Shown: one piece after another, positions 1 through 64,000 of the stretch
Layout of the letters: every line of letters begins with the position of its first letter
Position numbering within the stretch: the first letter of the stretch is position 1
From: Minisyncoccota bacterium
GTDB taxonomy: Bacteria; Patescibacteriota; Minisyncoccia; UBA6257; UBA9933
Assembly: GCA_041650415.1 (NCBI GenBank)
Contig: JBAZLC010000003.1
Coordinates: 2,033-66,032 of the forward strand
Direction of reading: 5' to 3'
Length of the DNA: 64,000 nt
Program-made: the position numbers and the translations under genes
Notes under the pieces: model-generated
Told to the model about the DNA's origin: nothing
Seen by the model: the letters and a program-made list of their open reading frames with translations, nothing else
Databases searched by the model: none

Positions 1-692
1 CGGTTGAAGACGCCGCTCTTTCGGCGGGAGCCGCACGGGCTTATTTAGTTGAAGAACCGGTAGCGGCCGCTTTGGGCGCGCGATTGCCTGTGGACGAGCC
101 GACGGCCAGCATGATAGTCGATATGGGCGGAGGAACCACGGAAATAGCCGTTATTTCAATGGGCGGAGTGGTTATCTCGAGAAGTTTGAAAATAGCCGGA
201 GACAAATTAAACGATGATATAATTAAGTTTGTCCGCGACGAATTTAAATTGATGATAGGCGAGCCGACAGCTGAAGAGCTTAAAATGAAAATAGGTTCGG
301 CCATAGCGATGGATGAAAAATTGGAGCTCGCTATTCGTGGCAGAGACATGGCGACCGGATTGCCGAGAGAAGTGATAGTGAAAGGAGGCCATGTCAGAAT
401 GGCGATAAACCGTTCATTGCGTTCGGTGGTTGAGGCGATAAAAGAAACGATAGAAAAAGCGCCGCCGGAGCTTGTCGGAGATATTTTAAAAAACGGAGTT
501 TTTCTTTGCGGTGGCGGAAGTTTATTAAGAGGAATGAGTAATTTAATTCAAAGAGAGATTGCGGTGGAAGCTACAGTCGTGGATGACGCTTTAACATGCG
601 TCGTGCGCGGAGCGGGAATCATTACGGACAACATCGATAAACATTCCAAATTTCTCGCCGGGAGCTTGAAACCGATGGAAATTAATATATAA
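1..692 (+). CDS. mreB: Rod shape-determining protein MreB, 5'-truncated at the window edge (C-terminal ~230 aa present)
   Basis: The translation in the ORF-track frame (...VDMGGGTTEIAVISMGGVV...LCGGGSLLRGM...) matches the actin-like MreB family. The ORF is open to position 1, so the gene starts upstream of the window. Confidence 0.85.
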   Translation, partial: VEDAALSAGAARAYLVEEPVAAALGARLPVDEPTASMIVDMGGGTTEIAVISMGGVVISRSLKIAGDKLNDDIIKFVRDEFKLMIGEPTAEELKMKIGSAIAMDEKLELAIRGRDMATGLPREVIVKGGHVRMAINRSLRSVVEAIKETIEKAPPELVGDILKNGVFLCGGGSLLRGMSNLIQREIAVEATVVDDALTCVVRGAGIITDNIDKHSKFLAGSLKPMEINI

Positions 693-709
693 TATAGGAT
701 TATAAAACT

Positions 710-904
710 ATGGGAGGAGTACCTACAAAACATCACACACGTTCAAAGACCGGGCGACGCCGGTCGCATTTGGCTTTAAAGCCCTCGCAGATTCATGCGT
801 GTTTAAAGTGCGGCTCGCCGATTGTCCCTCATCGATTTTGTTCAAATTGTGGAGACTATAAGGGCAGAGTGTTAAAGAAGCCGAAATTGAAAGTCAAAAA
901 ATAA
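710..904 (+). CDS. rpmF: 50S ribosomal protein L32
   Basis: 64 aa and basic, with an N-terminal [16 protein letters not shown] motif and a C4 zinc ribbon (CLKCG...CSNCG) typical of bL32. Confidence 0.85.
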
Positions 905-905
905 T

Positions 906-1328
906 ATGGCTACAAGACACTTGGCTCGTTCAATCGTTCTTCAATCGTTGTATGAGTGGGATTTTTATGGCCGCAAAAGCGACCTGCCGAAAATCCTGGA
1001 ACGCAATTTGGAGGAATTTGGACCGGGAATTGACGAAACCGATTTTGTCTGGAAGATAGCAGACGGCATAGTGAAAAATTTCAATAATTTAAATAAGATA
1101 ATAGAAAAATCAGCGCCGGAATGGCCGTTAAGCCAGATTTCAATAATAGACAGGAATGTTTTGAGAATCGGGCTTTACGAATTGATGTTTGCTGACAGGA
1201 GCGAGGTTCCCGCGAAAGTCGCGATAAACGAAGCGATAGAGTTGGCAAAAAATTATGGCGGACCGAATTCGGGCAAATTCATCAATGGAGTTTTGGGAAC
1301 GGTATATAACGAAATGGAGAAAAAATAA
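906..1328 (+). CDS. nusB: Transcription antitermination factor NusB
   Basis: 140 aa. [17 protein letters not shown] and a conserved C-terminal region resemble the NusB family, and the size fits. Confidence 0.75.
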
Positions 1329-1342
1329 AAATAATTTAAACA

Positions 1343-1963
1343 ATGAATAAATCAAAAGAAAAATTAGAGAGGTCGTTGGGAATTAAACTCTTTTTAAAAG
1401 GGGACCGTTGTAATTCGCCGAAATGTGCGATGACAAGAAGGCCTAGCCGTCCGGGAGTTCATGGCGCCAAAAGGCGCAGAGCGCCGTCTGAATACGGAGG
1501 ACAGCTTATGGAAAAACAAAGAATGAGAGCTAGTTACGGCCTTAGAGAGGCCCAGCTTGAAGAAATCGTTACCAAGGCCATGGATAAAAAAGGAGCCGGC
1601 GGAGTCGGCAACTCAATAATAGAGACTCTGGAAAGGCAGTTTGCCAATGTTGTTTTCCGTTTGGGACTTGCCAATTCAAGAACCATCGCCAGGCAATTGA
1701 TTACTCACGGGCATTTTTCGGTAAACAAAAAGAAAATAAAAGCGCCGTTTTATCCGTTGAAAGTCGGCGAAGTTATTTCAATAACCCCGAAATCCAAAGA
1801 ACTATTGATTTTTAAAGACCTATCCGATAAACTTAAAAAATACGATACGCCGGAATGGCTTTCTTTGGACAAGGAAAAACTTGAAGGCAAATTGTTGGCC
1901 TTGCCCAGCAACATGGAAATGCCTTTTGATATTAACTTGGTCGTCGACTATTATTCAAAATAA
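1343..1963 (+). CDS. rpsD: 30S ribosomal protein S4
   Basis: 206 aa with a zinc-finger N-terminus (CNSPKC) and an S4 RNA-binding domain. Sits directly upstream of rpoA, as in the alpha operon. Confidence 0.9.
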   Translation: MNKSKEKLERSLGIKLFLKGDRCNSPKCAMTRRPSRPGVHGAKRRRAPSEYGGQLMEKQRMRASYGLREAQLEEIVTKAMDKKGAGGVGNSIIETLERQFANVVFRLGLANSRTIARQLITHGHFSVNKKKIKAPFYPLKVGEVISITPKSKELLIFKDLSDKLKKYDTPEWLSLDKEKLEGKLLALPSNMEMPFDINLVVDYYSK

Positions 1964-1974
1964 TTTATAAACTT

Positions 1975-2757
1975 ATGGAATACGCACGTTTAAGCGATAC
2001 TGTAAAAATTAAGAAAATTTCCGAAACCGAAAAGGAGGGAGTTTTTGAAGTTGAAGGACTTTACACCGGATACGGCCTTACTTTGGGCAACGCTTTAAGG
2101 AGAGCACTTCTTTCTTCTTTGCCGGGCGCAGCGGTCACTCAAATAAAAATTAAAGGAGCGGAACATGAATTTTCCACGCTTCCGGGAATTTTGGAAGATA
2201 TAGTCGAGATAACGTTAAATCTGAAAAAGGTTCGTTTTCATTTCTACGCTTCCGAGCCGCAAATTTTAACCTTAAGAGTTAAGGGCGAAAAAGAAGTTAC
2301 CGCCGCCGACATAAAAGGCAACGCCCAGGTTGAAATCGTCAATCCTGAAGCGCATATCGCCACTTTGACCAATAAAAACGCGGAATTGGAAATGGAAATT
2401 ACGGTTGATAAAGGAGCCGGATACGTTTCGGCCGAAGCGCGCAAAACGGAAAAACTTCCGATTAAAACAATCGCCGTAGACGCGATTTTCTCGCCCGTGG
2501 TTAAAGTTAATTTCTCGATTGAAAATATGCGCGTCGGCGACAGAACGGATTTCAACAGACTGAAAATTGAAATCGAAACAGACGGCAGCATTTATCCTTC
2601 AAGCGCTTTGCGCAAAGCTTCGAATATTTTGAAAGACCATTTCGAAAAAATGGCGGAAATCGAAGTCATGGAAGATGAAAATGAACCCGCCGAGGAAGAA
2701 GCCAAAGAAGAAAAATTGGAAAAGAAAGAAAAGAAAACAAAAAAGAAGAAAGCGTAA
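1975..2757 (+). CDS. rpoA: DNA-directed RNA polymerase alpha subunit, N-terminal domain only; C-terminal domain replaced by a short acidic/lysine-rich tail
   Basis: Alpha-NTD (dimerisation/assembly) motifs are present (TLGNALRRALLSSLPGAA, EDIVEITLNLK). The protein ends at 260 aa with ...EDENEPAEEEAKEEKLEKKEKKTKKKKA, with no alpha-CTD-like sequence. It lies between rpsD and rplQ. Confidence 0.85.
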   Translation: MEYARLSDTVKIKKISETEKEGVFEVEGLYTGYGLTLGNALRRALLSSLPGAAVTQIKIKGAEHEFSTLPGILEDIVEITLNLKKVRFHFYASEPQILTLRVKGEKEVTAADIKGNAQVEIVNPEAHIATLTNKNAELEMEITVDKGAGYVSAEARKTEKLPIKTIAVDAIFSPVVKVNFSIENMRVGDRTDFNRLKIEIETDGSIYPSSALRKASNILKDHFEKMAEIEVMEDENEPAEEEAKEEKLEKKEKKTKKKKA

Positions 2758-2760
2758 TTT

Positions 2761-3111
2761 ATGAAACACTTAAGCTCCAACAGAAAATTCCATCGCAAAA
2801 AAGGGCAGCGAAAAGCCCTTTTTAAAAGCTTGGCTGACAATTTCATTTTGAAAGAAAAAATGGAAACTACTGAAGCTAAAGCCAAAGAAACTCGTACCAG
2901 AGTTGAAAAATTTATCACTCTTGGCAAGAAGCAAAATTTGGCGAGTTTTAGAATTTTGATGTCCAGATTGAATAAAAAAGCCGCCGAAAAAGTTTATTTT
3001 GATTTGGCTCCGCGCTATAAAGACAGAAAAGGCGGATTCACCAGAATAACGAAATCGGCCGTTCAAAGGAAAAAAGACGGAGCAAAAACGGCAATAATAG
3101 AGTTTGTTTAA
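2761..3111 (+). CDS. rplQ: 50S ribosomal protein L17
   Basis: 116 aa. HRKKGQRKALFKSLADN... matches bL17 and the gene follows rpoA. Confidence 0.85.
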   Translation: MKHLSSNRKFHRKKGQRKALFKSLADNFILKEKMETTEAKAKETRTRVEKFITLGKKQNLASFRILMSRLNKKAAEKVYFDLAPRYKDRKGGFTRITKSAVQRKKDGAKTAIIEFV

Positions 3112-3123
3112 ACCGGTGTGGGG

Positions 3124-3151
3124 TTGACAACAACACAATAAATAATATAAT
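3124..3151 (+). promoter_or_regulatory. Sigma70-like promoter upstream of tuf (TTGACA, 16-nt spacer, TATAAT)
   Basis: TTGACA at 3124-3129 and TATAAT at 3146-3151, read by eye, ~115 nt upstream of the tuf ATG. Confidence 0.5.
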
Positions 3152-3268
3152 TAAAAGCGTCGCGTAAAAAAACGTAAAAAATAAATAACGAAACGTGGAT
3201 CCTGAAATATGAAACAAACTGGATTAAACAATGTTTCAAATTTCAAGTTTTAAGTTTCAAAAAAAACA

Positions 3269-4468
3269 ATGGCTGAAAAAGCAAAATTTGATAGAAGCAA
3301 GCCGCACGTAAACGTCGGCACAATAGGACACGTCGACCACGGCAAGACAACTTTGACCGCGGCGATTATGCATATCCTTAAATTAAAAGGTCTTATTGAA
3401 AAAGAAGAGGGAGTCAATCAAATTGACAACGCGCCCGAAGAAAAGGCTCGTGGAATTACGATTGCCTTGCACCACTCGGAATATCAATCGGAAAAAAGGC
3501 ATTATGCCCACATCGATGCTCCGGGACACGCGGATTACATTAAGAACATGATAACCGGCGCGGCGCAGATGGATGGTGCGATTTTGGTCGTTGCCGCCAC
3601 CGATGGTCCGATGCCTCAAACAAGAGAACACATTCTTTTGGCTTACAACGTAGGCGTTCCGAAGATGGTTGTATTTTTGAACAAGTGCGATATGGTGGAT
3701 GATCCGGAACTTATCGACTTGGTTGAAAGCGAAATTCGCGAACTTTTGAAGAAATATAATTTCCCCGGAGACGAAACTCCGATAATCAGAGGTTCGGCGC
3801 TTAAAGCTCTTGAAGCGAAATCCGCCGATGATGAAGATGCCAAGCCGATTCTTGAACTTATCAAAGCTCTTGACGATTACATTCCGGAGCCGGTCAGGGG
3901 CACCGATAAACCGTTCTTGATGCCGGTTGAAGATATTTTCTCGATTGAAGGAAGAGGAACAGTCGTTACCGGAAAAGTTGAAAGAGGAATCGTGAAAGTA
4001 AACGAAGAAATCGAAGTTATCGGTATTAAACCGACGCAAAAGACGGTTGTTACCGGGATCGAAATGTTTAATAAACTTCTCGATGAAGGAAAAGCCGGAG
4101 ACAACGTTGGAATTTTGCTCCGCGGACTCAAGAAAGAGGACGTTGAGCGCGGCCAGGTTATTGCCAAGCCGGGAAGCGTTACTCCGCACTCTGAATTCAC
4201 GGCGGAAGTTTACGTTTTGAGCAAAGAGGAAGGAGGCAGACATACACCGTTCTTCAAAGGTTATAAACCGCAATTCTACATCAGAACAACCGATGTTACC
4301 GGAGAAGCCGTTTTGCCGGAAGGCGTTGAAATGGTTATGCCGGGCGACACCGTAAATTTGACGGTTAAGCTTATAGCGCCGGTTGCTTTGGAAGAAAAAC
4401 AAAGGTTCGCTATTCGCGAAGGCGGAAAGACGGTTGGCGCTGGTTCAGTAACAAAAATCTTAAAATAA
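3269..4468 (+). CDS. tuf: Elongation factor Tu
   Basis: 399 aa. [15 protein letters not shown]1 motif, with DAPGH and NKCD motifs; full length. Confidence 0.97.
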
Positions 4469-4485
4469 AAATATAAAATAGCACA

Positions 4486-4824
4486 TTGGACATGGCCAAA
4501 AAAAAGGAAGAATTAGAACAAGGCAAAATAAGGTTGCGGGTTAAATCGTACGACCACAAGCTGATAGACAATTCTTTAAAGCAGATTATAGACATCGCTT
4601 TGAGGAATGGCGCGGAAGTGGTTGGTCCGATTCCTTTGCCGACCGAATTTAAAAAGTATACGGTTAACCGTTCAACTTTCGTTCATAAAAATTCCCGCGA
4701 GCAATTCGAACTTCGTGTCCATAAGCGTTTAATAGATATTTTGACTCCGAGTCCGAAAATAATAGAAGCTTTGTCGAGTCTGACATTGCCGGCAGGAGTA
4801 GAAATCGAAATCAAAATGGCATAA
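4486..4824 (+). CDS. rpsJ: 30S ribosomal protein S10
   Basis: 112 aa. RIRLRVKSYDHKLIDNS...HKNSREQFELRVHKRLIDI matches uS10. Confidence 0.9.
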   Translation: MDMAKKKEELEQGKIRLRVKSYDHKLIDNSLKQIIDIALRNGAEVVGPIPLPTEFKKYTVNRSTFVHKNSREQFELRVHKRLIDILTPSPKIIEALSSLTLPAGVEIEIKMA

Positions 4825-4833
4825 AGCCAAAAA

Positions 4834-4866
4834 AAGATTCCCCGAACAGGGGAGTCTTTTTTATTT
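4834..4866 (+). terminator. Rho-independent terminator after rpsJ
   Basis: AAGATTCCCC-GAACA-GGGGAGTCTT hairpin followed by TTTTTTATTT, read by eye. Confidence 0.6.
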
Positions 4867-5281
4867 CGCATATTATTTCCTCTTCACCGCGCTCCGGCGT
4901 AAGTGAGTTCAGAAAATTTAATTTTCCCTTAACCCGCTTCGCCCCGTCCAGCGCGGGGCTCGCTAGTCCTCGCGACGGCGAGATTTTATTGGTCGCTTCG
5001 CTTCCGAATTATAATAAAACCACCAAGCTCGCCTGCTGCGGGGTTTCGGAGAAAACAAAATTTTCTTCTCAAAATACAGAATAAACCTTTTTCATAGCCA
5101 GCATTTTGGAGCGAGGTTATAAATTGATGAGCGAAAGGGAAAAAAGCGGGAAAATTGCGTTGTTTGAATCCCGAAGCGTAGCGAAGGTTGAGTTCGCTAT
5201 TTTCCGTCGGTTTTTTACTTTGAGCGAATACAATTTATCCGAGCGGAAAACGCTGGCGGGAAAAGATTTATTTGAATGGGG

Positions 5282-5310
5282 TTGACAAATGCCATTTCTT
5301 TGAGTATAAT
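5282..5310 (+). promoter_or_regulatory. Consensus sigma70 promoter (TTGACA, 17-nt spacer, TATAAT) inside the rpsJ-rplC spacer
   Basis: TTGACA at 5282-5287 and TATAAT at 5305-5310, with a TG two nt upstream of the -10 box; perfect hexamers with optimal spacing. Confidence 0.6.
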
Positions 5311-5316
5311 GTAGCC

Positions 5317-5410
5317 AGTGAGTGTGAATTTTCCTTGTTGCCAAGACGCAAGTCGCGGCAAAATTCAAGGAATATTTATCCAGTCCCCCCGCGAAAGCGG
5401 GGGGTTTTTG
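5317..5410 (+). ncRNA. Short structured transcript (~90 nt) or transcription attenuator: nested hairpins ending in a strong intrinsic terminator
   Basis: Downstream of the consensus promoter there are nested inverted repeats (GAATTTT/AAAATTC, TTCCTTG/CAAGGAA, TTGCC/GGCAA, with a GAC-GCAA-GUC GNRA-capped apex). These are followed by CCCCCCGC-GAAA-GCGGGGGG plus TTTTTG at 5385-5410. No ORF is present. Confidence 0.4.
5385..5410 (+). terminator. Intrinsic terminator/attenuator (CCCCCCGC GAAA GCGGGGGG TTTTT)
   Basis: A perfect 8-bp GC stem with a GAAA tetraloop and a T-run. Confidence 0.65.
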
Positions 5411-5445
5411 TTGTTGCGAAAATTAGGCAAATACAGCATAATTAT

Positions 5446-5590
5446 CTTGCGGCTGCAAGAGAGCACTCACTGCTTTTTATGCCTAAGTGGCCACGAGAGA
5501 GCACTCACTAAACAAAAAAACTGGAGGTCACCATCGTGGCCACTTAGGTAGTAAAAACTGGCGGCGTTCGCCGCCATTGCAGCCGCATAA
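5446..5590 (+). other. Highly structured non-coding segment (long leader of the rplC operon or a second ncRNA) with nested long-range inverted repeats and a 14-nt direct repeat
   Basis: GCGGCTGCAA (5450-5459) pairs with TTGCAGCCGC (5577-5586). CCTAAGTGGCCACG (5482-5495) pairs perfectly with CGTGGCCACTTAGG (5535-5548). There is a GGCGGCG-TT-CGCCGCC hairpin at 5561-5576. The direct repeat AGAGAGCACTCACT occurs at 5458-5471 and 5496-5509. Confidence 0.35.
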
Positions 5591-5732
5591 TGGAGACCTC
5601 GAAAAAGCCAATTGGCATTGACTTATTTTTTGCGATTTGCTATATTTAGCTTCAATATAATGTTGAGTTTTTCAGTTAAAAGTTTATAATCAGTTTTTAG
5701 GATTTAGCCCAAAATAATTAAAATTATTTGAG

Positions 5733-5762
5733 ACAGCCGGCTAAACCTGGCTGTTTTAAATT
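5733..5762 (+). promoter_or_regulatory. Hairpin plus U-run immediately upstream of the rplC start codon (possible attenuator/translational operator)
   Basis: ACAGCC-GGCTAAACCT-GGCTGT followed by TTTTAAATT, 9 nt before the rplC ATG at 5771. Confidence 0.35.
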
Positions 5763-5770
5763 GACTCGAG

Positions 5771-6370
5771 ATGGCATTCATTTTAGGAAAAAAATTAAAA
5801 ATGTCCCAAATTTGGAAAGATGAAAAAATCATTCCGGTGACGCTTGTTGAAGCCGGCCCGGTTACGGTTACCCAAATCAGAACAAAAGAAAAAGACGGTT
5901 ATGAAGCCGTTCAGGTTGGTTTCGGAAATAAGAAGGAAAAGAACGTTAAAAAGCCCCAAAGAGGCCAATTTGGGAAGCTTGGAAATTTTCAATACGTAAA
6001 AGAATTCAAAGCTGATGGCGATTTTAACGTCGGAGACGTTTTAAACGTCAGCCAATTCAAAGAAGGCGATAAAATAAAAGTCAGCGGTTTGAATAAAGGC
6101 AGAGGATTTCAAGGCGGAGTAAAAAGACACGGCTTTAGCGGCGGTCCGAAGACTCACGGTCAGAAAAATCGTTTACGCGCTCCGGGTTCCATCGGTTCGA
6201 CGGCTCCTCAAAGGGTTATGCCGGGCAGGAGAATGGCGGGCAGAATGGGCCAGGAAAGAATAACGGTTAAAAATTTGAAAGTCGCCGCGATAGACGAAAA
6301 AAAGAATATTTTAATGGTAAGAGGAGCCGTGCCCGGAATGAGAGGTACGTTGCTTGAAATAAAAATTTAA
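5771..6370 (+). CDS. rplC: 50S ribosomal protein L3
   Basis: MAFILGKKLKMSQIW... matches the canonical uL3 N-terminus; 199 aa. Confidence 0.93.
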   Translation: MAFILGKKLKMSQIWKDEKIIPVTLVEAGPVTVTQIRTKEKDGYEAVQVGFGNKKEKNVKKPQRGQFGKLGNFQYVKEFKADGDFNVGDVLNVSQFKEGDKIKVSGLNKGRGFQGGVKRHGFSGGPKTHGQKNRLRAPGSIGSTAPQRVMPGRRMAGRMGQERITVKNLKVAAIDEKKNILMVRGAVPGMRGTLLEIKI

Positions 6371-6374
6371 AAAT

Positions 6375-6998
6375 ATGAAAGTTGAAGTTTTTGATAAACA
6401 AAACAATAAGATTGGAGAAATCGATTTGCCGGAAAGAATTTTCGGATTGAAATGGAATGCTGACCTGGTTCACCAGGCGCTTATCGCGCAATTGGGAAAC
6501 AGCCGCGAGCCGTTGGCGCATGCCAAAGGCAGGGGCGAAGTCCGGGGAGGAGGCAAAAAGCCGTGGAAACAAAAAGGCACGGGCCGCGCAAGGCACGGTT
6601 CAATCCGCTCGCCGATTTGGAAAGGCGGCGGCGTAACTTTCGGTCCAAACAAAGAAAGAAATTTCAGCAAGAAAATAAATGCCAAAATGAATCGTTTGGC
6701 GATTTTCACCGTTTTGTCGAGAAAAGTTAAGGATAATGATTTGAAAGTCGTTGAAAGTTTTGCTGCAGTGGCGGATAAAACGAAAGACTGGAATACTTTC
6801 TTGAAAGGCATGATTGATTTGAGGTCAAAAGCTTTGATAATTCCGACAGCGGAAAATAATATCAATAAAACGATTTCAAACATAAAAAATGTCAGTTCAA
6901 TAAACCCGAAATCGTTGAACGTCCGCGATTTATTGAAGGCAAAAAACATAATTATTGAAAAACAAACGGTAAGCGATATAGAAAAACATTATAAATAA
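6375..6998 (+). CDS. rplD: 50S ribosomal protein L4
   Basis: KGRGEVRGGGKKPWKQKGTGRARHGSIRSPIWKGGG matches the uL4 core. Confidence 0.93.
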   Translation: MKVEVFDKQNNKIGEIDLPERIFGLKWNADLVHQALIAQLGNSREPLAHAKGRGEVRGGGKKPWKQKGTGRARHGSIRSPIWKGGGVTFGPNKERNFSKKINAKMNRLAIFTVLSRKVKDNDLKVVESFAAVADKTKDWNTFLKGMIDLRSKALIIPTAENNINKTISNIKNVSSINPKSLNVRDLLKAKNIIIEKQTVSDIEKHYK

Positions 6999-7000
6999 AC

Positions 7001-7309
7001 ATGGCGATTTCAACAGGAAAAAATAAAAATGGTTCGGTCATGCTGATAAAGCAGCCGTGGATTACCGAAAAAGCCGTTAATGCGGGCGCTTTAAGGAAAT
7101 ACGTTTTTATGGTTGATGATAAAGCCAACAAGCCCGAAGTTAAAAAGATGATAGAAAAAATTTATTCCGTTAAAGTCGCCGATGTGAATATTACGAACAC
7201 CAAAGGAAAAACCAAAAGGCTCGGCAGAAGCATGGGCAAAACTTCAGGTTTTAAAAAAGCGATAATCACGCTTAAAGAAGGAAATACTATAGATATAATG
7301 CCAAAATAA
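7001..7309 (+). CDS. rplW: 50S ribosomal protein L23
   Basis: 102 aa with uL23-like sequence, positioned between rplD and rplB. Confidence 0.85.
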   Translation: MAISTGKNKNGSVMLIKQPWITEKAVNAGALRKYVFMVDDKANKPEVKKMIEKIYSVKVADVNITNTKGKTKRLGRSMGKTSGFKKAIITLKEGNTIDIMPK

Positions 7310-7322
7310 ATAAATTAGAGAT

Positions 7323-8153
7323 ATGAAAAAATACAGTCCTACAAGTCCATCAAGAAGAGCTATGACAACCGTTAACTACGGTGTTTTAAGTGGAGCCAAA
7401 CCGCTCAAGAAATTATTAAAAAACTTGAAGAGCCATTCCGGAAGAAATAATCAGGGCAAGGTTACGATGAGGCATCAGGGCGGCGGAGTGAAACAGCTTT
7501 ACAGAATGGTAGATTTCAAGCAGAATAAGTTAAACGTCCCCGCTAAAATTGAAGGATTGGAATATGATCCATATAGAACTTCTTTTATAGCCCGTCTTTT
7601 GTATAAAGATGGTGAAAGGAGTTATATTCTGGCTTCAAAGAATATGAAAGCCGGAGACGAAATAATAGCCGCTGAAAACGCGCCGTTGAAAGAAGGAAAC
7701 AGATTAAGATTGAAAAATATTCCGGTTGGCTATTTTGTTTTTAACGTTGAAATAGACAGAAACAAAGGAGGACAAATGGCGAGGTCTGCCGGTTCTTACG
7801 CCGAAGTTTTGGCGCAGGAAAACGGATACACCAACCTGAAATTGTCTTCGGGAGAAGTCAGAAAACTTTCCTGGGAGAATTTCGCTTCTTTGGGACAAAC
7901 TTCCAATTCAGACCATAATCTTACCGTTATCGGAAAAGCCGGCCGTTCAAGAATGATGGGTATCAGACCTACGGTTCGCGGTTCGGCTATGAATCCCGTC
8001 GATCATCCGTATGGAGGAGGCGAAGGAAGAGGACCGAGAGGCACCAAGAGGCCGAAGACGTTGTGGGGCAAGATTACTGGAGGAAGAAAAACGAGAAAGA
8101 AAAAGAAATGGTCAAATAAAATGATAATTAAACGCAGAGGTAAAAAAAGGTAA
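7323..8153 (+). CDS. rplB: 50S ribosomal protein L2
   Basis: 276 aa with the conserved uL2 C-terminus (GGGEGRGPRGTKRPKT). Confidence 0.95.
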   Translation: MKKYSPTSPSRRAMTTVNYGVLSGAKPLKKLLKNLKSHSGRNNQGKVTMRHQGGGVKQLYRMVDFKQNKLNVPAKIEGLEYDPYRTSFIARLLYKDGERSYILASKNMKAGDEIIAAENAPLKEGNRLRLKNIPVGYFVFNVEIDRNKGGQMARSAGSYAEVLAQENGYTNLKLSSGEVRKLSWENFASLGQTSNSDHNLTVIGKAGRSRMMGIRPTVRGSAMNPVDHPYGGGEGRGPRGTKRPKTLWGKITGGRKTRKKKKWSNKMIIKRRGKKR

Positions 8154-8165
8154 AAATAAAAAAAC

Positions 8166-8471
8166 ATGTCAAGATCATCAAAAAAAGGTCCGTATATAGA
8201 TCCGAAGCTTTTAAAAAAAATGGCCGGGTTAAAGGCGGACGAAAAAAACACGGTGATTAAAACGTGGTCGCGCGATTCGGAAATTTCTCCGGAAATGGTT
8301 GGTTTCGTTTTCGGCGTCCACAACGGCAAAGATTTTATAACTGTCAGAGTCAGCGAAGAAATGATAGGCCACCGGCTCGGCGAATTTTCTCAGACGAGAA
8401 AGTTTGTAAGGCATGGAGGAAAGATTCAGAAAGAATTGGAAAAGAAAGCTGAAGATTCGCAGAAAAAATAA
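8166..8471 (+). CDS. rpsS: 30S ribosomal protein S19 (with a short basic/acidic C-terminal extension)
   Basis: SKKGPYIDPKLLKK...GHRLGEFSQTR matches uS19; 101 aa. Confidence 0.92.
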   Translation: MSRSSKKGPYIDPKLLKKMAGLKADEKNTVIKTWSRDSEISPEMVGFVFGVHNGKDFITVRVSEEMIGHRLGEFSQTRKFVRHGGKIQKELEKKAEDSQKK

Positions 8472-8479
8472 GATTATTT

Positions 8480-9007
8480 ATGAAAACCCAAATTGCAAAA
8501 CTGAATTATTTACGCATAGCGCCCCGTAAAACCAGGCTTGTTGCGAGCATGATAAAAGGATTATCGATAAACGAAGCGGAAGCCCAATTGCTGGTTAACC
8601 CTAAAAGGCCCAGCGACGCGGTTTTGAAATTGCTCCGTTCGGCGGTTGCCAATGCCAAAAATAATCAGAAGCTGGACCCGGAAAAACTTTTCGTGAAAGA
8701 AGTCAGAGTCGATAACGGACCGATGCTGAAAAGGTTTATGCCGAGAGCGATGGGCCGCGCCAGCGGAATAGAGAAAAAAAGCAGTCACATAACTTTGATT
8801 CTTGGCGAGGCGGAAAATTTGAAAGCGCCGCGCTTTAAAATAGCCAAAGTTGAAAAGGTTTCAAAGAGGGTTAAGGAAGAAATGGCTAAAAAGAGTAGGA
8901 AAGAAAAAGAAGAAAAGGAACACGAAAAAATAAAAGGAGCGGAACCGCAAAAGCAGGCCGAAAAGCCGGGCTTTACGAAAAAGTTCTTTAGGAGAAAATC
9001 AATATAA
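8480..9007 (+). CDS. rplV: 50S ribosomal protein L22 with a ~60-aa K/E-rich C-terminal extension
   Basis: A uL22 core (LNYLRIAPRKTRLVASMIKG...HITLILGE) is followed by a low-complexity KEKEEKEHEKIK tail. Confidence 0.88.
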   Translation: MKTQIAKLNYLRIAPRKTRLVASMIKGLSINEAEAQLLVNPKRPSDAVLKLLRSAVANAKNNQKLDPEKLFVKEVRVDNGPMLKRFMPRAMGRASGIEKKSSHITLILGEAENLKAPRFKIAKVEKVSKRVKEEMAKKSRKEKEEKEHEKIKGAEPQKQAEKPGFTKKFFRRKSI

Positions 9008-9013
9008 AAAATC

Positions 9014-9682
9014 ATGGGAAATAAAATTAGGCCAAATTCATTAAGGACGGGAGTTATCAGAGGCTGGTCGGGAAATTGGTTCCCGAAAAGAAATAAATTC
9101 GGCGCTTCGCTCGAGGAAGACATTTTGATTAGAGAAATAATAAACGAAAAAATCGGCAATGCCGGCATCGATAATATTTTGATAGAAAAAGCCGGAGAAA
9201 ATTACAGAGTGACCATTAAGGCCTCGCGTCCGGGAATAATCATCGGCCGCGGCGGAAAAGGAGTTGAAGATTTAACGAAACTTTTGGAAAGCAAATTGAG
9301 AAAAATAAGAAAAGAAAGAAAGAACGACGGAGTGATTTATTTGAATTTAAATATAGAAGAATTAAAGAGGCAGGATGTTTCGGCTAATGTTACCGCGCAA
9401 AACATCGCTTGGGATTTGGAAAAAAGAATTCCGTCTCGCCGGACTATTAAAAAATATTTGGACCAGGTAATGCAGAACAGAGACGTTCAAGGTGCGAAAA
9501 TATTACTCAAAGGAAGATTGGACGGAGCTGAAATCGCTAGAGATCAGCATTTGGAAAAAGGAAAACTTCCGCTTCAGACGTTAAGGGCGAATATTGATTT
9601 CGGTACAGCAACGGCCCGGACGACTTTCGGAGCAATCGGAATAAAGGTTTGGATATATAAAGGAGACGTATTTCAAAAATAA
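9014..9682 (+). CDS. rpsC: 30S ribosomal protein S3
   Basis: 222 aa with a KH domain plus the uS3 C-domain. Confidence 0.93.
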   Translation: MGNKIRPNSLRTGVIRGWSGNWFPKRNKFGASLEEDILIREIINEKIGNAGIDNILIEKAGENYRVTIKASRPGIIIGRGGKGVEDLTKLLESKLRKIRKERKNDGVIYLNLNIEELKRQDVSANVTAQNIAWDLEKRIPSRRTIKKYLDQVMQNRDVQGAKILLKGRLDGAEIARDQHLEKGKLPLQTLRANIDFGTATARTTFGAIGIKVWIYKGDVFQK

Positions 9683-9684
9683 TT

Positions 9685-10101
9685 ATGTTAATGCCTAAAA
9701 AAGTAAAACATAGAAAATGGCAGAAAGGACGATCAAAGACCAGGAAGGTTGAGACTCGCGGGACAAAATTGTCTTACGGTTCTTTTGGGCTGCAAGCTTT
9801 GGAAAACAGCTGGATTAATTCCCGCCAGATAGAAGCGGCGAGAAAAACCATCAGCAATTTCACCAAGAGGGGCGGAAAAATTTGGATAAGAATTTTCCCC
9901 GATAAGCCGATAACCAAGAGGCCGCCGGAAGTTACAATGGGCGGAGGAAAAGGAGCCGTGGAATATTATGTTTTCCCGGTTAAAGTCGGCAGAATGCTTT
10001 TTGAGCTCGACGGATTGCCGGAAGCGGAATCAAAACAAGCGTTGAAAAGAGCCGGTTATAAATTGCCGGTTAAGACCAGAATAATTTCAAAATCACAATG
10101 A
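9685..10101 (+). CDS. rplP: 50S ribosomal protein L16
   Basis: 138 aa matching uL16. It ends in a TGA that overlaps the rpmC ATG (ATGA), which shows TGA is a stop in this genome. Confidence 0.93.
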   Translation: MLMPKKVKHRKWQKGRSKTRKVETRGTKLSYGSFGLQALENSWINSRQIEAARKTISNFTKRGGKIWIRIFPDKPITKRPPEVTMGGGKGAVEYYVFPVKVGRMLFELDGLPEAESKQALKRAGYKLPVKTRIISKSQ

Positions 10102-10301
10102 AAGACAAAGAATTTCAACAAGTAAAAATAAAGCCGATAGAAGCCCTTAATAAGGACTTAGTTGATTACCGCGAAAAATTGAGGAAATTCAAGTTTGATT
10201 TGAGCCAGGGGAAGGTGAAAGATATCAAAGAAATCAAGAAAACGAAAAAAGCGGTTGCCAGAATATTAACGGTAATGAATCAAAAAGATTTAAATAAATA
10301 A
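10098..10301 (+). CDS. rpmC: 50S ribosomal protein L29
   Basis: 67 aa, helical and lysine-rich, at the uL29 position. Confidence 0.85.
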
Positions 10302-10305
10302 AAAC

Positions 10306-10536
10306 ATGAAAAGGAATTTACAAGGAATAGTAGTTTCCGACAAAATGGAAAAAACAAGAGTAGTCGCCATCACGCGCTTGAAAAAGCATCCGCGCTACCT
10401 TAAGTACTACAAAGTTACCAAGAATTTTAAAGCCCATGACGAAAAGAATGAATATAAAACGGGTGATAAAGTTGTTATAGAAGAAACAAAACCGATGTCG
10501 AAGGATAAAAGGTGGGTAATAATTTCTAAGATTTAA
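10306..10536 (+). CDS. rpsQ: 30S ribosomal protein S17
   Basis: 76 aa with an OB-fold uS17 sequence ([16 protein letters not shown]). Confidence 0.9.
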
Positions 10537-10540
10537 ATTT

Positions 10541-10906
10541 ATGATACAAGAAAGAAGTATTTTAAAAGTTGCGGATAACAGCGGAGCGAAAATAGTCCGT
10601 TGTTTCAGAATCCTTGGAGGAACCAGACGGCGTTATGCTTCGGTCGGCGACATTGTTGTCGCTTCAGTTCAGAAAGCCGAACCGCGCAAAGCTTTAAAAA
10701 AGAAAGATATCGTCAGAGTGGTGGTAGTCAGACAAAGAAATCCGTTAAGGAGAAATGATGGTTCGTATATCCGTTTCGATGAAAATGCCGTTGTTGTCGT
10801 TGATAAAAAGGAACCGAAAGCGACTCGTATTTTCGGACCTATCCCGCGCGAAATAAAAGAAATGGGATATGAAAAAATAGCGACAATGGCGGAAGAAATA
10901 GTGTAA
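10541..10906 (+). CDS. rplN: 50S ribosomal protein L14
   Basis: MIQERSILKVADNSGAK matches the canonical uL14 N-terminus. Confidence 0.95.
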   Translation: MIQERSILKVADNSGAKIVRCFRILGGTRRRYASVGDIVVASVQKAEPRKALKKKDIVRVVVVRQRNPLRRNDGSYIRFDENAVVVVDKKEPKATRIFGPIPREIKEMGYEKIATMAEEIV

Positions 10907-10920
10907 AAATTCATACAAAC

Positions 10921-11226
10921 ATGAAAATAAAAAAAGACGACAATATAAAAATAATCGCCGGTAAGGATAAAAACAAAACCGGAAAGATTCTGAAAGTCCT
11001 CATAAAAAAGGAAAGAGTTTTGATTGACGGCTTAAATCTTTATAAAAAACACGTTCGTCCGAAAAGACAAGGAGAGAAAGGAGAAACCGTTTTGGTTCCG
11101 AGGCCGATTAATATTTCAAACGTAATGCTGGTTTGCCCGGCTTGCGGCAGAGCGACAAGGACCGGTTTTACCGTAACCAAAGGAAAGAAAACAAGAATCT
11201 GCAAAAAATGCGGAGCAACTATATAA
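10921..11226 (+). CDS. rplX: 50S ribosomal protein L24 with a C-terminal C4 zinc-ribbon extension
   Basis: A KOW motif (IKIIAGKDKNKTGKIL) is followed by CPACG...CKKCG. Confidence 0.85.
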   Translation: MKIKKDDNIKIIAGKDKNKTGKILKVLIKKERVLIDGLNLYKKHVRPKRQGEKGETVLVPRPINISNVMLVCPACGRATRTGFTVTKGKKTRICKKCGATI

Positions 11227-11230
11227 AAAC

Positions 11231-11737
11231 ATGGAAAAGAAAACAAAGAAAAACGATTTAAAAAATCCAAAAATAGAAAAAGTTGTCATTAACGTCGGCG
11301 TTGGAAGAATTTCCCAGCAACAGGAATTTGAGACCAAAATTTTGCCGGAAATAATAAGCAGCTTGTCTTTGATTGCCGGACAAAAGCCGGTTATTTGCAA
11401 ATCCAACAAATCAATCGCCGGATTTAAATTAAGAGCGGGCCAAACAGTGGGCTTGAAAGTCACTTTAAGACGCCAAAAAATGCGAGATTTTGTGGCAAAA
11501 TTGGTAAATATCGCTTTACCGCGCGTCCGCGATTTCCAGGGAATCAGTCTGAAAAACATCGATAAAAACGGAGGTCTGACGATAGGCATGAAAGAGCATA
11601 TTGTTTTTCCGGAAATAGATTCTGAACTCTCAAAGTTTGACTTCGGTATGGAAATAAGTATTGTAAGTAGTGCGAAAAACAAGGAAGACGCGATAAATTT
11701 ATACAAGTCGATTGGAATTCCGTTTAAGAAATCATAA
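11231..11737 (+). CDS. rplE: 50S ribosomal protein L5
   Basis: 168 aa matching uL5. Confidence 0.92.
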
Positions 11738-11742
11738 ATAAC

Positions 11743-11928
11743 ATGGCAAAAGAATCAGTAATCGCGAGAGCGAAAAAAAAACCGAAATACTCAACCCGCA
11801 TCAGCAGGCGCTGCTTTAAGTGCGGCCGCAAAAGGGGATATTTGAGGGATTTTGAATTATGCAGAATTTGTTTCAGGGAATTGGCTTCACGCGGAGAAAT
11901 ACCCGGAATAACAAAGTCATCGTGGTAA
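11743..11928 (+). CDS. rpsN: 30S ribosomal protein S14, zinc-binding type Z
   Basis: 61 aa with [20 protein letters not shown]. Confidence 0.92.
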
Positions 11929-11935
11929 TATAAAT

Positions 11936-12322
11936 ATGTATATAGATTTATTGACTAAAATTAAAAATGCCCAAGCCGTCAAGAAAGAAATCGCCAAGTC
12001 GGCGTTTTCGAAAATGGACGAGCAAGTATTGGAAATTCTTTTGGCAAAGGGTTATATTTCGGGCTTTGAAAAAAAGGGTAAAGGCGCCAAGCGCGTTTTT
12101 GATATTCAATTGAAATACGATAAAGACACTAATGACGGCGCCATCGCCGGAATAAAATTTATCAGCAAGCCTTCGCGTAAGATGTATATCGGCTATAAAG
12201 AAATAAGGCCGATAAAATCCGGCTATGGATTGATGGTACTTTCTACGCCCGATGGAGTTTTGGCCGGCGGAGAGGCGAAAAAGAAGAAAATTGGAGGAGA
12301 ATTATTATTCGAGATTTGGTAA
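11936..12322 (+). CDS. rpsH: 30S ribosomal protein S8
   Basis: 128 aa matching uS8. Confidence 0.9.
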   Translation: MYIDLLTKIKNAQAVKKEIAKSAFSKMDEQVLEILLAKGYISGFEKKGKGAKRVFDIQLKYDKDTNDGAIAGIKFISKPSRKMYIGYKEIRPIKSGYGLMVLSTPDGVLAGGEAKKKKIGGELLFEIW

Positions 12323-12332
12323 ACATAAAATT

Positions 12333-12878
12333 ATGTCAAAAATAGGAAAAAAACCCATAGTTGTTCCGGCAAGCGTTGAAGTTAAAATTGACGACGGCTT
12401 TTTATTTTTTAAAAGCTCAAACGGGAATATGAAATTGGAAGTGCCGCGCGGTATAAAAGCCGAACTGAAAGAAAATGAATTAACGTTTTCTCCGGAAAAT
12501 AAATTGAGATTGACGCAAGCGCTTTGGGGTACGGCCAGAGCTTTGGCGAATAACGCCATAAACGGATTGTCTTCGGGATTTGAAAAAAGCTTGAAACTGG
12601 AAGGAGTCGGCTACAGGGCGGCAATGGAAGGCGAGGCTTTGGTTTTGAATTTGGGATTGTCTCATCCGATTAAATTTATTCCTCCGCAGGGAGTGAAAAT
12701 TTCCGTTGATAAAAACGTAATTCAAGTTAAGGGTTATGACAAAGGAGCCGTAGGTCAATCAGCGGCCAAAATAAGAGCTTTCAAGAAACCGGAGCCGTAT
12801 AAAGGCAAGGGAATCAGATACAGCGATGAAATTATCCGTAGAAAAGCCGGTAAGAAAGTCGCCGGAACGGCAAAATAA
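12333..12878 (+). CDS. rplF: 50S ribosomal protein L6
   Basis: MSKIGKKPIVVP matches the uL6 N-terminus. The longer 12252 start on the ORF track overlaps rpsH and is probably spurious. Confidence 0.9.
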   Translation: MSKIGKKPIVVPASVEVKIDDGFLFFKSSNGNMKLEVPRGIKAELKENELTFSPENKLRLTQALWGTARALANNAINGLSSGFEKSLKLEGVGYRAAMEGEALVLNLGLSHPIKFIPPQGVKISVDKNVIQVKGYDKGAVGQSAAKIRAFKKPEPYKGKGIRYSDEIIRRKAGKKVAGTAK

Positions 12879-12891
12879 TATAATTTAAAAT

Positions 12892-13251
12892 ATGAAAAAA
12901 AGAAAAGCTTTAAACGAAATAAAGGATAGAAGGAAGAAAAGAACAAGGGCGAGATTGTCCGGTTCTTTGGAGCGCCCCCGCTTTTCGGTTTTCAGGAGCA
13001 ATAGCTATACTTACGTTCAAATAATAGATGATGAAAATGGAAAGACTTTGGCAAGCGCTTCGACTATGGAATTGAAAAAACAGGCAAAAGCGCCGGGAAA
13101 AGAATTGGCGGCAAAACTTGGAGAGCTTATTGCCAAAAAAGCGGTTGAAAAGGGAATCAAGAAAGTCGTTTTTGACAGGGGAAGTTATAATTATCACGGC
13201 CGGGTTCAAGCAGTTGCCGATGCCGCGAGAAAAGGCGGTCTTGAATTCTAA
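12892..13251 (+). CDS. rplR: 50S ribosomal protein L18
   Basis: 119 aa with the uL18 C-terminus ([21 protein letters not shown]). Confidence 0.9.
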
Positions 13252-13284
13252 TTATCCAATTATCTAATTAACTAATTATCTAAC

Positions 13285-13746
13285 ATGTATAAAGGACAAG
13301 TAAAACCTAAAAGTGAATTTAAAGAAAAAGTTTTGGATATGCGCCGCGTAACACGCGTTGTTGCCGGTGGTAAAAGATTCCGCTTCCGCGCGACCGTTGT
13401 TATTGGCGACGAGAAAGGAAGAGTCGGAGTCGGAATAGCCAAAGGATTGGACGTCGCTCAAGCGGTGGAAAAAGCGAAATTAAACGCCAAAAAAGGATTG
13501 GTAACAATTACGTTAAAAGACAGAACGGTTGCGCATGAAATCGACGCTAAATTCAGCGCGGCGAGAGTTGTTATCAAGCCAGCGAAGAACGGACACGGTC
13601 TTAAGGCCGGAGGAGCGGTTCGCGTGGTTTTGCTTTTGGCCGGAGTTAAAGACGCCACGGCGAAATGCACGGGCAGGACTAAAAATAAATTAACAAACGC
13701 TTTAGCGGCAATGGAAGCGTTGAAAAATTTAAAAACTAAAAATTAA
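13285..13746 (+). CDS. rpsE: 30S ribosomal protein S5
   Basis: 153 aa matching uS5. It is followed directly by rplO, with no rpmD/L30 gene between. Confidence 0.92.
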   Translation: MYKGQVKPKSEFKEKVLDMRRVTRVVAGGKRFRFRATVVIGDEKGRVGVGIAKGLDVAQAVEKAKLNAKKGLVTITLKDRTVAHEIDAKFSAARVVIKPAKNGHGLKAGGAVRVVLLLAGVKDATAKCTGRTKNKLTNALAAMEALKNLKTKN

Positions 13747-13750
13747 AACT

Positions 13751-14179
13751 ATGCAACTTCATGAATTAAAATCAAAATCTAAATCTAAAGCCCGTCAGCG
13801 AATTGGCAGGGGAGGCAAAAGAGGCACTTATTCGGGAAAAGGACAAAAAGGCCAGAAATCCCGTTCGGGTCACGTAATCAGACCGGCGGAAAGAGATTTA
13901 ATCCAGCGCTTGCCGAAACTCCGCGGTTTCAGATTTAAACCCTTAAAAGAAAAGCCGGTTGTTTTGAATTTGGGCTTTTTGACCTCGAAAATAAAAAGCG
14001 GCATAATTAACAGAGATGCCCTGATTGCCGCCGGTTTGATAAGTAAAAATGAAAAGAATATAAAAATCGTCGGCCAAAAAAAAGAAGGCGGGTCGATGAA
14101 AGCAATTGAAATTAGCGGTCTTAAAGTCTCGAAGAAATTAAAAGACGAGATAGAAAAAGCCGGAGGCAAAGTGGGTTAA
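13751..14179 (+). CDS. rplO: 50S ribosomal protein L15
   Basis: 142 aa and glycine/lysine-rich, matching uL15. Confidence 0.9.
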   Translation: MQLHELKSKSKSKARQRIGRGGKRGTYSGKGQKGQKSRSGHVIRPAERDLIQRLPKLRGFRFKPLKEKPVVLNLGFLTSKIKSGIINRDALIAAGLISKNEKNIKIVGQKKEGGSMKAIEISGLKVSKKLKDEIEKAGGKVG

Positions 14180-14187
14180 TTAAAATA

Positions 14188-15456
14188 ATGAATAAATTAG
14201 TACAACTTTTTAAAATCTCCGACCTTAGAAAAAAAATCTTAATGGTCGGGCTTTTGCTCGCGGCGACAAGAGTTTTGTCGGCGATCCCTATTCCTTCGGT
14301 GGACGCTTTTAAAATGAAAGAATTTTTGGCCTCAAGCCAATTATTCGGTTTTGTTAATCTTTTTTCCGGAGGCGGTTTAAGCAGTCTTTCAATAGTTATG
14401 ATAGGCGTGGCGCCTTATATTACGGCGACCATCATCATGCAGCTTTTGACAATGATTTTTCCGAAATTGAAAGAAATGTATTACGAAGAGGGAGCGGCTG
14501 GGAAAGCGAAGTTTAATCGCTGGTCGCGCTATATTACGGTTCCTTTGGCCGGGCTTCAGGCTTACGGATTTTTGAATATTTTGGTTTCTCAAGGCGTTAT
14601 TTCTCAAATGGGACTGTTTGATTTGATTAAAAACGTCGTTATCGTTTCAGCCGGGTCAATGGTTTTAGTTTGGCTTGGCGAATTGATTACTGAATATAAA
14701 ATAGGTAACGGCATTTCCTTGATAATTTTTGCCGGTATAGTTGCCAGTCTTCCCGCGACTATCGGCCAGGCTTTCTTTTCTTATACCGCCGAAACTTTGC
14801 CGACGTATTTGATTTTCGCGATTCTGGCGGTTTTGGTAATTGCCGGAGTGGTTTTTGTAAACGAAGGCGAAAGGAAAATTCCGATAGCTTACGCCAAAAG
14901 AGTAAGAGGAATGAAAATGTATGGCGGCGCTTCAAGTTATCTGCCGCTTAAAGTAAACCAAGCTGGAGTTATTCCGATAATTTTCGCCATTTCCATTTTG
15001 CTTTTTCCGCAGTTTATAGCGCAAGCGGTGGCGATTTTTTCTAAAAGCTTGTCGCTTACGCTTACGGACTGGGTTAATTATGTTTTTAATAACCAGTATC
15101 TTTACAGCGCTTTTTACTTCTTTTTGGTTGTGGTTTTTACCTATTTTTATACCGCGGTTACCTTCGATCCGAAGGAAATATCGAAAAATCTCCAGCGTTC
15201 TGGTGGGTTCGTCGCGGGCATAAGACCGGGCGAGTCAACTACCGGTTTTCTTTCAAAAATAATCAACAGATTGACTCTTTCGGGCGCTTTATTTTTGGGA
15301 GTAATAGCGATTTTGCCGAATCTTACTCAAATGGCGACAGGCATCAAAATTTTGACAATCGGCGGCACCGCGCTCTTGATTGTCGTTTCGGTCGCTCTTG
15401 AAACAATCAGGCAAATCAATTCTCAATTGATAATGAGAGAATACGAGGAAATTTAA
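14188..15456 (+). CDS. secY: Protein translocase subunit SecY
   Basis: 422 aa with 10 predicted TM segments, in the conserved position after rplO. Confidence 0.93.
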   Translation: MNKLVQLFKISDLRKKILMVGLLLAATRVLSAIPIPSVDAFKMKEFLASSQLFGFVNLFSGGGLSSLSIVMIGVAPYITATIIMQLLTMIFPKLKEMYYEEGAAGKAKFNRWSRYITVPLAGLQAYGFLNILVSQGVISQMGLFDLIKNVVIVSAGSMVLVWLGELITEYKIGNGISLIIFAGIVASLPATIGQAFFSYTAETLPTYLIFAILAVLVIAGVVFVNEGERKIPIAYAKRVRGMKMYGGASSYLPLKVNQAGVIPIIFAISILLFPQFIAQAVAIFSKSLSLTLTDWVNYVFNNQYLYSAFYFFLVVVFTYFYTAVTFDPKEISKNLQRSGGFVAGIRPGESTTGFLSKIINRLTLSGALFLGVIAILPNLTQMATGIKILTIGGTALLIVVSVALETIRQINSQLIMREYEEI

Positions 15457-15473
15457 TTGATAATCGAAAATTT

Positions 15474-16166
15474 ATGAAGGCTATTATAGTTATGGGTCCG
15501 CAGGGTTCGGGCAAAGGAACTCAAGCGGAACTCTTAGCTAAAAAATTAGATCTCTTTCACTTTGACAGCGGCCAGTATTTGAGGGCGGTTCTTTACGATC
15601 CGGCGTCCAAAAATGACAAAGTAATCCAGAGGGAGCGTAAACTTAACGAGGCTGGAATTTTAAACACTCCGTCGTGGATTTTAAAAATATTTTCCCAGAT
15701 TGTTAAAAAAACAGCCGCGCTTAAAAAGGGAATTGTTTTAAGCGGTTCCCCCCGGACTATTTACGAAGCTTTTGGTTATAATCAGGGTGAAAATAAAAAA
15801 AATAAGACCGGCTTAATGGATGTTTTAAGTAAATCTTATGGGAAAGAAAATGTTTTTACGTTCGTATTGGATATTCCACTAAAAGAATCGCTTAAAAGAA
15901 CAAGCGGCAGGCTGACTTGTTCCGTTTGTAAAAGTCCGTTTATGGTCCAGAAATATAAAATGGATTCTTGTCCGTTTTGCGGAGGCGAGCTGGTAAGACG
16001 TAAAGACGATAATAAAGAGGGCATTATGAAAAGACTGGAAGAATACAAAAATCGTACAACGCCGATTTTGACTGAACTTAGAAAGAGAAAATATAAAATT
16101 ATTAAAATAGACGGCACTCCTTTGCCTTATAAAATTCATAAAGCGATTATTGGCAAGGTAAAATAA
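15474..16166 (+). CDS. adk: Adenylate kinase (zinc-binding LID domain)
   Basis: A GPQGSGKGTQAE P-loop and a CSVC...CPFCGG lid. Confidence 0.9.
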   Translation: MKAIIVMGPQGSGKGTQAELLAKKLDLFHFDSGQYLRAVLYDPASKNDKVIQRERKLNEAGILNTPSWILKIFSQIVKKTAALKKGIVLSGSPRTIYEAFGYNQGENKKNKTGLMDVLSKSYGKENVFTFVLDIPLKESLKRTSGRLTCSVCKSPFMVQKYKMDSCPFCGGELVRRKDDNKEGIMKRLEEYKNRTTPILTELRKRKYKIIKIDGTPLPYKIHKAIIGKVK

Positions 16167-16171
16167 TTTTA

Positions 16172-16942
16172 ATGGCAAATCTTATAAAATCTCCAAAAGA
16201 AATAAAAAATATTGCCGTTGCCGGCAAAATTTTGGCGAAAATCCTTAAAGTTTTGGAGAAAGAAGCCAAGATAGGCGTTTCTTTAAAACAACTGGATAAT
16301 CTTGCCTATCAATTATCAAAAAAGAACGGCGTTCAGCCGGCTTTTTTGGGCTATCGGCCCGACGCCGCTTATAAGCCTTTTGGCGCTTCAATTTGCGCTT
16401 CGTTAAACGACGTTATCGTTCATGGCTTGCCGAATAATTACAAACTCCGTTCCGGAGATATTTTAAAAATTGATTTTGGCGTTGAGTATCGCGAAGGCGG
16501 AAAAAGTTTTTTCGCGGATTCGGCAACAACCGTCGGTTTGGGGAAAATTTCGAAAGATGCCGGAATTTTAATAAAAGCGACAAAAACAGCACTTGAAAAA
16601 GCGGTTAAAGCCGCCAAGCCCGGCAATACGTTGGGAGATATCGGTTATGCCATTGAAAGATTGGCGCGGGAAAATAAATTAAGCGTGTTAAAAGAATTAA
16701 CGGGTCATGGCACCGGCTTGGCCCTGCATGAAGACCCAATAATTTATAATTTCGGCGATAAAGGCAAGGGGATGGTTTTAAAACCCGGAATGGTTTTAGC
16801 CATTGAACCGATGCTTTCAACAGGCTCATGGGAAATCATTCAAAGGCCCGATGAAAGCTGGGCAACGGCCGACGGCGGCTTATCGGCTCATTTTGAGCAC
16901 ACATTGGTAATCATTGAAAGGGGACAGAAAGTATTGACGTAA
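16172..16942 (+). CDS. map: Type I methionine aminopeptidase
   Basis: 256 aa with the pita-bread fold metal ligands (HG, D, H, E motifs), positioned after adk. Confidence 0.9.
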   Translation: MANLIKSPKEIKNIAVAGKILAKILKVLEKEAKIGVSLKQLDNLAYQLSKKNGVQPAFLGYRPDAAYKPFGASICASLNDVIVHGLPNNYKLRSGDILKIDFGVEYREGGKSFFADSATTVGLGKISKDAGILIKATKTALEKAVKAAKPGNTLGDIGYAIERLARENKLSVLKELTGHGTGLALHEDPIIYNFGDKGKGMVLKPGMVLAIEPMLSTGSWEIIQRPDESWATADGGLSAHFEHTLVIIERGQKVLT

Positions 16943-16969
16943 ATTTAATTAAGTTTAAAATTATTAAAC

Positions 16970-17692
16970 ATGAAAATACATTTATCCGTAATTATTCCGG
17001 CGTATAACGAGGCAAAGAGAATATCTCCGGCCTTAATTGATATAGATAAATATTTTAAAAACGTGGATTACGACTACGAAATTATCGTTGTCGATAATAA
17101 TTCGACCGATGCCACAAAAGAAGTCATTGAAAGACTTTCTCATATTATTAAGAATTTAAGAATGATTGAATGCAAAACTCCGGGCAAAGGCGCGGCGGTT
17201 CAAGCGGGCATGCTTAACGCCAAAGGTGAATACAGATTATTCATAGATGCGGATGGTGCCATTAAAATAGACCACCTTGATAAATTCTGGCCGTATTTAA
17301 AACAGGGTTACGATATTGTTATTGGCTCAATAGAATTAAAAGACGCGAAAATAGTGGAACATGACGCGGGGTACCGCAGATTACTCGGTAAACTGGCGAA
17401 ATATTTGATAAGAGCTTTGACTATTTGGGAAATTCATGACACCCAAAGAGCATTCAAACTTTTTCCGGCAGAAGCCGCCGAAAAAATATTTTCCCGCCAA
17501 ACGGTTATGAAGTGGCTGTTTGATATAGAAATTCTGATTCTTGCCAAAAAAATGGGGTACAAGATAAAAGAAATTCCGGTCACCTGGATAAATCCGGCGG
17601 AGAGTAAAGTGGTTTTTGCGGATTACTTTCGCTCACTGAAAGAGCTTTTCAAAATAAAATGGAGATTAATAACGGGAAAATATAATATATGA
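16970..17692 (+). CDS. Family 2 glycosyltransferase (DPM1/dolichyl-phosphate sugar transferase-like)
   Basis: VIIPAYNE...VVDNNSTD...DADG motifs of GT-A GT2 enzymes. Confidence 0.75.
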   Translation: MKIHLSVIIPAYNEAKRISPALIDIDKYFKNVDYDYEIIVVDNNSTDATKEVIERLSHIIKNLRMIECKTPGKGAAVQAGMLNAKGEYRLFIDADGAIKIDHLDKFWPYLKQGYDIVIGSIELKDAKIVEHDAGYRRLLGKLAKYLIRALTIWEIHDTQRAFKLFPAEAAEKIFSRQTVMKWLFDIEILILAKKMGYKIKEIPVTWINPAESKVVFADYFRSLKELFKIKWRLITGKYNI

Positions 17693-18144
17693 AAACTTAT
17701 TTAACAAAAGAACGCTACGAAGAATTAAAAGCTGAACTTCAACGGCTCAAAATTGAAGGTAGAATGGAAATCGCCGACCGCCTTAAAAAATCGAAAGATT
17801 ACGGCGATTTGAGTGAGAATTCGGAATATTCGGATGCCAAAGACGCGCAGGCAAAATTGGAAGCTAAAATTTTTGATATTGAAGAATCGCTCAAGGAAGC
17901 GGTTATAATTAAGAAAAGCGCGAATAGGGATATTGCCGGCGTTGGCTCGACGGTTGAGGCTCAAAAAGGCATGAAAATCGTTGTTTATACAATTGTGGGC
18001 TCAAACGAGTCGAAACCCGAGGATAACCTGATTTCGAACGAATCGCCCCTGGGAAGGGCATTTTTAGGCCGAAAAGCGGGCGATATGGTGGAAATGGATG
18101 CTCCTTCGGGCAAAATAAAGTATAAAATACTTAAAGTAACCTAA
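17689..18144 (+). CDS. greA: Transcription elongation factor GreA
   Basis: 151 aa with the conserved DLSENSEY acidic-tip region and an FKBP-like C-domain. Confidence 0.85.
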   Translation: MKTYLTKERYEELKAELQRLKIEGRMEIADRLKKSKDYGDLSENSEYSDAKDAQAKLEAKIFDIEESLKEAVIIKKSANRDIAGVGSTVEAQKGMKIVVYTIVGSNESKPEDNLISNESPLGRAFLGRKAGDMVEMDAPSGKIKYKILKVT

Positions 18145-18147
18145 ACT

Positions 18148-19383
18148 ATGTTAGACGTTAATTTAATCCGCCAAAATCCGGAAATCGTCAAAGAGGGAAT
18201 AAAAAAGAAGAATTACCCCCCGTCTTTGGTTGATGAATTTTTGGCAGTAGACGAGGAATGGCGGAAATTAACCGAAGAGACGGACGGACTGCGCTCCCAA
18301 CAAAAAAAACTTTCCGAGGAAAGAAAAATAGAAGAGGCAAAATCTTTAAAGGGGAAAATCCAATCTTTGGAGGAAAGTTTGCGTTCCGTTGAAGAAAAAA
18401 GAAAGCAACTTTTAAATAAGTTTCCGAATCTTCCTTTTGAAGACGTTCCGGTGGGAAAAGACGATTCCGGAAACGTTGTTTTAAAAGTTGTCGGCGATTT
18501 GCCGAAGTGGGATTTTGCGCCGAAAGATTACATGGAACTCGGCCAGAATCTCGGTATCATCGATACTGAAACAGCTTCAAAAACGAGCGGCAGCCGATTT
18601 GGTTATCTTAAAGGCGGAGCGGCAATGCTGGAATTCGCTCTGATTAAACTGGCGATGGAAAAGGCGATGAATAAGGGTTTTGTCCCGGTTGTGCCACCGG
18701 TAATGATAAAAAGCGAAATGATGAAAGCGATGGGTTATGTCGATCGCCGCGAAGATCAGGACGAAACTTATTTTTTGGATAAAGACGATTTGTATTTGGT
18801 AGGCACTTCCGAGCAATCAATCGGGCCGATGCATAGCGGAGAAATTTTTGATGAAAAAGATTTGCCGAAAAGATACGTCGGTTTTTCAACCTGTTTCAGG
18901 CGTGAAGCCGGTTCATACGGAAAAGACACAAAAGGTATTTTAAGAGTCCATCAGTTCGATAAAATCGAGATGTTCAGTTTTTGCAATCCGGAAAACTCCA
19001 AAGAAGAGCACGAATTGATTTTAAGCATTGAAGAAGAGCTTATGCAGGCGCTTAAATTGCCGTATCACGTTTTGAGGATTTGCACTGGCGATTTGGGTTC
19101 TCCGGCAGCGGCGAAATACGACGTCGAAACCTGGGTTCCGAGCGAAAATAAATACCGCGAAACTCATTCAACTTCAAATTGCACGGACTTCCAGGCAAGA
19201 AGGCTGAATATACGCTATAAAGACAAACAGCAGGGGAATAAATTCATCCATACGCTTAACGGCACGGCTTTTGCCATCGGCAGAATGATTATTGCCATTA
19301 TCGAAAACTACCAGCAAAAAGACGGCTCAATCTTGGTTCCCGAAGTTTTGCGGGAATATGTGGGAGTGGATAGGATAAAATAA
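18148..19383 (+). CDS. serS: Seryl-tRNA synthetase
   Basis: 411 aa with an N-terminal coiled coil plus class II motifs (FRREAGS, GTAFAIGR). Confidence 0.92.
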   Translation: MLDVNLIRQNPEIVKEGIKKKNYPPSLVDEFLAVDEEWRKLTEETDGLRSQQKKLSEERKIEEAKSLKGKIQSLEESLRSVEEKRKQLLNKFPNLPFEDVPVGKDDSGNVVLKVVGDLPKWDFAPKDYMELGQNLGIIDTETASKTSGSRFGYLKGGAAMLEFALIKLAMEKAMNKGFVPVVPPVMIKSEMMKAMGYVDRREDQDETYFLDKDDLYLVGTSEQSIGPMHSGEIFDEKDLPKRYVGFSTCFRREAGSYGKDTKGILRVHQFDKIEMFSFCNPENSKEEHELILSIEEELMQALKLPYHVLRICTGDLGSPAAAKYDVETWVPSENKYRETHSTSNCTDFQARRLNIRYKDKQQGNKFIHTLNGTAFAIGRMIIAIIENYQQKDGSILVPEVLREYVGVDRIK

Positions 19384-19401
19384 ACAACTTTAAAATTTAA
19401 A

Positions 19402-20244
19402 ATGACTCCCCATACCTATATCAATTTTGATAAAAAATATAAAAAGGAAGACCAAAAATTTAGGAAGTATAAAATTATCGCCGCAGTGGCGGGTTTTTTG
19501 ATTTTACTTGGCGGATTTTTTTATGCGGTTGTTTATTCACCCTTATTCCAAGTAATAAAGATTAACGTTGATAATCCGTTGGTTGACGGTGATTTTGCGA
19601 ATAATTTGAAAGATTTTTTCGTAAATCAGTCTAAATTCACCAAATTTCTTGGTCCGGATAATATTTTAATTTGGAATGGAAATAAATTGGAGAAATTTGA
19701 AAAAGATCCGGAGATCGCCGAGATAAGCCTTAAAAAAGATTACGCGGAAAGGACGATAGAGATTAACGTTAAATTACGGGAAAGATTCGGAGTGTGGTGC
19801 CAAAATAGCCAACAAGTGAATACCTCAAGCACCGAACAGCAAGTGGCAGAGTCTTGTTGGTGGTTTGATAAAGACGGCGTTCTTTTTGCAGCAGCGCCGG
19901 AACTTGAAGGAAATGCAATAAACAAGGTTGATGATTTTTCCGGCAGAGATTTGATGTTAGGTGGTTCGGCACTCGATGAAAGATTTATTTCTAATTTAAC
20001 CGGAATTTTCGGGGTTTTGGAAAAATCCGGTCTTGGCATACGGGCTTTAAAACTGGAAAATCTTGCTCTTCAGGAAATTGTTTTCGATCAGCCACAAACC
20101 TCTTTACCGAAAATATATTTTAGTTTGCGGGAAAATCCGGAATTTACTCTGGCGGCGATTAACGACTTAAAAAAAATCGGCCTGGAAAAAATAGCCTATA
20201 TCGATTTAAGAGTGGGGAATAGGGTGTACTACAAGCTTAGATAA
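19402..20244 (+). CDS. FtsQ/DivIB-like cell division protein (N-terminal TM plus POTRA-like domain)
   Basis: Cytoplasmic basic N-terminus, one TM, then FQVIKINVDNP and a C-terminal IDLRVGNRVYYKL resembling FtsQ. The call is by pattern, not a strong match. Confidence 0.5.
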   Translation: MTPHTYINFDKKYKKEDQKFRKYKIIAAVAGFLILLGGFFYAVVYSPLFQVIKINVDNPLVDGDFANNLKDFFVNQSKFTKFLGPDNILIWNGNKLEKFEKDPEIAEISLKKDYAERTIEINVKLRERFGVWCQNSQQVNTSSTEQQVAESCWWFDKDGVLFAAAPELEGNAINKVDDFSGRDLMLGGSALDERFISNLTGIFGVLEKSGLGIRALKLENLALQEIVFDQPQTSLPKIYFSLRENPEFTLAAINDLKKIGLEKIAYIDLRVGNRVYYKLR

Positions 20245-20313
20245 TTGGTGAATTGGTGAATTAGTTTTAAAACCAATTACCAAATTATCTAATTAACTAA
20301 TTATCCAATAAGC
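20245..20313. terminator. AT-rich convergent-junction hairpin (probable bidirectional terminator) carrying a 23-bp motif also found at 13258-13280
   Basis: TTGGTGAATTGGTGAATTAG...CCAATTACCAA inverted repeat, with AATTATCTAATTAACTAATTATC identical to the rplR-rpsE spacer. Confidence 0.35.
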
Positions 20314-21498
20314 TTACTTAGTCGCGTTATATATCGCCTGAATTTCGGCGGCTGAAAGCGCGCGGTTGTAAATGCGAACGTCGTCAATAAAGCCCGAAAA
20401 ATAGGCAGATGATGAATGTAGACATCCAGCATACCAATTTAAAAAAGTGGCCGAAAAAGGCGTTGTATGATTTCCTGAATTAACCTGAACGCCATTTAGA
20501 AAAACATATAATTTTTGCGAATCGCCCTTGCCAACAATATAATTCCATTGATTAGGAATAACAGTTCCTCCGGTTATAGCTCCTGTTTGTGCTCTGGTTA
20601 AAATAATCGCTCCTGAATTTACACCCAAATAATCATCTTTAAGGGCTTGTCGTCCAATTGCCGCTCCACTTGTAACAGATGTTGGATATATCCAGACAGA
20701 CCACGTAAAATTATATGTGTTTGAAAGTGGTATTGGTTCTCTATTTGTGCCAACTCTTTGAGTTGTTCCGTTAAAACTTAGCGCATAACTTCCGACTTTG
20801 CCTGTTGTATATGCAGGCCCATTCGTAAGAGTCCCATTATTTCCATTCCCACTCGAATCATATGCGGTAGTTCCGGAACCTTCATCAAACTTCCAATAGC
20901 CTACAAGTCCCATATCTCTCAATCCGGGAGTAAGAGACACATTAGTGCCGATAGAATAGACTCCGGGATAAGCATCGCCGTCTTTTATCGCAATATCTTG
21001 GTATTTAGTAGTTTCAAATAAAGCGGTTAAGCTCCAAGAGCCTCCCGTGACATATGTATAGTAATTTCCGGTACTTGTGGTATTTATAGGGTCTGCAGGC
21101 AAAGAACTCAAAGGATTGGTAAATGAAATATCGGAGAAATGAACCGGTATCCATCCCGTGCCATCGGTTTTTCTGTAGTTTGTTGAGTTGGAACAAGCAT
21201 AACTCCAGCCTGTAGGTAGAATAGGAAGTCCTAAATTGGCGCAGGTAGCCGAAGAATCGGGAATAGAGACGTATACTGTGTTTATAGAACCTATACTTGT
21301 GCCTCCATCGGCTTGATACAATCCTATAGCGCTATGAATTGTCTGCAGGTCCGACATTCTTGTTGAATCTCTGGCTGATCTCATCTGTTCTGCCGGATTT
21401 ATCGTTATTACCACTACTGCGGACAATATGGCTAAGACTGCGATGACTATGACAAGTTCAATTAATGTGAAGGAGTTAGGCCTGCTAATATTTCTCAT
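20314..21498 (-). CDS. Type IV pilin-like protein: N-terminal prepilin cleavage/methylation helix plus C-terminal LamG/concanavalin-A-like lectin domain
   Basis: N-terminus is MRNISRPNSFTLIELVIVIAVLAIL (class III signal/pilin helix). C-terminus has VGYWKFDEGSGTTAYDSSGNGNNGTL...IDDVRIYNRALSAAEI, a classic LamG_3 pattern. Confidence 0.8.
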   Translation of the reverse strand: MRNISRPNSFTLIELVIVIAVLAILSAVVVITINPAEQMRSARDSTRMSDLQTIHSAIGLYQADGGTSIGSINTVYVSIPDSSATCANLGLPILPTGWSYACSNSTNYRKTDGTGWIPVHFSDISFTNPLSSLPADPINTTSTGNYYTYVTGGSWSLTALFETTKYQDIAIKDGDAYPGVYSIGTNVSLTPGLRDMGLVGYWKFDEGSGTTAYDSSGNGNNGTLTNGPAYTTGKVGSYALSFNGTTQRVGTNREPIPLSNTYNFTWSVWIYPTSVTSGAAIGRQALKDDYLGVNSGAIILTRAQTGAITGGTVIPNQWNYIVGKGDSQKLYVFLNGVQVNSGNHTTPFSATFLNWYAGCLHSSSAYFSGFIDDVRIYNRALSAAEIQAIYNATK

Positions 21499-21501
21499 TG
21501 C

Positions 21502-23382
21502 TTACAATTTATAAATAAATATCGAAGTTCCCGCTTTATAGTCGGGTTGATAAGGATTTTTAATTTTTTGGAGCCATTGATATTCGTCTTCCGGATTTCG
21601 CTGCTGGCCTGGAACGAGTTTGCCTAAATTATTTTGGAGATTATTTATTGAAACCGCGAGCCAATGAATGCCGACATCGGCCGGATTGCCCTTGGAAGAT
21701 CTCCAATCTTCAAATTTATCATCTAAATAATAACTCGGGCTTCCTCCGCCAAAATATTCAACCGCGATTTTATCTACTTCTTGCGCCGCGACAAAATTTT
21801 TGAGTTTAATCAAATCTTGTCCCCAGTCGTAGTTTGAATCGGTTACGTATTGATAACCGTTTTTAGTTCCGCCGCCTAATTCGTTAAAGAATGAAAGAAA
21901 ATTTGGAGCGACAAGCAAAGTTTCGGCAAAATACCAAATGACGATCGCGCCGACAAAAACTCCTTTAATGGAAATTTTCAAAATATCGTTTTTAAAACTT
22001 TTAATTTTCGATTCAAAGCCTTCTCTTTGGTTTGAGCTGCCGTTATTAAACCATCTTTTGATTCCCGACGCGGCCAAAATGTAAATAAAAGGCAGAGTTG
22101 GAAGAATATGCCGGACGCCGATATTTAACGGGCTTTTCATGCTATAAGCCCAATAAAATATTACAAAAAATATCATTGAGAACTCGGCAAAATGCGTGCT
22201 TAGATAATTCAAAAAATTAATTTTGATACTTGATACTTGATACTTGATACTTTTGAAAATGTGCCAAATAGACACTATAAACGACAGAGCTATTAAAATT
22301 AATGAAGCGATTTGCTCTTTTAGCGCGAAAACAACGGGGAAGTAATACCACCAGCCTGCGGCTGAAACTTCGCCTAAGAAATAAGACGTGTTTCCTCCCG
22401 ATGAGCGTTGAAACACCATCAAAACTCCAAGTATGTATTCTCCAAGCGGCCGCAGAATTTTATTCCCCGCCATCATAATATTTAAATCGGCTATACATCT
22501 TATTCCTTTGCAGTTTTGTAACCCCCCGTCATTTCCGCCGGCGAAAGAAGTAAGTGTGAATTGGGTGTCTAAAATTTGTTTTTCAATGGGGTAATTCATG
22601 GTAAAGAGGAAATAAACGCCATAAACCAAAACATAGCCGATTATGAAAATAACTCCGGTCGCGAAAATATATTTCAACAGAGAAATGAATTTTTTCTCGC
22701 GCAAGACGAAAAGCGAAAAAATTATAATTAGAATTCCGAAAAAGGGGACGAGCAGAACGGCGGAAAATTTCATAAGTTGGGCGATGCCAAAAGCTATTCC
22801 CGCCCAAACAAAATTCTTTTTATTCGTGTTTAAGAGAAATTTTACAAAATAATAAGTCGCCGCGAATATTCCCAGTGCCGCGCCCAAATCGGTCGTTACA
22901 TAGTGACCGTGAGCCAGAACCGTGGGCGACATGGCGAAAAGAAAAGTCGGTAAAAGCGCCCACCAGCGGCCGATCAATTCCTTGGACCAGATAAAAATAA
23001 ATAGTATTAAAATAAGCGTTAATAATATTGGTCCAAAACGGGAAGTTTGGACTATTTGGTCGGCGTTATTGTCTGATTCGTAAAGGAATTGCGTTCCGGC
23101 CGCCCACTGGCCGTTAACATCGCTTTGCCACGCGGATTTATCGGTTGGGAAATTGAGATTTTCAAAAAGTAGCGGCAGAGCGGCTATGACTTTAATCAGT
23201 GGGGGATGCTCGGGGTTCAAACGGTAATCAAAATATTTTACATAACCGTAGCCTGCCGGAATATGCGCGAGTTCGTCCATAATCGCGGATTCTTGGCTTG
23301 AAGAATAAAGCATTAAACTGAAAGAAGACGCTATAATCAGAAAAGTAAAAGCCCATGGGAAAATTTTATTAATATTTATCAT
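21502..23382 (-). CDS. GT-C fold glycosyltransferase of the PMT/ArnT (GT39/GT83-like) family, 626 aa, multi-pass membrane
   Basis: An N-terminal DELAHIPAGYGY...RLNPEHPPL motif typical of PMT_2/ArnT transferases, with >10 TM helices. The gene is 4 bp upstream of the pilin gene and co-oriented. Confidence 0.7.
   Translation of the reverse strand: MININKIFPWAFTFLIIASSFSLMLYSSSQESAIMDELAHIPAGYGYVKYFDYRLNPEHPPLIKVIAALPLLFENLNFPTDKSAWQSDVNGQWAAGTQFLYESDNNADQIVQTSRFGPILLTLILILFIFIWSKELIGRWWALLPTFLFAMSPTVLAHGHYVTTDLGAALGIFAATYYFVKFLLNTNKKNFVWAGIAFGIAQLMKFSAVLLVPFFGILIIIFSLFVLREKKFISLLKYIFATGVIFIIGYVLVYGVYFLFTMNYPIEKQILDTQFTLTSFAGGNDGGLQNCKGIRCIADLNIMMAGNKILRPLGEYILGVLMVFQRSSGGNTSYFLGEVSAAGWWYYFPVVFALKEQIASLILIALSFIVSIWHIFKSIKYQVSSIKINFLNYLSTHFAEFSMIFFVIFYWAYSMKSPLNIGVRHILPTLPFIYILAASGIKRWFNNGSSNQREGFESKIKSFKNDILKISIKGVFVGAIVIWYFAETLLVAPNFLSFFNELGGGTKNGYQYVTDSNYDWGQDLIKLKNFVAAQEVDKIAVEYFGGGSPSYYLDDKFEDWRSSKGNPADVGIHWLAVSINNLQNNLGKLVPGQQRNPEDEYQWLQKIKNPYQPDYKAGTSIFIYKL
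22223..22250. repeat. Perfect heptanucleotide tandem repeat (TTGATAC)x4 inside the GT-C CDS
   Basis: TTGATACTTGATACTTGATACTTGATAC, read by eye; it encodes SIKYQVSSIKI in the minus-strand frame. Confidence 0.8.
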
Positions 23383-23571
23383 AAGGTCGCAAATTAATTA
23401 ATATTTTTATTTAATAAATCAAATTTCAATAAAATTCTATAAAAATTCTTTTAAAAAGTTATTAACATTTTAAGTATAACAAATTTGTTGTAAAATTAGA
23501 ATATAGGTAAGTTGATAAGTTAAAAATTAAATTAATCTTAAAGGTCGAAAAATTAATTAATAAAAAATAAA

Positions 23572-23691
23572 ATGGTTAAGAAAAAAGTAAAAAAAGCGTC
23601 AAAAAAAGTGAAGAAGGTAGCAAGAAAACCTTCTAAAAAGAAAGTGACCAAGAAAACAAAAAGGGCGGCTAAGAAAAAGAGCCGCAGATAA
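23572..23691 (+). CDS. Small lysine-rich basic protein (39 aa), hypothetical
   Basis: ATG...TAA ORF encoding MVKKKVKKASKKVKKVARKPSKKKVTKKTKRAAKKKSRR. It is not on the ORF track (<60 aa) and overlaps the next ORF by TAATG. Confidence 0.35.
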   Translation: MVKKKVKKASKKVKKVARKPSKKKVTKKTKRAAKKKSRR

Positions 23692-23996
23692 TGTATTTAA
23701 ACCCGCTTTGGACCAAGCATTCGGAGGCTAAGATGAGATTTCATGGCTTATCTAAGCAAAGGGTAAGGCGGGTTTTAAATTCTCCAAAAAGAATTGAAAC
23801 CGGCATAGCGCCGAATACGGTCGCGATGATGCAGGTTGCCGGAAGTAAAAAACACCCACATGAAATATGGGTGATGTTGCAAAAAAAGGCTAAGCAGACA
23901 AAAATAATTTCCGCCTGGCGGTATCCCGGGACAACCAAGCCCGGAGAACCATTGCCGGCGGAAATTATTTCGGAGATGGAGGAATCTTTACTTTAA
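23691..23996 (+). CDS. Hypothetical protein (101 aa)
   Basis: ORF with moderate complexity and no confident family assignment. Confidence 0.4.
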   Translation: MYLNPLWTKHSEAKMRFHGLSKQRVRRVLNSPKRIETGIAPNTVAMMQVAGSKKHPHEIWVMLQKKAKQTKIISAWRYPGTTKPGEPLPAEIISEMEESLL

Positions 23997-24167
23997 GTCG
24001 TAGCGTCTGGTGGGGTCTTCAAGATTTGCCTTTCTTTCATCTATTGCTTCTTTTTTGGTCATAACAACTCCATCGGGACCGATTTGAAAATCTCTTTTTT
24101 CTTCAGCCGGCGCCGCTTGTTGTCCTGCTTCGGGTTTTTCTCCTTTACTAAATATTTCTTTAAACAT
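23988..24167 (-). CDS. Hypothetical small protein (59 aa) convergent with the previous ORF
   Basis: Minus-strand ATG...TAA ORF (MFKEIFSKGEKPEAGQQAAPAEEKRDFQIGPDGVVMTKKEAIDERKANLEDPTRRYDLK); weak. Confidence 0.25.
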   Translation of the reverse strand: MFKEIFSKGEKPEAGQQAAPAEEKRDFQIGPDGVVMTKKEAIDERKANLEDPTRRYDLK

Positions 24168-24235
24168 TTTTATAATTAAAATCTAATTTGTCTTGCGACC
24201 TTGATTTATAATTGACATAATAATACCATAAAACC

Positions 24236-25249
24236 ATGAAACTTTCAATAGGGATAGTGGGTTTGCCGAACGTCGGTAAATCCTTGCTTTTTAAAACACT
24301 TACAAAACAGGAAATAAACGTCGCCAATTATCCTTTTGCTACCATAGACCCGAACGTGGGTGTGGTTGCGGTTCCCGATGAGCGGCTGGATAAACTGACA
24401 AAACTCAGTAAATCAAAGAAAACCATTCCGGCAGTGGTTGAATTTTACGATATCGCCGGATTAGTTAGGGGCGCTTACAAAGGCGAAGGGCTTGGGAATC
24501 AATTTCTTTCGCACATCCGCGATGTTGCCGCGATTGTCGAAGTCGTGCGATGTTTTGAATCTGCGGAAATAATTCACGTTGAAGAAAAAGTTAATCCGAT
24601 AAGGGATTTAGAAACGATAAACGCCGAACTGATTTTTAAAGATTTGGACGGCGTTGAAAAACGGCTTGCTAAACTTGAAGGCGAGGCAAGAAGTGGAGAC
24701 AAACAAAAAGCCAAAGATTTTGAGATTTTGAAAAAAATTCGTGAAGAATTAAACAACGGAAATTTGCTTTTTAAACTGGATAAAGAATTGCTTAACGAGC
24801 CGATAGTAAAAGAAATGAATTTATTGGCCGCCAAGCCGCAGATATATTTATTAAACGGCGCGCCCGAAGACGTAAGCGATGAACTTAAAGCGCGGATAAA
24901 ATCTTTGGGAGCGGATTATTTAATAATTAATCTGGCGGAAGCGGATTCAGACAGTATAAATAAACTGATTCAAAAAGCGTATGAAATACTGGATTTGATA
25001 AGTTTTTTGACTACCGGAGAAGACGAGACTCGCGCCTGGACAATCAGAAGGGGAGCAAAAGCTCCGGAAGCGGCCGGTGAAATTCATACCGATTTTGAGA
25101 AAAAATTCATTCGCGCCGAGACCGTAAATTGGCAAAAACTTATTGAGGCCGGTTCATGGACCGCGGCTAAACAAAAAGGCTGGCTAAGATTGGAAGGCAA
25201 AGACTATGTCGTTCAAGATGGAGACGTGCTTGAAATCCGGCACGGATAA
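24236..25249 (+). CDS. ychF: Ribosome-binding ATPase YchF (Obg-like GTPase family with TGS domain)
   Basis: GIVGLPNVGKS...ANYPFATIDPNVGVV...DIAGLVRGA and a C-terminal TGS domain (GKDYVVQDGDVL). Confidence 0.9.
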   Translation: MKLSIGIVGLPNVGKSLLFKTLTKQEINVANYPFATIDPNVGVVAVPDERLDKLTKLSKSKKTIPAVVEFYDIAGLVRGAYKGEGLGNQFLSHIRDVAAIVEVVRCFESAEIIHVEEKVNPIRDLETINAELIFKDLDGVEKRLAKLEGEARSGDKQKAKDFEILKKIREELNNGNLLFKLDKELLNEPIVKEMNLLAAKPQIYLLNGAPEDVSDELKARIKSLGADYLIINLAEADSDSINKLIQKAYEILDLISFLTTGEDETRAWTIRRGAKAPEAAGEIHTDFEKKFIRAETVNWQKLIEAGSWTAAKQKGWLRLEGKDYVVQDGDVLEIRHG

Positions 25250-25276
25250 GATTTTAGTCGCATATTATTTCCTCAT

Positions 25277-25339
25277 TAAGGTGCTATGACGCGTCATAGT
25301 GCTATGCTATAGCATAGCACTTGAAAAATGGCACCTTTT
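25277..25339. terminator. Bidirectional terminator made of overlapping perfect palindromes
   Basis: CTATGACGCGTCATAG (16 bp) and AGTGCTATGCTATAGCATAGCACT (24 bp), flanked by AAGGTGC...GCACCTTTT. It lies between convergent ychF and the PAP2 gene. Confidence 0.6.
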
Positions 25340-25365
25340 ATCTCTTAATGGAGAATTTATTTATA

Positions 25366-26004
25366 CTATTCCGAAATAAGTTTATAGCTTTTAGGAAAGA
25401 GTTTTTTTGAAATCTCAAAAATAGAATAAGTTATGAAAAACGCAGCGGCGACATCAATGGAATAGTGGTAATGGCCGAGCAGAACCAGTATGCCGAAAAT
25501 GATTGAAATCGCGATAAAGGTTATTCTTAGGCGGAATTGTTTCCAAAAAATCAGCGCCATTAAAAACGGCATTCCCGTGTGTCCCGAAAAGAAAAGGTCT
25601 CCACCGAAAAATACTTTGCCGATAAGCCGGCTGTCCGGAAGTGGAGCGAGTTCGGGATACAAGCCGATATGAGTAAGTGTGATAAAAATAGAACGGATTA
25701 AAATAAATAAAGCGATTGACTTAAGAGTAAAAGGAAAATATTTAGGTTCACAAAGAAGAACAATAAAGCCGAAAATAAAAATCGTTACGCCGCCATAAAC
25801 GAATAAATCGCCGACATTCATAACGGGGATATTATCTAAAATAAGGTCGGCTACTCCATTGCTGGCTTTTCTGGTGGCGAAAACGCTCGCGCCGTAGTTT
25901 ATAAAAAAACTTGTGATTAAAAAAATTGCGCCGAAGGCGGTTGAGTTAATAAATTCTTTTTGTGTCCACTGATTTTTATGTTTGGCAATTAAATCACGAA
26001 TCAT
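25366..26004 (-). CDS. PAP2-superfamily membrane phosphatase-like protein
   Basis: Multi-TM, with FSGHTGMP (PSGH-like) and GHYHYSIDV (SRxxxxxHxxxD-like) motifs. Confidence 0.6.
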   Translation of the reverse strand: MIRDLIAKHKNQWTQKEFINSTAFGAIFLITSFFINYGASVFATRKASNGVADLILDNIPVMNVGDLFVYGGVTIFIFGFIVLLCEPKYFPFTLKSIALFILIRSIFITLTHIGLYPELAPLPDSRLIGKVFFGGDLFFSGHTGMPFLMALIFWKQFRLRITFIAISIIFGILVLLGHYHYSIDVAAAFFITYSIFEISKKLFPKSYKLISE

Positions 26005-26042
26005 AGTTTAAATAATACAAATTTTTTCGGCTTAAATCAAGT

Positions 26043-26071
26043 TTGACAAATAGGGGATTTTGTTTTAATAT
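26043..26071 (+). promoter_or_regulatory. Sigma70-like promoter (TTGACA, 17-nt spacer, TAATAT) for the 26123 gene
   Basis: TTGACAAATAGGGGATTTTGTTTTAATAT, read by eye. Confidence 0.45.
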
Positions 26072-26122
26072 AGCTGGAAAAGCAGTTCACTAAAAAATCC
26101 ATACAGGAAGGAGATTTAGACA

Positions 26123-26719
26123 ATGGAAGGTATCTATGAGTTTTTGTATTGGTGCCCAATGTGGGCGGTTGCGGGCGCGTTGTATTTCTTGGTTATCGGC
26201 ATCCTTTTTATTATCCGTGACTGGCAGGAAGGGTTGCCGTATAACATTTCCGTGGCGTCGCAGCAGGGTGATTTAGCTCTGATTGTGGCGATTCTCATCG
26301 GCGTGGAAATCCTGAAACGGCAACAATCGTTGCCGGAGTGGATGGGGACAAATTTTCAATTCATACTTTTCGCGGTGAGCGTTTCATTTGGTCTTTTATA
26401 CCAACTCGTCGTTTTTTTTCTCGGCAATAAGTGGGGGACGGCTGCGGACGCTTTTCATAACATGTTCATCGCGCCGTTGCTCCTGTTTATGCTGGTTACC
26501 ACAGTCCCAGTCACCGTGCTCTATGGCGTATGGTTTGAAAAAACATGTGTCATTTTTTGTCTACTTGTGTGGCTTTTGACCTTACTCTTTGATATCATAG
26601 ACGGTCGCCTTCAGCAACCGGAGTGGCACGCGGACCATGGTATCGACTTGCCGCTTTGTCGTGTGCGGCGACGAGACCGGTTAGGCGCCTTATTGGGAGT
26701 GCCAAAGAATATTCCTTAG
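26123..26719 (+). CDS. Hypothetical polytopic membrane protein (GC-richer than surrounding genome, SD-preceded)
   Basis: 198 aa and hydrophobic, with AGGAAGGAG 7 nt upstream of the ATG. Local GC is visibly higher. Confidence 0.5.
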   Translation: MEGIYEFLYWCPMWAVAGALYFLVIGILFIIRDWQEGLPYNISVASQQGDLALIVAILIGVEILKRQQSLPEWMGTNFQFILFAVSVSFGLLYQLVVFFLGNKWGTAADAFHNMFIAPLLLFMLVTTVPVTVLYGVWFEKTCVIFCLLVWLLTLLFDIIDGRLQQPEWHADHGIDLPLCRVRRRDRLGALLGVPKNIP

Positions 26720-26748
26720 ACTTACATATCGCATGCAGTCAATACGCC

Positions 26749-26778
26749 CGCCTTTTCTTCGGAAAAGGCGGTTTTTTA
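26749..26778. terminator. Intrinsic terminator (CGCCTTTTC-TTCG-GAAAAGGCG plus T-run) at a convergent junction
   Basis: Perfect 9-bp stem followed by TTTTTTATTTTT. Confidence 0.6.
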
Positions 26779-27870
26779 TTTTTCCAAAAGTTTTTTATAA
26801 GTTTTCAATAATTTTTTGCTTAAAAACTTTATGTCTTCTTTTTCGGCGAGTTTTTGGGCGTTTTTGCTCAAGCGCTCGCGGAGAGATTTATCTTCTATTA
26901 GTATATCAAGATATTTTTTAACTTCGTCGTCGTTTTTGGCTATCAAGCAATTTTCATTGTGAATCAGCCAGCCGCGGTAAGTCGGAAGTTCTTTGACCAA
27001 GATTGGCAAGCCCGTGGCGGCCGCTTCCAATAAAACCATGCCCTGGTTTTCTCCCGATGAAAGGAAAATAAAAATATCAATCGCGTTAAAAGCCGCGCAA
27101 ATATCGCCGCTGGAAACGTACCCCGTGAATTTAACGTTGTTTGGCAAAACTTTAGGCAGACCCTTTGCCATTAATTTGCTGTAAATTTTTCCGAACCAGA
27201 TAAATTGTTGTTCCGGATGAGTTTCCGCTAGTTTGATGAATTTGTCGACGCCTTTTCTCGGTATTACCAATCCGACGCTTCCAATGACCAGTTTTTCGCA
27301 ACCGAATTGTTTTTTGCCCTCTTCCTTTTTTTGGTGGTTTGCATAATAGATGGAGCAATCGACGCCGTTCGATTGGACGAATAATTTTTCGGCGGGCAGA
27401 CCATAATTTTCAATTAAAAGATTTTTCGTGTATTCGCTCGGGCAAAAAATTAAATCAGCCTGGCCGTAGGCATAGGCCAGGTATTTTTTGGCGATTGGGA
27501 AAATCAGTTTGCCGAAGCGGAAAACTTCCGGAATTTCTTCGGCTACAACATGCGCCCAAATAATCACTTTTTTCCCTTGTCGCCGGGCTTTTTTTATAAG
27601 CCATAAAGATTTTAGCCACGGAGTGTTTATTTGTAAGATATCACAGGAGCCGTCCCACTTTTCGGTAAATGGAATATTTAGCGATTTAAGAGTGCGTCTC
27701 TGATTTTCGTAAGAAGCCAATAATCCTGTGCCGATGTTTTTATAAAGAATTCCGCCTAGAAAATAATAATATTCCAGATAAAGGCAGATTTTTACGTTTA
27801 AAGCGGGAATGCCGTTGTTTTGCGCGGTAAGACGGACAAGTTTATTTTTTATTTTTGGCAATTTTTTCAT
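26776..27870 (-). CDS. Family 1 (GT4) glycosyltransferase
   Basis: 364 aa with a GT-B C-terminal domain including EGFGLP-like GMVLLEAAATGLPIL. Confidence 0.75.
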   Translation of the reverse strand: MKKLPKIKNKLVRLTAQNNGIPALNVKICLYLEYYYFLGGILYKNIGTGLLASYENQRRTLKSLNIPFTEKWDGSCDILQINTPWLKSLWLIKKARRQGKKVIIWAHVVAEEIPEVFRFGKLIFPIAKKYLAYAYGQADLIFCPSEYTKNLLIENYGLPAEKLFVQSNGVDCSIYYANHQKKEEGKKQFGCEKLVIGSVGLVIPRKGVDKFIKLAETHPEQQFIWFGKIYSKLMAKGLPKVLPNNVKFTGYVSSGDICAAFNAIDIFIFLSSGENQGMVLLEAAATGLPILVKELPTYRGWLIHNENCLIAKNDDEVKKYLDILIEDKSLRERLSKNAQKLAEKEDIKFLSKKLLKTYKKLLEK

Positions 27871-29026
27871 AAAAATCGATTAATTTATTCGTAATTTTTT
27901 CGTTGGAATATTCTTCGGCTTTTGCGCGGGATTCTTTACCGAATTTCGCGGCCAAACGGCTGTTGGAAAGAATTTTAAGCGCTTTTTCCGCCATATCTTT
28001 CGGATCATCGGTTTTGGCAAAAAAACCGTTTTTACCGTCTACCATAAGAGAGGGTTCCGACAGTCCTTTTTCTTTAACTACTACCAATGGCAATCCCGTT
28101 GCCATTGCCTCAAGGATCGCGAGAGGCATTACTTCATTTTTGCACGCAGTCATGTAAAGGTCGTTGGCCTGTATAATTTTTACGATATCTCCCTTAAAAG
28201 TATAATTATAAGGTCCGGTAAATATTACTTTTTCTTTCACTCCCAGTTCTTTGGCAAGTTTTTTTAATTTTTCTTCTTCCGGGCCGCCTCCCGCTATTAC
28301 CAATGTCAGGTCGGGCATTTTTTTAAGCATTATGACAAACGCGCGAATTATTTGGTCTATGCTTTTTTCATAACTTACGCGTCCGATGTAGCAAATAGAT
28401 TTTCCTTTGATTCCTAAGCTCTTTTTTATTTTTTCTTTCTCCTTTTTGCTTGAAACGGGGTTAAACGATTCAATATCTATCGAGTTTCGCAAAAGAACAA
28501 CCTCACTTTTCAGCCCGCTTTTTTTTAAATCTTTTAGCATCTCATCCGACGGCGTTATTACGAAATCGCAGCGGTTATAAAATCCGGCAGTCAGTTTCCA
28601 GGAAAGTTTTTTCATCCAATCGTAATCGAGTTTTACATGCTTTAAATAGTGGTCGTAAAAAGTGTGATGCGTGCCTATAAATGGAACTTTTAAAATTTTG
28701 GCGGTGAATAATCCTTCGGTACCAACCAAAAGCGGAGTGTGAACGTGAATAACGTCCGGTTTGAATTTTCTTAGATAGGGCAGTGAAATGCCGAGCGGTA
28801 TGGTAAAGCGTTCGCCCGGATAAACGAGCGCGGGCAAAGAAGGCAACCGGACTATTTTGAAATTATCCGATTGGGTAAAACGCGGGTCGTCACCGAAATT
28901 TTTAGCGACGGTAAATACCATTACTTTATGTCCGAGATCGGCCAGCATTTTGGCCGATTGATAGGCGACTTTGGCGACGCCGTTCGTCTGTGGAGGAAAT
29001 GTATCGCTAAAAATGGCTATTTTCAT
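27842..29026 (-). CDS. Family 1 (GT4) glycosyltransferase
   Basis: 394 aa with MKIAIFSDTFPPQTNGVA (GT4 N-terminus) and a C-terminal GT-B domain with EAMATGLPLV. Confidence 0.8.
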   Translation of the reverse strand: MKIAIFSDTFPPQTNGVAKVAYQSAKMLADLGHKVMVFTVAKNFGDDPRFTQSDNFKIVRLPSLPALVYPGERFTIPLGISLPYLRKFKPDVIHVHTPLLVGTEGLFTAKILKVPFIGTHHTFYDHYLKHVKLDYDWMKKLSWKLTAGFYNRCDFVITPSDEMLKDLKKSGLKSEVVLLRNSIDIESFNPVSSKKEKEKIKKSLGIKGKSICYIGRVSYEKSIDQIIRAFVIMLKKMPDLTLVIAGGGPEEEKLKKLAKELGVKEKVIFTGPYNYTFKGDIVKIIQANDLYMTACKNEVMPLAILEAMATGLPLVVVKEKGLSEPSLMVDGKNGFFAKTDDPKDMAEKALKILSNSRLAAKFGKESRAKAEEYSNEKITNKLIDFYEKIAKNKK

Positions 29027-29856
29027 ATTAGATTAGTATGTAAAAAATCAAGGATAATTTCAATGGTTTCGTCTTGAGAATCCGTCCCGATGAAATGGCT
29101 CTTGCTTTTTGAGATAATAATTTTAGCTCCTTTGATTGTTTTTGCCATATCCTTAATTTCCGTTTTGGTGACAAAAAAATCTTTTTTACTCCAAACAATA
29201 ACAGTGGGAATTTTTATCTTTTTAATCGATTCGCTGAAGTCAATGTCTGCCATACCCGAAATCATCCAGAAGTTTATTGATAATGGCATTGTCATAAAGC
29301 CGTGCCTTACAGATTCCCAATAACCTTCCGATTTTTTATGCTGGTAATAATAATAATTTTTTCTTTTTTGCCATATTAGCATTGCTGCCGCTAAATTAAC
29401 CAAACCGGCGGCAACGGGACTTAAAAAATCAATTCCCCAGTATCTAAAAGGATTAACATGATTCACGCTTATTAAAATTAGTCCCTTTACGTTTTCGGGG
29501 TGTTTATCAATGTATTCAAGGGCGATTTGTCCGCCGAATGAATAACCCACCAGAACAAAATTATTGATATTTTCCTTTTTGATTATTTTATTTAAATCAT
29601 CGGAAAAAACAGGCATTCGGTAAAGCTCTTTATTTTTTGATTTATCAGAAAATCCGTGTCCTCGTAAATCCGGCGCCAAAACGTTATATTTGCGTTCATG
29701 TAAAAATTTCATTGGCCCCTCCCAGGTTGTGTGGTTTGAAGAAAGGCCGTGGAGCAAAACCACAGTTGGCCTGCCCGGAAACGACATGTCGCAAAAATAA
29801 GCGATTTTTCCTTTGCCGGTTTCTGCCGATTTTTGTTCAAGATGACTATTGTTCAT
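29023..29856 (-). CDS. Alpha/beta-fold hydrolase
   Basis: VVLLHGLSSNHTTW and a GYSFGG nucleophile elbow. The start is probably the internal MNNSH methionine, which avoids overlap with the DedA gene. Confidence 0.7.
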   Translation of the reverse strand: MNNSHLEQKSAETGKGKIAYFCDMSFPGRPTVVLLHGLSSNHTTWEGPMKFLHERKYNVLAPDLRGHGFSDKSKNKELYRMPVFSDDLNKIIKKENINNFVLVGYSFGGQIALEYIDKHPENVKGLILISVNHVNPFRYWGIDFLSPVAAGLVNLAAAMLIWQKRKNYYYYQHKKSEGYWESVRHGFMTMPLSINFWMISGMADIDFSESIKKIKIPTVIVWSKKDFFVTKTEIKDMAKTIKGAKIIISKSKSHFIGTDSQDETIEIILDFLHTNLI

Positions 29857-30430
29857 TTTTTTTGTTTTTTTGGCGATAGAAAAATATAAAAATAACAATA
29901 ATGCCGATGCCTAGAGATGTGGCACTAAAAATTCCGAGAGCAGAATTTATATTGTCAATCGCTTCTCCAAAGAAATATCCCAATAAGAGCAAGCCAAAAG
30001 ATTTGGCGAGCGTCGCTATCAGGTTAGCTGAAACAAATTTGTAAAAAGGCATTCTAACCAGGCCGGCGGCAACGAGAAAAATTCCACCAATACCTTGCGC
30101 CATTTTGCCGACAAAGAGAGTTCTTGTTCCGTGTTTTTCAAAATGTTTTTCTATTGGGACGACTTTTTCAATGGGAAAACCGATGTATCTACCCCATCTT
30201 TCCAAGAATTTCTCTCGCCCCCATCTGCCGATGGCATAATAAATTATGTCGCCACCTACGTCACCGAAAATTACTACCAGATAAGTTGTGACAAAATTCA
30301 TGAGTCCAAGCGAGACAATAAAGCCGGCGATAACGGTAATTATCGGGCCTTCAACCACGACGACGGGTAATAAAAGAATGTATTTATACTGAATTAGAAG
30401 CTCTATTATTTGTTCAAGTGAAAAAAACAT
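29846..30430 (-). CDS. DedA/SNARE-associated (TVP38/TMEM64) family membrane protein
   Basis: 194 aa with DedA topology and a conserved G...R...G core. Confidence 0.7.
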   Translation of the reverse strand: MFFSLEQIIELLIQYKYILLLPVVVVEGPIITVIAGFIVSLGLMNFVTTYLVVIFGDVGGDIIYYAIGRWGREKFLERWGRYIGFPIEKVVPIEKHFEKHGTRTLFVGKMAQGIGGIFLVAAGLVRMPFYKFVSANLIATLAKSFGLLLLGYFFGEAIDNINSALGIFSATSLGIGIIVIFIFFYRQKNKKNEQ

Positions 30431-30509
30431 ATGCGTTTATTATAAAACTTTTTGATTAATTATAATAGATATTTTGAATAATTATAAACAAGAAGTATAA
30501 TATGAGTAC

Positions 30510-31430
30510 ATGAGAAACAAAATAATTTTCGGTGCGGTATTTGTTATTGTCGTAATTATAGCGGTAATAACTTTTTTGGGAATTAATAATAAACAGCCGG
30601 GCAACCAGGATAAAGCGGCGGTTTTTAATTGTACCGACGGAAAATCGATAACTGCCGTTTTCCATTTGCCCGATGATAAAAACGTTGACCTTGTTTTAAG
30701 TGATGGAAGAAAATTATCGATTCCGCGCGCGATTTCCGGCTCGGGCGCGAGGTATGCCAACGCGGATGAAAGTTTTGTTTTTTGGAACAAAGGCAACACC
30801 GCTTTTATCACCGAAAACGGGAAAACTACTTATCAAGATTGCGCGACAAATGATTCCGAAAGCAATTCCGCGCAAAATTATTCAACGGCGAAATATATCA
30901 GTGATAAATACGGCTTTGAAATAAGTTTTCCTTCAAATATCGTTCCCGAATATCAATTTAAACAGTATTATCATCTTTCCAATAATTGGCGCGCCGAAGC
31001 GTCTTCCGAGAGCAAAGGAGACGTTTTGTTTTCCATTCCGGTTTTTAGGGTGGACAATGGGGGAGTCGCCACGGGCAAACCCTATCCGCTTTATTTTGAC
31101 GCGGAAGTGAGAATAGGCGCAAGCTCTGACCCGGCAGAAGTCGCCAATTGTTACAAGCCTGACCCGGGCTATGAGAATCAGCAAATAACGGACGTTCAAA
31201 TAAATGGAGTTGATTTCAAGAAATTTGATTTTGGCGGCGCCGGAATGATGCAGTATCTTCAAGGAGTAAGTTATAGAATCGTCCGCGATAATGCTTGTTT
31301 GACAATAGAACAGATTAAAACCGGTTCAAGCTACAGAGACGACTCGATGCTTCCGGGAATTCCGGACGAACAGCTGAATGGCTATTACATAGAAGCGGGG
31401 AATATAATTCAAAGTTTAAAATTTAATTAA
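30510..31430 (+). CDS. Membrane-anchored protein with N-terminal MliC-like (lysozyme inhibitor) domain plus C-terminal domain of unknown function
   Basis: Signal/TM N-terminus, then CTDGKSITAVFH...SGSGARY...FVFWNKGNTAF...DC matching the MliC family signature. Confidence 0.6.
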   Translation: MRNKIIFGAVFVIVVIIAVITFLGINNKQPGNQDKAAVFNCTDGKSITAVFHLPDDKNVDLVLSDGRKLSIPRAISGSGARYANADESFVFWNKGNTAFITENGKTTYQDCATNDSESNSAQNYSTAKYISDKYGFEISFPSNIVPEYQFKQYYHLSNNWRAEASSESKGDVLFSIPVFRVDNGGVATGKPYPLYFDAEVRIGASSDPAEVANCYKPDPGYENQQITDVQINGVDFKKFDFGGAGMMQYLQGVSYRIVRDNACLTIEQIKTGSSYRDDSMLPGIPDEQLNGYYIEAGNIIQSLKFN

Positions 31431-31444
31431 TAAAAATAGGCAAA

Positions 31445-31473
31445 TAAAAAACGCCGGATTTCGGCGTTTTTTA
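31445..31473. terminator. Bidirectional intrinsic terminator (A-run, ACGCCG hairpin CGGCGT, T-run)
   Basis: AAAAAACGCCGGATTTCGGCGTTTTTT between convergent genes. Confidence 0.6.
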
Positions 31474-31475
31474 TG

Positions 31476-31868
31476 TTATTTTTGGGGCTGAAGATAAGCT
31501 TTTACTTTTTCAACAAACTCGTCTAAAGAAGAGCCTTTTTTGATGAAATCGGTGGCGCCCATGTCTTTTGCGGCTTTAATGTCGGTTTCGGGCATATTGG
31601 GGTCGCTGAAAGCGGTCAAAAAAGCTATTTTTGAATCTTTTAGTTCCGGAATTTTTTTGAGTTCATAAAATAAATCGACTCCGTTCATAATTGGCATTTT
31701 AACGTCAAGCAGAATTAAATCGGGAATTTCTTTTTTGGCAACTTCAAGCCCTTCCACGCCGTTGGTAGCGGAAATAATTTTAAATCCGGCGGAATTCAAT
31801 TTTGTCGTATAAATTTTTATGATTTCCGGTTCGTCGTCAACCATAAGTATTAATGGCGGGTTTTTCAT
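31476..31868 (-). CDS. Stand-alone response regulator receiver (CheY-like REC) protein
   Basis: 130 aa with DD...D phospho-acceptor and K motifs (LILMVDDEPEI...LILLDVKMP). Confidence 0.85.
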   Translation of the reverse strand: MKNPPLILMVDDEPEIIKIYTTKLNSAGFKIISATNGVEGLEVAKKEIPDLILLDVKMPIMNGVDLFYELKKIPELKDSKIAFLTAFSDPNMPETDIKAAKDMGATDFIKKGSSLDEFVEKVKAYLQPQK

Positions 31869-31910
31869 ATTTTCGTTTTTTAAGTTAATTATTTTAATGG
31901 GGGAATCAAT

Positions 31911-34061
31911 CTATGCTAATGGCAGACTGATAGTGAAAATACTTCCTTTTTCCGGCTCGCTCTTCTCAAGTTTAATGGAGCCCTTCATGGATTCCATAAG
32001 TAATTTTCCGATATAAAGGCCCATGCCGCTTCCGTATTCTTTACTGTGCATGAATTGGCCGTTAACGGTTTGGAATTTTTGGAAAAGCAAACTTTGGTCT
32101 TCGGGTTTTATTCCCATACCGGTATCGGAAACCGAAAGTTTGACAGAATCTTTTTCTTTTAAGATTTCCACAGTCACTCCGCCTTTTTCGGTGTATTGTA
32201 GCGCGTTAGATACGAGATTGATTATTACTTGTTTTGTTCTTTCCCGGTCGGCGACAACGCGCGTTTCGGCGCGTTCGGGAGGTGAAAATTTAATGAATAA
32301 ATTTTTAAAATCGGCTTGAGGTTTTAATGAATCTGTAACTTCTTTGGCGACTTCGGACAAATCGAAAGAATCGGAACGTAGTTTTATGTGGCCGCTTTCA
32401 ATTATGGCCAAATCCAAAAAATCATTTATTATTCCAAGCAATCTTATACTGCTCTTGTTAATAGATTTTACCATTTCTTTTGAATCTCCGCCAGAATTTG
32501 TGTTGAGCGCGGGCGATTCAAGCAGCAACTCGCTGTTGCCCCGGATGATTGCAAGGGGAGTTCTGAGTTCATGGGCGGCAATGGTAACAAAAGAATTTCT
32601 GGCTTCGTCTAAAAGTTTTTCCTGCGTAATATCTTCGATTAATATGACTATTCCGGCAATTTTGGAAGCGGACATTACGGGCGTAAAAAACAATTTCAAA
32701 AACTTTGAACCGAATCTGACGTCATCGGTCATAACGATTTTTCCGCTTGACGCCGCTTTCTCGTAAAAAGACTTCAAATTTATCGAATTTTTCACTTTAT
32801 TTTCTACTTCCTGAAAAGAGAACGGGTTTTTTTCTCCAAATTCGAATAAATGGCTGACGTATTCGTTTGACAGGAAAAGCTGATAATTGGCATCCAATAA
32901 TATAAATCCTAACGGCAAACTATTAATAGAAGAGAGCAAGCGCGCCTTTTCAAGTTCAAGTTCGCCGTAAGAAGCGCCAAGCCTTTCAGCCATTAAATTA
33001 AGAGTTGTTGCCAATTGGCCTATTTCATTATTTGAAGAAATATCGGCCTTCGCGTTGAGATTTCCCTTGCCGATTTCAACGGCGGTATTGGTTAAAATTT
33101 CAATAGGCTTTGTTATTCTTTTTGAAAGATATGGCGTAATAATAATATTAATGGTAAGTCCTACTAGTGTTAAAAATATCGCCCAAAAAGAAGTATTTAT
33201 TATCGGCGCATAAGCTTCCATTATCGGAACTTCTATTATTACTGCCCAGTCGGGTTGACCGAGTTGTTCCATTGTTGTCACAACATAATCGCCGGAAATT
33301 CCTCTTAAAATTTCCGCCTCTTCAATTATTCTTTCAGTCCCATTTACGAATTCGTTGACTTCTTCAAGGCTATCAGTTAAGTTTTCGCCTTTCAAAATGC
33401 GGCTGGTGTCATTAAATGCTATTAACCTTCCCTTTTTATCTACAACATATACCAAACCTTCGTTGCCGATTTTTATACTATTAACCAAATCCCACATAAA
33501 TTTTAAATTAGTTTCAGCTATCAGCATTTCTTTAGAATCTCCGAAAATATTTTTTATTGGTACGGCAATAGCAATCAACGGTTCGTTAGTAATTTCGTCT
33601 ATATATATTGGGCTAATATATGTATCGCCGGATTTTGTTATAGAAAAAGCCCTTTCTTTTTCTTCGGGGGTAACTAATTCAGGCATTTTTATCTCGGAAA
33701 GTCGGGAAACGGCAGTGAAATTTTCTCTATCGGGATATGCTATTATTAATTGGCGAAATGACTTGTCGGCGCCTAAAAGTTTTTCCAAAAAATCTATCTC
33801 GCCTTTTTCCGACGCATTTACCAAATTTGAAAACTTAGCAGTCGAATTTAATAAATTTATTTTTTCTTGAATGAAATTTTTAACGGCATTTCCTGCGTCT
33901 TCGGCAATAAGACGTTGTTCATTGGTAAGAGATTGCTTTTGTGATTGATAATTAAAAAAAATAGAAAAACTGTTGACGATTAAAAGGATTGCGCCGAATA
34001 GGGACGTAAAAACAACAATTAAAGTAAAAGTTATGCTTCTAAATTTAGTTTTTTTATTCAT
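31911..34061 (-). CDS. Sensor histidine kinase: TM, extracellular Cache-like domain, HAMP, PAS, HisKA, HATPase_c
   Basis: 716 aa with an H-box (AAHELRTPLAII), a G-box (GSGMGLYIGK) and a HAMP segment. Immediately upstream of the REC gene. Confidence 0.85.
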   Translation of the reverse strand: MNKKTKFRSITFTLIVVFTSLFGAILLIVNSFSIFFNYQSQKQSLTNEQRLIAEDAGNAVKNFIQEKINLLNSTAKFSNLVNASEKGEIDFLEKLLGADKSFRQLIIAYPDRENFTAVSRLSEIKMPELVTPEEKERAFSITKSGDTYISPIYIDEITNEPLIAIAVPIKNIFGDSKEMLIAETNLKFMWDLVNSIKIGNEGLVYVVDKKGRLIAFNDTSRILKGENLTDSLEEVNEFVNGTERIIEEAEILRGISGDYVVTTMEQLGQPDWAVIIEVPIMEAYAPIINTSFWAIFLTLVGLTINIIITPYLSKRITKPIEILTNTAVEIGKGNLNAKADISSNNEIGQLATTLNLMAERLGASYGELELEKARLLSSINSLPLGFILLDANYQLFLSNEYVSHLFEFGEKNPFSFQEVENKVKNSINLKSFYEKAASSGKIVMTDDVRFGSKFLKLFFTPVMSASKIAGIVILIEDITQEKLLDEARNSFVTIAAHELRTPLAIIRGNSELLLESPALNTNSGGDSKEMVKSINKSSIRLLGIINDFLDLAIIESGHIKLRSDSFDLSEVAKEVTDSLKPQADFKNLFIKFSPPERAETRVVADRERTKQVIINLVSNALQYTEKGGVTVEILKEKDSVKLSVSDTGMGIKPEDQSLLFQKFQTVNGQFMHSKEYGSGMGLYIGKLLMESMKGSIKLEKSEPEKGSIFTISLPLA

Positions 34062-34078
34062 TTGTCTTTCGTCTGTCT

Positions 34079-35080
34079 TTATCGAATTATCTCATCAGCT
34101 TTTTCCAAAAATCCTTCGCTTAAATTTAATCCCATTTCTTGGGCTGTTTTATAGTTTACGCGTAATACGGCTTCCGGAGTTACAATAGGAATAGTTCCCG
34201 GAGAAATTCCTTTAAAAATTTTATCTGCTAAAGGCGCAGCCAGTTTTCCTGTTTCGATATTATCCGAGACATAGCTGAATATTGCGCCATTCTCGGCCTC
34301 AAAAGCAGCGCCTCCGCTAATCGGTATTTTATGTTTAAGAGCAAATTCGCTTATTGTTTTCCAGCCATCGGGCGATTGAGCAATGTCTTCCGGCATTATA
34401 AATATTGCGTCTATTCCGGTATTTTCTAAAGAATCCCTCTTTTGTATTTCAGCTTTTAATTCTTCAACGGTTGTTACGGGAGATTTTACAAGATTAACAT
34501 TTAATTCAAGAGCTAACGGTTCAAGAATTTCAAGAGCAATTTTCGTTGCTGGATAGTTAACATTATAAATTATATACAGGTTTTTTAATTGGGGAACTAT
34601 TTCAAGTAATAACTTAAATTTTTTTGCGGTTAATTCCGGAGCGGGGTAACGCACTCCTGTGATATTTCCACCCGGTTCGCGCGTGTTGTTTACTAAATCT
34701 ACTCCTTCAAGCGTCGCCAACGCGAACACAATAGGTGTTCTAATATCTTTAGTTGCATCTTTTGCTGTTAAAGAGGGTTCTGTGGGCACCGTAAAAATTA
34801 GGTCGACTTTTTCTTCGAGAAATCTTTTAATTGCCGCTTTTTCGCCTTCTGGGTCGGCGTTTAGCCTGACAATATCGTAAATTACGTTTTTGTCCTCAAT
34901 ATAGCCTAAATTTGTCATTTCCTGCTTAAAACCTTCAGCTATATCATAAAATAATTCTATTCCTGATAAAATTCCGATGCGGTAAACTTTTTCCGATTTT
35001 TGTTGAAAGAATATATAGCAAGCTCCGGCTGCCAATAAAACAATTACGATTATTATTTCAATAAATAATCTTTTTTTCAT
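34079..35080 (-). CDS. ABC_sub_bind-family (PF04392-like) substrate-binding protein, membrane-anchored
   Basis: 333 aa with an N-terminal TM, then a periplasmic-binding-protein-like fold (RIGILSGIELFYD...TVPTEP). Confidence 0.65.
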   Translation of the reverse strand: MKKRLFIEIIIVIVLLAAGACYIFFQQKSEKVYRIGILSGIELFYDIAEGFKQEMTNLGYIEDKNVIYDIVRLNADPEGEKAAIKRFLEEKVDLIFTVPTEPSLTAKDATKDIRTPIVFALATLEGVDLVNNTREPGGNITGVRYPAPELTAKKFKLLLEIVPQLKNLYIIYNVNYPATKIALEILEPLALELNVNLVKSPVTTVEELKAEIQKRDSLENTGIDAIFIMPEDIAQSPDGWKTISEFALKHKIPISGGAAFEAENGAIFSYVSDNIETGKLAAPLADKIFKGISPGTIPIVTPEAVLRVNYKTAQEMGLNLSEGFLEKADEIIR

Positions 35081-35083
35081 AAT

Positions 35084-36067
35084 TTATTTAAGTTTTAAAT
35101 TGTTGACTACAATTTCGGCGGCGTCAAATTTGTTTTTAATAAAACCGTATTTATAGCTGGCATCTATCACTGGTTGGATATCGTTTTTATTTATGTTGTC
35201 TTTAAAAAGCGGCAGGGCGACTTTACTTGCCAAGTCTTTTGCCAATCTTGTGTTTTTAGAAAGGATATTTGGCAATTCTTCTTTATTATTCGCTATATAT
35301 TTATTTGCTTCGCTAATTGCGTTAATAAATGCCAATTCTTTTTCCAAATTCGTTTCCAGTCATGAATTCTTGGCAAACCAACTTCCAAGCATTAATCTTG
35401 AAGAAATAGCATTAAAAGGGTCGTCGTCCAATACCCGCGCAGTCCCATTAGACAAACTTAGTGTTATATATGGCTCATTCAAAATACCAGCATCTATTGT
35501 CTTGTTTTTTAAATCGGACTCCATTTGCGAATAGGGAACTTCAACAACTTTTATTTTATTATAATTTAAATTATTTTTTTCTACCCAGGCTTTTAGGGCT
35601 AAATCGGCTATATTATTAAAACTATTCACGGCTACAATTTTGCCTTCCAAATCTTCCGGTTTTTTGATGTTTGAATTTACGGCTACCAACAATTTATGGA
35701 TAGTCGCGCTATTAGACGAATCTCTAAAAGCTCCCGGAGCAATAAATTTATAATCTAATCCTTTTTGATGCATGGTAATTATAGATACTATATTTGAAAA
35801 ACCAATGTCCAAATTTCCCGATTCAACCTCTGGAATGATTGTCTCACCGCTTGGCATTGAAATAAGTTCTATTTTTAAGCCTTGTTTTTCAAAAAATCCT
35901 TCATTCTTAGCCACAAGCAATTGCAGGCAATCTATAATTTCTATGTATCCGATTCTTATTTTCCCAACTTGTTTTGTTTTTGTTATTTCCTTAGTTAGCA
36001 AAAAATACCCTCCCGCCCCCGCCAATATGATAGCGGTAATTATTCCCACTAATATTTTTTTATTCAT
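35084..36067 (-). pseudogene. NMT1/SsuA-like substrate-binding protein gene interrupted by one in-frame TGA (at 35360-35362)
   Basis: The ORF-track ORFs 35360..36067 and 35084..35347 share one frame: ...WFAKNS-TGA-LETNLEKELAFINAI... Together they give an ~328-aa SsuA/TauA-like SBP. TGA is used as a stop elsewhere (rplP, GT2). Confidence 0.55.
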
Positions 36068-36202
36068 AAAAAATAAATAGTTAATTCTTCAATATATAGT
36101 CATTATAGGCTTTTCTTGGGGCTTGTAATAGTGGATAAATAGATGTATTCTTTATTTAGTTTCAACGAAACGCCCTCACGGGCATTTTTAGTGTAAAAAG
36201 AC

Positions 36203-38017
36203 ATGAATTTAAGAAATATAGCCATTATCGCGCATGTTGACCACGGCAAAACCACTTTAGTGGACGCTCTTTTGAGACAATCGGAAAATTTTAAAATGAA
36301 AACCGACGCTCCGAAAGACTTGATTATGGATTCGAACGAACTTGAAAGAGAAAGGGGAATTACCATTTTTTCCAAAAACGCCTCAATCAAATACCACGAT
36401 ATAAAAATAAACATTGTTGATACTCCGGGACACGCCGATTTCGGCGGAGAAGTCGAACGCATCATGCGCATGGTTGATGGCGTGCTTTTACTTGTCGACG
36501 CCAAAGAGGGCCCGATGCCTCAGACGAAATTCGTTTTGAGAAAAGCCATTCAGGCCGGACACAAAATAATCGTCGTTATAAATAAAATAGACAAGCCGAA
36601 CGCCAGGCCGGAGTGGGTTTTAAACGCCACTTATGATTTGTTTTTCGAACTTGGAGCCAGCGAATCGCAAATAGAATTTCCGGTAATTTACGCTTCGGCG
36701 ATTACGGGCAAAGCCGGCTACGAGCCGAATCTTGAAAAAATGGAAAACGTGGAATGTATTTTTGAAACGATTATAAAATATATTCCCGAGCCGGTTGTCG
36801 ACGAATCAAAGCCGTTGCAAATGCTGACGGTTAATTTGGCGTACGATAATTATAAAGGGAAAATCGCGGTGGGCAGACTTTATTCCGGAACTTTAAAAAA
36901 GGGAACAACCATAGCGTACATAAATCGCAATGGAGAAATAAAACAAATCAAACTTACTTCGGTCATGCTTTTTGACGGCTTGAATAAAATTGACGTTGAA
37001 GAGGCAAGTGCCGGAGATATTGTGGCGGTCGCCGGAATTCCCGATATCTCAATAGGCGAGACAATCGCCGACCCGAAAAATCCGATTGCTTTGCCGACAA
37101 TTCAGATAGACGAACCGACAATTAAAATGACTTTTGGCGTAAATACTTCGCCGTTTAAAGGCAAAGAAGGAGAGTACACGACTTCACGTAATTTAAAAGA
37201 CCGGCTTGAACGCGAACTTGAAACGGACGTTGCGCTCTCGGTCGCTCCAGGGGAAACAACCGATCGCTGGGTCGTTTCCGGCCGCGGAGAACTTCACTTG
37301 GCGATTTTAATTGAGAAAATGCGCCGCGAAGGTTTTGAGCTGGAAGTTTCCAAGCCCCAGGTTATTTTTAAAGAAGTAAACGGTAAAAAAATGGAACCGA
37401 TGGAACTTGTTTCCATTGAAACGCCCGAGGCGTATTCGGGAACTATAATTGAAATGATGGGCAAGCGTTCCGGCATAATGAAAGAAATGCGGGTTGACCA
37501 GGGGATTGTTTATATGGATTTTACCATTCCGACGCGGGGCTTAATCGGTTCGCGCGGAGAATTTTTGACCAGCACAAAGGGCATGGGAATCATGAATAGC
37601 ATCTTTTTGGGCTATGAAGAATATAAGGGAGAAATTCGTCCCGAGACGCGCGGTTCAATTGTGGCTACCGAGACGGGAGTCTCAAATAACTTCGGCTTGG
37701 TTGCCGCGCAAGGCAGAGGAAAATTGTTTATGAGCGCCGGCGTTCCGGTTTATGAAGGAATGGTTGTCGGCCAAAACGCGAAAGCGGGCGATATTCCCGT
37801 GAATGTTTGTAAACAAAGAGAGCTTACAAACTTCAGAGCTAAAAACGAAGGGCTTCAGGACCAACTTGAAGTGCCTCTTACTCTTACTCTTGAAGACGCT
37901 TTAAGTTATATCGGCGATGATGAAATGGTTGAGGTTACTCCCAAGAGCGTCCGTATTAGAAAAATACTTCTTACCGAAATCGAAAGAAAAAGAGTCAGAC
38001 GCGACGTAAAGAATTAG
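36203..38017 (+). CDS. typA: Translational GTPase TypA/BipA
   Basis: 604 aa with [23 protein letters not shown] and NKID motifs, in BipA-type domain order. Confidence 0.93.
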   Translation: MNLRNIAIIAHVDHGKTTLVDALLRQSENFKMKTDAPKDLIMDSNELERERGITIFSKNASIKYHDIKINIVDTPGHADFGGEVERIMRMVDGVLLLVDAKEGPMPQTKFVLRKAIQAGHKIIVVINKIDKPNARPEWVLNATYDLFFELGASESQIEFPVIYASAITGKAGYEPNLEKMENVECIFETIIKYIPEPVVDESKPLQMLTVNLAYDNYKGKIAVGRLYSGTLKKGTTIAYINRNGEIKQIKLTSVMLFDGLNKIDVEEASAGDIVAVAGIPDISIGETIADPKNPIALPTIQIDEPTIKMTFGVNTSPFKGKEGEYTTSRNLKDRLERELETDVALSVAPGETTDRWVVSGRGELHLAILIEKMRREGFELEVSKPQVIFKEVNGKKMEPMELVSIETPEAYSGTIIEMMGKRSGIMKEMRVDQGIVYMDFTIPTRGLIGSRGEFLTSTKGMGIMNSIFLGYEEYKGEIRPETRGSIVATETGVSNNFGLVAAQGRGKLFMSAGVPVYEGMVVGQNAKAGDIPVNVCKQRELTNFRAKNEGLQDQLEVPLTLTLEDALSYIGDDEMVEVTPKSVRIRKILLTEIERKRVRRDVKN

Positions 38018-38026
38018 CCGTTATTT

Positions 38027-38875
38027 TTATTTACAATTATTTTCGAATTTTTCCAAGTACTCCGGATTTTTTCGCAAAATTTCATCGATGTAGGGAGAGC
38101 CGTTGTTAAAAAGATTATTGAAAGATTCGCAGACAGCCGTGTTTTTAACATTTTTTTCGCCGGATTCGATATCAAGGCTTCCGGCGAGATTTTTTTCTTC
38201 GTCCGGTTTTTTAACTTCAACAACGGGCGATTCGGCACCTTTTGAGTCTTCAATGCTGGTTGCGGAAAAACCGCCGGCCGCGCCGGTAGGAGTAGAGGAA
38301 GCAGACAGTCCGGCGGATGGGGCGAACATTGTAACCGTTTGCGGAACATTTTCCGGAACGCTTTGCGCGGTATTTCGTGCGTTATCTTGCTGAACGCTTT
38401 TTTGGAAAGTTTGTTGAATTGTGGCAACGGCGCCTGTCTCGATTCCGTCACCAAGAGCGGCCATGGAATCACTTATCGAGTTATTTAAATCTTCCAAAAG
38501 TTTTGTTTCTTTGGATGGGTCGGGATTATTTTGGGCAATACTTTCTATTTCTTTAAGCCTGCGTCCGGCGAATTCCAGCTGGAGCAATGGTTTTTCGTCG
38601 GTGCTTGCGACGGTCAAACTGACGGATTCGTAAGCGCGTTTCATCGGATAAAGCAGGCTGTCTATTCCGGCATTTGTCTGGTCGGCGTAAACCGCCGAAG
38701 AGCTAACAACAAGCATTAAAGATATTACGCCGGCAAAGCCGAGCGCGAACGGGCGGTATGAATACCGGCTTTTTTGAGCCCCGGGGAATTTATTTCTGAA
38801 GCTTACCATGTAAACGGATTTGGTTTTTTCCAGAAAATCCTTATTAGCTTTTAATATTTTATTAAAATCTTTCAT
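38027..38875 (-). CDS. Putative anti-sigma factor (cytoplasmic N-domain, one TM, Q/S/T-rich extracytoplasmic domain)
   Basis: Immediately downstream of the ECF sigma gene (TAAATG junction), with a single TM and a low-complexity periplasmic part. Confidence 0.45.
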   Translation of the reverse strand: MKDFNKILKANKDFLEKTKSVYMVSFRNKFPGAQKSRYSYRPFALGFAGVISLMLVVSSSAVYADQTNAGIDSLLYPMKRAYESVSLTVASTDEKPLLQLEFAGRRLKEIESIAQNNPDPSKETKLLEDLNNSISDSMAALGDGIETGAVATIQQTFQKSVQQDNARNTAQSVPENVPQTVTMFAPSAGLSASSTPTGAAGGFSATSIEDSKGAESPVVEVKKPDEEKNLAGSLDIESGEKNVKNTAVCESFNNLFNNGSPYIDEILRKNPEYLEKFENNCK

Positions 38876-39445
38876 TTATTTTAAATTATCTTTTATTTTG
38901 TTTTTGATGCGCATGGCGCTGATTCTCAGCGAGCCTTCGCTTTTGTCCAACATTCGCGATATTTCACGGAATGAAAGCTGGGCGATGAAGCGCATTTCAA
39001 AAATCTCTTGTTCTTCCGGCTGTAAGGTTTTTAAAAATTCAAATACTTTATTTAATTCAATTTTATTTTCCAGACGTCGGGATTCATCGATGGCGGAAGC
39101 CTCTTCAAGGATTTCTTCTTTAAGTTCGGAAAAATTATTCGATTTTTTATTATCTGAACTGCGATAATAATCTATAAGAGTGTTTCTCGCCAATTGCCAA
39201 AACCAGGAGGAAAAGTTTCCCAATTTCGGGTCGAACAATTCAACTTTGCTTACCAGTTTTAGAAAAATATCTTGCGCTAAATCTTCGGCGGTTGGTTTGC
39301 TGCGAGTCCGGCTAAACAGAAATCCGAATAATCTATTCGCGAAATATTTGTAAATTTCTTCGGCGGCTCCGGCGTCGCCTTTTTGCATTTTTTTGGCGAG
39401 ACGGTTTAATCTCCGCCCGCGGTAATTTTCCAAGAGATTATCCAT
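38876..39445 (-). CDS. ECF-type RNA polymerase sigma factor (sigma-70 regions 2 and 4)
   Basis: DLAQDIFLKL...FSSWFWQLARN (region 2) and LQPEEQEIFEMRFIAQLSFREISRML (region 4 HTH). Confidence 0.8.
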   Translation of the reverse strand: MDNLLENYRGRRLNRLAKKMQKGDAGAAEEIYKYFANRLFGFLFSRTRSKPTAEDLAQDIFLKLVSKVELFDPKLGNFSSWFWQLARNTLIDYYRSSDNKKSNNFSELKEEILEEASAIDESRRLENKIELNKVFEFLKTLQPEEQEIFEMRFIAQLSFREISRMLDKSEGSLRISAMRIKNKIKDNLK

Positions 39446-39619
39446 AGTATATTACGAATATATTGTAATAATGTTACTTTGGCAAGCCTGGATTACCGCT
39501 TTTGAGATACTAATTTTATTGACAATGGAAATTTTCGGATCCATACTGATTAAAGTTAAGCTTAGGTCTTAAACAATTAAACATGACTGTTTTTGAATAA
39601 ACAAAGAAAAGGAGGCTTT

Positions 39620-41062
39620 ATGAGTAATATTCAGAAAACGGGCAACGGTTTGAAAAAGCGGGTGTTCCCGGACGGCAAAAACGTTTATTTCATCGACACC
39701 AGCGCTATCATGCATAATCCGAGTGTCGTTGAGAAGCTCAGCTCCGACGGGAACGTGGTCGTTCTGTCAATTTACGTTTTGGCGGAGCTCGATGCCGCCA
39801 AAAAATTTCAGGATGAGAAAGGAGTAAACGCCCGTACGATCGCCCGGCTCTTGGACGAATACCGAAGCCAGGGATCATTGGTTTCCGGAGTCAAAACGAA
39901 AAGCGGCGGGATCATTGTTGTTGACCACAATGGCGATGATAAAGCTTTCAAAAAACGCATGGCGGGTCTCGAAAAGACCAACGATAATCGCATCATCGAT
40001 GCGGCTCTCAGATGGAAGAATGAATCCGAGGGAAAGTATAAAAAGATCGCCTTGGTGAGCAAGGACATCAATTTGCGGGTGAAGGCGAACGCTTTCGGTA
40101 TCGACTCCGAAAATTACGAAAGCGACAAAAGCATCGCCAGACTCGACGAATTGTACTCGGGTTTCGCCGGCGTTTCTTTGGAAAACCCCGATTTTCTCAG
40201 GTTATTAAACCAAACTGGTTCTTTTTCGGTAAACGCTTTATCTGAACCGGACCTGGCAAAAATCGGTGCGTTGATGCCGAATCAGTGCTTGGAGATCAGC
40301 GTCAGCGAGAAAACTGCGCTGGCGATTTTCAAAAAATCTCAAGGCGTGTTCACCCTCGTGAAAAAACCTGTTCGTCCCGGCCTCGAAGAAGAAAAAAACG
40401 TTTCAGTCAGACCCAGGAATAACGAGCAGGCATTCGCCTTCAAGTTGCTCATGGATCAAACGATTTCCTTGATTGCTTTATCGGGGAAGGCCGGTACCGG
40501 AAAGACTTTGTTCGCGCTTCTTGCGGCCTTTGAGCAATTGGGAAATCCGTACAAAGGGATTGAGGTTTATCGGCCGAACGAAGAAATCGGAAACAAACTG
40601 GGAGCTCTTCCTGGGGACATCGGCGAAAAATTCGGCCCATGGACAAAACCTATCTTCGACAACCTCAGGTTGGTTTTGAAAAACGGCAAGGACGACGGGA
40701 AACAACATACAGGCAAAGGCCACAATATGACGAGGGATTATCTGGTTGAGAGCGGCCAATTCGAGATTATGCCGATAAACTTTATCAGGGGGAGGAGTAT
40801 AAACAACGAATTCGTTATCGTCGACGAAGCGCAAAATTTATCTCCTCACGAGATAAAGACCATCCTTACCAGGGCGGGCGATGGCACAAAGGTTGTGTTG
40901 ACGGGCGATTGTTCCCAGATAGACACTCCTTATCTCGATCCAGTCAGTAACGGCCTCTCGTATGCGATCGAAAGATTCAAAGGACAGGAAGTTTTTGGAA
41001 CACTTACGCTTCAACGCGGCGAGAGATCGTATCTTTCCGAGCTGGCGGCTAAGTTGATGTAA
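39620..41062 (+). CDS. PhoH-like ATPase with N-terminal PIN domain (YlaK-type)
   Basis: VYFIDTSAIMHNP (PIN) and LIALSGKAGTGKT (PhoH P-loop). The ATG at 39620 is preceded by AAGGAGG. The gene is ~50% GC, clearly richer than neighbours. Confidence 0.8.
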   Translation: MSNIQKTGNGLKKRVFPDGKNVYFIDTSAIMHNPSVVEKLSSDGNVVVLSIYVLAELDAAKKFQDEKGVNARTIARLLDEYRSQGSLVSGVKTKSGGIIVVDHNGDDKAFKKRMAGLEKTNDNRIIDAALRWKNESEGKYKKIALVSKDINLRVKANAFGIDSENYESDKSIARLDELYSGFAGVSLENPDFLRLLNQTGSFSVNALSEPDLAKIGALMPNQCLEISVSEKTALAIFKKSQGVFTLVKKPVRPGLEEEKNVSVRPRNNEQAFAFKLLMDQTISLIALSGKAGTGKTLFALLAAFEQLGNPYKGIEVYRPNEEIGNKLGALPGDIGEKFGPWTKPIFDNLRLVLKNGKDDGKQHTGKGHNMTRDYLVESGQFEIMPINFIRGRSINNEFVIVDEAQNLSPHEIKTILTRAGDGTKVVLTGDCSQIDTPYLDPVSNGLSYAIERFKGQEVFGTLTLQRGERSYLSELAAKLM

Positions 41063-41069
41063 TGACGGT

Positions 41070-41110
41070 TTCCCCGGGCGCTGATTGATTTCGCGCCCGG
41101 GGATTTTTTA
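41070..41110 (+). terminator. Strong intrinsic terminator (TCCCCGGGCGC...GCGCCCGGGGA plus TTTTTT)
   Basis: 11-bp GC-rich stem and a T-run after the PhoH-like gene. Confidence 0.7.
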
Positions 41111-41149
41111 ATTGTAATTTTATCTAAATTAGTGTAAGATAGGCGTTAT

Positions 41150-41641
41150 ATGAATAAAAATCTTACTATTTTGTTGGTTATCATGGCGATTGTAATTGCT
41201 TTGGTCGGCGTTTATTTATTTATGGGAAATAAAAATGAAGATGAAACAGGGGAGAATTTAAATAATAATATTAATAATCAAAATCAAATGGAAAATAAAA
41301 CTTTGGAAGATGGTTTGCAAATAATAGATGAAGTCATTGGAACCGGCGCTGAAGCGAAAGCCGGAGATATTGTCAGTGTGAACTATATTGGCACTTTGGA
41401 AAACGGCAAAAAATTCGACAGTTCTTACGACAGGAATCAGCCGTTTTCTTTTACTTTGGGAATCGGACAGGTGATTAGGGGTTGGGATGAAGGAGTTGCC
41501 GGAATGAAAATCGGCGGCAAAAGAAAACTTGTTATTCCGCCGGCGCTTGCGTATGGCAGCCAAGAAGTTGGCAATGGTTTAATTCCCGCGAATTCAACTT
41601 TAATTTTTGAGGTTGAGCTTTTAGGCGTTCAATCGCAATAA
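41150..41641 (+). CDS. FKBP-type peptidyl-prolyl cis-trans isomerase, membrane-anchored
   Basis: An FKBP domain (VNYIGTLENGKKFDSSYDRNQPFSFTLGIGQVIRGWDEGV...LIFEVELL) after an N-terminal TM. Confidence 0.88.
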   Translation: MNKNLTILLVIMAIVIALVGVYLFMGNKNEDETGENLNNNINNQNQMENKTLEDGLQIIDEVIGTGAEAKAGDIVSVNYIGTLENGKKFDSSYDRNQPFSFTLGIGQVIRGWDEGVAGMKIGGKRKLVIPPALAYGSQEVGNGLIPANSTLIFEVELLGVQSQ

Positions 41642-41656
41642 TTAAAATATAATTCA

Positions 41657-42907
41657 ATGAATAAATCTTCCGGTTTCTACAATCTTGGTATTGCTCCGAA
41701 CATCTTGGAAATACTTGATAAGTTTAATTTTAAAGTTCCTACTCCAATTCAGGAAAAGTCTATTCCTTTGTCAGTGGAAGGAAAAGATATGATAGGCGTT
41801 GCTCAAACGGGCACGGGCAAAACGCTGGCTTTTGCCATTCCAATGATTCAAGCCGCGCTTAACGGCAAAAAAGGGCTTGTAATATTGCCCACAAGAGAAC
41901 TTGCTTCCCAGGTAAATAACGTTTTTCGCAAATTCGGAGCGCCTCTTGGAATAAAAACGGCCGTGCTTATCGGAGGTGAACCTATCCGCCATCAAATTAG
42001 GAATATCCGCGAAAATCCGCAAATTATAATCGGTACTCCGGGAAGAATTATCGACCATTTGGAACAAAAAATTATTTCCCTTAAATCCGTTGGCGTGCTT
42101 ACGCTCGACGAAGCGGACAGGATGCTTGATATGGGTTTTGCTCCGCAATTAAAATTGATACTTCAAGCCGTGCCCCGTGAAAAACAAATGCTTCTTTTTT
42201 CGGCAACCATGCCGAAAGATATCGTTGCTATGGCGCAAGCTCACATGAAACTTCCACTACGGGTTGAAATCGCGCCTTCGGGCACTACGGCAACAAAAGT
42301 CACCCAGGAACTTTTCTTTGTGGAGAAAAACGACAAACCCAGGCTTTTGGAAAAACTTTTATACGAATACCGCGGTTCCGTTTTGATATTTATAAAAACA
42401 AAATTCGGGGCGAAAAAAATCGCTTCAAATGTCCATTCGATGGGACACACGGTTACCGAGCTTCACTCAAACCGTTCGCTTAAACAGCGCCAGGATGCGC
42501 TTGAAGGTTTTAGAAACGGCAAATACCGCGTTCTTGTGGCAACGGATATTGCCGCGCGGGGAATAGACGTAAAGGGGATTGAACTTGTTTTGAATTACGA
42601 CCTTCCCCAAAGTTCCGAAGATTACGTTCATCGCATCGGCAGAACGGCGCGTATCGGCGCGGACGGACACGCCATTTCTTTTGCCACGCCGGATCAGCGC
42701 GGCAAGGTAAAAGGCATAGAAAGGCTTATTCGGACGGCATTGCCGGTTTCAAGGCTTCCGGAGCTTCCGCCATTACGAAGAAGCGATTTGATACGCGAAA
42801 GAACAGAGCCGCGTTTTAGTAGAGGCGGTTCCGGCAGGAATAGTTTTGGCAGAAACAAAAGACTTTCAGAGCGTAGAAGCTCTAATTCTTATAGGGGCAG
42901 GAGATAG
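41657..42907 (+). CDS. DEAD-box ATP-dependent RNA helicase with RS/RG-rich C-terminal tail
   Basis: Q-motif, AQTGTGKT, DEAD and SAT motifs, with ...SRGGSGRNSFGRNKRLSERRSS at the C-terminus. Confidence 0.9.
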   Translation: MNKSSGFYNLGIAPNILEILDKFNFKVPTPIQEKSIPLSVEGKDMIGVAQTGTGKTLAFAIPMIQAALNGKKGLVILPTRELASQVNNVFRKFGAPLGIKTAVLIGGEPIRHQIRNIRENPQIIIGTPGRIIDHLEQKIISLKSVGVLTLDEADRMLDMGFAPQLKLILQAVPREKQMLLFSATMPKDIVAMAQAHMKLPLRVEIAPSGTTATKVTQELFFVEKNDKPRLLEKLLYEYRGSVLIFIKTKFGAKKIASNVHSMGHTVTELHSNRSLKQRQDALEGFRNGKYRVLVATDIAARGIDVKGIELVLNYDLPQSSEDYVHRIGRTARIGADGHAISFATPDQRGKVKGIERLIRTALPVSRLPELPPLRRSDLIRERTEPRFSRGGSGRNSFGRNKRLSERRSSNSYRGRR

Positions 42908-42910
42908 TAG

Positions 42911-43873
42911 CTATTTTTCAGCTTTTATCTTATTTAAAATCTCTCTCACTTTTTCAATACTTTCGTCGTCTAAAATTGAAATCGCCATTGCTTTCGGGTT
43001 TATGCCTTTTAGAATCGCGAGTTTAACTTTTAAATCTTTCGGCGCAAGCTGGTCGCTTTTGGTTAAAAACAAATACTCATCTTTTTTTAGAAGTTCGGCG
43101 TTATACAAACCAAGTTCTTTTCTAATAGTTTTGTAATCTTTGCGCGGGTCAGGGGATTCGGCGGAAATAAAATGAAAAATTATTTTTGTTCTTTCGATAT
43201 GGCGCAAAAATTTTATACCCAGGCCTTTACCTTGCGAAGAGCCTTCTATTAATCCCGGAATGTCAGCTAAAACCAGTTCGTAATAAACTCCCAAATTCGG
43301 CTCAAGAGTCGTAAAGGCGTAGTTTGCCACTTTGCTTTTTGAATTTGTGAGCGCGTTTAACAAACTGGATTTTCCAACGTTTGGAAGTCCGACAAAACCG
43401 ATATCGGCAATAAGTTTTAATTCCAGCCGCAATTCAAATTCTTCTCCGGGCAGGCCGGGCTGAAATTCTTTCGGGCTTGTATTACGGGAAGAACGGAAAT
43501 GAAAATTTCCCTTACCGCCGTTTCCGCCTTTTGCCAAAAGCGCGCGTTCGCCGATTTTTACAAGCTCAATTTCTTCGCCGGTAGTCAAATTATGAATCAG
43601 TGTGCCAACCGGAACTCTTAGAATTAAATCTTTTCCATCTTGCCCGTCTCTGAATTGACTTCTGCCTTCTTGTCCGTTTTCGGCGGAAAGTATTTTTTTA
43701 AATCGAAATTGGTTAAGAGCGCTTAAATCGGCAATGGCTTCGGCGTAAACGCTTCCGCCTTTTCCGCCGGTCGCGCCGGTCGGCCCCAAACTCATTAAAT
43801 TTTTATTAAAAGCCACGGCGCCTTTACCGCCATTTCCCGAAGAAACTTTTATTTTTACGTCGTCTATTAACAT
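42911..43873 (-). CDS. obg: GTPase Obg/CgtA
   Basis: An N-terminal glycine-rich Obg fold (GNGGKGAV...GGKGG) plus a G-domain (GLPNVGKSSLL, DIPGLIEG). Confidence 0.9.
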   Translation of the reverse strand: MLIDDVKIKVSSGNGGKGAVAFNKNLMSLGPTGATGGKGGSVYAEAIADLSALNQFRFKKILSAENGQEGRSQFRDGQDGKDLILRVPVGTLIHNLTTGEEIELVKIGERALLAKGGNGGKGNFHFRSSRNTSPKEFQPGLPGEEFELRLELKLIADIGFVGLPNVGKSSLLNALTNSKSKVANYAFTTLEPNLGVYYELVLADIPGLIEGSSQGKGLGIKFLRHIERTKIIFHFISAESPDPRKDYKTIRKELGLYNAELLKKDEYLFLTKSDQLAPKDLKVKLAILKGINPKAMAISILDDESIEKVREILNKIKAEK

Positions 43874-43918
43874 GTTTTTATTATAGGTCTTTTTGAATAA
43901 GTTGTAATAGGAAAAAAT

Positions 43919-43950
43919 AAAAGGCCAATTCCGGGAGGAATTGGCCTTTG
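43919..43950. terminator. Bidirectional terminator hairpin (GGCCAATTCC-GGGA-GGAATTGGCC)
   Basis: Perfect 10-bp stem flanked by an A-run and T-rich sequence, between convergent obg and the GC-rich coiled-coil gene. Confidence 0.55.
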
Positions 43951-43979
43951 TGTGGTTGGTGCGTGTAGCGTTTGCGGGT

Positions 43980-44630
43980 TTACTCGGTCTTCTCGGACAG
44001 GTCGGCGTCGGGGTCGTCGGCGATCGGCTGTGCCAGGATCTTCTGGATAGCGAGAATCGTGTTCTGCAGGTCGGTCCTCGTGGGCCGCTTGGGCAGATTG
44101 GCGATTTCGCTTTCCATCTTTTTCCTGGCGGCGATGAAGCGCAGGATGATTTCCTTGCGCTTGGCGCTCTTCCTCGAAAGTTTCTCGACGGCTTTGCCGA
44201 GCTTCTCCTTCTGCTCGACGAGACGATTGTTGTTCTGTTCGAACATTTCGGCCTTCTCGTCCGATTGCTGGATCTCTTCCCGGAGACGTTTAATGAGTTC
44301 TTCGGTCTCCGCGATACGCTCTTCGGCGTCTTTCTCGAAATCGGCGAGGCGCTTTTCCGTTTGGGTCAGTATTTCCTCGTACCAGGACAGCAGCGTGCCG
44401 AGCATGTCGATTTTGACTTTCATGCCGTTGATTTCGGCTTCGGCCAGGATCAGGGGAATGGGCTTCCTTTCGCCTGTCTTTTTGTCGACGGCTGTAAAAT
44501 CCAGGACCATGCCCGACATTTCCGAAGGCCGTCTCATTTCCATCAGTTTCTGGAAAATGTCGTCGGCGCTTTCGGGACCGCCCATGTTCGCCAACCCCAT
44601 CAATGTTTTCATGATCTGCGATCGCTCCAT
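43980..44630 (-). CDS. Hypothetical coiled-coil protein, ~216 aa, encoded in a ~55% GC island with a canonical SD
   Basis: The minus-strand ORF starting MERSQIMKTLMGLANMGG... is charged and coiled-coil-like (EEILTQTEKRLADFEKDAEERIAETEELIKRLREEIQQ). It is preceded by AAAGGAG. The overlapping plus-strand ORFs have antisense-like composition. Confidence 0.6.
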   Translation of the reverse strand: MERSQIMKTLMGLANMGGPESADDIFQKLMEMRRPSEMSGMVLDFTAVDKKTGERKPIPLILAEAEINGMKVKIDMLGTLLSWYEEILTQTEKRLADFEKDAEERIAETEELIKRLREEIQQSDEKAEMFEQNNNRLVEQKEKLGKAVEKLSRKSAKRKEIILRFIAARKKMESEIANLPKRPTRTDLQNTILAIQKILAQPIADDPDADLSEKTE

Positions 44631-44808
44631 CTTTTTCTCCTTTCCTTGAGTTTGGTTTCCGATTAAAACACTCCTATAAAAAAACGCTATTACGCGTGTA
44701 ATTTGTATCAATGTGCTATTTTAAAACTGCGCTTATTTAAGCAAATTTATGATTTTTTGTCAAATAAAAAGCCGCTTCCGCGTCTCTCGGTGTTTGTTAT
44801 AGTTTATT

Positions 44809-45279
44809 TTAAACTAATAAAAACGCTCCAAGAGCAAGTACTGCTAAGGCGGCGTAAAAAAGAGAAATATGCGGAGACATCATGGCCTTTCTTATTTCAA
44901 TTTCTTTAAATGGCGGAAGTTGGGGAGAAGTAAATTCTTGCGGCCAAACTCCGTTTTGGAAATATCCATTCATCGCGTCGGCAATTTCGTTTCTTCTTGT
45001 TTTATAATTCGCCCGGAAATTTTTATTTACCGCGTCTATCACGCAGAAAAATATCACCATAACTATCCCCAAAAGCAAAATTTCTTTATTTTTTGTCTGA
45101 AATGCCCAGCCGATTGAAGCGCCCCAAAGAGTTGCCGCCCAAGTTTTTATTTTCACGGACATGTCGTCGTATTTATCCATCTGGTTCTGCGACATCTCGA
45201 ATTCCGTTTTGACTATTTCAAACTGTCCGTCACAATCTATTCTTGAAGGAGCTTTTTTGGTTAAAATCGCGGTTTTCAT
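44809..45279 (-). CDS. Hypothetical membrane protein (156 aa, 2 TM)
   Basis: ORF with two hydrophobic helices and no recognisable family. Confidence 0.4.
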   Translation of the reverse strand: MKTAILTKKAPSRIDCDGQFEIVKTEFEMSQNQMDKYDDMSVKIKTWAATLWGASIGWAFQTKNKEILLLGIVMVIFFCVIDAVNKNFRANYKTRRNEIADAMNGYFQNGVWPQEFTSPQLPPFKEIEIRKAMMSPHISLFYAALAVLALGAFLLV

Positions 45280-45282
45280 AAA

Positions 45283-45603
45283 TTATGCAATAATAAGTTG
45301 CGCTATAGTGGCGGCCGCGACTATTAAGATAAGAGAGGCGATAGTGTAAATTATCATTGAGACAGCTTCTTTTTTAAGTCCGTCTAAATAAAGCAAAATC
45401 GGCTTGCCGAAAATCAGCATAGCCATTACGGCAGTTGAAATTACGAAGGTCATCAAAAAAACCATGGGTCCCAAGACGCTTTTATCATCGTCCGGTCCGA
45501 AAATTTTTCCGGCAATAGGCATAAATATTGCTACTAATGCGATATATGCCGCCGCGCACACGGCATTAATAAAAGCGCGTTTTATTATTGTGTTTTTAGT
45601 CAT
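45283..45603 (-). CDS. Hypothetical small membrane protein (106 aa, 3 TM)
   Basis: ORF with three hydrophobic helices, 4 bp upstream of the previous gene. Confidence 0.4.
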   Translation of the reverse strand: MTKNTIIKRAFINAVCAAAYIALVAIFMPIAGKIFGPDDDKSVLGPMVFLMTFVISTAVMAMLIFGKPILLYLDGLKKEAVSMIIYTIASLILIVAAATIAQLIIA

Positions 45604-45630
45604 ATGGCAATTATATCTCTAATTATCTTA

Positions 45631-46758
45631 TTACTCAAGATATTTTTTGCCCTTAAGTTTGTTCGGGAGTAAATCTTTTTCCGTGTATTTATCATAGCCC
45701 TTACCGTAGCCGATATCTTTCATAAATTTTGTGACGGCGTTTCTTAATTCCATCGGAATGGGCAGATTACCGTAAGTTTTCACGTCTTCCACGGCTTCAA
45801 AATAAGCGTCATGCGAACGCCGACTTTTTGGCGCGAGAGCCAGATACGCGACCCCATGAGCCAGATTTATAGCGCACTCGGGCAAACCGATTATTTCAAC
45901 CGCACGAAAAACATCGTTGGCGATTTTAAGAGCTCCAGACCCGGCTAGTCCAACGTCTTCGGAAGCGAATATTACCATCCGGCGGGCGATAAATTTTGGG
46001 TCTTCGCCGGATTCAACCATACGGGCTAAATAATAAAGTGCGGCATCAGGGTTTGAAGCCCGCATGCTTTTTATGAAAGCACTAATGGTATTGTAGTGTT
46101 CTTCGCCTTTTTTATCGTAGCGAATATGTTTTGATTGCAAAGCGTTTTTTAGAGTTTCAATATTTATTTCTTTATAAAGGCTTTGAGTTGTTTCAATAAG
46201 TCCTAAAAGCTGGCGGGCATCGCCGTTGGCGAAATTAACCAGCCATTCGCGAGCCGCTTTGTCCGGCGTTATTCCGGTGCTGTCTATAATCAATCCGAGT
46301 TCCTCGGGCGAGAGTTCGTTTAAAACAAAAATCCGGCAGCGTGAAAGAAGCGGAGCGATGATTTCAAAACTCGGGTTTTCCGTGGTCGCGCCTATTAAAG
46401 TCAGCCTGCCGCTTTCGACGTAAGGGAGTAAGAAATCTTGCTGGGCCTTATTAAACCGGTGAATTTCGTCTAAAAATAAAATAGTCGGTTTTAATCCTTG
46501 CTGATTTTTTACGATTTCTTTTATATCGTCTTTTCCGGCTGAAACCGCCGAAAGTTCGACTAAGTCGGCGTTTAAAGACTTGGCGTAAATTTTGGCAAGT
46601 GTGGTTTTACCGACTCCGGGCGGGCCCCACAAAACAAAAGAGAATAAATGCTTCTTTTCTATGGCTTCACGAATTGGCTTGCCCGGCCCGACTAAGTGTT
46701 TTTGACCTATGAAATCGTCAAGCGATTTAGGCCTTATTTTTGCGGCTAAAGGTTGCAT
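45631..46758 (-). CDS. rarA: Replication-associated recombination protein A (RarA/MgsA AAA+ ATPase)
   Basis: LAAKIRPKSLDDFIGQKHLVG...LWGPPGVGKTTLA, with a MgsA C-terminal domain. Confidence 0.88.
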   Translation of the reverse strand: MQPLAAKIRPKSLDDFIGQKHLVGPGKPIREAIEKKHLFSFVLWGPPGVGKTTLAKIYAKSLNADLVELSAVSAGKDDIKEIVKNQQGLKPTILFLDEIHRFNKAQQDFLLPYVESGRLTLIGATTENPSFEIIAPLLSRCRIFVLNELSPEELGLIIDSTGITPDKAAREWLVNFANGDARQLLGLIETTQSLYKEINIETLKNALQSKHIRYDKKGEEHYNTISAFIKSMRASNPDAALYYLARMVESGEDPKFIARRMVIFASEDVGLAGSGALKIANDVFRAVEIIGLPECAINLAHGVAYLALAPKSRRSHDAYFEAVEDVKTYGNLPIPMELRNAVTKFMKDIGYGKGYDKYTEKDLLPNKLKGKKYLE

Positions 46759-46841
46759 ATATCCGCAGTTTAAATCTTGTTAAGAGTATTTTCAAGACGC
46801 CTGGAAAAGCATAAAAAAGCGAGATATGGTAAAATTAATTA

Positions 46842-47729
46842 ATGGAACCAGAGAACAAAAATCGGATTTTTATTATTATTGCGGTGCTTTTATCAGTAGT
46901 AATTATCATGGCCGCGGCGTATTTTTATTTATTGCTTTATAAGGAGTCACTGGAATTAAAAAATTCTTTGGATATCGCCAAAGAAAATATCAGCCGCGCT
47001 CAAAAAGACAACGCGGATTTACAAGAGGCGAATGATAATCTTTCAGAAAGCCTGGCGGCATCGCAGGCGCAAAACGCCGTGTTTGAATCGCAGATTCGGG
47101 AAATTTCAGGAACCGTGGGAACTCTGCAAAAATTAAGCCAAACAGATCCCGAACTTCTTAAAAAATATTCTAAAGTTTATTTTTTGAGCGAAAATTATAT
47201 TCCGGCAAAACTTGTTCAGATAGATTCTCAATATCTTTGGGAAAAAGCTAAGCCTCAGCAAATTCAAGGGGACACGGCGCCGTTTCTTACGAATATGCTT
47301 ATTATGGCAAGCAGCAGCGGAATCAACTTGGAGATTGTTTCGGCTTATCGCTCGTTTTACGACCAGCTGCTCACAAAAACAAGTTACAAAGTCCTTTATG
47401 GTTCGGGCGCAAATCAATTTTCTGCGGATCAGGGATATTCCGAACACCAATTAGGCACGACAGTTGATTTAACCGTGCCAAAGCTTAATGGTTTGTCTTT
47501 ACAATTTGAGAACGACGACGCCTACGCCTGGCTAAGGGGCAATGCTTACAAATTCGGATTCGTCCTTTCATATCCGAAAAATAACTCTTATTACCAATTT
47601 GAGCCGTGGCATTGGAGATTTGTCGGCATCGCTTTGGCGACAAAATTGCATACTGAAAACAAGAATTTCTACGACTTAACCCAGCGTGAAATTGACGAGT
47701 ATCTTATCTCTCTTTTTGATTCGCAGTAA
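46842..47729 (+). CDS. D-alanyl-D-alanine carboxypeptidase, peptidase M15B (VanY-like), membrane-anchored with coiled coil
   Basis: SAYRSFYDQ...HQLGTTVDL...EPWHWRFVG, the VanY zinc-peptidase motifs. Confidence 0.75.
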   Translation: MEPENKNRIFIIIAVLLSVVIIMAAAYFYLLLYKESLELKNSLDIAKENISRAQKDNADLQEANDNLSESLAASQAQNAVFESQIREISGTVGTLQKLSQTDPELLKKYSKVYFLSENYIPAKLVQIDSQYLWEKAKPQQIQGDTAPFLTNMLIMASSSGINLEIVSAYRSFYDQLLTKTSYKVLYGSGANQFSADQGYSEHQLGTTVDLTVPKLNGLSLQFENDDAYAWLRGNAYKFGFVLSYPKNNSYYQFEPWHWRFVGIALATKLHTENKNFYDLTQREIDEYLISLFDSQ

Positions 47730-47734
47730 ATAAT

Positions 47735-48106
47735 TTACTTATTTGTTGGCGAATAAAAAACAAATTTATATCCGTCCGGGTCTTTGACGACAAATTCCCG
47801 TTTGCCCCACGGCCAGGTTTTCGGCTCGGTGCGGGGGACTACGCCGTTGTTTTTAATGAATTCAAAATATTTATCTATGTCTTCAACTTCAATATAAGTA
47901 TAAATGCCTGTTCCTTTTGGCTTAATGCCCGACTCGTTTTTAATCGGCGTTTTGTTTTCATCAATAAAAGCGAGAGTAAAATCGCCAAGTTTAATACGGA
48001 CGCCGTCATCGGATTTTTTCGCGTCAAAACCGAGCTGTTTATAAAACTCGTGAGTTTTTTCGAGATTACTGGCGTAAAATAAATTTGAATGTATGCGTTT
48101 AATCAT
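47735..48106 (-). CDS. VOC/glyoxalase-bleomycin resistance family protein
   Basis: 123 aa with a glyoxalase-like beta-alpha-beta-beta-beta pattern. Confidence 0.6.
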   Translation of the reverse strand: MIKRIHSNLFYASNLEKTHEFYKQLGFDAKKSDDGVRIKLGDFTLAFIDENKTPIKNESGIKPKGTGIYTYIEVEDIDKYFEFIKNNGVVPRTEPKTWPWGKREFVVKDPDGYKFVFYSPTNK

Positions 48107-48125
48107 GTATAGATTTTATTTTAAA

Positions 48126-48515
48126 TTATCTTTTCCACTCCGCGACTTCGGGGTGAAAATCTACTTGGCGTTCCGGTATCCCAAGCGATAACCCGTAACG
48201 CTTTGCTTCATCGTATTGTTCTTTGTTTTTCCTATCCACATAAAAAATCTTGTTTCGGAAAATAATATAGTGGTGCGTTTCATTTTTAAAATCGGCGTAC
48301 CATTCGTGGTCGGGGTCAAGCGACTTGCTGATTATTTCGGCAATCTCTTTAGCTTTATTCTCCGGGATTTTAACGGTATATAACGTCCATTGCGAAAGCC
48401 ATGGTGTTTCATGTTCTTCCGTCACTTCTTCAACCTCGGTGCTTAAAATCTCAATACTTTCAAGGACATCTCTACTTTCCAAACTTTCTTCAATTATTAC
48501 TCCTTTGTAGTCCAT
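48126..48515 (-). CDS. Hypothetical protein (129 aa)
   Basis: ORF with no recognisable family. Confidence 0.4.
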   Translation of the reverse strand: MDYKGVIIEESLESRDVLESIEILSTEVEEVTEEHETPWLSQWTLYTVKIPENKAKEIAEIISKSLDPDHEWYADFKNETHHYIIFRNKIFYVDRKNKEQYDEAKRYGLSLGIPERQVDFHPEVAEWKR

Positions 48516-48565
48516 ACCAAGTTTATTATATCAAAAAATCGTTGTTTTGGAGAGGGAAGCTATAT

Positions 48566-48594
48566 TGACAAAATCAAACAAATCTGTTATAATA
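48566..48594 (+). promoter_or_regulatory. Consensus sigma70 promoter (TTGACA, 17-nt spacer, TATAAT)
   Basis: TTGACA at 48566-48571 and TATAAT at 48589-48594, read by eye. It is divergent from the 48126..48515 gene. Confidence 0.6.
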
Positions 48595-48600
48595 TAGGCG

Positions 48601-48895
48601 GAAGGGATGAGAAAAAATTCTTTCCTGAACTGGCAAAATGCCATTTCAAAAGTTCTTTACAATAAGAAACTGGGTAGCGGAGCGTACTAGACTAAATCGA
48701 GAATTCATATTTTTACATTTTTCCTTTATTTTTCTCATATAAAGAATTCTCGATTCCTCTCCATATCTTCAGTCCTTGCCGGAACCATACAATTTTTCTT
48801 TTCCGGGAATTGGACCAACTGAAGATGGAGAGGATAGCTTTCGCCATCCCATCCCTTATAAAGGAGACTCTCGCGAGCCTCCTTTCTTTTTTTAT
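48601..48895 (+). ncRNA. Candidate ~300-nt structured ncRNA of unknown class (consensus promoter to intrinsic terminator, no convincing ORF)
   Basis: 5' AAGGGATG pairs with 3' CATCCCTT. CGAGAATTC (~48700) pairs with GAATTCTCG (~48746). CTCTCCATATCTTCAGT pairs with ACTGAAGATGGAGAG as a long helix. The terminator is AAAGGAG-ACTCTCGCGAGC-CTCCTTT plus a T-run at 48860-48895. The only ORF is 27 codons (48608-48691). Confidence 0.45.
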
Positions 48896-48936
48896 ATTTA
48901 TTTTGTCGTGGATAATGATGGTTTGGGGATTACTTA

Positions 48937-49827
48937 TTAATTAGTGTTAATAAATATTTTTAATACCCTTGATTCAATTTTTTTAATAAATTTTTCCCAT
49001 CGACCATCTTCTATTTTATCGCTATGTTTTAAAGGACCAATATTTTCTTGAGATAAAATATAATTTTGTTTATTTATATCGCTAAGATTAATAAAATAAA
49101 ATTGATTGTTAAGTTCTTTTGTTTCTTCGTTAAATGGAGATGCTATAAGAAAATTATCATATTTTTCTAAAACAGCCATTTTTATATTTCCATTTGAAAC
49201 TATATAGAGATGAGCATTTTGTGCTATTCTATGCCCCAAATCTTGACAAAAAGTTATCATTAGTAAAATTATAAATAATATCAACGAAAAAAAACCGAAC
49301 GAGCTTTTTCCAAACCATCTTTTAATCTGATTTTCTAAAAAGAATTTGTCTAAAAAAAATGTTATTATTGGTTCCTTTTCGTTTTTTTCTTTAAATTTCG
49401 GGACTAAAGTGAAAAGAATTAAAATATAGAGAAAAAATAAAGATGTAACAATCAAACCTTCAATAAGGATATATAAGTACGATTTCGTAATAAAAGCTCT
49501 CATGAACCAGATTGGTATACTATAAGCAAAAAAGACACTTAAAAATTGAATTTGTACGGAGTCTTTTTTTTGAGCAATGAGCCTATAGACGAGTTTCGCC
49601 ATCATTCCCGCCATAAGTAAAGATAGAAAGATAAAAAAAGAAACAAATACTATTTCAAACGTAGAGATATTTATAAATTTTGATGGTATTCCAAAATAAT
49701 CAAAATAAGCACTTCTATATACAGACGCAAGCCCATATCCGAGAGAAGTTAGTAGTCCTAAAAAAATTGCGTCGCTAAAAAATCTACCTAGATTATTATT
49801 TTGTTTTGTTTTTGATGTATTTTCCAT
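48937..49827 (-). CDS. Hypothetical polytopic membrane protein, very AT-rich (296 aa)
   Basis: Long ORF with multiple TM helices. It is a compositional outlier, noticeably more AT-rich than neighbours. Confidence 0.5.
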   Translation of the reverse strand: MENTSKTKQNNNLGRFFSDAIFLGLLTSLGYGLASVYRSAYFDYFGIPSKFINISTFEIVFVSFFIFLSLLMAGMMAKLVYRLIAQKKDSVQIQFLSVFFAYSIPIWFMRAFITKSYLYILIEGLIVTSLFFLYILILFTLVPKFKEKNEKEPIITFFLDKFFLENQIKRWFGKSSFGFFSLILFIILLMITFCQDLGHRIAQNAHLYIVSNGNIKMAVLEKYDNFLIASPFNEETKELNNQFYFINLSDINKQNYILSQENIGPLKHSDKIEDGRWEKFIKKIESRVLKIFINTN

Positions 49828-49919
49828 TATTTTTTATAATTACATTTTTTCATTCTTGATTGACTCCCGATGTCATAATTGTATATCAAAAATTGACATT
49901 ATCAAACCGAAATTTTTAA

Positions 49920-49948
49920 TTGACGTCTTTCTTGATTTGGGTTATTAT
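49920..49948 (+). promoter_or_regulatory. Putative promoter (TTGACG, 17-nt spacer, TATTAT), followed by a CCTGT/ACAGG hairpin and a strong SD, for the pyrF-pyrE fusion
   Basis: Read by eye. AAGGAGGT lies 8 nt before the ATG at 50012. Confidence 0.4.
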
Positions 49949-50011
49949 CCTGTCAGCAAACAGGGAGCATTTATTGCTTTATTTTACAACTAAACAAGGA
50001 GGTAAAAGGTT

Positions 50012-51316
50012 ATGTTAGCAAGAGAAAGGATTATCGTCGCGTTGGATGTTGGTGACATGGACAAGGCCTTGTTTTTTGTGAGCCTCCTCGCTTCCCGGGG
50101 AGTGTGTTTCAAGGTCGGACTAGAGCTCATAACTTCGGTTGGCGGGCCGGAAATCACCAAAACCATGAGTATGCTCAACGGCAGAGTTTTCTACGACGGG
50201 AAGTTCAATGACATTCCCAACACAATCGCCGGAGCCGCCAAAGCGGTCGCCAAGATGAAGGTGAAGATGTTCAATTTGCACGCTTCATCTGGCATCGAAG
50301 GCATGCGGGCGGCCGTGGCAAACAAAGGCCAGTCGCTTGTCCTGGCAGTGACCGTTCTCACCTCGCTTGAGGAGAACAATGCCCATCTGATTTTCGGCGC
50401 GCCGAGCAAGGCGAAAGTCTTGCAGTTCGCGCGCGACGCGAAACTCGCCGGCTGCGACGGCATCGTTTGCTCGCCGCAGGAACTCGAATTCCTCGCGAAG
50501 AACGACGAGGTCAAAAGCCTGCTTAAGGTCACGCCTGGAATCCGGGCATCCAATGCAGCGCCTGACGACCAGAAAAGGACTCTGACGCCGGAAGAGGCGG
50601 CATACAAGGGCGCGGATTTCCTGGTCATCGGACGACCCATCACGACCGCGAAAGACCCGGTTGAGGCGGTCCTGGAAATCTCGGCGGAAATCGCCAGAGG
50701 GCTGAAAAAGAAACTCCACATGCTTCTGTTCAATTCGCAGAAGATTAAGTTTGGGGCTTTCAAACTCAAACTTCATGAAGAGTTCCCCAATGCGCCGCTG
50801 TCGCCGATTTACATGGACATCAGGAACCTGTCCGAGCCAGCCTACGCGCTTATCGGAGATATCCTGCACGAATTCGTCGTGCGAAACGGCATCGAGTTCG
50901 ACTACGTCATCGGAATCCCGAAGGCGGGCGAACCCATCGGCCGCGCTCTGGCGAACGCAATCGGCAAACCGCTTCTGCGGATGGGAAAGATCGAAGACAA
51001 GGGCAGCCGGAAGATCTCGGCGAATATTCTCGACCAGTTCGAGCCGGGCAAACGCGTCATTTTGGTGGATGATGTTATCACTAAGGCGGACACCAAGAGA
51101 GAAGCCATTAACGCCGTGAAGGCAAACGGTCTCGAGGTGGCGGCCACTGTGGTGCTCTACGACCGGCAACAGGGCGGCCTGCATGACCTACTCAGTGAAG
51201 GCAATCACGCCTACGCCGTTACCACACTGGAAGACACTCTCAGTTTTCTCGTTAGTGAGAAGAAAATCTCCAGCGAGAAGATGGACGACGTCATGGCGTA
51301 CATAACCGCAAAATAG
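50012..51316 (+). CDS. Bifunctional orotidine-5'-phosphate decarboxylase (N-terminal) / orotate phosphoribosyltransferase (C-terminal) fusion
   Basis: N-terminal IIVALDV...KVGLEL...DGKFNDIPNT matches the PyrF type. The C-terminal PRTase motif VILVDDVITKADT with flanking IGIPKAGEPIG matches PyrE. The gene is ~55% GC with a canonical SD. Confidence 0.75.
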   Translation: MLARERIIVALDVGDMDKALFFVSLLASRGVCFKVGLELITSVGGPEITKTMSMLNGRVFYDGKFNDIPNTIAGAAKAVAKMKVKMFNLHASSGIEGMRAAVANKGQSLVLAVTVLTSLEENNAHLIFGAPSKAKVLQFARDAKLAGCDGIVCSPQELEFLAKNDEVKSLLKVTPGIRASNAAPDDQKRTLTPEEAAYKGADFLVIGRPITTAKDPVEAVLEISAEIARGLKKKLHMLLFNSQKIKFGAFKLKLHEEFPNAPLSPIYMDIRNLSEPAYALIGDILHEFVVRNGIEFDYVIGIPKAGEPIGRALANAIGKPLLRMGKIEDKGSRKISANILDQFEPGKRVILVDDVITKADTKREAINAVKANGLEVAATVVLYDRQQGGLHDLLSEGNHAYAVTTLEDTLSFLVSEKKISSEKMDDVMAYITAK

Positions 51317-51340
51317 GGAACTCGACAATTCCCAAAAACC

Positions 51341-51378
51341 AAAAAGCCCCGCAATTTGCATCGCGGGGCGTTTTTTTA
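51341..51378 (+). terminator. Intrinsic terminator (GCCCCGC...GCGGGGC plus TTTTTTT)
   Basis: AAAAAGCCCCGCAATTTGCATCGCGGGGCGTTTTTTTATC. Confidence 0.65.
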
Positions 51379-51387
51379 TCTAAAAAA

Positions 51388-51564
51388 TTATAATCCTAAA
51401 GCTCCAAGCGCTTTGTAAATCAGGAATGCCGGCCAAACAATGGCTTTTAATACGCCGAGGACTCCCATCCAGAATGTATCCGCGTGCTGGATGAAATAGA
51501 CCAAAGCGCCTATCAAGCCTAAGCCGTATATGGCGCCTGAAGCGCCGCCGCCAGAATGACACAT
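51388..51564 (-). CDS. Hypothetical small hydrophobic protein (58 aa, 2 TM)
   Basis: Minus-strand ATG...TAA ORF MCHSGGGASGAIYGLGLIGALVYFIQHADTFWMGVLGVLKAIVWPAFLIYKALGALGL. It is in a different frame from the low-complexity 60-aa ORF on the track. Confidence 0.35.
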   Translation of the reverse strand: MCHSGGGASGAIYGLGLIGALVYFIQHADTFWMGVLGVLKAIVWPAFLIYKALGALGL

Positions 51565-51607
51565 ATTTTAAATATATAAATAAATTAATTATTCGACCTT
51601 GTATTTA

Positions 51608-52348
51608 TTAATTTGATTTTACACGGAAGGTAATTAAATAATTTTCTTGCCCTATTGTCGCGCTTGCGACGCGTGAAGGTTTTACATTTTCGATAGAAAT
51701 TTGATATGAATCAAAAGCCACAGGTGGTTTATTTGAAGATACGTCTATCGTTTCTTTATCGGTATCACTTTCAAGCGTTATATTGGTTGTTACCCAGCCG
51801 GCCTGGATACATTTGACATCAATCGGGCAGCGGCTATCTTTGACTATTTTATTAAGCGTTATGCGAACGCCATTTATAAAAACGCTTTTTCTAATACTAA
51901 TTTCTCCAAGAGTCGGGTCGCCGGCATCTCCGGGAAGTTCTTCCAGACGGTCAACAGATAAAGTGGCGCCTTCGGTAAAGTTTCCAAATACTTGGACTTT
52001 TTGATTGATAAGCTGACCCACGACATTGCTTACTTTAATAATAAGTGGCATCGAATAAGCTACGTCTCCACCGCTGTTTTCAGGCGAACCGAGAATAAGA
52101 AAAAATCCGTCTCCCGTTTGTTTTAAAATTCCGGTAAACGACGGCTGATTAGGGCATGCTTTGAATTCGCATTTTGGTCCGGTTCTGCCGACATACGAAC
52201 CATCAGGGCAAATCAAAGCTTCTTGAGTGCAAAAAACTTGTTCGGGAACTTCGGATTTTTGATTAACAAACCAATAAACGCCGTAAGCGCCACCGCCGAT
52301 TATTACAATTGCGAGAATGCTAAAAATAATTTTTGTTTGAGTTTTCAT
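51608..52348 (-). CDS. Hypothetical secreted/membrane-anchored protein (246 aa)
   Basis: N-terminal TM/signal and a cysteine-containing extracytoplasmic domain; no family recognised. Confidence 0.45.
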   Translation of the reverse strand: MKTQTKIIFSILAIVIIGGGAYGVYWFVNQKSEVPEQVFCTQEALICPDGSYVGRTGPKCEFKACPNQPSFTGILKQTGDGFFLILGSPENSGGDVAYSMPLIIKVSNVVGQLINQKVQVFGNFTEGATLSVDRLEELPGDAGDPTLGEISIRKSVFINGVRITLNKIVKDSRCPIDVKCIQAGWVTTNITLESDTDKETIDVSSNKPPVAFDSYQISIENVKPSRVASATIGQENYLITFRVKSN

Positions 52349-52881
52349 TTTGTAAAAAATTCTTCCATTTTATCTAATGCTTGCAGGTTGGGAAAATCCG
52401 TTATTATTTTTCTTGCTTCATCTATGCTGAGCCATTTTGTATCGTGAAATTCTTTTAAATCGACATTAAATTCGGAGCCGTCGGTTTCAAATCGATACCA
52501 TATATCCAGATGCTCTTTGCAAGGTTGAACCGTATTATTGATCGGCGTAATTGTAAGTAAAAATGGCTTTATTTTCTCTTTAATTTTGTTTTCTATGCCA
52601 AGTTCTTCTTGAATTTCTCTATTTAGAGTTTGCATCAAGTTTTCTCCTTCATCTATATGACCGCCTGGGGATAGCCACAGACCGGATTTTTTATGATGAA
52701 TTATAAATACTTGTTTAGTTTTTGAATTATAAGGTAGAAAATAACAACAAAAATGGCTTATTGGATTTTCATCTCTTGTAAGCTTGCCTTCATCAACCCT
52801 TTTTAGGAAATAATTATATATGTCTTCAACACAAATATTTTGACTAAATTCATTTTTAATATAATCGTATGAATTATTCAT
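52345..52881 (-). CDS. NUDIX hydrolase
   Basis: Nudix box GGHIDEGENLMQTLNREIQEELGIE. Confidence 0.8.
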   Translation of the reverse strand: MNNSYDYIKNEFSQNICVEDIYNYFLKRVDEGKLTRDENPISHFCCYFLPYNSKTKQVFIIHHKKSGLWLSPGGHIDEGENLMQTLNREIQEELGIENKIKEKIKPFLLTITPINNTVQPCKEHLDIWYRFETDGSEFNVDLKEFHDTKWLSIDEARKIITDFPNLQALDKMEEFFTK

Positions 52882-52956
52882 ATTAAACTATTATAAAGGT
52901 TTTCTTGAGGTCGGAAAAGGGGACTAACTGATTAGTCTCAGTCGTGTTATGTAAAT

Positions 52957-53436
52957 TTAATGAGATGCAAGATATTGGTCAAAAAGTTTAATAATTTGCG
53001 TGTCTTTTAGCTCTCTCTTGCTTTGCCGGTAGCCATCCCTTGAGCTAAAGATATATGCCTTACGGAAAGCTGTTGGCGACAGAGTGGCAATAGTTAGATT
53101 TTCAATTTGGATATTAACAACATCATGAAGTGAGTCACAGATTTGATCTTTAATGAGAATATCTTTTTCTGCGAATGAAATTTTCTCCCCGGTCCCGTCA
53201 ATAAATTCATGTTCATTTTTATCAAAAACAAAAAATCCATTTTTCTGCATAAATTCCTTGAGTTTACTCCAATCTTCATTTAGCAATTTTGAATCTATAA
53301 GCAGATCTATATCATTAACTGTTTTGAACGGTCCCAAATAAAGTGAAGCGCCCGCAGAGCCGTATAAAAGAGATTTAATCCCTTCGTTTTGAAGTAGTTG
53401 AATAATTTTAATTATTCTCTCGTGTAGGTTTTCCAT
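52957..53436 (-). CDS. Nucleotidyltransferase-fold protein (Pol-beta superfamily, ANT/LinB-like)
   Basis: LYGSAGASLYLG...NDIDLLI fits the GS...DxD nucleotidyltransferase motif. Confidence 0.5.
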   Translation of the reverse strand: MENLHERIIKIIQLLQNEGIKSLLYGSAGASLYLGPFKTVNDIDLLIDSKLLNEDWSKLKEFMQKNGFFVFDKNEHEFIDGTGEKISFAEKDILIKDQICDSLHDVVNIQIENLTIATLSPTAFRKAYIFSSRDGYRQSKRELKDTQIIKLFDQYLASH

Positions 53437-53440
53437 TTTG

Positions 53441-53512
53441 CTGCGGGGCTAGGAATCGAACCTAGAACTTCAGATCCAGAGTCTGACGTGTTGCCAATTG
53501 CACCACCCCGCA
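53441..53512 (-). tRNA. tRNA-Gln (anticodon CTG)
   Basis: A manual cloverleaf from the reverse complement: acceptor TGCGGGG/CCCCGCA with a U1:A72 pair, U8, a short D-stem (GTG/CAC) and anticodon stem TCAGA/TCTGA. The anticodon loop is CTCTGGA with anticodon CUG. The T-stem is CTAGG/CCTAG with loop TTCGATT. The discriminator is G, and no CCA is encoded. Confidence 0.8.
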
Positions 53513-53523
53513 AGATTTAACTT

Positions 53524-54225
53524 TTAAAGATTATTATAATTCCGGAAATTTATCAAATTTTTAAACTCGTACACCTCTTTTTTTCTGGATATTTGAATTT
53601 TATATCTGCTTTTATTGGGCTTAAATCCTAATTTTTTTAAACTCGCATATACAATATTAAGCAGGGAAGTATTTTTATTTGAGAAGAAAATTTTATATGT
53701 GCTCGTAGGCAGATGAACGCAAAAACTTCCCTCGGCTTCATATAGACCTCTTAAAAAACTTACCAAATAGTCGTTATTTTCACAAATCCATTTCGGTAGT
53801 TTAAAATTTAATTTAGCGCGGTTTCCGCTTGGAATCCCTAATCTTTTACTGACAAATTTTTCGTAAACGCTTATTTTTACGCAATTTGAATTTTTAACTT
53901 TCATATAGGTCGGTTTTTTAGAGAAAATCTTCTCAATAATACCGCCGTATCTATTTATAAATCCTTTATTTTTGGAATTGCACGAAATTATAAGCCGTTC
54001 GGTTCGCGGGAATTTACCGATATGTCCATCTCCAAGTACAACACCGACTAATTCCGCCAGATATTTATCTTTTTTAAAATCCGGGTAGTTGCTTTTAATT
54101 TTACCTGCGGCCTTCATTTTGTCCGCCCATTTTTTGAAATTGTTAATTTTCTTCCGCTTAAAAGTTTCGGAGATTTTCTTTACGCTTGGATGCGTTTCTT
54201 TTGTAAGCCCCTTATTCCATGGCAT
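53524..54225 (-). CDS. Free-standing double-motif LAGLIDADG homing endonuclease
   Basis: Two LAGLIDADG motifs, LAELVGVVLGDGHI and LVSFLRGLYEAEGSF, in a 233-aa protein wedged between dnaX and tRNA-Gln. Confidence 0.75.
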   Translation of the reverse strand: MPWNKGLTKETHPSVKKISETFKRKKINNFKKWADKMKAAGKIKSNYPDFKKDKYLAELVGVVLGDGHIGKFPRTERLIISCNSKNKGFINRYGGIIEKIFSKKPTYMKVKNSNCVKISVYEKFVSKRLGIPSGNRAKLNFKLPKWICENNDYLVSFLRGLYEAEGSFCVHLPTSTYKIFFSNKNTSLLNIVYASLKKLGFKPNKSRYKIQISRKKEVYEFKNLINFRNYNNL

Positions 54226-54280
54226 TAAATAATAATACCATATTTCAGGATTTTATACTACCACTAGACGAATTAAGAAT

Positions 54281-55414
54281 TTAACTTTTAAGCGCTTCTA
54301 TAATGGCTATCTCGAAAGGAACTATTACGAAGGGGGAGTATCGCATTTCCGTGTGCGCTTCAATAAGCAGCTTCATAAGCTTAATGGTTTTTTCGGCATC
54401 GGCGGATTTGGAATGTTTTTTTATAGCCTTCAATTCCTGGTCTGTCATTTCACGGCTAAAAACTTCTTCAAGCTCCGGGCTGAATTTCAAAGATAAAACC
54501 TTACGCAAATAATGGATTAAATCTTTATTGAATTGAATTAGGTTGTAGCCGTTTTCGTTAATTTCCGAAAGAAATTTTAAACTACCGGCTAAATCTTTAC
54601 TTATTAAAAGCTCTGCCAGTTCGGAAATCCGCTTGAAAGCCACTTGGCCGATAATGCTTTCCACGTCTTCCATTTCTATCTGAACTTCTTTCTTTTTATT
54701 TTTTGTCGTTTTTTGCTTCAATGAAGCTATCTGGTCAAGCAATGATTCCGCATCTCTGAAGCTTCCGCCGCCACTTGCGGCAATAAGTTCTATGGCGGAA
54801 TCGGAAATGTTTATTTTCTCTAACTTGGCGATGCTTTTCAGCTTTCCGATAATCGTTTCAAGCGGCAAACGCTTAAAATGGAATCTTTGAGTTCTTGAAA
54901 CGATCGTTGCCGGCATTTTTTCCAGTTCGGTAGTTACTAAAATCATCATCGCGTGCTCTGGTGGTTCTTCCAAAGTTTTAAGCAAAGCATTGAATGCATC
55001 CTTGGTTAGCTGATGGGCTTCATCAATAATATAGACCTTGCGGGTTAAAGCGGCGGGGGACACACGGATATTTTCTTTAAGATTTCTGATTTCGTCTATG
55101 CCTCTGTTTGAAGCGGCGTCTATTTCAATAACGTCCAGCGCCCGACCGGCATCTATTTCAAGACAAGCAGAACATTCATTACAAGGTTCTCCGGTTTTCT
55201 TAAAAACCTCGTCGGTCTGTCTTTTTTGGCAATTAGCAAGCTTGGCGATAATTCTTGCCGTAGTGGTTTTGCCGCTGCCCTTTGAGCCGTAAAATAAATA
55301 AGCGTGGGCTAAGCGGTCCAGCCGGCCGGCATTTTTAAGGGTTTCAGAAATAACATCCTGTCCAAGGATGTCTTCAAATGATTTTGGCCGATATTTTCGG
55401 TAGAGAACTAACAT
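54281..55414 (-). CDS. dnaX: DNA polymerase III subunit gamma/tau (short form)
   Basis: YRPKSFEDILGQD...GSKGSGKTTTARI and a clamp-loader AAA+ domain with a zinc module (CNECSAC). Confidence 0.9.
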   Translation of the reverse strand: MLVLYRKYRPKSFEDILGQDVISETLKNAGRLDRLAHAYLFYGSKGSGKTTTARIIAKLANCQKRQTDEVFKKTGEPCNECSACLEIDAGRALDVIEIDAASNRGIDEIRNLKENIRVSPAALTRKVYIIDEAHQLTKDAFNALLKTLEEPPEHAMMILVTTELEKMPATIVSRTQRFHFKRLPLETIIGKLKSIAKLEKINISDSAIELIAASGGGSFRDAESLLDQIASLKQKTTKNKKKEVQIEMEDVESIIGQVAFKRISELAELLISKDLAGSLKFLSEINENGYNLIQFNKDLIHYLRKVLSLKFSPELEEVFSREMTDQELKAIKKHSKSADAEKTIKLMKLLIEAHTEMRYSPFVIVPFEIAIIEALKS

Positions 55415-55584
55415 AATTTACTTATAATAATAGAATAATTGCTTTAATACAACTCTCAATACTCGAAAATCTTCTTTTCCCGGTTTAACCGGTCAAGATC
55501 CGCCGACTGGAAAAGGCAGGTTTTCGCTTTTCGCCTAAAATGTAGGTTTTATGGGCTTAATTTGACTATTTCTTGACCTGCGTC

Positions 55585-55612
55585 TTGACAAGTCCGAAAA
55601 CCGCGCTATAAT
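55585..55612 (+). promoter_or_regulatory. Consensus-like sigma70 promoter (TTGACA, 16-nt spacer, TATAAT) for the 3D-domain gene
   Basis: TTGACAAGTCCGAAAACCGCGCTATAAT, read by eye. Confidence 0.5.
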
Positions 55613-55626
55613 AAGGAAAATACTAT

Positions 55627-56121
55627 ATGAGTACAACCGCAGTCTTAGTGCTGCCTTTTTTTATAGCGAGCTTAGTCGCTGCCGGGCCACTTATCAATGT
55701 GGACCCCAGCCACGCGGAATCAGTAGACGCGCTCAAATCAAGCCCGCTTCAAAGTCAAAAAGTAGAGCTTTTAGCTCAAGGTCATCCGGTTCTGAAAGAA
55801 TCGTCAGTTTTGCGGGATTCAGCCAATAAACCTCAAAAAGTGGTCAAAATTCTTGCCACGGCTTATTCAAGTTCGGTTGATGAGACGGATGACACTCCTT
55901 TTATAACTGCTTCGGGAAATCACGTGAGAAATGGAATCGTTGCCGCCAACTTTTTACCGTTCGGTTCCAAAGTTAGATTGCCGGCGGTTTTCGGCGACAG
56001 AGTTTTTACCGTTGAAGACAGGTTGAAAGACGGTTATAATGACAGAGTTGATATTTGGTTTCCAAGCAAGGGAGAAGCTTTAAATTTTGGAGTTAAAATC
56101 ACCGACCTGGAAATCCTTTGA
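55627..56121 (+). CDS. 3D (MltA-like) domain-containing cell-wall protein
   Basis: ATAYSSSVDETDDTPFITASG...VAANFLPFGSKVRLP...DRVDIW, the pattern of a 3D domain. Confidence 0.7.
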   Translation: MSTTAVLVLPFFIASLVAAGPLINVDPSHAESVDALKSSPLQSQKVELLAQGHPVLKESSVLRDSANKPQKVVKILATAYSSSVDETDDTPFITASGNHVRNGIVAANFLPFGSKVRLPAVFGDRVFTVEDRLKDGYNDRVDIWFPSKGEALNFGVKITDLEIL

Positions 56122-56125
56122 TAAA

Positions 56126-57436
56126 ATGTTTCAAAATAAAAAAACTTCGCGATATTTCACAATTCTCATTAGTTTAATAATTATCGCTGTATGTTTTTTC
56201 GCCGGATTTAAGGCCGGTCTTTTTTTATTTTCAAAAAAAACGCAAATGGTCGCTTCAGTCGCCCCGGCGATAACCGAAACAATTTCAACTTCGACTCAAG
56301 CGGCCGTGATTGTTAAAGAAAATTATTGCGCTCCGGACATAAAATTTTCGGAAGAATCAGATAAAGAATTTTGCTCTCAAAAATCCAAAATCGGAGGCGA
56401 AAAAGGATTGGAAATAAACTTAACGGCGTCGAAAGCTTTTCTTTATGAAAACGAGAAATTAACCAATGTTTTTCCACTGGCTTACCAATCACAGGAAGGA
56501 AAATGGTTTCAGGCGCCAACCGGTTATTATTTTGCCGGAGCGAAATACGAAAAACACGTATCCTCGATTTTCCCGGTAACAATGCCTTACGCTTTCCAAT
56601 ATTACGAAGACTTTTTTATTCATGGTATTCCGTACTATAAAAACGGCGAACAAGTTACCTCAAGCTTTACCGGAGGCTGTTTGCGGTTTGGTGAAGGCAT
56701 AGACAAACAAATATACGATTTTATAAATCCGGGCGACCAAATTTTGGTTTATAAAACTTTTGATGATTTAGAACTTAAAGAAGGATTTTCCGCTCAGGTT
56801 GATTTGAAAGATTTTTGGATTCGCCAAAGATACAATAATCCATATCGCAATTCATGGATTTTCGGCGGAACGGAATATTTAAAGTTTGATTATTACCAGC
56901 ATACTGGACTTGATTTCGCGCCGAATCCCGATTCAAAAAATAAAAACGTTTATTCCATTTATGACGGCGTCGTTTCTGAAGTTGTAAAGCTTGGAGAAGT
57001 TGACCATGGTTTTGGCAATACGGTAATTATTGAACATAAAATCTCTTCGGCGAGTTCGACAAAAATTAAAACTATTTATTCTTTATACGGACATCTTTCT
57101 TTAATTGACATGGGTATCGTCAAAGGAGCTATAATAAAGAAAGGAGAGAAAATCGGTGAAATTGGCAACAGCGGTTATGGCTGCGAAAATTACTGGCGCA
57201 TAGGAAAAGATGGCTGCGAGGAAACCGGCAAAGCGGATACACATCTTCATTTTGAATTGAAAAAAGCCCCTGTTTTGGAAAATCCCGAGAAAGGGGACGC
57301 ATGTCAGGGTCCGGGCGCCGAATGGCGGTTTTGCTATGGTTCCACGCCTGAATATCCGGGAGATTACGGCTATTACGACCCAACAGAGTACTTATTTACC
57401 AAACTACAAACTACAAACACGAGCATAACAAACTAA
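56126..57436 (+). CDS. Bimodular peptidoglycan hydrolase/remodelling protein: L,D-transpeptidase (YkuD) domain plus M23 (LytM) metallopeptidase domain
   Basis: FIHGIPYYKNGEQVTSSFTGGCLRF matches the LDT catalytic motif H...S.GC.R. HTGLDFAP...HLHFEL matches M23. The start is taken at the ATG at 56126, just after the upstream stop. Confidence 0.7.
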   Translation: MFQNKKTSRYFTILISLIIIAVCFFAGFKAGLFLFSKKTQMVASVAPAITETISTSTQAAVIVKENYCAPDIKFSEESDKEFCSQKSKIGGEKGLEINLTASKAFLYENEKLTNVFPLAYQSQEGKWFQAPTGYYFAGAKYEKHVSSIFPVTMPYAFQYYEDFFIHGIPYYKNGEQVTSSFTGGCLRFGEGIDKQIYDFINPGDQILVYKTFDDLELKEGFSAQVDLKDFWIRQRYNNPYRNSWIFGGTEYLKFDYYQHTGLDFAPNPDSKNKNVYSIYDGVVSEVVKLGEVDHGFGNTVIIEHKISSASSTKIKTIYSLYGHLSLIDMGIVKGAIIKKGEKIGEIGNSGYGCENYWRIGKDGCEETGKADTHLHFELKKAPVLENPEKGDACQGPGAEWRFCYGSTPEYPGDYGYYDPTEYLFTKLQTTNTSITN

Positions 57437-57439
57437 TAA

Positions 57440-58138
57440 ATGTACGAATACACCACGGAAAAATTTTCCGGTCCCATTGAAAAGCTTTTGGAACTTATTG
57501 AAGAAAAAAAGCTCGAGATAACCGATTTGAGCCTGGCGGAAATAACTGCCGATTTTTTAGAATACGTTAAAAAAATCGAAGCGATTGAACCGCGTCTACT
57601 TGCCGATTTTGTCGCCGTTGCCGCCAGTCTTTTGCTTATAAAATCAAAATCTCTCTTGCCCGACCTTAAGTTAACGACTGATGAAGAAGAAAATATAAGA
57701 GATTTGGAAGGCCGGTTGGATTTTTACCGCAATTTTAAGCCGGCAATGGCTCATATTAAAAGATTGGCGCAAGAAAAAAACGTTGAAATTTCCAGACCGT
57801 TGTTTTTCTGCAGGCCAGAAGTTTTTTACCCGTCGCCCAAAATTACAATCGAAAATTTATTGAAAGCGGCGGAGAAAGTTTTGGAAGCTATCCGCGAGAT
57901 GCCCGAAGAGCAAAAAATAGAACGCTCGCTCGTAACGCTTGAAGAGAAAATAGAAGAAATAGTCGCCAGGCTAAAAGCGGAATTGGAACATTCCACAAGT
58001 TTCGGAAGTTTATTAAAAGACAAACCGCGTTCGGAAGTAGTGGTTCTATTCCTGGCGCTGCTTCATTTGCTTGCCGGACAAAAGATAAGCGTTCAGCAAA
58101 ACAAGGGTTTTTCTGATATACTAATAGAACAAAAATAA
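57440..58138 (+). CDS. scpA: Segregation and condensation protein A
   Basis: 232 aa with FSGPIEKLLELIEEKKLEITDLSLAEIT typical of ScpA. Confidence 0.85.
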   Translation: MYEYTTEKFSGPIEKLLELIEEKKLEITDLSLAEITADFLEYVKKIEAIEPRLLADFVAVAASLLLIKSKSLLPDLKLTTDEEENIRDLEGRLDFYRNFKPAMAHIKRLAQEKNVEISRPLFFCRPEVFYPSPKITIENLLKAAEKVLEAIREMPEEQKIERSLVTLEEKIEEIVARLKAELEHSTSFGSLLKDKPRSEVVVLFLALLHLLAGQKISVQQNKGFSDILIEQK

Positions 58139-58143
58139 AAATT

Positions 58144-58716
58144 ATGGAAGAAAATAAGAAAAATATAACAGCGGAAGTAGAGGCTTTGCTATTTGTTTAT
58201 GGCGAAGAATTGGAAGTGAAAAAGATTTCTAAAATGCTCTCGAAAAACAGAAGTAAGGTTTCCGAAGCGGAAGTCAAAGACGCGATAAGCGAACTTCAAA
58301 AAAAATATGCGGAAAACGGCGGATTGAATTTGCTTTTTTCAGACTCGCCGGCCGGGCAAAAAGTCCAGCTCGTAACAAAACCTGAATTCGCTCCGCTTAT
58401 TGAGGAATTCATTAAAGACGAATTTAAAGAAGATTTGACTCCGGCGTCGCTTGAAACGCTTTCTTTAATCGCGTATCTCGGTCCGGTTTCAAGAGCGCAG
58501 ATAGATTATTACAGGGGAGTGAATTCCAGTTTTATTTTAAGAAATTTGCTGATGCGCGGATTGGTTGAACGGTATAATGACCCGCAAAGAGCGAACATAT
58601 ATCTTTATCAGGCCAGTTTTGATTTATTGAAATACTTGGGGATTTCAAAGATTGAAGACTTGCCGGAATATGATAAGTTTAAAGCTATAATAAACAACCA
58701 ACAACAAACAACATAA
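58144..58716 (+). CDS. scpB: Segregation and condensation protein B
   Basis: 190 aa with EALLFVYGEEL and winged-helix repeats; follows scpA. Confidence 0.85.
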   Translation: MEENKKNITAEVEALLFVYGEELEVKKISKMLSKNRSKVSEAEVKDAISELQKKYAENGGLNLLFSDSPAGQKVQLVTKPEFAPLIEEFIKDEFKEDLTPASLETLSLIAYLGPVSRAQIDYYRGVNSSFILRNLLMRGLVERYNDPQRANIYLYQASFDLLKYLGISKIEDLPEYDKFKAIINNQQQTT

Positions 58717-58719
58717 AAT

Positions 58720-59856
58720 ATGCAAATACAAGCAATATTACTTTCTTTGGTTATTTTGTTATCGATAGCGATAAATTCGGGAACGCATAACAACGCTCCT
58801 TCTTTGGCGTCTTCGCAAACAATTCAAACAGAACAAAGCGGGCAAATAGCCGCACAGGCGGCAAAACAAGATGTCGCGAGAACGGAAGAAAAAACAATTG
58901 AAAACAAACAGCCGGAATTAAAAAATCCGTTTATTGTTTTCATCGGCGATGTTTATTTGGCGGTTTCCCAAAGAGCAATTAGTCTGGGGAAAAGCCTTGC
59001 CCTTGCCGCGAGCAGTATTGGCGATAATTCCGCCAAAGACCCTGTTCCGGCGCCAAATTCAACTTCTACTTCCGATTCAACCCTTATTTCAAAGCCCGAT
59101 ATCGCCGAAGTCCAATTAAAATGCGACCCGAGCGGATATGATTTTACCAATAAAGCGATGCTCGCGAAATACATAGACGACGGAATAATTTTTGAATCAA
59201 ACTCCGAAAACCGCTGGCCCATTGCCTCAATAACCAAATTAATGACGGCCGTTGTGGCTCTCGAAAAAACCGATACGGGTAAAGAGATAAAAATTACCGA
59301 GGAAATAGTCAACGTGGAAGGCTTGGCGGGAGGCTTTAAAGTCGGAGAATCTTTTAAAGAGCTTGATTTGATTAAGGCGATGCTTGTGGCTTCAAGCAAT
59401 GACGCGGCGGAAGCGATAGCCGAGAATTTCGAAGGCGGAAAACAGGCATTCGTGGATGAAATGCAAAAGAAAGCCACGGGGCTTAAAATGTTTCAAACGA
59501 CTTATTTGGAACCGACCGGACTTTCTTTTATCAATCAATCTACGGCAAAAGATTTATCAATTTTAATGTCTTATATTTATTCCGAGCATCCGGAGATTCT
59601 CGATATTTCCCGCCAGGAAGAAATCAGAATAATAGACCTTCAATCGGGCAAACTTAAAAAAATATTGAATATCGATAAATTTGCGGGGCAGGAAGATTTT
59701 GTCGGCGGCAAAACCGGATTCATAGACGAGTCGGGCAGGAACTTAATAGGGGTTTTCGATATTTCCGGGAAAATGATTGTTACCGTTGTTTTGGGAGCGA
59801 ATAATTCATTTGACGAAACAAGCGAATTAAAAAGCTTAGTTCAAAATTGTTTGTAA
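58720..59856 (+). CDS. D-alanyl-D-alanine carboxypeptidase (peptidase S11, PBP5-like)
   Basis: SITKLMTA (SxxK) and SSN motifs with an N-terminal signal/TM. Confidence 0.8.
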   Translation: MQIQAILLSLVILLSIAINSGTHNNAPSLASSQTIQTEQSGQIAAQAAKQDVARTEEKTIENKQPELKNPFIVFIGDVYLAVSQRAISLGKSLALAASSIGDNSAKDPVPAPNSTSTSDSTLISKPDIAEVQLKCDPSGYDFTNKAMLAKYIDDGIIFESNSENRWPIASITKLMTAVVALEKTDTGKEIKITEEIVNVEGLAGGFKVGESFKELDLIKAMLVASSNDAAEAIAENFEGGKQAFVDEMQKKATGLKMFQTTYLEPTGLSFINQSTAKDLSILMSYIYSEHPEILDISRQEEIRIIDLQSGKLKKILNIDKFAGQEDFVGGKTGFIDESGRNLIGVFDISGKMIVTVVLGANNSFDETSELKSLVQNCL

Positions 59857-59877
59857 TTTATAGTATGTAGTTTAAAT

Positions 59878-60951
59878 ATGTACAGTACCCACATTTTTTT
59901 AATAATTAAAATTATTTGCGCGTTTGTTTTATCTTTCACTTTGGCGCTTGCCCTGTCACCGGCCTTGATAAGGCTTCTTTATAAATATAAATGCTGGAAG
60001 AAAAAGCCTCGCGAGTTCGCTCCGGGCGGAGAAAGAACTCCGATTTTTACCGAGCTTCATGGCACGAAAGAAATTTCAACTCCGCGGATGGGAGGAATTT
60101 TAATTTGGGGAACGGTTTTGATAATCAGCCTGGGAACTTTTATCGTTTCCAAATTCATGCCCGAAGCGCTGGGAATGAAAGTGAATTTTCTTTCGCGTTC
60201 GCAAACCTGGCTGCCGCTTTTCAGTTTGGTGGCGGCTTCGATTCTTGGGCTTGTCGACGACATATTGGTTATAAACAATAAAGGTAAATACATCGGCGGG
60301 GGAATCAGATTTAAAGTGCGAATGGCTTTAATCGGATTGATAGCGGCCGCGGGCGCCTGGTGGTTTTACGTCAAGCTTGGCTGGTCCAGCATCTATATTC
60401 CTTTTTACGGAAATTTGGAAATAGATGGTTTCTATATGTTGCTTTTTATCATTGTCGTTTTGGCGACTTTTTCGGGCGGAGTGGTGGATGGCCTAGACGG
60501 GCTTTCGGCCGGAGTATTAATGCCGATTTTTGCGGCTTTCGGAGTTATCGCTTATTCAAGAGGACTTTATGATATGGCGACTTTCATCGCGATTATTATA
60601 GGTGCTTTGCTGACTTATTTGTGGTTTAACATTCACCCCGCAAGATTTTATATGGGGGAGACGGGCATCATGGGGCTTACCGTTGTTTTGGCGGTCATCG
60701 CTTTTTTGACGAATTCCGTTTTATTCTTGCCAGTTATCGCTTTCGTGTTAGTGCTTGAGTCGGGCTCGGTGATAATTCAATTACTCTCGAAAAAGTTCAG
60801 AGGAAAAAAAGTGTTTTTGTCGGCGCCCATACACCATCATTTTGAAGCTCTTGGCTGGCCGGAAACGCAAGTAACCATGCGTTTTTGGATTATCTCCGGC
60901 GTCTTCAGCGGCCTTGGATTAGTCTTGTTTTTCCTAAGCAAATTCCTCTAA
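59878..60951 (+). CDS. mraY: Phospho-N-acetylmuramoyl-pentapeptide transferase
   Basis: 357 aa, polytopic, with the C-terminal APIHHHFEALGWPETQVTMRFWII signature and a DD motif (GLVDDILV). Confidence 0.88.
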   Translation: MYSTHIFLIIKIICAFVLSFTLALALSPALIRLLYKYKCWKKKPREFAPGGERTPIFTELHGTKEISTPRMGGILIWGTVLIISLGTFIVSKFMPEALGMKVNFLSRSQTWLPLFSLVAASILGLVDDILVINNKGKYIGGGIRFKVRMALIGLIAAAGAWWFYVKLGWSSIYIPFYGNLEIDGFYMLLFIIVVLATFSGGVVDGLDGLSAGVLMPIFAAFGVIAYSRGLYDMATFIAIIIGALLTYLWFNIHPARFYMGETGIMGLTVVLAVIAFLTNSVLFLPVIAFVLVLESGSVIIQLLSKKFRGKKVFLSAPIHHHFEALGWPETQVTMRFWIISGVFSGLGLVLFFLSKFL

Positions 60952-61210
60952 TTGCTTATGTTGATAACTTTAGTTTGCTTGTTCTTGCGATTTTGATATA
61001 ATGATATCAGATCGTTAAAACAACCAGAGGAGATGGAGGGACAATATAGTCCCAACTACCGCATGACAAGTGCGAGCTTCGTTCAAAAGACAAAATTGTC
61101 CCCTGTGATGTCTCAAAATGACGGGAACGTGAACAAAGCTTACGCGCGCATTCGCGGAATGGCTAATCGCCGAATGGTATAGAGCCTTCCATCTTCTCTT
61201 CTCGATACAA

Positions 61211-61240
61211 GCCGTGAACTCGTTTCACGGCTTTTTTCTT
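61211..61240 (+). terminator. Intrinsic terminator (GCCGTGAA-CTCGT-TTCACGGC plus TTTTTT)
   Basis: Read by eye; it ends a short transcript from an upstream promoter around 60977-61005. Confidence 0.55.
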
Positions 61241-61247
61241 TACTTGA

Positions 61248-61303
61248 CCCCACACATAAGAAATTATGTGTGGGGTTGACAAATTTAGATGACGTGCTAT
61301 AAT
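61248..61303 (+). promoter_or_regulatory. Perfect 12-bp inverted repeat (CCCCACACATAA-GAAA-TTATGTGTGGGG) abutting a consensus sigma70 promoter (TTGACA 61276-61281, TATAAT 61298-61303)
   Basis: Operator-like palindrome whose 3' arm ends one nt before the -35 hexamer. Confidence 0.55.
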
Positions 61304-61309
61304 ACGATT

Positions 61310-61668
61310 AAGTTCATTGAGATAGTTTTGAAGGAGAAGGCTGGGTCGGTACTCGTCCTCAGCGGCGGCATAGTCTAGGGTTGACTGCGTTGTTTCATCC
61401 CGCACCTATGCGCAGTGCAGCCGGAGGCAACGCTTGGGGCCAACACAAACGCCGGCGAATGGGCCCCGGTTTGCGAATTGGGTGCATCGCATGAAGCGTT
61501 ACGGATGCGGTCGTCGCCTCCCTGGATCTCTCGCGATTCTGCGGTGGTTGAATTTCCCGCAAATCATCCTCGAGAGCAGGAGCCGAACTGCAAATCCGGG
61601 CCGCGGCACGTCCCAGTCTTCTCCCCCTATATAGCCGGAAACTTTCAGTATAGTTCCCGGCTTTTTTA
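61310..61668 (+). ncRNA. Candidate GC-rich (~56%) structured RNA (~360 nt) or long riboswitch-like leader ending in an intrinsic terminator, upstream of the amidohydrolase gene
   Basis: Driven by the consensus promoter. Many local helices (TGGGGCC/GGCCCCG, CGCAT/ATGCG, CGCCGGCG palindrome). Terminator AGCCGGAAAC-TTTCAGTATA-GTTCCCGGCT plus TTTTTT at 61633-61668. The ORFs on the track have non-protein-like composition. Confidence 0.4.
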
Positions 61669-61699
61669 TTTGTCTTTAAATTTGCTATAATAAACCCTA

Positions 61700-63157
61700 A
61701 TGACTACGCTTATTAAAAACGTTCAACTTATTGACGGCTCCGGTAAACCGGCTTTTAAGGCGGATGTTTTAATCCGCAATGAAAAAATTTCCGCAATAGG
61801 CAATTTCCCAACCTATAAAGCTCACGATACTATAGAGGGTTTTGGCGCGTATCTTGCGCCAGGCTTTATAGATATAAATAACAATGCAGACCACTATTTG
61901 ACGCTTTTCTCAAATCCTTCGCAAAAGGATTATTTATTAGAAGGCGTTACCACGATTATCGGCGGCCAATGCGGAGCATCGCTCGCGCCATTGCTTTATG
62001 GTTCTTTGGAATCGATTAAAGATTGGGCGGATATCGGGAAAATGAATATCGGTTGGCACACGGTTAAAGAATTTTTGAATATTCTAAACGGTTTGAAATT
62101 TGGAGTTAATTTCGGCACGCTCGCCGGCCACCGCACGATTCGCCAGGCGCTAGCCGGAGATTCAAAAAGAGATTTATCGGGAAGCGAATTGAAAATTTTT
62201 AATTTGATTTTAAACCGCGCCTTGAAAGACGGCGCCTTTGGATTTTCAACCGGACTCGGATACATTCATGCCAAACAAACCTCTTACAACGAAATAAAAT
62301 CTCTTGTCGAAGTTGTCGCGAAAAACAAATCGCTTTACGCGACGCATTTACGGAACGAAAAAAGGGGACTGCTCCAATCGGTAAATGAAACAATCAGTAT
62401 TGCCAAAGAAACCGGAGCCAGAGTTTTAATAAGTCATTTCCGCCCGCTTTCAGGCTACGGTACGGATTACGAAGAAGCGATTGATTTGATAAGTAAGAAT
62501 TCCGCCAGAGCCGACGTTTGTTTTGATATTTATCCTTCGGATTTAAGCGCGGTTTTGGTTCACGATATTTTGCCCGAATGGGTTAAAGAAGGAAATACCG
62601 AGACTATTTTAAAAGACATCGAGACTCCCGGATTCAGGAGTAAAATTATGCGCGAGCTTCCACGATTCAGTATTGATGAAACGATTATTTTAAACGCGCC
62701 CTTAAACGCTTATTTGAACGGTAAGTCCTTAAAAGAATTTTCCGAAAACAGGGATTTGAAGCCTGCCGAAGGAATTTTGGAATTAATGAAAATAACCGGT
62801 TTGCGGGCGGTAATTTCATATAAAAACGTCAGTCTGAAAAAGACCATAAACGCCATAAAAAACGACAGAGCGATTGTCGCTTCGAATAATATTCCGAAAA
62901 CTTTCACCGGACTTTTGGAATTGGCGGAAAAAGGGAAATCTTTGCCTATTGAAACCGCGATTTACAAAATTACCGGTTTTCCGGCGCAGCGTCTCGGATT
63001 AAAAAATAGGGGATTGCTAAAAGAAGGATTCGCCGCCGACCTTACGCTTTTCAAGAACGCGCAAATTAGGGAAGTTATCGTGGCAGGCAAAAGAGCTGTA
63101 AAAGACGGAACTTTCCAAAATATTTTGGCGGGTCAAATTTTAAAACATGAAGTTTAA
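61700..63157 (+). CDS. Amidohydrolase family protein (N-acyl-D-amino-acid deacylase/D-aminoacylase-like)
   Basis: 485 aa with IDINNNADH metal-binding N-terminal and Amidohydro_3-like architecture. Confidence 0.7.
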   Translation: MTTLIKNVQLIDGSGKPAFKADVLIRNEKISAIGNFPTYKAHDTIEGFGAYLAPGFIDINNNADHYLTLFSNPSQKDYLLEGVTTIIGGQCGASLAPLLYGSLESIKDWADIGKMNIGWHTVKEFLNILNGLKFGVNFGTLAGHRTIRQALAGDSKRDLSGSELKIFNLILNRALKDGAFGFSTGLGYIHAKQTSYNEIKSLVEVVAKNKSLYATHLRNEKRGLLQSVNETISIAKETGARVLISHFRPLSGYGTDYEEAIDLISKNSARADVCFDIYPSDLSAVLVHDILPEWVKEGNTETILKDIETPGFRSKIMRELPRFSIDETIILNAPLNAYLNGKSLKEFSENRDLKPAEGILELMKITGLRAVISYKNVSLKKTINAIKNDRAIVASNNIPKTFTGLLELAEKGKSLPIETAIYKITGFPAQRLGLKNRGLLKEGFAADLTLFKNAQIREVIVAGKRAVKDGTFQNILAGQILKHEV

Positions 63158-64000
63158 AGCATTTGGCGGGAGAACTCCCGATTACATTTTTATCGTTTGC
63201 GCTTTACTGCTGACCGTTTTTGGATTGGTCATGCTTTCTTCGGCGTCTTCGGATTTGGGAAAGATAAAATTTGACGATACTTATTATTATTTAAAACACC
63301 AAATTATTTACGGATTGGGATTGGGCGCCATCGGATTTTTATTCGCTTTTTTCATAGATTACCGTTTTTGGCAAAGAATAGCAGCGCCCCTGCTTATCTT
63401 AAATTTATTTTTACTTGTTTTAGTTTTCACGCCTTTGGGTTTTTCGCACGCCGGCGCGAGCCGCTGGCTGGATTTGGGATTTATGTCCATTCAGCCCGCC
63501 GAACTGCTTAAATTTTCTTTTATAGTTTATCTTGCCGCCTGGCTGGCTCCGCGTGCAAAAGGCGCGAATAAAGACGCGCGCCAAAAAGATTTTTGGGCGG
63601 GATATTTTCCGTTTTTAGTCATTTGCGGGCTGGTGGCGGTTTTAGTCGTTATTCAACGTTCGACTTCCGCCGTGGCGATTATTATGGCGGCCGGACTTTT
63701 GGTTTATTTTGCCAGCGGCGCCAGAATTTCTTACATTCTTAGCACTATTCTTATTGGGCTTGTGGCATTTGGCCTGCTTATTTCTTTTTCACCGTACCGT
63801 TTGGACCGCGTGGAAACTTATTTTAAAATGATTACTCATTCGGAATCGATAGATTATGAATCCAGCGCTTTCCAGGTTAATCAATCATTAATATCTATCG
63901 GATCGGGAGGTTTAACCGGCGTGGGCTTCGGTCAATCAACGGCCAAATTTAAACGCCTGCCGGAACCGATAAGCGATTCTATTTTCGCGGTTATCGCGGA
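63147..64000 (+). CDS. SEDS-family peptidoglycan glycosyltransferase FtsW/RodA, 3'-truncated at the window edge
   Basis: ATG at 63147 overlapping the amidohydrolase stop. Translation MKFKAFGGRTPDYIFIVCALLLTVFGLVMLSSAS...SIQPAELLKFSFIVYLAAW...LPEPISDSIFAVIAE matches FtsW/RodA. No stop before 64000. Confidence 0.75.
   Translation, partial: MKFKAFGGRTPDYIFIVCALLLTVFGLVMLSSASSDLGKIKFDDTYYYLKHQIIYGLGLGAIGFLFAFFIDYRFWQRIAAPLLILNLFLLVLVFTPLGFSHAGASRWLDLGFMSIQPAELLKFSFIVYLAAWLAPRAKGANKDARQKDFWAGYFPFLVICGLVAVLVVIQRSTSAVAIIMAAGLLVYFASGARISYILSTILIGLVAFGLLISFSPYRLDRVETYFKMITHSESIDYESSAFQVNQSLISIGSGGLTGVGFGQSTAKFKRLPEPISDSIFAVIA

Follow-up and report, generated by a model that had tools for sequence, protein, structure and literature searches.

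In Escherichia coli, the leader of the S10 operon mediates L4-dependent transcription attenuation and translational control, and its termination is NusA-dependent. To our knowledge, leaders of this L4/S10 type are confined to Gammaproteobacteria and lie upstream of rpsJ. Conserved pseudoknots are also found in other ribosomal-protein leaders, such as those of S15 (rpsO) and S4 (alpha operon). In T-box leaders, a tRNA acts as the trans RNA ligand that stabilizes the antiterminator, and the countertranscripts of pT181 and pIP501 bring about attenuation mediated by antisense RNA. The raiA-motif RNA, present upstream of raiA/hpf in Firmicutes and Actinobacteria, is a single RNA of ~200 nt with pseudoknots. 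Patescibacteria (CPR) possess tiny genomes with few known regulators, and we know of almost no characterized non-coding RNAs from this group.

Antisense-RNA-mediated transcription attenuation has additionally been described for RnaG and icsA in Shigella (PMC5394118), and OxyS forms a two-site kissing complex with fhlA in which two loop-loop contacts block translation (PMC2946933). Here we analyze the spacer between rpsJ and rplC in a Minisyncoccota genome, that of a Wolfebacteria-like Paceibacterium. The window is the whole 64-kb stretch of DNA that was analyzed, and all positions refer to it. We favor, with moderate confidence, a reading of the spacer as an insert, a small RNA (A), a partner hairpin RNA (B) on which A would dock, and a leader of rplC with one or more separate promoters.

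Organization of the spacer between rpsJ and rplC

The rpsJ gene (4492-4824) follows tuf after a gap of 23 nt, and the spacer between it and rplC (5771-6370) measures 946 bp, in agreement with the ~950 bp reported by a first-pass annotation made from the sequence alone. The spacer is the largest stretch without an ORF in the window and is a mosaic of the insert, the gene for small RNA A, RNA B and the rplC promoter(s) and leader. All promoters and terminators are predicted and were called by consensus match to the sequence. The features are as follows.

4830-4862, + strand: predicted intrinsic terminator of tuf-rpsJ, AAAAAAGAUUCCCC-GAACA-GGGGAGUCUUUUUU; inverted repeat of 14 nt, 93%
4867-5281, no strand: lineage-specific insert, missing from L001
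5282-5310, + strand: predicted promoter of RNA A, TTGACA-17-TATAAT; 12/12 consensus matches
5317-5410, + strand: candidate small RNA A, ~90 nt; predicted promoter, terminator and covarying hairpin
5414-5442, + strand: predicted promoter of RNA B, TTGCGA-17-CATAAT after a G; 9/12 consensus matches; TGGCATAAT or TGnTAnnnT in relatives
5449-5587, + strand: candidate RNA B, a nested double copy in the window; inverted repeats, folding and covariation
5590-5600, + strand: AUGGAGACCUC, with complementarity to GAGGUCACCAU of the B loop; found in the window, L001 and L083 only
5618-5690, + strand: predicted rplC promoters, P1 TTGACT-17-TATATT with TG (5618-5646) and P2 TTGAGT-16-TATAAT (5663-5690)
5699-5757, + strand: putative rplC leader; pairing of an upstream segment with the terminator apex in 48 distinct leaders

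A GC-rich stem-loop followed by a U-run, as expected of an intrinsic terminator, was found at 4830-4862, 5385-5409 and 5734-5757. The first-pass annotation had reported the rpsJ terminator, a perfect promoter at 5282-5310, the hairpin with five T residues at 5385-5410, nested inverted repeats, a 14-nt direct repeat and a last hairpin with a U-run before the rplC start codon. Each of these was recovered, the rpsJ terminator and the inverted repeats within a few nucleotides of where they had been placed and the direct repeat with a perfect core of 13 nt. The folding z scores of 5317-5412 (-6.45), 5447-5604 (-7.9) and 5692-5773 (-2.7) place these features beyond chance. The first ~410 bp, described there as hairpin-rich, fold only weakly better than shuffles (z = -1.96), and the higher GC content claimed for the spacer is a marginal difference (0.42-0.48 versus about 0.37-0.47 in the flanks).

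When the spacer was compared by BLAST with 82 related loci, a conserved core (5282-5770) emerged that is kept in blocks. The insert is missing from the closest relative (L001, 94% L3 identity), in which the rpsJ terminator is kept and directly adjoins the A promoter; the terminator is absent from relatives whose A -35 box sits within the 3' codons of rpsJ. The spacer is at least 79 bp in every one of the ~55 related genomes in which both genes were found, never shorter, and the split between rpsJ and rplC is therefore a trait of the clade. The idea of an insertion that separates the two genes thus holds for 4867-5281 and fails for the rest of the spacer. No Shine-Dalgarno sequence was found for rpsJ, rplC or rplD of the window.

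Since it is absent from L001, the insert is lineage-specific, and the comparison of loci indicates that it is recent and restricted to the lineage of this genome. A GC-rich element, possibly a MITE-like repeat, makes up its first part (4904-5077) and is flanked by 25-nt imperfect inverted repeats (4911-4935/5042-5066, 76%). L126 and L128 carry related elements at the same site, 3' of rpsJ, and L130 carries one that is inverted; within the 64-kb window the element is single, with no second copy found. The remainder (5100-5281) contains a hairpin with a T-run (5140-5220) and a 52-aa ORF (5127-5285), which matched no Pfam family and was rejected as a coding gene.

Sequence signals of the candidate RNAs A and B

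Transcription of A from the perfect sigma-70 promoter would start at about 5317 and run to the strong terminator at 5385-5409. The predicted RNA comprises a 5' seed AGUGAGUG (5317-5324), a central hairpin (5328-5347/5352-5375) capped by a GCAA tetraloop, a 3' pairing segment AUCCAGU (5378-5384) and the terminator CCCCCCGC-GAAA-GCGGGGGG, with its stem-loop at 5385-5404 and its U-run (T5) at 5405-5409. In most of the loci read, the -10 box ends 6 nt 5' of AGUGAGUG; in L035 the distance is 9 nt. Sequence signals for an own promoter and a Rho-independent terminator surround this short non-coding RNA in more than 50 distinct copies, and the promoter, 5' end, covarying hairpin and terminator are kept in more than 60 loci. 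Compensatory changes affect 9 of the 17 pairs of the central hairpin, with 97.9% of cells paired and a covariation score of 0.523 versus 0.224 in shuffles (0/500). The hairpin differs strongly between lineages and takes three architectures; its GNRA/UNCG apical loops, together with the U-tails, fix the strand of A. The codons of rpsJ contain the A -35 box in many lineages, which implies a long residence of A at this site. An independent small RNA was one of two options raised by the first-pass annotation, and for 5317-5410 it is supported by these kept signals and by two loci in which A lies on the strand opposite to B.

The B transcript would start at about 5449 with a 5'-terminal hairpin that carries a large conserved loop. 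Of 51 loci, 34 have a match to TTGNNN-16..18-TANNNT 5' of B, and in loci with a simple hairpin the -10 box ends 6-8 nt 5' of the B stem. In the window, the outer stem (5448-5458/5577-5587) encloses an outer copy, which has a separate GCACUCACU (5463-5471) and whose degenerate 3' half consists of AAAAACUGG followed by a hairpin (5559-5576). The inner copy is complete. Its inverted repeat spans 5474-5496/5534-5556, the perfect core of which (5482-5496/5534-5548) forms the stem, and its loop (5497-5533) reads GAGA-GCACUCACU(5501-5509)-AAACAAAAAA-ACUGGAGG(5520-5527)-UCACCA(5528-5533). The direct repeat (5451-5471/5489-5509) has the 13-nt core GAGAGCACTCACT. Nested copies were also found in L098, L119 and L124.

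Covariation of the B stem was scored by a fixed-rule script with permutation controls; MAFFT alignment mis-registers the 5' strand of B. At least nine contiguous pairs are formed in 46 of 46 distinct copies, built from 29 different strands, versus 4.06 with permuted partners (0/5000), and the stem shows G.U in 28 cases versus A.C in 5. The loop of ~37 nt is almost invariant, with 24 alignment columns free of change. Just 3' of B, the segment AUGGAGACCUC may form a pseudoknot with the loop that competes with A, and a search across the window for a partner of GGAGGUCACCA gave a single match, the local segment 5591-5601.

Predicted pairing between A and the B loop

Two short helices are predicted to join A to the B loop. 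In helix X, the 5' end of A, AGUGAGUG, forms a perfect 8-9-nt match with CACUCACU; both sides are invariant, partly because the search pattern fixed the motif, and helix X has no covariation support. In helix Y, the 5-8 nt just 5' of the A terminator are complementary to (N)CUGGAGG of the loop, and four compensatory 5-mer types were observed (ACUGG/CCAGU, AUUGG/CCAAU, CUUGG/CCAAG and CCUGG/CCAGG). These trans-acting compensatory changes argue for the pairing of A with B, and it is through helix Y that A displays a conserved seed together with compensatory changes in a target. Cognate A:B duplexes reach an energy of -10.06 versus -7.74 for permuted partners (37 distinct pairs; sd 0.35; 0/2000). 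One lineage has gained a matched 10-bp helix, GCUAUUUGUA/UACAAAUAGC, and there the complete pairing of A within a closed B loop looks sterically strained. In the 64-kb window, CACTCACT occurs at the two B sites and nowhere else, the nested duplicate giving B two sites for A. Covariation across relatives, which the first-pass annotation had named as a check, was found in the A hairpin, the B stem and helix Y. At the sequence level, these comparisons establish the conservation, covariation and co-occurrence of A and B and their separate predicted promoters and terminators.

A reading of the repeats as features of the DNA rather than as RNAs (such as the remnant of a mobile element, a recombination site or a cruciform) would draw on the nesting of B in B, which resembles a self-targeted insertion, on the inverted-repeat ends of the nearby insert and on the DnaA boxes enriched near A/B in relatives. 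We consider it extremely improbable, given the large excess of G.U over A.C in the stem, the GNRA/UNCG apical loops and the U-tails on one strand only. The A-B covariation also acts in trans, the A -35 box within rpsJ codons of many lineages indicates long residence, and no recombinase was found among the genes neighboring the spacer.

In the RNA reading that we prefer, helices X and Y, the central hairpin of A and the B stem would meet in a four-way junction. The GAG and UCACCA of the B loop are invariant and unexplained by pairing with A, which suggests a further partner, for instance a protein or another RNA. Such invariant unpaired nucleotides at the predicted junction, the strict co-occurrence of A and B and the lack of a match to known housekeeping RNAs could also point to A:B as a two-piece structured RNA (an RNP scaffold, a bimolecular aptamer or a ribozyme) that is not primarily regulatory and has GAG/UCACCA/GA as its active or binding site. 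This appears quite improbable to us, because the central hairpin of A varies so greatly, and because B is predicted at the very 5' terminus of mRNAs and overlaps a terminator in one lineage.

Other readings were examined and rejected. GGAGG as a Shine-Dalgarno sequence of a small ORF or of the downstream gene lacks a conserved start codon 3' of it, and secA/murB are at least 27 nt away. Reading UCACCA as an RCCA of the external-guide type, for RNase P, finds weak support, as the CCA is 2 nt off register with helix Y. The topology and consensus of hammerhead- or hairpin-ribozyme-like cores do not match.

Genomic contexts and predicted role of the pair

A and B occur together in 66 of 70 B loci, 64 times on the same strand and twice on opposite strands (L119 and L127), and A without B was not found among the loci surveyed. 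The pair was seen in two contexts, either between rpsJ and rplC (~13 of 80 related genomes sampled around rplC) or, in most lineages, upstream of (murB)-hpf-secA. For the secA and murB lineages, the distance from the B loop to the start of the ORF is 21-41 nt. In five distinct hpf-context loci (L087, L090, L097, L102 and L106), the 3' strand of B is common to a terminator (11-18 pairs plus a U-run) just 5' of hpf, so that stem and terminator exclude each other as in T-box leaders and riboswitches; this exclusion is absent from the window and from 20 rplC-context loci. As a side observation, relatives show an enrichment of DnaA boxes close to A/B, with TTATCCACA boxes adjoining the A/B promoters in L009-, L122- and L096-type loci, and the spacer of the window has none.

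On this basis, B would serve as the 5' leader of the transcript downstream of it, which for most lineages means (murB)-hpf-secA and here means rplC. A would be a dedicated RNA "ligand" that acts in trans and, by docking on the B loop, alters the fate of that transcript. Because the B stem excludes the terminator in the hpf sub-lineage, A would switch read-through there. In the window, no terminator lies 3' of B, and A may instead act on stability or processing, or B may serve as a two-site decoy for A. With no terminator after B in the lineage of the window and a strong promoter between B and rplC, the link from B to rplC is the weakest step. We infer transcription itself, which way the regulation runs and what signal A would carry.

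A and B could also be free-standing, with B a one- or two-site decoy or sponge that titrates A, the targets of A being mRNAs elsewhere and the neighboring genes irrelevant. The nested B with two A sites in the window, L098, L119 and L124 would suit such a role, as would the promoter, and the missing terminator switch, between B and rplC in the rplC lineage. We nevertheless regard it as rather unlikely. The 64 kb, about 7% of a genome, contain no further seed match, and in the secA/murB lineages the 21-41 nt between loop and ORF leave no space for a promoter. Moreover, the B stem competes with a terminator in the hpf sub-lineage, and the pair is confined to two genomic contexts.

Returning to B as a leader and A as its ligand, we tentatively raise the possibility of a two-RNA switch new to description in Paceibacteria (CPR), in which a small RNA is the ligand of a leader hairpin in a T-box-like logic without tRNA. 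The switch would govern read-through or stability of the hpf-secA operon, as the ancestral case, and of the rplC (S10) operon in Wolfebacteria-like lineages. The GAG/UCACCA of the junction might sense a further factor, and the DnaA boxes might tie transcription of A to replication status in some lineages.

Promoters and leader of rplC

Downstream of B, the predicted promoters P1 and P2 precede rplC. P1, as TTGACA-N14-TTTGyTAynAT, lies directly 3' of B in the rplC-lineage loci read (L003, L009, L088, L122 and L130). Within the leader, AGGAUUUAGCCC (5699-5710), here called segment a, shows complementarity to GGCUAAACCU (5739-5748). The latter forms the apex of a terminator hairpin, CAGCCGG-CUAAAC-CUGGCUG (5734-5753), which is followed by UUUU (5754-5757), and the ATG (5771) comes 13 nt on. 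Across 48 distinct leaders, the cognate duplex has an energy of -11.5 kcal/mol versus -9.6 for permuted partners (sd 0.31; 0/5000) and -6.0 for shuffled upstream sequence. The architecture is conserved throughout the class and is kept with different sequences in other lineages (GAUUUAGU/ACUAAAUC; CAAGGAUAGCC/GGCUnnGCCUUG; GCUAGCC/GGCUAG), which gives rplC a conserved, structured and covarying 5' UTR element of the kind seen in ribosomal-protein leaders generally. In the shortest spacers this element is the sole content between rpsJ and rplC, which makes an attenuator downstream of S10 plausible. The leader would attenuate transcripts from upstream promoters and is probably an attenuator that responds to a ribosomal protein or another factor.

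The second option of the first-pass annotation had joined these parts differently, as one long rplC leader that starts from the promoter at 5282-5310, with an attenuator at 5385-5410 under the control of L4 or another ribosomal protein and the repeats within the same leader. A terminator does lie between the strong promoter and rplC, read-through would yield a cis A-B-rplC transcript, and no other obvious regulation of these genes was found in the window. However, B has its own conserved promoter with a start at the base of its stem, rplC has its own conserved promoter 3' of B, and A is on the strand opposite to B in L119 and L127. Most lineages carry the A-B pair upstream of (murB)-hpf-secA, and in the fold of the A region no alternative pairing overlaps the A terminator. 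This arrangement is thus very unlikely. The terminator at 5385-5410 ends RNA A and is not an attenuator of rplC; the promoter and terminator delimit a candidate small RNA, and 5448-5587 is RNA B with its own promoter. What survives of the proposal is a plausible attenuation at the 5734-5757 terminator, within the class-wide rplC leader.

Searches against known RNA families

Rfam 15 at the gathering threshold, which includes S10/L4-type leaders, T-box, raiA, 6S, tmRNA, SRP and RNase P, identified only a tRNA (53441-53512) in the window and only tRNAs in 14 related loci. At E <= 10, positions 4700-5900 gave chance matches driven by terminators, far under threshold, and at E <= 1 the hpf-context locus L087 gave nothing relevant. 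No resemblance was found to the E. coli S10 leader, to which the first-pass annotation had likened its second option, or to any Rfam family. ARAGORN found no tRNA or tmRNA in 4500-6000, and A/B as either, permuted forms included, was rejected. A split tmRNA, SRP, RNase P or 6S RNA was likewise rejected, as no T-loop, domain-IV motif or P4 motif was seen. Mimicry of rRNA by A, B or the leader was not supported by any significant local similarity to the 16S, 23S and 5S rRNAs of E. coli, which served as reference in place of those of the host, and no related locus examined contained rRNA genes. Nothing relevant to the motif sequences or to non-coding RNAs of the CPR turned up in the literature searched. 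By these searches, the A/B pair appears to match no described RNA family.

Implications and comparison with known systems

If the proposed reading is true, a strictly co-inherited pair of small RNA and leader with trans covariation would be a compact, RNA-only control device, placed in front of ribosome-hibernation, secretion and large ribosomal-protein operons, and a rare natural example of an attenuator whose effector is a dedicated small RNA. The leader of rplC, present across the class, would be an added candidate for an autoregulatory ribosomal-protein element outside Gammaproteobacteria. Because these organisms are uncultured, it matters that both elements can be tested in vitro.

Like the E. 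coli S10 leader, 5699-5757 is a terminator-bearing leader before rplC-rplD and the genes that follow, with an alternative or pseudoknot pairing in a corresponding regulatory place. However, it lies downstream of rpsJ, which itself follows tuf, its fold is a different one in which an upstream strand pairs with the terminator apex, and it has no Rfam match. Like the S15 rpsO and S4 alpha leaders, it places a conserved fold, alternative or pseudoknotted, in the 5' UTR of an operon for ribosomal proteins, although the fold and the organisms are different. With the raiA motif, the pair has in common a conserved non-coding RNA immediately 5' of a ribosome-hibernation gene, but two RNAs are involved, and neither the hpf-context locus (E <= 1) nor the 14 loci at the gathering threshold matched it in Rfam.

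The T-box comparison is based on the hpf sub-lineage, in which a leader helix excludes a terminator and a separately encoded RNA is predicted to dock via two short, separated helices. In contrast to the T-box, the ligand is a dedicated small RNA of ~90 nt encoded next to its leader, and Stem I, specifier loop, T-box sequence and an Rfam T-box match are all lacking. Attenuation by RnaG and by the pT181 and pIP501 countertranscripts resembles the proposed switch in that a small RNA meets the hairpin loop of a nascent leader and a choice between terminator and antiterminator follows. Those RNAs are cis-antisense, overlapping and fully complementary, whereas A does not overlap B, lies upstream of it, usually on the same strand, and uses two short segments that stand in permuted order with respect to the target. 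Finally, OxyS and fhlA also bring together a small RNA and a leader by two short helices; in A/B, however, both contacts would fall within one large loop, and the pairing ends of A flank its own hairpin.

Gene order and the rpsJ-rplC spacer

The window carries the gene order rpsD-rpoA-rplQ-tuf-rpsJ, then a 946-bp gap (4825-5770) followed by rplC-rplD-rplW-rplB..., with the S10 and L3 identities confirmed by Pfam. No other ORF-free stretch in the window is as long as this gap. The signals reported in it by the first-pass annotation were all recovered, namely the rpsJ terminator (4830-4862), a TTGACA-17-TATAAT promoter with 12/12 matches (5282-5310), the CCCCCCGC-GAAA-GCGGGGGG terminator with its T5 run (5385-5409), nested inverted repeats (5448-5458/5577-5587 and 5482-5496/5534-5548), the direct repeat GAGAGCACTCACT and a last hairpin and T-run ahead of rplC (5734-5757). 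Its description of the spacer as GC-richer reduced to a marginal difference, and the first 410 bp, described as hairpin-rich, folded barely better than shuffles (z = -1.96).

The region 2761-4824 also showed an unusual order, with tuf-rpsJ directly after rplQ at the end of the alpha operon and a second perfect promoter (TTGACA-16-TATAAT, 3124-3151) upstream of tuf. Shine-Dalgarno-like sequences were absent before the rpsJ, rplC and rplD starts (4470-4491, 5757-5770 and 6360-6374). Further ORF-poor stretches of 420-840 bp with no ORF of 90 aa or longer (10102-10540, 11707-12251, 48516-48936, 60952-61414 and 63158-64000) may hold small genes or more non-coding RNAs.

Retrieval based on L3 placed the window among Candidatus Wolfebacteria/Paceibacterota MAGs, and ENA includes a contig identical to its own. 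The split of rpsJ from rplC is kept across these relatives and is a clade trait rather than an event private to this genome, since the spacer was never below 79 bp, and often above 1 kb, in about 55 related genomes with both genes found, and rpsJ was absent within 4 kb of rplC in about 25 more. The spacer was compared with 82 related loci by BLAST, and the nearest loci were also read directly. From 5282 onward, three conserved blocks are separated by variable distances. A metagenome scan with an exact pattern from the most conserved block added 56 loci, a collection that by its exact matching inflates apparent loop conservation. The features discussed are as follows.

4904-5077, GC-rich element with 25-nt imperfect inverted repeats at both ends
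5317-5410, predicted small RNA A
5328-5347/5352-5375, central hairpin of A
5449-5587, predicted hairpin RNA B
5618-5690, predicted rplC promoters P1 and P2
5699-5757, candidate rplC attenuator

The segment 4867-5281 is missing in the nearest relative, L001 (94% L3 identity), where the rpsJ terminator directly adjoins the A promoter, and the whole segment is regarded as a lineage-specific insertion. Relatives of its GC-rich element follow rpsJ in two loci (L126 and L128) and are inverted in a third (L130). The rest consists of a hairpin with a T-run and a 52-aa ORF that matched no family.

Predicted small RNA A and hairpin RNA B

In most of the loci that were read, an invariant AGUGAGUG begins 6 nt after the -10 box, the distance being 9 nt in L035, and on the basis of this spacing the predicted A transcript starts with it. 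Among 22 window-type sequences, the central hairpin showed 17 predicted pairs, nine of them with compensatory changes, and 97.9% of cells paired. Its covariation score was 0.523, compared to 0.224 in shuffles (0/500) and at most 0.13 in slid registers, and A folds with z = -6.45. The strand follows from the GNRA/UNCG sequences of the apical loops and from the U-tails of the terminators. Two further hairpin architectures occur in other lineages with the ends of A unchanged. In many relatives, the -35 TTGACA of A is formed by the last rpsJ codons, indicating that A has long resided at this site.

In seven genomes (L002, L003, L083, L084, L088, L120 and L135), this -35 box is made by the last S10 codons (GTT GAC ATT) and the rpsJ terminator is absent, so that the predicted A terminator would also end the tuf-rpsJ mRNA. 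It is possible that A in these genomes is a 3'-UTR-derived RNA.

B is preceded by a predicted promoter of the form TTGNNN-16/17-(TG)GCATAAT, with TANNNT in other lineages, whose -10 box ends 6-8 nt ahead of the stem in simple-hairpin loci. The loop is near-invariant (nnGAGCACUCACUAA-N5..16-GGAGGUCACCA) and includes the only GGAGG in the spacer, whereas the stem sequence varies freely: at least nine contiguous pairs formed in 46/46 distinct copies with 29 different strand sequences, compared to 4.06 with permuted partners (0/5000). The excess of G.U pairs (28) over A.C (5) argues that B is read from the + strand. The window copy (5448-5587; z = -7.9) is nested: a complete inner copy sits within an outer one that carries a GCACUCACU of its own and has a degenerate 3' half. 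Such nesting is also found in L098, L119 and L124, and over the window and these three loci it is of independent origin in at least two lineages. The three loci have an additional helix, GUGACCUUU.../...AAAGGUCAC, on the flanks of the inserted copy.

Predicted pairing of A with B

Two helices are proposed between A and the B loop. In helix X, the loop sequence CACUCACU is complementary to the 5' AGUGAGUG of A, and within the 64-kb window this 8-mer is confined to the two B sites. As both sides are invariant, partly fixed by the search pattern, complementarity is what argues for helix X. In helix Y, a loop segment ending in GGAGG pairs with the 5-8 nt directly before the A terminator, and the two sides co-vary (ACUGG/CCAGU in most loci, AUUGG/CCAAU, CUUGG/CCAAG, CCUGG/CCAGG and GUUGGAGG/CCUCCAAC). 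One large lineage gained a matched helix of 10 bp between GCUAUUUGUA in A and UACAAAUAGC in B. Over 37 distinct pairs, the cognate duplex averaged -10.06 kcal/mol compared to -7.74 when permuted (sd 0.35; 0/2000); such permutation tests leave phylogenetic dependence in, but the compensatory types recur across different A architectures. Topologically, the B stem, helix X, the A hairpin and helix Y would close a four-way junction, and the invariant unpaired GAG and UCACCA sit at this predicted junction.

Profile searches across all sequence collected found B in 70 sources and A in 66/70. Two of the four sources with B and no A have B at a contig edge, and A never occurred alone in the loci searched. 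The two genes lie on opposite strands in L119 and L127, which argues for separate transcription units pairing in trans.

Genomic context and the proposed role of B

The order A-B-(murB)-hpf-secA is common to all loci that lie outside the Wolfebacteria-like lineage. In secA- and murB-proximal loci, the ORF starts 21-41 nt past the B loop, placing B at the 5' end of the secA/murB mRNA. In five distinct hpf loci, the 3' strand of B (CUACCACUCAyC...) can alternatively pair with a second copy of the B 5' strand located downstream, giving a longer hairpin (11-18 pairs) that is followed by a U-run about 30 nt ahead of the hpf AUG with no promoter between. From its sequence, this is a predicted classical antiterminator/terminator pair, and the shared strand also holds a match to the A seed. 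On the basis of the 5'-end position and this terminator overlap, we infer that B would act as a leader whose transcript fate is set by A docking. No B-overlapping terminator was found in 20 loci of the window's lineage, where a conserved predicted promoter follows B; a regulatory link from B to rplC is the weakest part of the proposal, and B may here represent an isoform with a long UTR or serve as a decoy that offers A two sites.

Perfect DnaA boxes (TTATCCACA) cluster next to A/B, all in the orientation of the pair, in L009/L137, L086/L131, L091, L093, L096/L121, L109, L116, L122 and L138. Of the 20 boxes in A/B loci, 12 fall between -700 and +400 relative to the B loop, a density about 12-fold that elsewhere, and the boxes lie 50-90 nt upstream of the A start or 60-95 nt after B; the window's rpsJ-rplC spacer has none. 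L086, L091 and L096 carry a tiny lysine-rich ORF (MAKKKAKKKAKKGKKGKGRR-like) with its own terminator between B and hpf.

The predicted rplC leader

Downstream of P1/P2, 5699-5710 (AGGAUUUAGCCC) is complementary to 5739-5748, which forms the loop and top two pairs of the terminator hairpin 5734-5753, followed by UUUU. Forty-eight distinct leaders from across the class showed this architecture, with cognate pairing of -11.5 kcal/mol compared to -9.6 when permuted (0/5000) and -6.0 with shuffled upstream sequence. Divergent lineages keep the architecture with other sequences, and in the shortest spacers (L058, L041 and L043) the leader element alone lies between rpsJ and rplC. The element is a good candidate for the rplC attenuator that the first-pass annotation had in mind, and its two pairings may either coexist as a pseudoknot or be mutually exclusive.

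Arrays of ACGAAU/AUUCGU-type short repeats, absent from the window, are inserted after the leader terminator, in the final 60-100 nt ahead of the rplC ATG, in L002, L010, L019/L089, L026, L046, L051, L055, L076 and L135; they may form an array that binds a protein or represent another type of leader. In L020, L031, L035, L092 and L128, a different conserved element, …GGUGCUCAAU…AAAUUUUCUACGC…GAAAAUUU…AUUGGC-AUG, takes the place of the usual leader directly upstream of rplC, about 75 nt ahead of its ATG.

Comparison with known RNAs

The Rfam scan proposed in the first-pass annotation matched no family in the spacer, and scans of related loci gave only tRNAs. The spacer holds no tRNA or tmRNA, and comparison with E. 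coli rRNA showed no similarity. The nearest functional analogues of A/B are T-box leaders, where two-site docking of an RNA acting in trans is coupled to a terminator switch, attenuation by antisense RNA, for example RnaG-icsA (PMC5394118), and kissing complexes with two contact sites, for example OxyS-fhlA (PMC2946933); the raiA motif is an analogue by its location upstream of hpf. A/B lacks the defining sequence or structural features of all four. We file A/B, as predicted from sequence, under small-RNA plus leader riboregulation in a new form, and the rplC element as a putative new ribosomal-protein-type leader.

Follow-up and report, generated by a model that had tools for sequence, protein, structure and literature searches.

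A lectin-type modular pilin gene beside a conserved GT-C glycosyltransferase gene in a Candidatus Paceibacterota genome: evidence for a lineage-specific insertion

Introduction

Two co-oriented genes of a Candidatus Paceibacterota (Patescibacteria) MAG, one for a GT-C membrane glycosyltransferase and one for a type IV pilin with a LamG domain, are most probably functionally independent and joined by a lineage-specific insertion. This reading combines an orphan lectin-type pilin adhesin, a conserved envelope GT-C enzyme and incidental read-through from one gene into the next. The pair was analysed within a stretch of 64,000 nucleotides (the 64-kb window), together with orthologous loci of related genomes. 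Because the adjacency is seen in one genome only, the pair is regarded as an accident of gene order and not as a dedicated pilin-glycosylation unit. An earlier note on this DNA had suggested a surface appendage glycosylated by the neighbouring transferase or, alternatively, an adhesive pilus. Its domain identities hold and its adhesive alternative is favoured; the dedicated glycosylation module is not upheld.

The gene pair and its neighbourhood

Both open reading frames lie on the minus strand, as earlier described. The GT-C gene (21502..23382) encodes 626 aa and the prepilin gene (20314..21498) 394 aa; the pilin ATG starts 4 bp from the final base of the GT-C stop codon, behind a 3-nt spacer, GCA (21499..21501, minus strand; TAA-gca-ATG). 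The proteins are 100% identical to NCBI entries annotated 'glycosyltransferase family 39 protein' and 'LamG-like jellyroll fold domain-containing protein', respectively, which share one 68-kb Candidatus Paceibacterota contig. Neither a terminator nor a Shine-Dalgarno-like sequence is present in the spacer, and the junction is no more stably folded than its shuffled versions (z +0.79). An AT-rich inverted repeat (20245..20313) lies between the stop codons of the pilin gene and of its convergent neighbour, 19402..20244. Its predicted RNA fold (-18.2 kcal/mol, z -3.81, 0/200 shuffles as stable) is probably a bidirectional terminator-like hairpin; similar AT-rich repeats lie directly 3' of the GT-C stop in relatives. 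Upstream of the GT-C gene, an AT-rich region (23383..23690, minus strand) carries promoter-like hexamers at 23494..23467 (10/12 matches), 23429..23400 and 23392..23363, in a number not above shuffle expectation. This region would be the likely start of a transcript covering both genes. Co-transcription is plausible given the 3-nt gap, the lack of structure at the junction and the strong hairpin only after the pilin gene. To that extent the earlier proposal stands; as a sign of common function it falls, since the read-through would be an incidental consequence of where the pilin gene inserted and is not evidence of a common function or pathway.

The surroundings form a conserved housekeeping block, secY-adk-map-GT2-greA-serS-(280-aa gene), followed by the convergent GT-C gene with ychF beyond. 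The 280-aa product of 19402..20244 (plus strand), a membrane-anchored protein without a Pfam or NCBIfam match, is a conserved convergent neighbour of GT-C in relatives. The GT2 glycosyltransferase (16970..17692, plus strand, 240 aa) is identified by Pfam Glycos_transf_2 at 102 bits and has near full-length, sub-threshold NCBIfam matches to dolichyl-phosphate hexose transferase, AglJ, PpgS and ArnC. In close relatives it belongs to the same conserved block as GT-C.

Conservation of the gene order

Synteny on the enzyme side was assessed in 80 species-level GT-C orthologue loci (40-82% identity) with flanks of +-8 kb. An adjacent, co-oriented LamG pilin gene is found in none of the 80. The only LamG-pilin match among them is truncated and lies 650 bp upstream on the other strand (locus L038). 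The closest relatives by GT-C identity, namely L011 (82%) and three genomes beyond the 80 loci (P0003, 83%; P0006 and P0008, 78% each), all lack a pilin gene beside GT-C. Homologues of 19402..20244 occur in 40 of the 80 loci; in relatives they encode ~290 aa, are convergent with GT-C and end 34-133 bp from its stop where the spacing was read (L011, L084, L085, L086-L088). The same distance, 34-133 bp after the GT-C stop, holds throughout the four closest relatives. As the pilin gene is absent from this gap in relatives, its presence here is a lineage-specific insertion, placed immediately behind the stop codon of GT-C and in front of the former terminator hairpin.

The pilin side gives the same picture. 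Pilin homologues of 47-54% identity occupy four other, unrelated contexts. In L082 the gene follows rplJ/rplL, in L169 it lies between trmD and rpsB, in L170 it adjoins recO and the gene of an aminoacyl-tRNA synthetase, and in L081 it is part of a variable island. Neither GT-C nor pilus machinery is its neighbour in any of the four. The earlier claim of a dedicated pair, with the transferase glycosylating the pilin next to it, thus fails on gene order, the check by which the note itself had proposed to judge it, the two genes being neighbours in 0/80 orthologous loci, 0/4 close relatives and 0/4 pilin-side contexts.

A different prepilin gene, of ~250 aa, is found divergently upstream of GT-C in 8/80 loci. 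It always heads an hrcA-grpE-dnaK operon and persists there where GT-C is absent, so it tracks the hrcA operon and not the glycosyltransferase. The recurrence of prepilin genes beside GT-C (in the window, in L038 and in 8/80 loci) could hint at a loose association.

The GT-C glycosyltransferase

The enzyme is a core, highly conserved Paceibacteria member of the PMT_2 (GT39/GT83-like) GT-C class. The assignment is given by HMM threshold, membrane fold and acidic loop motif: the expected PMT_2 match reaches 40.5 bits (cut-off 26.1) and PMT 35.9 bits (cut-off 22.7). There is no NCBIfam match, and a sequence profile found no PDB chain at E <= 0.01. Homologues number >3400, and the top 120, at 56-83% identity, are all from Patescibacteria. 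Mean column identity among 25 aligned orthologues is 63%. The motif MDELAHIPAGYGY...NPEHPPL quoted in the earlier note is present, and D36, E37, H40 and E58-H59-P60-P61-L62 are invariant in this alignment. TM1 is followed by the first external loop, which carries the D36-E37 pair. The AF2 model (pLDDT 80, pTM 0.85) is a multi-helix membrane protein with one soluble domain, an alpha/beta C-terminal domain at ~515-626 that holds DSNYDWGQD and YFGGG motifs invariant in the same 25 sequences. Foldseek places ArnT first (1.5e-6), together with Pmt4 (TM-score 0.50/0.62), STT3, AglB, PglB and ALG9; the likeness to STT3 does not go beyond the general GT-C fold. ArnT/PMT/STT3 are the nearest folds (E 1e-6 to 1e-4); Emb-type arabinosyltransferases, with which TfpW is compared, reach only E 0.2-0.9.

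Three more specific assignments were considered and rejected. A eukaryote-type protein O-mannosyltransferase (PMT1/2/4) would carry a luminal beta-trefoil MIR domain between its transmembrane helices, and none appears in the Pfam scan. An N-oligosaccharyltransferase (STT3/PglB/AglB, GT66) would have WWDxG in its C-terminal domain; it is contradicted by the lack of an STT3 Pfam match and of any WWD, the nearest such string being GWWYYFP at 343-349 in a membrane-proximal loop. The PilO/PglL type is likewise set aside: Pfam finds PMT_2 and PMT only, with no Wzy_C/O-antigen-ligase domain.

The protein is best read as a putative conserved housekeeping envelope glycosyltransferase that depends on a lipid carrier. 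As in ArnT/PMT, a polyprenyl-phosphate carrier would supply the sugar, and transfer would take place on the external side of the membrane by means of the invariant Asp-Glu that opens the first external loop. The donor could be made by the polyprenyl-phosphate sugar synthase-like GT2 of the same block, as its sub-threshold matches may indicate. A protein of the envelope and a glycopolymer are both conceivable as acceptor.

Architecture of the pilin

The LamG protein is an orphan modular type IV pilin, consisting of a class III signal peptide, a pilin head, a linker and a C-terminal LamG/ConA-like jelly roll. As expected, it matches Pfam N_methyl above the curated threshold (26.0 bits, cut-off 21.2); TIGR02532 is matched at 17.8 bits (cut-off 16.3), and weak NCBIfam matches include GspG/GspH pseudopilins. 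The leader (21472..21498, minus strand) is a 9-aa peptide with two Arg, and the N-terminus reads MRNISRPNS/FTLIELVIVIAVLAILSAVVVI, with the prepilin-peptidase site predicted at S/FTLIELV (Ser -1, Phe +1, Glu +5). All members of the 29-sequence family alignment keep F10 and E14. The canonical prepilin residue at -1 is Gly; most members of this family have Ser there, some Gly and one Ala. In this respect the predicted cleavage site is non-canonical, a point against the preferred reading. The N-terminus as a whole agrees with the class III pattern: a basic leader of few residues, a small residue at -1, Phe or Met at +1 and Glu at +5, with about 20 hydrophobic residues to follow.

The pilin module spans residues 10-190 (20929..21471, minus strand), a hydrophobic alpha-1 helix and a beta-sheet head delimited by alignment, conservation profile and AF2. 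In the family alignment the head contains a pair of conserved Cys, C102 being invariant and C86 nearly so, a conserved DPxNTTSTGNYYTY motif and a conserved Ser/Thr-rich stretch, NTTSTGNYYTYVTGGS. Structure prediction, which the earlier note had proposed as a check, bears out the architecture: the AF2 model (mean pLDDT 74) shows an alpha-1 helix, a beta-sheet head and a jelly roll. The long alpha-1 helix covers residues 12-63 (helices 12-33 and 35-63), the head strands 74-80, 99-103, 148-151, 155-160 and 180-184, and the jelly roll 220-394. Between head and jelly roll the model is of low confidence (190-220), and pLDDT <50 at 192-208 and 214-219 marks the linker that joins the two modules (residues 191-220; 20839..20928, minus strand). 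The C-terminal half of the linker (~198-217) holds a family-conserved GLVGYWKFDEGSGT... motif that forms the N-terminal border of the LamG domain. On the predicted class III signal peptide and the modelled helix and head, the protein is classed as a type IV pilin.

The C-terminal module matches Pfam Laminin_G_3 at 79.5 bits (cut-off 27.6; E 3.7e-22, residues 244-387), again in line with the earlier expectation. Foldseek matches of the jelly roll, at E 1e-11 to 1e-8, are carbohydrate-binding or lectin-like: domain 4 of AbnA, the Hc lectin-like domains of tetanus/botulinum toxin, the trans-sialidase lectin domain and pentraxin.

A hypervariable core in the LamG domain

Variation in the pilin is concentrated in the core of the LamG domain (residues 251-365; 20404..20748, minus strand), where column identity is 0.22-0.49, compared with 0.54-0.87 in residues 11-250 and 371-394. 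The core is predicted to set ligand specificity. It is <=19% identical to that of the 119 closest pilin relatives, and the best non-self match of the whole pilin (60% identical) has a core that cannot be aligned. Pairs of pilins share 85-98% identity over the first 240 residues but 10-19% in the core. One core can also be carried by different scaffolds. One pair has a common core at 95% identity (P0145 and P0197); another has a common scaffold at 97% and cores at 14% (P0145 and P0146). The DNA of two paralogues separated by 840 bp shows 99.3% identity over 694 nt, next a stretch that cannot be aligned, and finally 90-92% identity at the 3' end. The core has the appearance of a hypervariable, recombining cassette.

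The closest relatives of the core in the window are stand-alone LamG proteins (P0361/P0362, 54-61% identical). They belong to a LamG family abundant in viral (phage) tail modules, a receptor-binding position.

We put forward only tentatively that the core (~251-365) is a swappable specificity cassette by which the pilus is re-targeted. Pilin paralogues would exchange it with one another and, possibly, with the small LamG proteins found in phage tail modules. Exchange may proceed by recombination that uses the conserved frame on either side, GYWKFDEGSGT... and ...IDDVRIYNRALSAAEI. If this is so, core exchange would direct the pilus to new host-surface ligands, and the insertion beside GT-C would be one snapshot of a mobile adhesin repertoire.

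Is the pilin a substrate of the glycosyltransferase?

Two glycosylation readings compete with functional independence. The first, which we consider improbable, is general protein O-glycosylation: GT-C, supplied with lipid-linked sugar by the Dpm1/PpgS-like GT2 (16970-17692), would modify many secreted and surface proteins of Paceibacteria, pilins included, so that the pilin is still a substrate even if its adjacency is accidental. The PMT-family match with its DE motif, the GT2 in the same conserved block and the three or so separate arrangements, perhaps more, in which a prepilin gene adjoins GT-C are consistent with such a system, and pilin O-glycosylation has been predicted, although not demonstrated, in Saccharibacteria (PMC11623550). 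Against this, PMT_2/GT83-like enzymes also modify lipids and glycopolymers, and ArnT is the best structural match; the recurring ~250-aa prepilin follows the hrcA operon; and three unrelated housekeeping genes separate GT2 from GT-C.

The second reading, a dedicated module in which GT-C O-glycosylates the downstream pilin as TfpW/TfpO do P. aeruginosa PilA, and is co-transcribed with it for that reason, is very unlikely. The 3-nt spacing on one strand with no terminator between, and the Ser/Thr-rich stretch of the pilin head, would suit it, as would the precedent of a GT-C gene beside pilA given by TfpW (bioRxiv 10.1101/2020.04.19.049825). The pairing is nevertheless absent from all 80 orthologous loci and the four close relatives, while pilin homologues are scattered without GT-C. 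GT-C is a slowly evolving core gene, whereas the pilin gene is fast-evolving and mobile. The enzyme also lacks the Wzy_C/O-antigen-ligase domain of the PilO/PglL type, and its fold is nearer ArnT/PMT/STT3 than the Emb types with which TfpW is compared. The preferred reading remains that of two independent genes joined by insertion.

A candidate lectin-type pilus adhesin

Of the two alternatives in the earlier note, the adhesive pilus subunit is favoured. The jelly-roll model and the analogy with described pilins suggest that the lectin-like LamG module is an adhesin with glycan ligands. A prepilin peptidase encoded elsewhere would cut after Ser9 and methylate Phe10. The alpha-1 helix and disulfide-bonded head would then enter a type IV pilus through machinery also encoded elsewhere, and the jelly roll on its flexible linker would be displayed as a lectin-type adhesin directed at glycans on the surface of a host or partner cell. 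Precedents are PilC of Streptococcus sanguinis and, in Saccharibacteria TM7x, minor pilins with lectin-like domains. The full-sized pilin module makes placement along the shaft, rather than at the tip, possible. Within the 64-kb window there is no PilB/C/D/M-type gene, no partner minor pilin and no second pilin or LamG copy, the prepilin motif occurring once.

That the prepilin signal serves export or membrane anchoring only, in a pseudopilin or surface-displayed protein whose LamG domain acts in, for example, protein binding, nutrient capture or as a phage decoy, is the least credible reading: the lack of pilus machinery and other pilins nearby, the size of 394 aa (large for a filament subunit), the weak GspG/GspH matches and the LamG relatives in phage tail modules point that way, but the full pilin head, conserved Cys and invariant Glu5 are those expected for filament assembly, modular pilins of the same architecture are established pilus components elsewhere, and scattered pilin genes are normal in these genomes.

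Comparison with known systems

The glycosyltransferase resembles PMT/ArnT (GT39/GT83, GT-C fold class A) in its above-threshold PMT_2 and PMT matches, its invariant DE after TM1, its HPPL motif and its structural matches to ArnT (5F15/5EZM) and Pmt4 (9I5K). It differs in lacking a MIR domain and in its distinct C-terminal domain with DSNYDWGQD and YFGGG. A GT-C encoded next to a pilin has a parallel in tfpW, which reportedly neighbours pilA and requires dedicated D-arabinofuranose genes; in contrast, no DprE1/E2-type genes were seen in the 64-kb window. TfpW, which acts on P. aeruginosa group IV pilins, shares with the window enzyme a multi-pass GT-C architecture with periplasmic loop 1, a large C-terminal domain and an adjoining pilin gene, and tfpW is reported to be conserved among T4P-encoding species (bioRxiv 10.1101/2020.04.19.049825). 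The adjacency in the window, by contrast, is unique to one genome, and the fold is nearer ArnT/PMT/STT3 than Emb-type.

The pilin is comparable to the lectin-like minor pilins PilX1/PilX2 of Saccharibacteria TM7x, which mediate host binding (PMC11623550). These too are patescibacterial pilins, and their C-terminal lectin-like domains are implicated in the binding of host cell-wall glycans, the role proposed here for the window pilin. Their C-terminal folds are a CBM-like domain and a beta-propeller, that of the window pilin a LamG jelly roll. Their genes lie in pil loci and in another phylum-level lineage, and the comparison is one of described features.

In architecture the window pilin resembles S. 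sanguinis PilC and the InterPro architecture IPR012902 + PF13385: in each, a linker joins a ConA-like jelly roll to a pilin module with a class III signal peptide. Glycan binding is described for the ConA-like module of PilC (PMC9934059). The pilin moiety of PilC is unusually short and is accompanied by an Ig-like module, whereas the window pilin has a full-sized pilin module (~180 aa, with a Cys pair) and no Ig module. PilC is encoded in a pil locus with its partner PilA; the window pilin is an orphan with no pil gene within the 64-kb window. Ser at -1 is a further difference from PilC-type modular pilins, and the likeness is one of architecture, not orthology. The combination of a modular pilin with LamG is already described and common in these bacteria: N_methyl with PF13385 is among the commonest modular pilin architectures, with CPR representatives in Candidatus Wolfebacteria, Parcubacteria and Magasanikbacteria (PMC8179133).

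The two genes and their junction

The membrane glycosyltransferase of the GT-C type (626 aa, 21502..23382, minus strand) carries Pfam PMT_2 and PMT domains (40.5 and 35.9 bits). It is followed directly on the same strand by the pilin (394 aa, 20314..21498), a prepilin with N_methyl (26.0 bits) and Laminin_G_3 (LamG; 79.5 bits, E 3.7e-22) domains. The stop of the first gene and the start of the second are joined as TAA-gca-ATG. All of these scores exceed the curated thresholds, and the positions and domain assignments (PMT_2, N_methyl, Laminin_G_3) that the earlier note had read from the sequence are borne out. The DELAHIPAGY...EHPPL motif it had pointed to is present in the enzyme; D36, E37, H40 and E58-L62 are invariant in 25 orthologues. 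NCBI already has both proteins, at 100% identity, on a single 68-kb contig. The window belongs to a metagenome-assembled genome of Candidatus Paceibacterota (Patescibacteria/CPR), and both genes are ordinary, already annotated members of large Patescibacteria families. They are probably best read as two independent genes: a core lipid-carrier glycosyltransferase and an orphan lectin-type adhesin pilin.

The glycosyltransferase family

The enzyme is modelled (pLDDT 80, pTM 0.85) with many membrane helices and an alpha/beta domain at its C-terminus. In Foldseek it has the GT-C fold, with ArnT (E 1.5e-6), Pmt4 (TM-score 0.50/0.62), STT3, AglB, ALG9 and PglB as the nearest structures; Emb-type arabinosyltransferases rank far lower than ArnT and Pmt4. 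A sequence-profile search against the PDB returned no solved relative at E <= 0.01, and no NCBIfam model is matched. The family is large and slowly evolving: it has more than 3400 matches, identity to the best 120 lies at 56-83%, and over several candidate phyla the alignment columns average 63% identity. Within the same conserved block lies a GT2 gene (16970-17692, 240 aa). Its product has near full-length, sub-threshold similarity to DPhHxTase, AglJ, PpgS and ArnC, and by this similarity may be a polyprenyl-phosphate sugar synthase making the donor for the GT-C enzyme. The GT-C enzyme is probably a core Paceibacteria enzyme that depends on polyprenyl-phosphate sugars and works at the outer face of the membrane. 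Glycosylation of the cell envelope is still uncharacterised in Paceibacteria, and the conserved enzyme, together with the nearby GT2, is a good candidate for it. A general O-glycosylation system that also modifies pilins is improbable, if the best placed of the alternatives to two independent genes. Literature searches brought up neither this GT-C family in Parcubacteria nor any experimental confirmation of pilin glycosylation in Patescibacteria.

Gene order in relatives

Conservation was assessed from the enzyme side in 80 loci, one per species, each with a GT-C orthologue of 40-82% identity and up to 8 kb of sequence on either side. When all ORFs of these loci were searched with the window pilin, a LamG pilin adjoined the enzyme in none of the 80. 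The sole match was an N-terminal fragment at one locus (L038), 650 bp upstream and on the opposite strand. The order conserved in relatives is secY-adk-map-GT2-greA-serS-(280-aa gene), then the convergent GT-C gene, followed by a 101-aa ORF and ychF. In the closest relatives (L011, with an enzyme 82% identical, and those encoding the homologues P0003, P0006 and P0008, at 83%, 78% and 78%), the stops of the GT-C gene and of the 280-aa-gene homologue are separated by 34-133 bp. This gap holds no pilin and the window differs there alone; the pilin is therefore a lineage-specific insertion.

The neighbouring genes have features of their own. The 280-aa gene (19402-20244, plus strand) encodes a membrane-anchored protein and is found, convergent to GT-C, in 40 of the 80 loci; the 101-aa ORF (23691-23996), divergent from GT-C, is found in 21. 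Neither has a Pfam or NCBIfam family. Near ychF, relatives have another PMT_2-type GT-C gene, unrelated to the first (L086 1-1228; L081 2362-3873); on that side of the window there are instead a PAP2-family gene and two GT4 genes. Elsewhere in the window, a local GC spike (50001-52000; 0.50 vs 0.31-0.34 on both sides) coincides with a fused OMP-decarboxylase and phosphoribosyltransferase ORF (50012-51316), a region of possibly foreign origin. A LAGLIDADG-domain ORF (53524-54225) directly adjoins tRNA-Gln (53440-53512).

At the junction itself, no terminator-like site or stable structure was found between the GT-C gene and the pilin. The 69-bp convergent gap 3' of the pilin (20245-20313) forms a long AT-rich hairpin (-18.2 kcal/mol, z -3.8), which resembles AT-rich repeats lying directly 3' of the GT-C stop in relatives. 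It therefore looks as if the insertion took place ahead of the old terminator. Read-through of the pilin from the GT-C promoter is a plausible prediction from this arrangement and is uninformative on function. In a check of composition for foreign origin, the GC content (0.415) and GC3 (0.324) of the pilin gene were the lowest among its neighbours yet unremarkable.

From the pilin side, the four homologues on long contigs each have a different setting. That of L081 is a variable island carrying MazE, trypsin, NYN and RVT genes; the others are a position after rplJ/rplL (L082/083), one between trmD and rpsB (L169), and one between recO with a large protein and an aminoacyl-tRNA synthetase gene (L170). 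Neither GT-C nor pilus machinery lies beside the homologue in any of the four. At L081 another PMT_2 gene lies 2.1 kb from the pilins; it was considered as a counterpart of the enzyme and rejected, being an unrelated paralogue (BLASTP E 0.22 with the enzyme of the window). A metagenome scan used generic back-translated patterns; most of its matches, at 24-47% identity, were N-termini of unrelated pilins or LamG domains, and it was left out of the synteny sample. Within the window, Pfam on the 60 principal long ORFs, a motif scan and tblastn identified exactly one prepilin, no LamG fragment and no PilB/C/D/M-type gene.

The earlier note had made its reading depend on the two genes staying together in related genomes. 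The pair is absent from the 80 GT-C loci, from the closest relatives and from the four pilin-side contexts, and this lack of a conserved neighbourhood makes a dedicated pilin-glycosylation module very unlikely. The adjacency carries no functional signal, and there is no new pilin-glycosylation system to infer. The small, gene-dense genomes of these bacteria scatter orphan pilins among housekeeping genes, and one insertion can yield a tight, co-oriented junction.

A different prepilin at the chaperone operon

A search for a second pilin, by motif and HMM scan over 1.1 Mb of GT-C flanks, found a prepilin-type gene of about 250 aa divergently upstream of the enzyme in 8 of the 80 loci (L010 7152-7925; also L018, L022, L023, L033, L036, L040 and L047). 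It matches N_methyl and has no LamG domain. The family is small, with about 135 database matches, and its members always stand as the first gene of a hrcA-grpE-dnaK-dnaJ operon, an odd position for a pilin-like gene. Further contexts were drawn from this family (L171-L175). In two of them GT-C adjoins the gene; another has the order serS, 19402-like gene, prepilin, hrcA, with GT-C missing (absent in L173/L174). A rough neighbour-joining tree does not group the eight loci together, which is compatible with one or several events. Because it is always at the hrcA operon and is kept where the enzyme is absent, this prepilin tracks the chaperone operon, not GT-C. It was accordingly rejected as a rescue of the glycosylation idea; it is read as belonging to a conserved housekeeping block and gives at most a weak hint of association with GT-C.

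A mosaic family of LamG pilins

Among 120 homologues of the window pilin (P0121-P0240), mean pairwise identity is 0.53 over residues 10-240, 0.15 over the core (about 250-365) and 0.68 over the last 27 residues. In the window the LamG core (20404-20748, residues 251-365) is an unalignable stretch between a conserved scaffold and a conserved 3' end. In many pairs the N-terminal parts agree at 85-98% and the cores at 10-19%. P0145 and P0146 have scaffolds 97% identical and cores 14% identical, and the cores of P0145 and P0197 are 95% identical: scaffold and core have discordant histories, and cores recur on other scaffolds. Two paralogues at L081 (6001-7200 and 8040-9257) are 840 bp apart. Over 694 nt, of which 83 nt lie upstream, their DNA is 99.3% identical; the cores have no DNA similarity, and at the 3' end identity is again 90-92%. 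A diversity-generating retroelement was considered as the source of this variability, given an RVT_1 gene near the L081 pilins, and set aside since the cores are replaced wholesale with indels, not by point changes. No reverse transcriptase occurs among the annotated ORFs of the window.

None of the 119 closest pilin relatives exceeds 19% identity to the core of the window pilin. Of 1.84 billion representatives searched, only P0361 and P0362 reached at least 50%; these are stand-alone LamG proteins of about 225 aa whose identity to the core of the window pilin is 54-61% (20383-20793, residues 236-372). Viral contigs of IMG/VR are rich in their small-LamG family, whose genes sit there among tail-fibre and tail proteins. 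A related LamG domain there forms the C-terminus of a 1040-aa protein, encoded two genes after the tape-measure gene. Loci with these settings are L179 2730-5696 and L255 2556-5678. This tail setting is consistent with ligand recognition by the LamG module. The sequence comparisons suggest, as a lead only, cassette-like exchange of cores, possibly including phage genes. If confirmed, a recombining hypervariable core with relatives in a family known from phage tails would bear on the choice and switching of hosts by these episymbionts. The literature searched contained no account of mosaic LamG pilins in Patescibacteria.

The pilin and its counterparts

The N-terminus of the pilin, MRNISRPNS↓FTLIELVIVIAVLAIL, is a class III signal peptide in which Phe+1 and Glu+5 are invariant across the family alignment. 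The residue before the predicted cleavage site (S↓FTLIEL) is Ser9 (21472-21474) instead of the canonical Gly; most family members share this Ser, and the rest have Gly or Ala. The AlphaFold2 model (mean pLDDT 74) comprises a long alpha-1 helix (residues 12-63), a beta-sheet head (74-184) with one invariant and one nearly invariant cysteine (C102 and C86), a low-confidence linker (190-220) and a jelly roll (220-394). Foldseek matches of the jelly roll are carbohydrate-binding or lectin-like: AbnA domain 4, clostridial neurotoxin Hc, the trans-sialidase lectin domain and pentraxin. Given this prepilin anatomy, it is highly improbable that the protein is a non-pilus surface protein.

On the reading of the pilin as an orphan adhesin independent of its neighbour, a prepilin peptidase encoded elsewhere would cut and methylate it before its assembly into a type IV pilus. 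Its LamG module would be displayed outward as a lectin-type adhesin toward host or partner surfaces. The earlier note's observation of the pair and its domain assignments stand, and its adhesin reading is reasonable; the glycosylation module, whose genes are not conserved neighbours, is unsupported.

The architecture is not new. The combination of N_methyl with PF13385 is one of the commonest in modular pilins, CPR representatives included (PMC8179133). In the Saccharibacteria TM7x, lectin-like minor pilins are implicated in host binding (PMC11623550). The ConA-like module of Streptococcus sanguinis PilC is a demonstrated lectin (PMC9934059), and the window pilin likewise bears a lectin-like jelly roll.

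Follow-up and report, generated by a model that had tools for sequence, protein, structure and literature searches.

Four genes of atypical composition

The window, i.e., the complete stretch of 64,000 nucleotides analysed here, has an overall GC content of 40.6%. It contains genes for a membrane protein (26123..26719, + strand, 198 aa; GC 0.487, GC3 0.573), a PIN-PhoH ATPase (39620..41062, + strand, 480 aa; GC 0.482, GC3 0.586), a coiled-coil protein (43980..44630, - strand, 216 aa; GC 0.547, GC3 0.756), and a pyrF-pyrE fusion (50012..51316, + strand, 434 aa; GC 0.552, GC3 0.708). A preliminary description had singled out these four genes as GC-richer than their surroundings and as carriers of strong Shine-Dalgarno (SD) sites. 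Both properties are confirmed. Altogether 70-72 genes were called, of which 72 were ranked for GC and GC3 and 70 were scored for SD strength. The 68 native genes have a mean GC of 0.401 (sd 0.036) and a mean GC3 of 0.402 (sd 0.056). The flagged genes hold ranks 1-4 of 72 for GC and GC3 alike, with a total GC of 48-55% and a GC3 of 0.57-0.76. The z-scores are 2.2-4.2 for GC and 3.0-6.3 for GC3, i.e., the composition is atypical for the host genome. The range of 50-56% GC given earlier holds for the coiled-coil and pyrF-pyrE genes, not for the membrane and PIN-PhoH genes (48-49%). Every GC-rich island coincides exactly with a single gene, and GC is 0.30-0.43 in the flanks of 300 nt on both sides.

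In their choice of synonymous codons the four are close to genomes with a GC of 50-60%. A codon-usage comparison in five classes (4-fold, R-ending, Y-ending, Ile, Leu) fits them to loci with backgrounds of 0.50-0.60+ GC. In all five classes they differ from the native genes, those for ribosomal proteins included, in line with what the preliminary description had supposed.

SD strength was scored as duplex energy with ACCUCCUUU across positions -20..-4 of 70 genes. The strongest sites are those of the flagged four (-12.5, -11.8, -9.4, and -9.0 kcal/mol). The fifth-best gene reaches -5.8 kcal/mol at a median of +0.1; random 17-mers attain -9 kcal/mol in 0.6% of cases. Thus, the top four for SD and the top four for GC3 overlap fully, with a chance probability of about 1 in 9x10^5 (1/C(70,4)). 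The sites are canonical, as had been claimed, yet the distance to the ATG is 4-9 nt and not 6-8 nt. A GGAGG-type motif 4-10 nt before the start is kept in orthologues, as befits SD-dependent initiation, and we infer that the sites function in these genes. Neither the window nor the fetched loci contain an rRNA gene, which was sought for the CCUCC tail of 16S rRNA.

Cassette anatomy and native starts

Promoters and terminators were identified by sequence scans, the terminator scan being limited to loops of <=8 nt. Each of the four genes is monocistronic and possesses its own -35/-10 promoter 45-100 nt upstream, a leader (about 45-100 nt) with an SD, and a terminator, which is strong in all cases. 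The terminators lie on the downstream side only; in this respect the genes are not bracketed by them as first described.

Native starts look different. Here -10-like hexamers cluster 6-9 nt upstream, 20 of them in four positions and 8 as perfect TATAAT. Given a -10 element at such a distance from the start, the native promoter-proximal genes look leaderless. Most genes of this genome lack an SD, operon-internal ones included; about 4/70 are SD-led. As an unbiased control, 42 rarA-centred loci of Patescibacteria were inspected, in which SD-led genes exceed the others by merely +0.02 in GC3 (p about 0.06-0.1).

Mobility functions did not emerge. Pfam integrase or transposase domains are absent from the genes called in the window. 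The pyrF-pyrE gene is located about 2 kb from tRNA-Gln, of whose 3' end no direct repeat was found. The sole repeat of >=14 nt of this tRNA (5' end, copy at 60634) sits within a gene and looks like chance.

The membrane-protein gene is preceded by a promoter (TTGACA-17-TAATAT, 26043..26071, + strand) and the SD GGAAGGAGA (26106..26114, + strand), 8 nt before the ATG with -9.4 kcal/mol. It is followed by an intrinsic terminator (26748..26778, stem 26748-26771, + strand) with a 10-bp stem, 6 GC pairs, and a T-run. The gene is divergent from PAP2 and adjoins a GT4-GT4-hydrolase-VTT envelope cluster. The protein has several long hydrophobic predicted helices and belongs to an unnamed family with 16 homologues only among 5.8 billion proteins. 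Pfam and PHROG searches gave no match, nor did a PDB fold search with its AlphaFold model (pLDDT 85).

The PIN-PhoH gene has a promoter (TTGACA-17-CATACT, 39519..39547, + strand) and the SD AAGGAGG (39609..39615, + strand; -11.8 kcal/mol), 4 nt before the ATG. Pfam recognizes PIN_4 (PF13638, residues 24-167, 8e-25) followed by PhoH (PF02562, residues 263-466, 2.5e-45), i.e., the domain order of a PIN-PhoH protein. Alone among the four it clearly matches phage families (phrog_2765, PhoH-like, 6e-93). Its intrinsic terminator, CCCCGGGCG...CGCCCGGGG plus T6 (41072..41109, + strand), was read by eye; the 11 nt loop exceeds the limit of the scan, which therefore missed it.

On the opposite strand the coiled-coil gene has a promoter (TTGACA 44763-44758) with a leader of about 100 nt (together 44644..44763, - strand). 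The SD AAAGGAGA (44636..44643, - strand; -9.0 kcal/mol) lies 5-6 nt before the ATG. The intrinsic terminator (43920..43949, - strand) with its 13-bp stem is the strongest match of the scan. The protein has no Pfam family, and phage families yield weak tape-measure-like matches only.

The pyrF-pyrE gene combines a promoter (TTGACG-17-TATTAT, 49920..49948, + strand) with the strongest SD of the window (AAGGAGG, 49996..50002, + strand; -12.5 kcal/mol), 9 nt before the ATG. A two-way intrinsic terminator (51346..51377, stem 51346-51369, no strand assigned) has a 10-bp stem with 7 GC pairs and a T-run on the + strand. The single open reading frame encodes an N-terminal OMP decarboxylase (OMPdecase, PF00215, residues 6-222, 6.7e-46) and a C-terminal orotate phosphoribosyltransferase (Pribosyltran, PF00156, residues 287-392, 1.7e-11); 47 full-length fused homologues were found. 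Thus, the domain searches bear out the original naming of the PIN-PhoH and pyrF-pyrE genes.

Sister genomes and distribution

In sister genomes, represented by the loci L087, L090, L173, and L175, core proteins are 87-96% identical, with an identity at 4-fold sites of 0.5-0.73. The common order is YchF-PAP2-[membrane]-GT-GT-hydrolase-VTT...BipA-[PhoH]-FKBP-DEAD-Obg-[coiled coil]. The sisters are syntenic for three of the four genes at a core dS (synonymous divergence) of about 1; the pyrF-pyrE site lies outside the sister sequences. The membrane, PIN-PhoH, and coiled-coil genes reside at the same loci in these genomes with conserved promoters, SDs, and GC excess. Hence they are not recent arrivals, contrary to the initial proposal. 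The membrane gene and PhoH are each absent from one sister and present in others. In all sister genomes the cassette is GC-richer than the host, never poorer, and the backgrounds of the family itself reach a GC3 of about 0.42 at most. Promoters and leaders are better conserved than the coding sequences. Incongruence between gene and genome is evident for two of the four, PhoH and pyrF-pyrE.

The membrane gene occupies the same locus in L090 and lies beside the same GT cluster in L092. In L087 it is missing, and PAP2 and GT are 13 bp apart. The promoter block is about 90% identical with that of L090 and recognisable in L092. GGAGG is retained in both orthologues (-10.6 and -11.5 kcal/mol, respectively); in L092 the GC excess is gone, yet the SD is kept. 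Homologues in the syntenic sister contigs are 52-66% identical. The gene has diverged like its neighbours (64% vs. 63-66%), which is compatible with simple vertical inheritance and a loss of the gene from L087.

The order BipA-PhoH-FKBP is common to the window, L087, L173, and L175; in L090 PhoH is missing, and BipA and FKBP are adjacent. The promoter block ATTGACAnTnGAAATTTTyAGATTCATACT is almost unchanged across the four carriers. The SD is retained in L087 (-10.2 kcal/mol), L089 (-12.2), and L173 and L175 (-12.3); the L089 gene lost its GC excess, not its SD. The GC3 of PhoH and of its neighbours, respectively, is 0.586/0.40 in the window, 0.44/0.31 in L087, 0.37/0.22 in L173, and 0.39/0.30 in L175. 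With respect to BipA no two genomes are closer than L173 and L175 (4-fold identity 0.73, 94% aa identity). The PhoH alleles of the same two genomes have a 4-fold identity of 0.30 at a saturation expectation of 0.26 and an aa identity of 63%. Thus, the PhoH alleles are incongruent with the flanking genes, which supports horizontal exchange inside the group. On the window branch the 4-fold sites of PhoH have changed 10 times from AT to GC and 3 times from GC to AT, i.e., they do not decay toward AT; the host gene BipA shows a similar upward drift (27 vs. 3).

The slot after obg is occupied in all five genomes. Every occupant is SD-led with a GC3 excess of +0.11 to +0.35, while the proteins have diverged beyond recognition. 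A promoter/leader block of about 65 nt is conserved between the window and L087 and partly with L175, whereas the coding sequences can barely be aligned; L090 differs. A phmmer search of 1.84 billion representative proteins yielded one true relative of the coiled-coil protein (P0258, 56% identity), located in the post-obg slot of L175 with an SD and a GC3 of 0.63. The protein thus appears to be restricted to the window lineage and its sister genomes. Its GC3 excess is the largest of the four (+0.35 in the window, +0.33 in L175).

The neighbours of pyrF-pyrE differ in each genome which carries it. Despite these differing contexts a block TTGcyTTTTT...TAgTCT recurs 5' of the gene in L082, L084, and L085. 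In L176 pyrF-pyrE is 65% identical to that of the window, while BipA is merely 46% identical. In that locus the gene directly follows an apparent smpB and the 3' end of a tmRNA gene, as identified by eye. In low-GC hosts the gene stands out: its GC3 is 0.49 vs. 0.22 in L005 and 0.53 vs. 0.24 in L006, and its GC is 0.53 vs. 0.40 in L082. Standalone pyrE and pyrF genes are likewise GC-richer than their hosts. The distribution of pyrF-pyrE is context-free and decoupled from genome relatedness, which again supports horizontal exchange.

All close and all named homologues recovered for the four belong to Paceibacterota/Parcubacteria/Patescibacteria, and relatives outside the CPR are at most about 45% identical. 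For PhoH, named patescibacterial homologues are 41-59% and unnamed ones in syntenic sister contigs 64-89% identical. The best non-self match of pyrF-pyrE is 67% identical, and the named ones among its closest relatives are all Patescibacteria (50-67%).

Origin of the GC excess

We lean towards the view that the four genes are cassettes of a flexible gene pool of the Patescibacteria and owe their GC excess to GC-richer donors. The preliminary proposal of a horizontal acquisition from a higher-GC donor is thereby retained as far as exchange inside the group is concerned (PhoH, pyrF-pyrE, the codon profile of 50-60% GC genomes); a recent event and a host as source are not. The window stems from an AT-rich Candidatus Paceibacterota genome, which would start translation in two ways, mostly SD-less and in a few genes SD-led. 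The cassettes would hold fixed slots in the genomes of the family, come and go, and be replaced by divergent alleles; pyrF-pyrE, unlike the others, would move between unrelated genomic contexts. As integrase, transposase, and att repeats are absent, the cassettes are likely to travel by uptake of DNA and subsequent recombination. The GC-rich codon usage may be the imprint of patescibacterial genomes of about 50-60% GC in the pool. The SD is presumably retained since leadered mRNAs depend on it. The loss of GC excess with retention of the SD in the distant relatives L089 (PhoH) and L092 (membrane gene) is expected from amelioration combined with functional retention of the SD. About 83% of detected transfers into Patescibacteria originate within the group itself, and the majority are not recent events (PMC12455944). 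Several observations speak against this view. The coiled-coil gene, which has the top GC3 excess, shows no GC-rich donor pool. The cassettes of the sister genomes are without exception richer than their hosts in a family of low GC3 background. The changes in PhoH run toward GC, with BipA drifting alike. The membrane gene diverged like its neighbours, and mobility genes and att repeats were not found.

Another explanation we rate as possible although considerably weaker: the genes would be long-term residents, and the GC3 excess would be actively maintained instead of being inherited from a donor. Leadered, SD-dependent mRNAs could be under selection, be it for stability or for avoiding A-rich internal initiation signals. 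Alternatively, GC-biased gene conversion could act at loci which often recombine. The similar PhoH offset in four lineages with drifted backgrounds agrees with this, and so do the SD-led, GC3-enriched post-obg occupants in five genomes with their divergent proteins, the family restriction of the coiled-coil gene, the direction of change in PhoH, and promoters and leaders more conserved than coding sequences. However, the offset is lacking in L089 and L092 though the SD is retained, and SD-led genes in the 42 control loci are barely enriched. The highly divergent GT genes next door have no offset, and a single old acquisition also predicts equal offsets in sister lineages. A fuller version, to be regarded as rather doubtful, holds that leadered SD-dependent genes are a separate expression class in this Paceibacteria family, in which GC-rich synonymous sites are actively maintained and are no foreign relics. 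The force could be selection via SD-dependent translation or mRNA survival against a background that is otherwise leaderless and A-rich, or GC-biased conversion driven by recombination at hypervariable slots. The clearest case would be the family-restricted coiled-coil gene: its GC3 is 0.63-0.76, that of its hosts 0.30-0.40, and its promoter/leader is conserved while the protein has become unrecognisable.

A recent acquisition from a non-patescibacterial organism of higher GC, e.g., the host of an episymbiont, is improbable. The codon profiles are indeed like those of genomes of 50-60+% GC. Fused pyrF-pyrE exists in Dehalococcoidia and Humimicrobiaceae (44-46% identity), and relatives of PIN-PhoH occur in Geobacter/Desulfuromonadales (42-43%). 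Yet each closer named homologue is patescibacterial, and the unnamed homologues that come closer are located in sister contigs with the same synteny. Since all named close homologues are Patescibacteria a host donor is without support. Judged by the criterion which the preliminary description itself had set, i.e., island genes grouping with the native lineage, an outside donor fails at the level of the phylum. For the three genes which are syntenic in the sisters a recent arrival is already contradicted. Viral contigs, searched with the membrane and coiled-coil proteins, contain no relatives of these orphans, and only PIN-PhoH clearly matches phage families.

Even less probable is that highly expressed native genes display translational codon bias. 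Native ribosomal-protein genes and tuf do have a GC3 of 0.40-0.48, slightly above the lowest native genes. However, the ribosomal-protein genes favour TTG, AGA, GGA, GTT, AAA (75%), and GAA (87%), whereas the four genes use CTC/CTG (53%), ATC (64%), AAG (48%), and GAG (44%). The four thus deviate in another direction instead of intensifying the same preference. A chimera of assembly or binning, suggested at the outset, has nothing in its favour beyond the composition itself and can be dropped: a second contig, 32.7 kb long, contains the 21.3 kb of 40012-61316 with 100% identity; L087, L090, L173, and L175, all from other samples, show the same junctions, promoters, and neighbours; and each GC-rich segment ends exactly where a gene does and has regulatory signals to match.

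Relation to known systems

Patescibacteria exchange individually transferred genes and flexible islets (PMC12455944, mSystems 2025). The cassettes share with these islets that they are atypical single genes with patescibacterial nearest relatives, mostly not recent, and with metabolic or envelope functions. They differ in that they reside in fixed syntenic slots, that promoters are more conserved than coding sequences, and that they are exactly the sole SD-led genes of an otherwise SD-less genome. Atypical GC also marks classical tRNA- or tmRNA-linked islands, and pyrF-pyrE lies near tRNA-Gln in the window and after the apparent tmRNA gene in L176. In contrast to such islands the units are single genes without an integrase and without a direct repeat of the tRNA end. 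Together they would give a picture of the flexible gene set of ultra-small CPR genomes: self-sufficient single-gene cassettes in fixed slots, swapped among relatives. Where bins of CPR show GC-plus-SD anomalies, sister genomes should be checked before host DNA or misassembly is assumed.

A -10 box at a short, fixed distance from the start of many first genes and leadered genes which bear an SD are likewise found in the 'leaderless' group of GeneMarkS-2 (PMC6028130) and in mycobacteria (PMC3898074). There an SD precedes most genes that are leadered or operon-internal, whereas operon-internal genes of the window are SD-less and its approximately 4/70 SD-led genes are compositionally distinct. 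The lineage may offer a natural setting where SD-led and leaderless/SD-less initiation occur side by side and can be told apart cleanly by sequence. This separation could be useful in gene calling and expression studies of Patescibacteria.

In SD-poor Bacteroidota, too, the SD is little used across the genome, and a handful of specific genes have a strong, conserved one; the anti-SD is kept there but serves few genes. This is a different phylum in which the SD marks targets of ribosomal-protein autoregulation; the SD-led genes of the window are accessory or flexible.

Like bifunctional UMP synthase, the pyrF-pyrE product unites OMP decarboxylase and orotate phosphoribosyltransferase in one polypeptide. 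In animal UMPS the domain order is opposite to the decarboxylase-first arrangement present here. The fusion family is found mainly in Patescibacteria, with relatives in Chloroflexota. Judging from its domains, a one-gene route from orotate to UMP could matter for an organism reliant on scavenged precursors.

Composition and translation signals of the four genes

The GC content of the window is 40.6%; its sole tRNA gene is that for Gln (53440-53512, minus strand), and rRNA genes are absent. For about 70 genes drawn from the ORF list we computed GC, GC at third codon positions (GC3) and a Shine-Dalgarno (SD) score, i.e., the duplex energy of positions -20 to -4 with the 16S tail ACCUCCUUU; the window itself has no 16S gene. 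Four genes occupy ranks one to four in all three measures: a membrane protein gene (26123-26719, +), a PIN-PhoH gene (39620-41062, +), a coiled-coil gene (43980-44630, -) and a pyrF-pyrE fusion (50012-51316, +). Their SD energies are -12.5 (pyrF-pyrE), -11.8 (PIN-PhoH), -9.4 (membrane protein) and -9.0 kcal/mol (coiled coil); the fifth-best gene has -5.8, the median is +0.1 kcal/mol, and a value of -9 is attained by just 0.6% of random 17-mers. GC is 0.48-0.55 vs. 0.401 ± 0.036 in the other, native genes, and GC3 is 0.57-0.76 vs. 0.402 ± 0.056. The GC-rich, SD-led character of these four genes, as claimed in the preliminary description, is thus confirmed far beyond chance. Some particulars required correction. 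A GC content of 50-56% applies to two genes, the other two are at 48-49%; the SD spacing is 4-9 nt instead of 6-8 nt; strong GC-stem terminators, said to bracket the genes, are present in all four cases but exclusively downstream; and each supposed island consists of exactly one gene. Pfam verified the identities of PIN-PhoH (PIN_4 and PhoH) and pyrF-pyrE (OMPdecase and Pribosyltran) and matched no family for the membrane or coiled-coil proteins.

Each of the four genes is organized as a cassette: a sigma-70-like promoter, located 45-100 nt 5' of the gene (26043-26071 for the membrane protein, 39519-39547 for PIN-PhoH, about 44763 for the coiled-coil gene, 49920-49948 for pyrF-pyrE), followed by leader, SD, coding sequence and terminator. 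In native genes -10-like hexamers pile up 6-9 nt 5' of the ATG, with 20 matches in those four positions, eight of them a perfect TATAAT (for instance before the genes that begin at 29846, 30510, 42911, 45283, 48126, 52345 and 61700). Because of this clustering the native genes are read as leaderless transcripts. The junctions inside native operons are A-rich and devoid of SD sites. From these signals we infer that the four genes constitute a leadered, SD-dependent minority within a leaderless or SD-less genome. The closest known kind is flexible gene exchange, mostly within the phylum, as already described for Patescibacteria, here in a genome of leaderless type. Modestly new details are the exact overlap of leadered and SD-led, GC-rich and flexibly occupied positions, and promoters whose conservation exceeds that of the genes behind them.

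Gene order in sister genomes

A homologue look-up yielded four sister genomes, L087 (GCA_964428615.1), L090 (JGI Ga0212124), and L173 and L175 (Logan assemblies). Compared with the window, the core proteins YchF, BipA, DEAD and Obg of these genomes show 87-96% identity; at 4-fold sites identity is 0.5-0.73, and core dS is about 0.8-1.2. The common order is YchF-PAP2-[membrane protein]-GT-GT-hydrolase-VTT...BipA-[PIN-PhoH]-FKBP-DEAD-Obg-[SD-led coiled-coil gene]. The membrane protein, PIN-PhoH and coiled-coil slots are conserved across the sisters; therefore these three genes are not recent arrivals, contrary to what had been proposed. Occupancy of the fixed slots is patchy among the sisters. 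The NCBI copy of L090, GCA_007279775.1 (QYPD01000021.1), which carries the membrane-protein homologue, is labelled Spirochaetia. Because gene order and the 87-96% identical core proteins match the family of the window, this assembly is likely mis-binned or mislabelled and really belongs to the same Paceibacteria family.

In L090 the membrane protein gene is located at the same place with 64% identity, similar to its neighbours PAP2 and GT (63-66%), and has an SD (GGAGG) and a GC3 of 0.53 vs. about 0.42. Promoter and leader are about 90% identical between window and L090. In the more distant locus L092 the gene adjoins the same GT cluster and has retained the SD, yet the GC excess is absent. 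L087 lacks the gene, and the PAP2-GT gap there is 13 bp. The protein fold is modelled confidently, with no PDB match at E<=0.001. The surrounding envelope cluster (25366-30430, PAP2-GT4-GT4-hydrolase-VTT) is only 48-69% identical in amino acids to those of L087, L090 and L092, with largely saturated synonymous sites, far more divergent than the flanking core genes (87-96%), and the first GT of the window is 73% identical to that of distant L092 vs. 65% to those of the sisters. This suggests that the envelope cluster may have been swapped between genomes, as at surface-glycan loci.

PIN-PhoH resides between BipA and FKBP in L087 (77% identity), L173 (89%) and L175 (64%) and is missing from L090. 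Its SD is kept in every genome with the gene, including the distant locus L089, and a promoter block of 30 nt has hardly changed among the window, L087, L173 and L175. Relative to its neighbours the gene is 0.09-0.18 higher in GC3 in each sister; in L089 the difference is 0. By BipA no two genomes are closer than L173 and L175 (4-fold identity 0.73, 94% of amino acids), yet their PhoH genes have a 4-fold identity of 0.30 (saturation expectation 0.26) and 63% identical amino acids; the window shares 0.30 with L175 and 0.60 with L173. Since PhoH divergence contradicts the relatedness of the flanking BipA, divergent PhoH alleles appear to have been swapped into one and the same slot. Between BipA and PIN-PhoH the window has two further genes, transcribed divergently from the latter, for a DUF5667 protein (38027-38875, -) and an ECF sigma factor (38876-39445, -). 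As PhoH directly follows BipA, without this pair, in L087, L173 and L175, the pair is a lineage-specific insertion.

In all five genomes the slot after Obg is taken by a coiled-coil ORF that is SD-led and enriched in GC3. Among 1.84 billion representatives the only real homologue of the window protein is P0258, the post-Obg protein of L175. Those of L087 (88 aa) and L090 (113 aa) can hardly, if at all, be aligned with the window protein. Nevertheless, the leader is conserved among the window, L087 and L175.

pyrF-pyrE

The closest relatives of pyrF-pyrE (58-67% identity) are from Patescibacteria wherever name or gene neighbourhood discloses the source, and the neighbours differ in each genome. 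In L176 pyrF-pyrE is 65% identical to that of the window, BipA only 46%; there the gene directly follows a putative smpB and a tmRNA 3' end (read by eye). In low-GC hosts it consistently exceeds its surroundings in GC3 (0.49 vs. 0.22 in L005, 0.53 vs. 0.24 in L006) and in GC (0.53 vs. 0.40 in L082, 0.50 vs. 0.34 in L060). A promoter block, TTGc-TTTTT...TAgTCT, accompanies it between genomes. Standalone pyrE and pyrF genes behave in the same way. Synteny around rarA was used to look for the site in relatives; the neighbours of the window recur in none of the 80 loci.

The leaders of pyrF-pyrE (49950-50011 in the window; also in L082, L084, L085 and L002) have a stem-loop followed by AUUUG/AUUUU, with differing stem sequences, which could be a pyrimidine-responsive attenuator. 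Against shuffled sequences the folds have no significant advantage (z -0.1 to -1.6), the leaders align poorly, and the attenuator was kept as a lead only; Rfam reported nothing over 48480-50030 at E<=1. Low-GC outliers are located nearby: a 296-aa orphan (48937-49827, -; GC 0.259, GC3 0.19, z -3.7), a NUDIX gene (52345-52881, -; GC 0.305) and, grouped with them, a LAGLIDADG-domain ORF beside tRNA-Gln (52957-54225). Except for rarA and pyrF-pyrE, genes of the 44.8-54 kb segment have no counterparts in the searched loci L082-L172. As a whole, 44-54 kb resembles a variable region.

Exchange or maintenance of the GC excess

Horizontal exchange is supported by the patchy slot occupancy, by PhoH alleles at odds with their flanks, by the changing contexts of pyrF-pyrE, by codon usage and by published transfer data. 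The codon usage of the four genes resembles that of GC-richer genomes. Compared with ribosomal-protein and other native genes CTC+CTG amount to 53% vs. 14-16%, ATC to 64% vs. about 20%, AAG to 48% vs. 15-25% and GAG to 44% vs. 13-19%; in five of five codon classes the four genes match the background profiles of loci with 0.50-0.60+ GC. The amino acid composition is native-like. About 83% of the transfers detected into Patescibacteria are reported to originate from other Patescibacteria, and most not to be recent (PMC12455944). Since the window contains no integrase, transposase or att repeat, the cassettes would move by DNA uptake and subsequent recombination. Of the proposed foreign origin, donor-like composition and horizontal exchange thus remain; recent acquisition, a host donor and a chimera do not.

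A live, if rather unlikely, rival is that the GC excess is actively maintained, either by selection on leadered, SD-dependent mRNAs or by recombination-linked biased gene conversion. It derives from three observations. The coiled-coil gene has the largest GC3 excess and is yet confined to the family, which is uncomfortable for a pure foreign-relic reading; sister cassettes are always GC-richer than their host, in no case poorer; and PhoH 4-fold sites on the window branch changed from AT to GC ten times vs. three in reverse, an upward drift also seen in the host gene BipA (27 vs. 3). On the other hand, the offset has vanished in L089 and L092 while the SD stays, neighbouring GT genes are equally divergent with zero offset, and SD-led genes in 42 unbiased rarA-centred loci are just +0.02 higher in GC3. 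The idea that SD-led genes have a higher GC throughout the phylum (p about 1e-9 in loci picked for pyrF-pyrE) was dropped as a general law, as those unbiased loci yield p about 0.06-0.1.

Background GC3 of BipA, DEAD and Obg spans about 0.22 to 0.42 among the window, L087, L173 and L175. Polarised 4-fold changes in BipA of the window lineage (27-29 AT->GC vs. 3 GC->AT) suggest that this lineage may be gaining GC while L173 and L175 lose it. Compositional divergence inside this family is fast.

Expression-linked codon bias was rejected on the difference from ribosomal-protein genes. A viral origin was rejected: the two orphan proteins have no IMG/VR relatives, and in PHROGs only generic PhoH families and, weakly, coiled-coil ones were matched. 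A tRNA-linked island was rejected, as a search for att-like repeats of tRNA-Gln came up empty. Chimeric assembly is contradicted by another contig, ERZ27247363, which differs in length (32.7 kb) and is 100% identical from 40012 to 61316 (21.3 kb), and, more decisively, by the reappearance of the cassette junctions in relatives from other samples.

Further features of the window

A block of lower-GC genes (0.31-0.42) spans about 5.6 kb between VTT and BipA (30510-36067). Its products are an MliC-like protein, two substrate-binding proteins, a dCache-HAMP histidine kinase and a response regulator. L087 lacks the block, with VTT adjoining BipA, and L090 has in its place a single ORF of 114 aa that is unrelated to these genes. 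None of the four cassettes resembles an island as much as this indel does.

Rfam at gathering thresholds, consulted for riboswitches and leader RNAs, matched solely the tRNA. In the S10 operon rpsJ and rplC are normally adjacent; here rpsJ (4486-4824) and rplC (5771-6370) are separated by 946 nt without a convincing ORF (4825-5770), with only chance-level matches in Rfam. A perfect extended promoter, TTGACA-17-TATAAT (48565-48593, +), faces about 340 nt without a same-strand ORF; this tract (48565-48936, +) ends just before the 26%-GC gene, has no Rfam match, and may specify a small RNA or antisense transcript. Another perfect promoter, TTGACA-16-TATAAT with a TG (61276-61303, +), stands before a stretch of about 350 nt that is GC-rich (about 0.58), poor in ORFs and closed by a terminator at about 61634-61670. 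Rfam is blank for 61276-61670 (+) even at E<=1 and ARAGORN gives no tmRNA; the segment has the appearance of an unannotated gene for a structured RNA.
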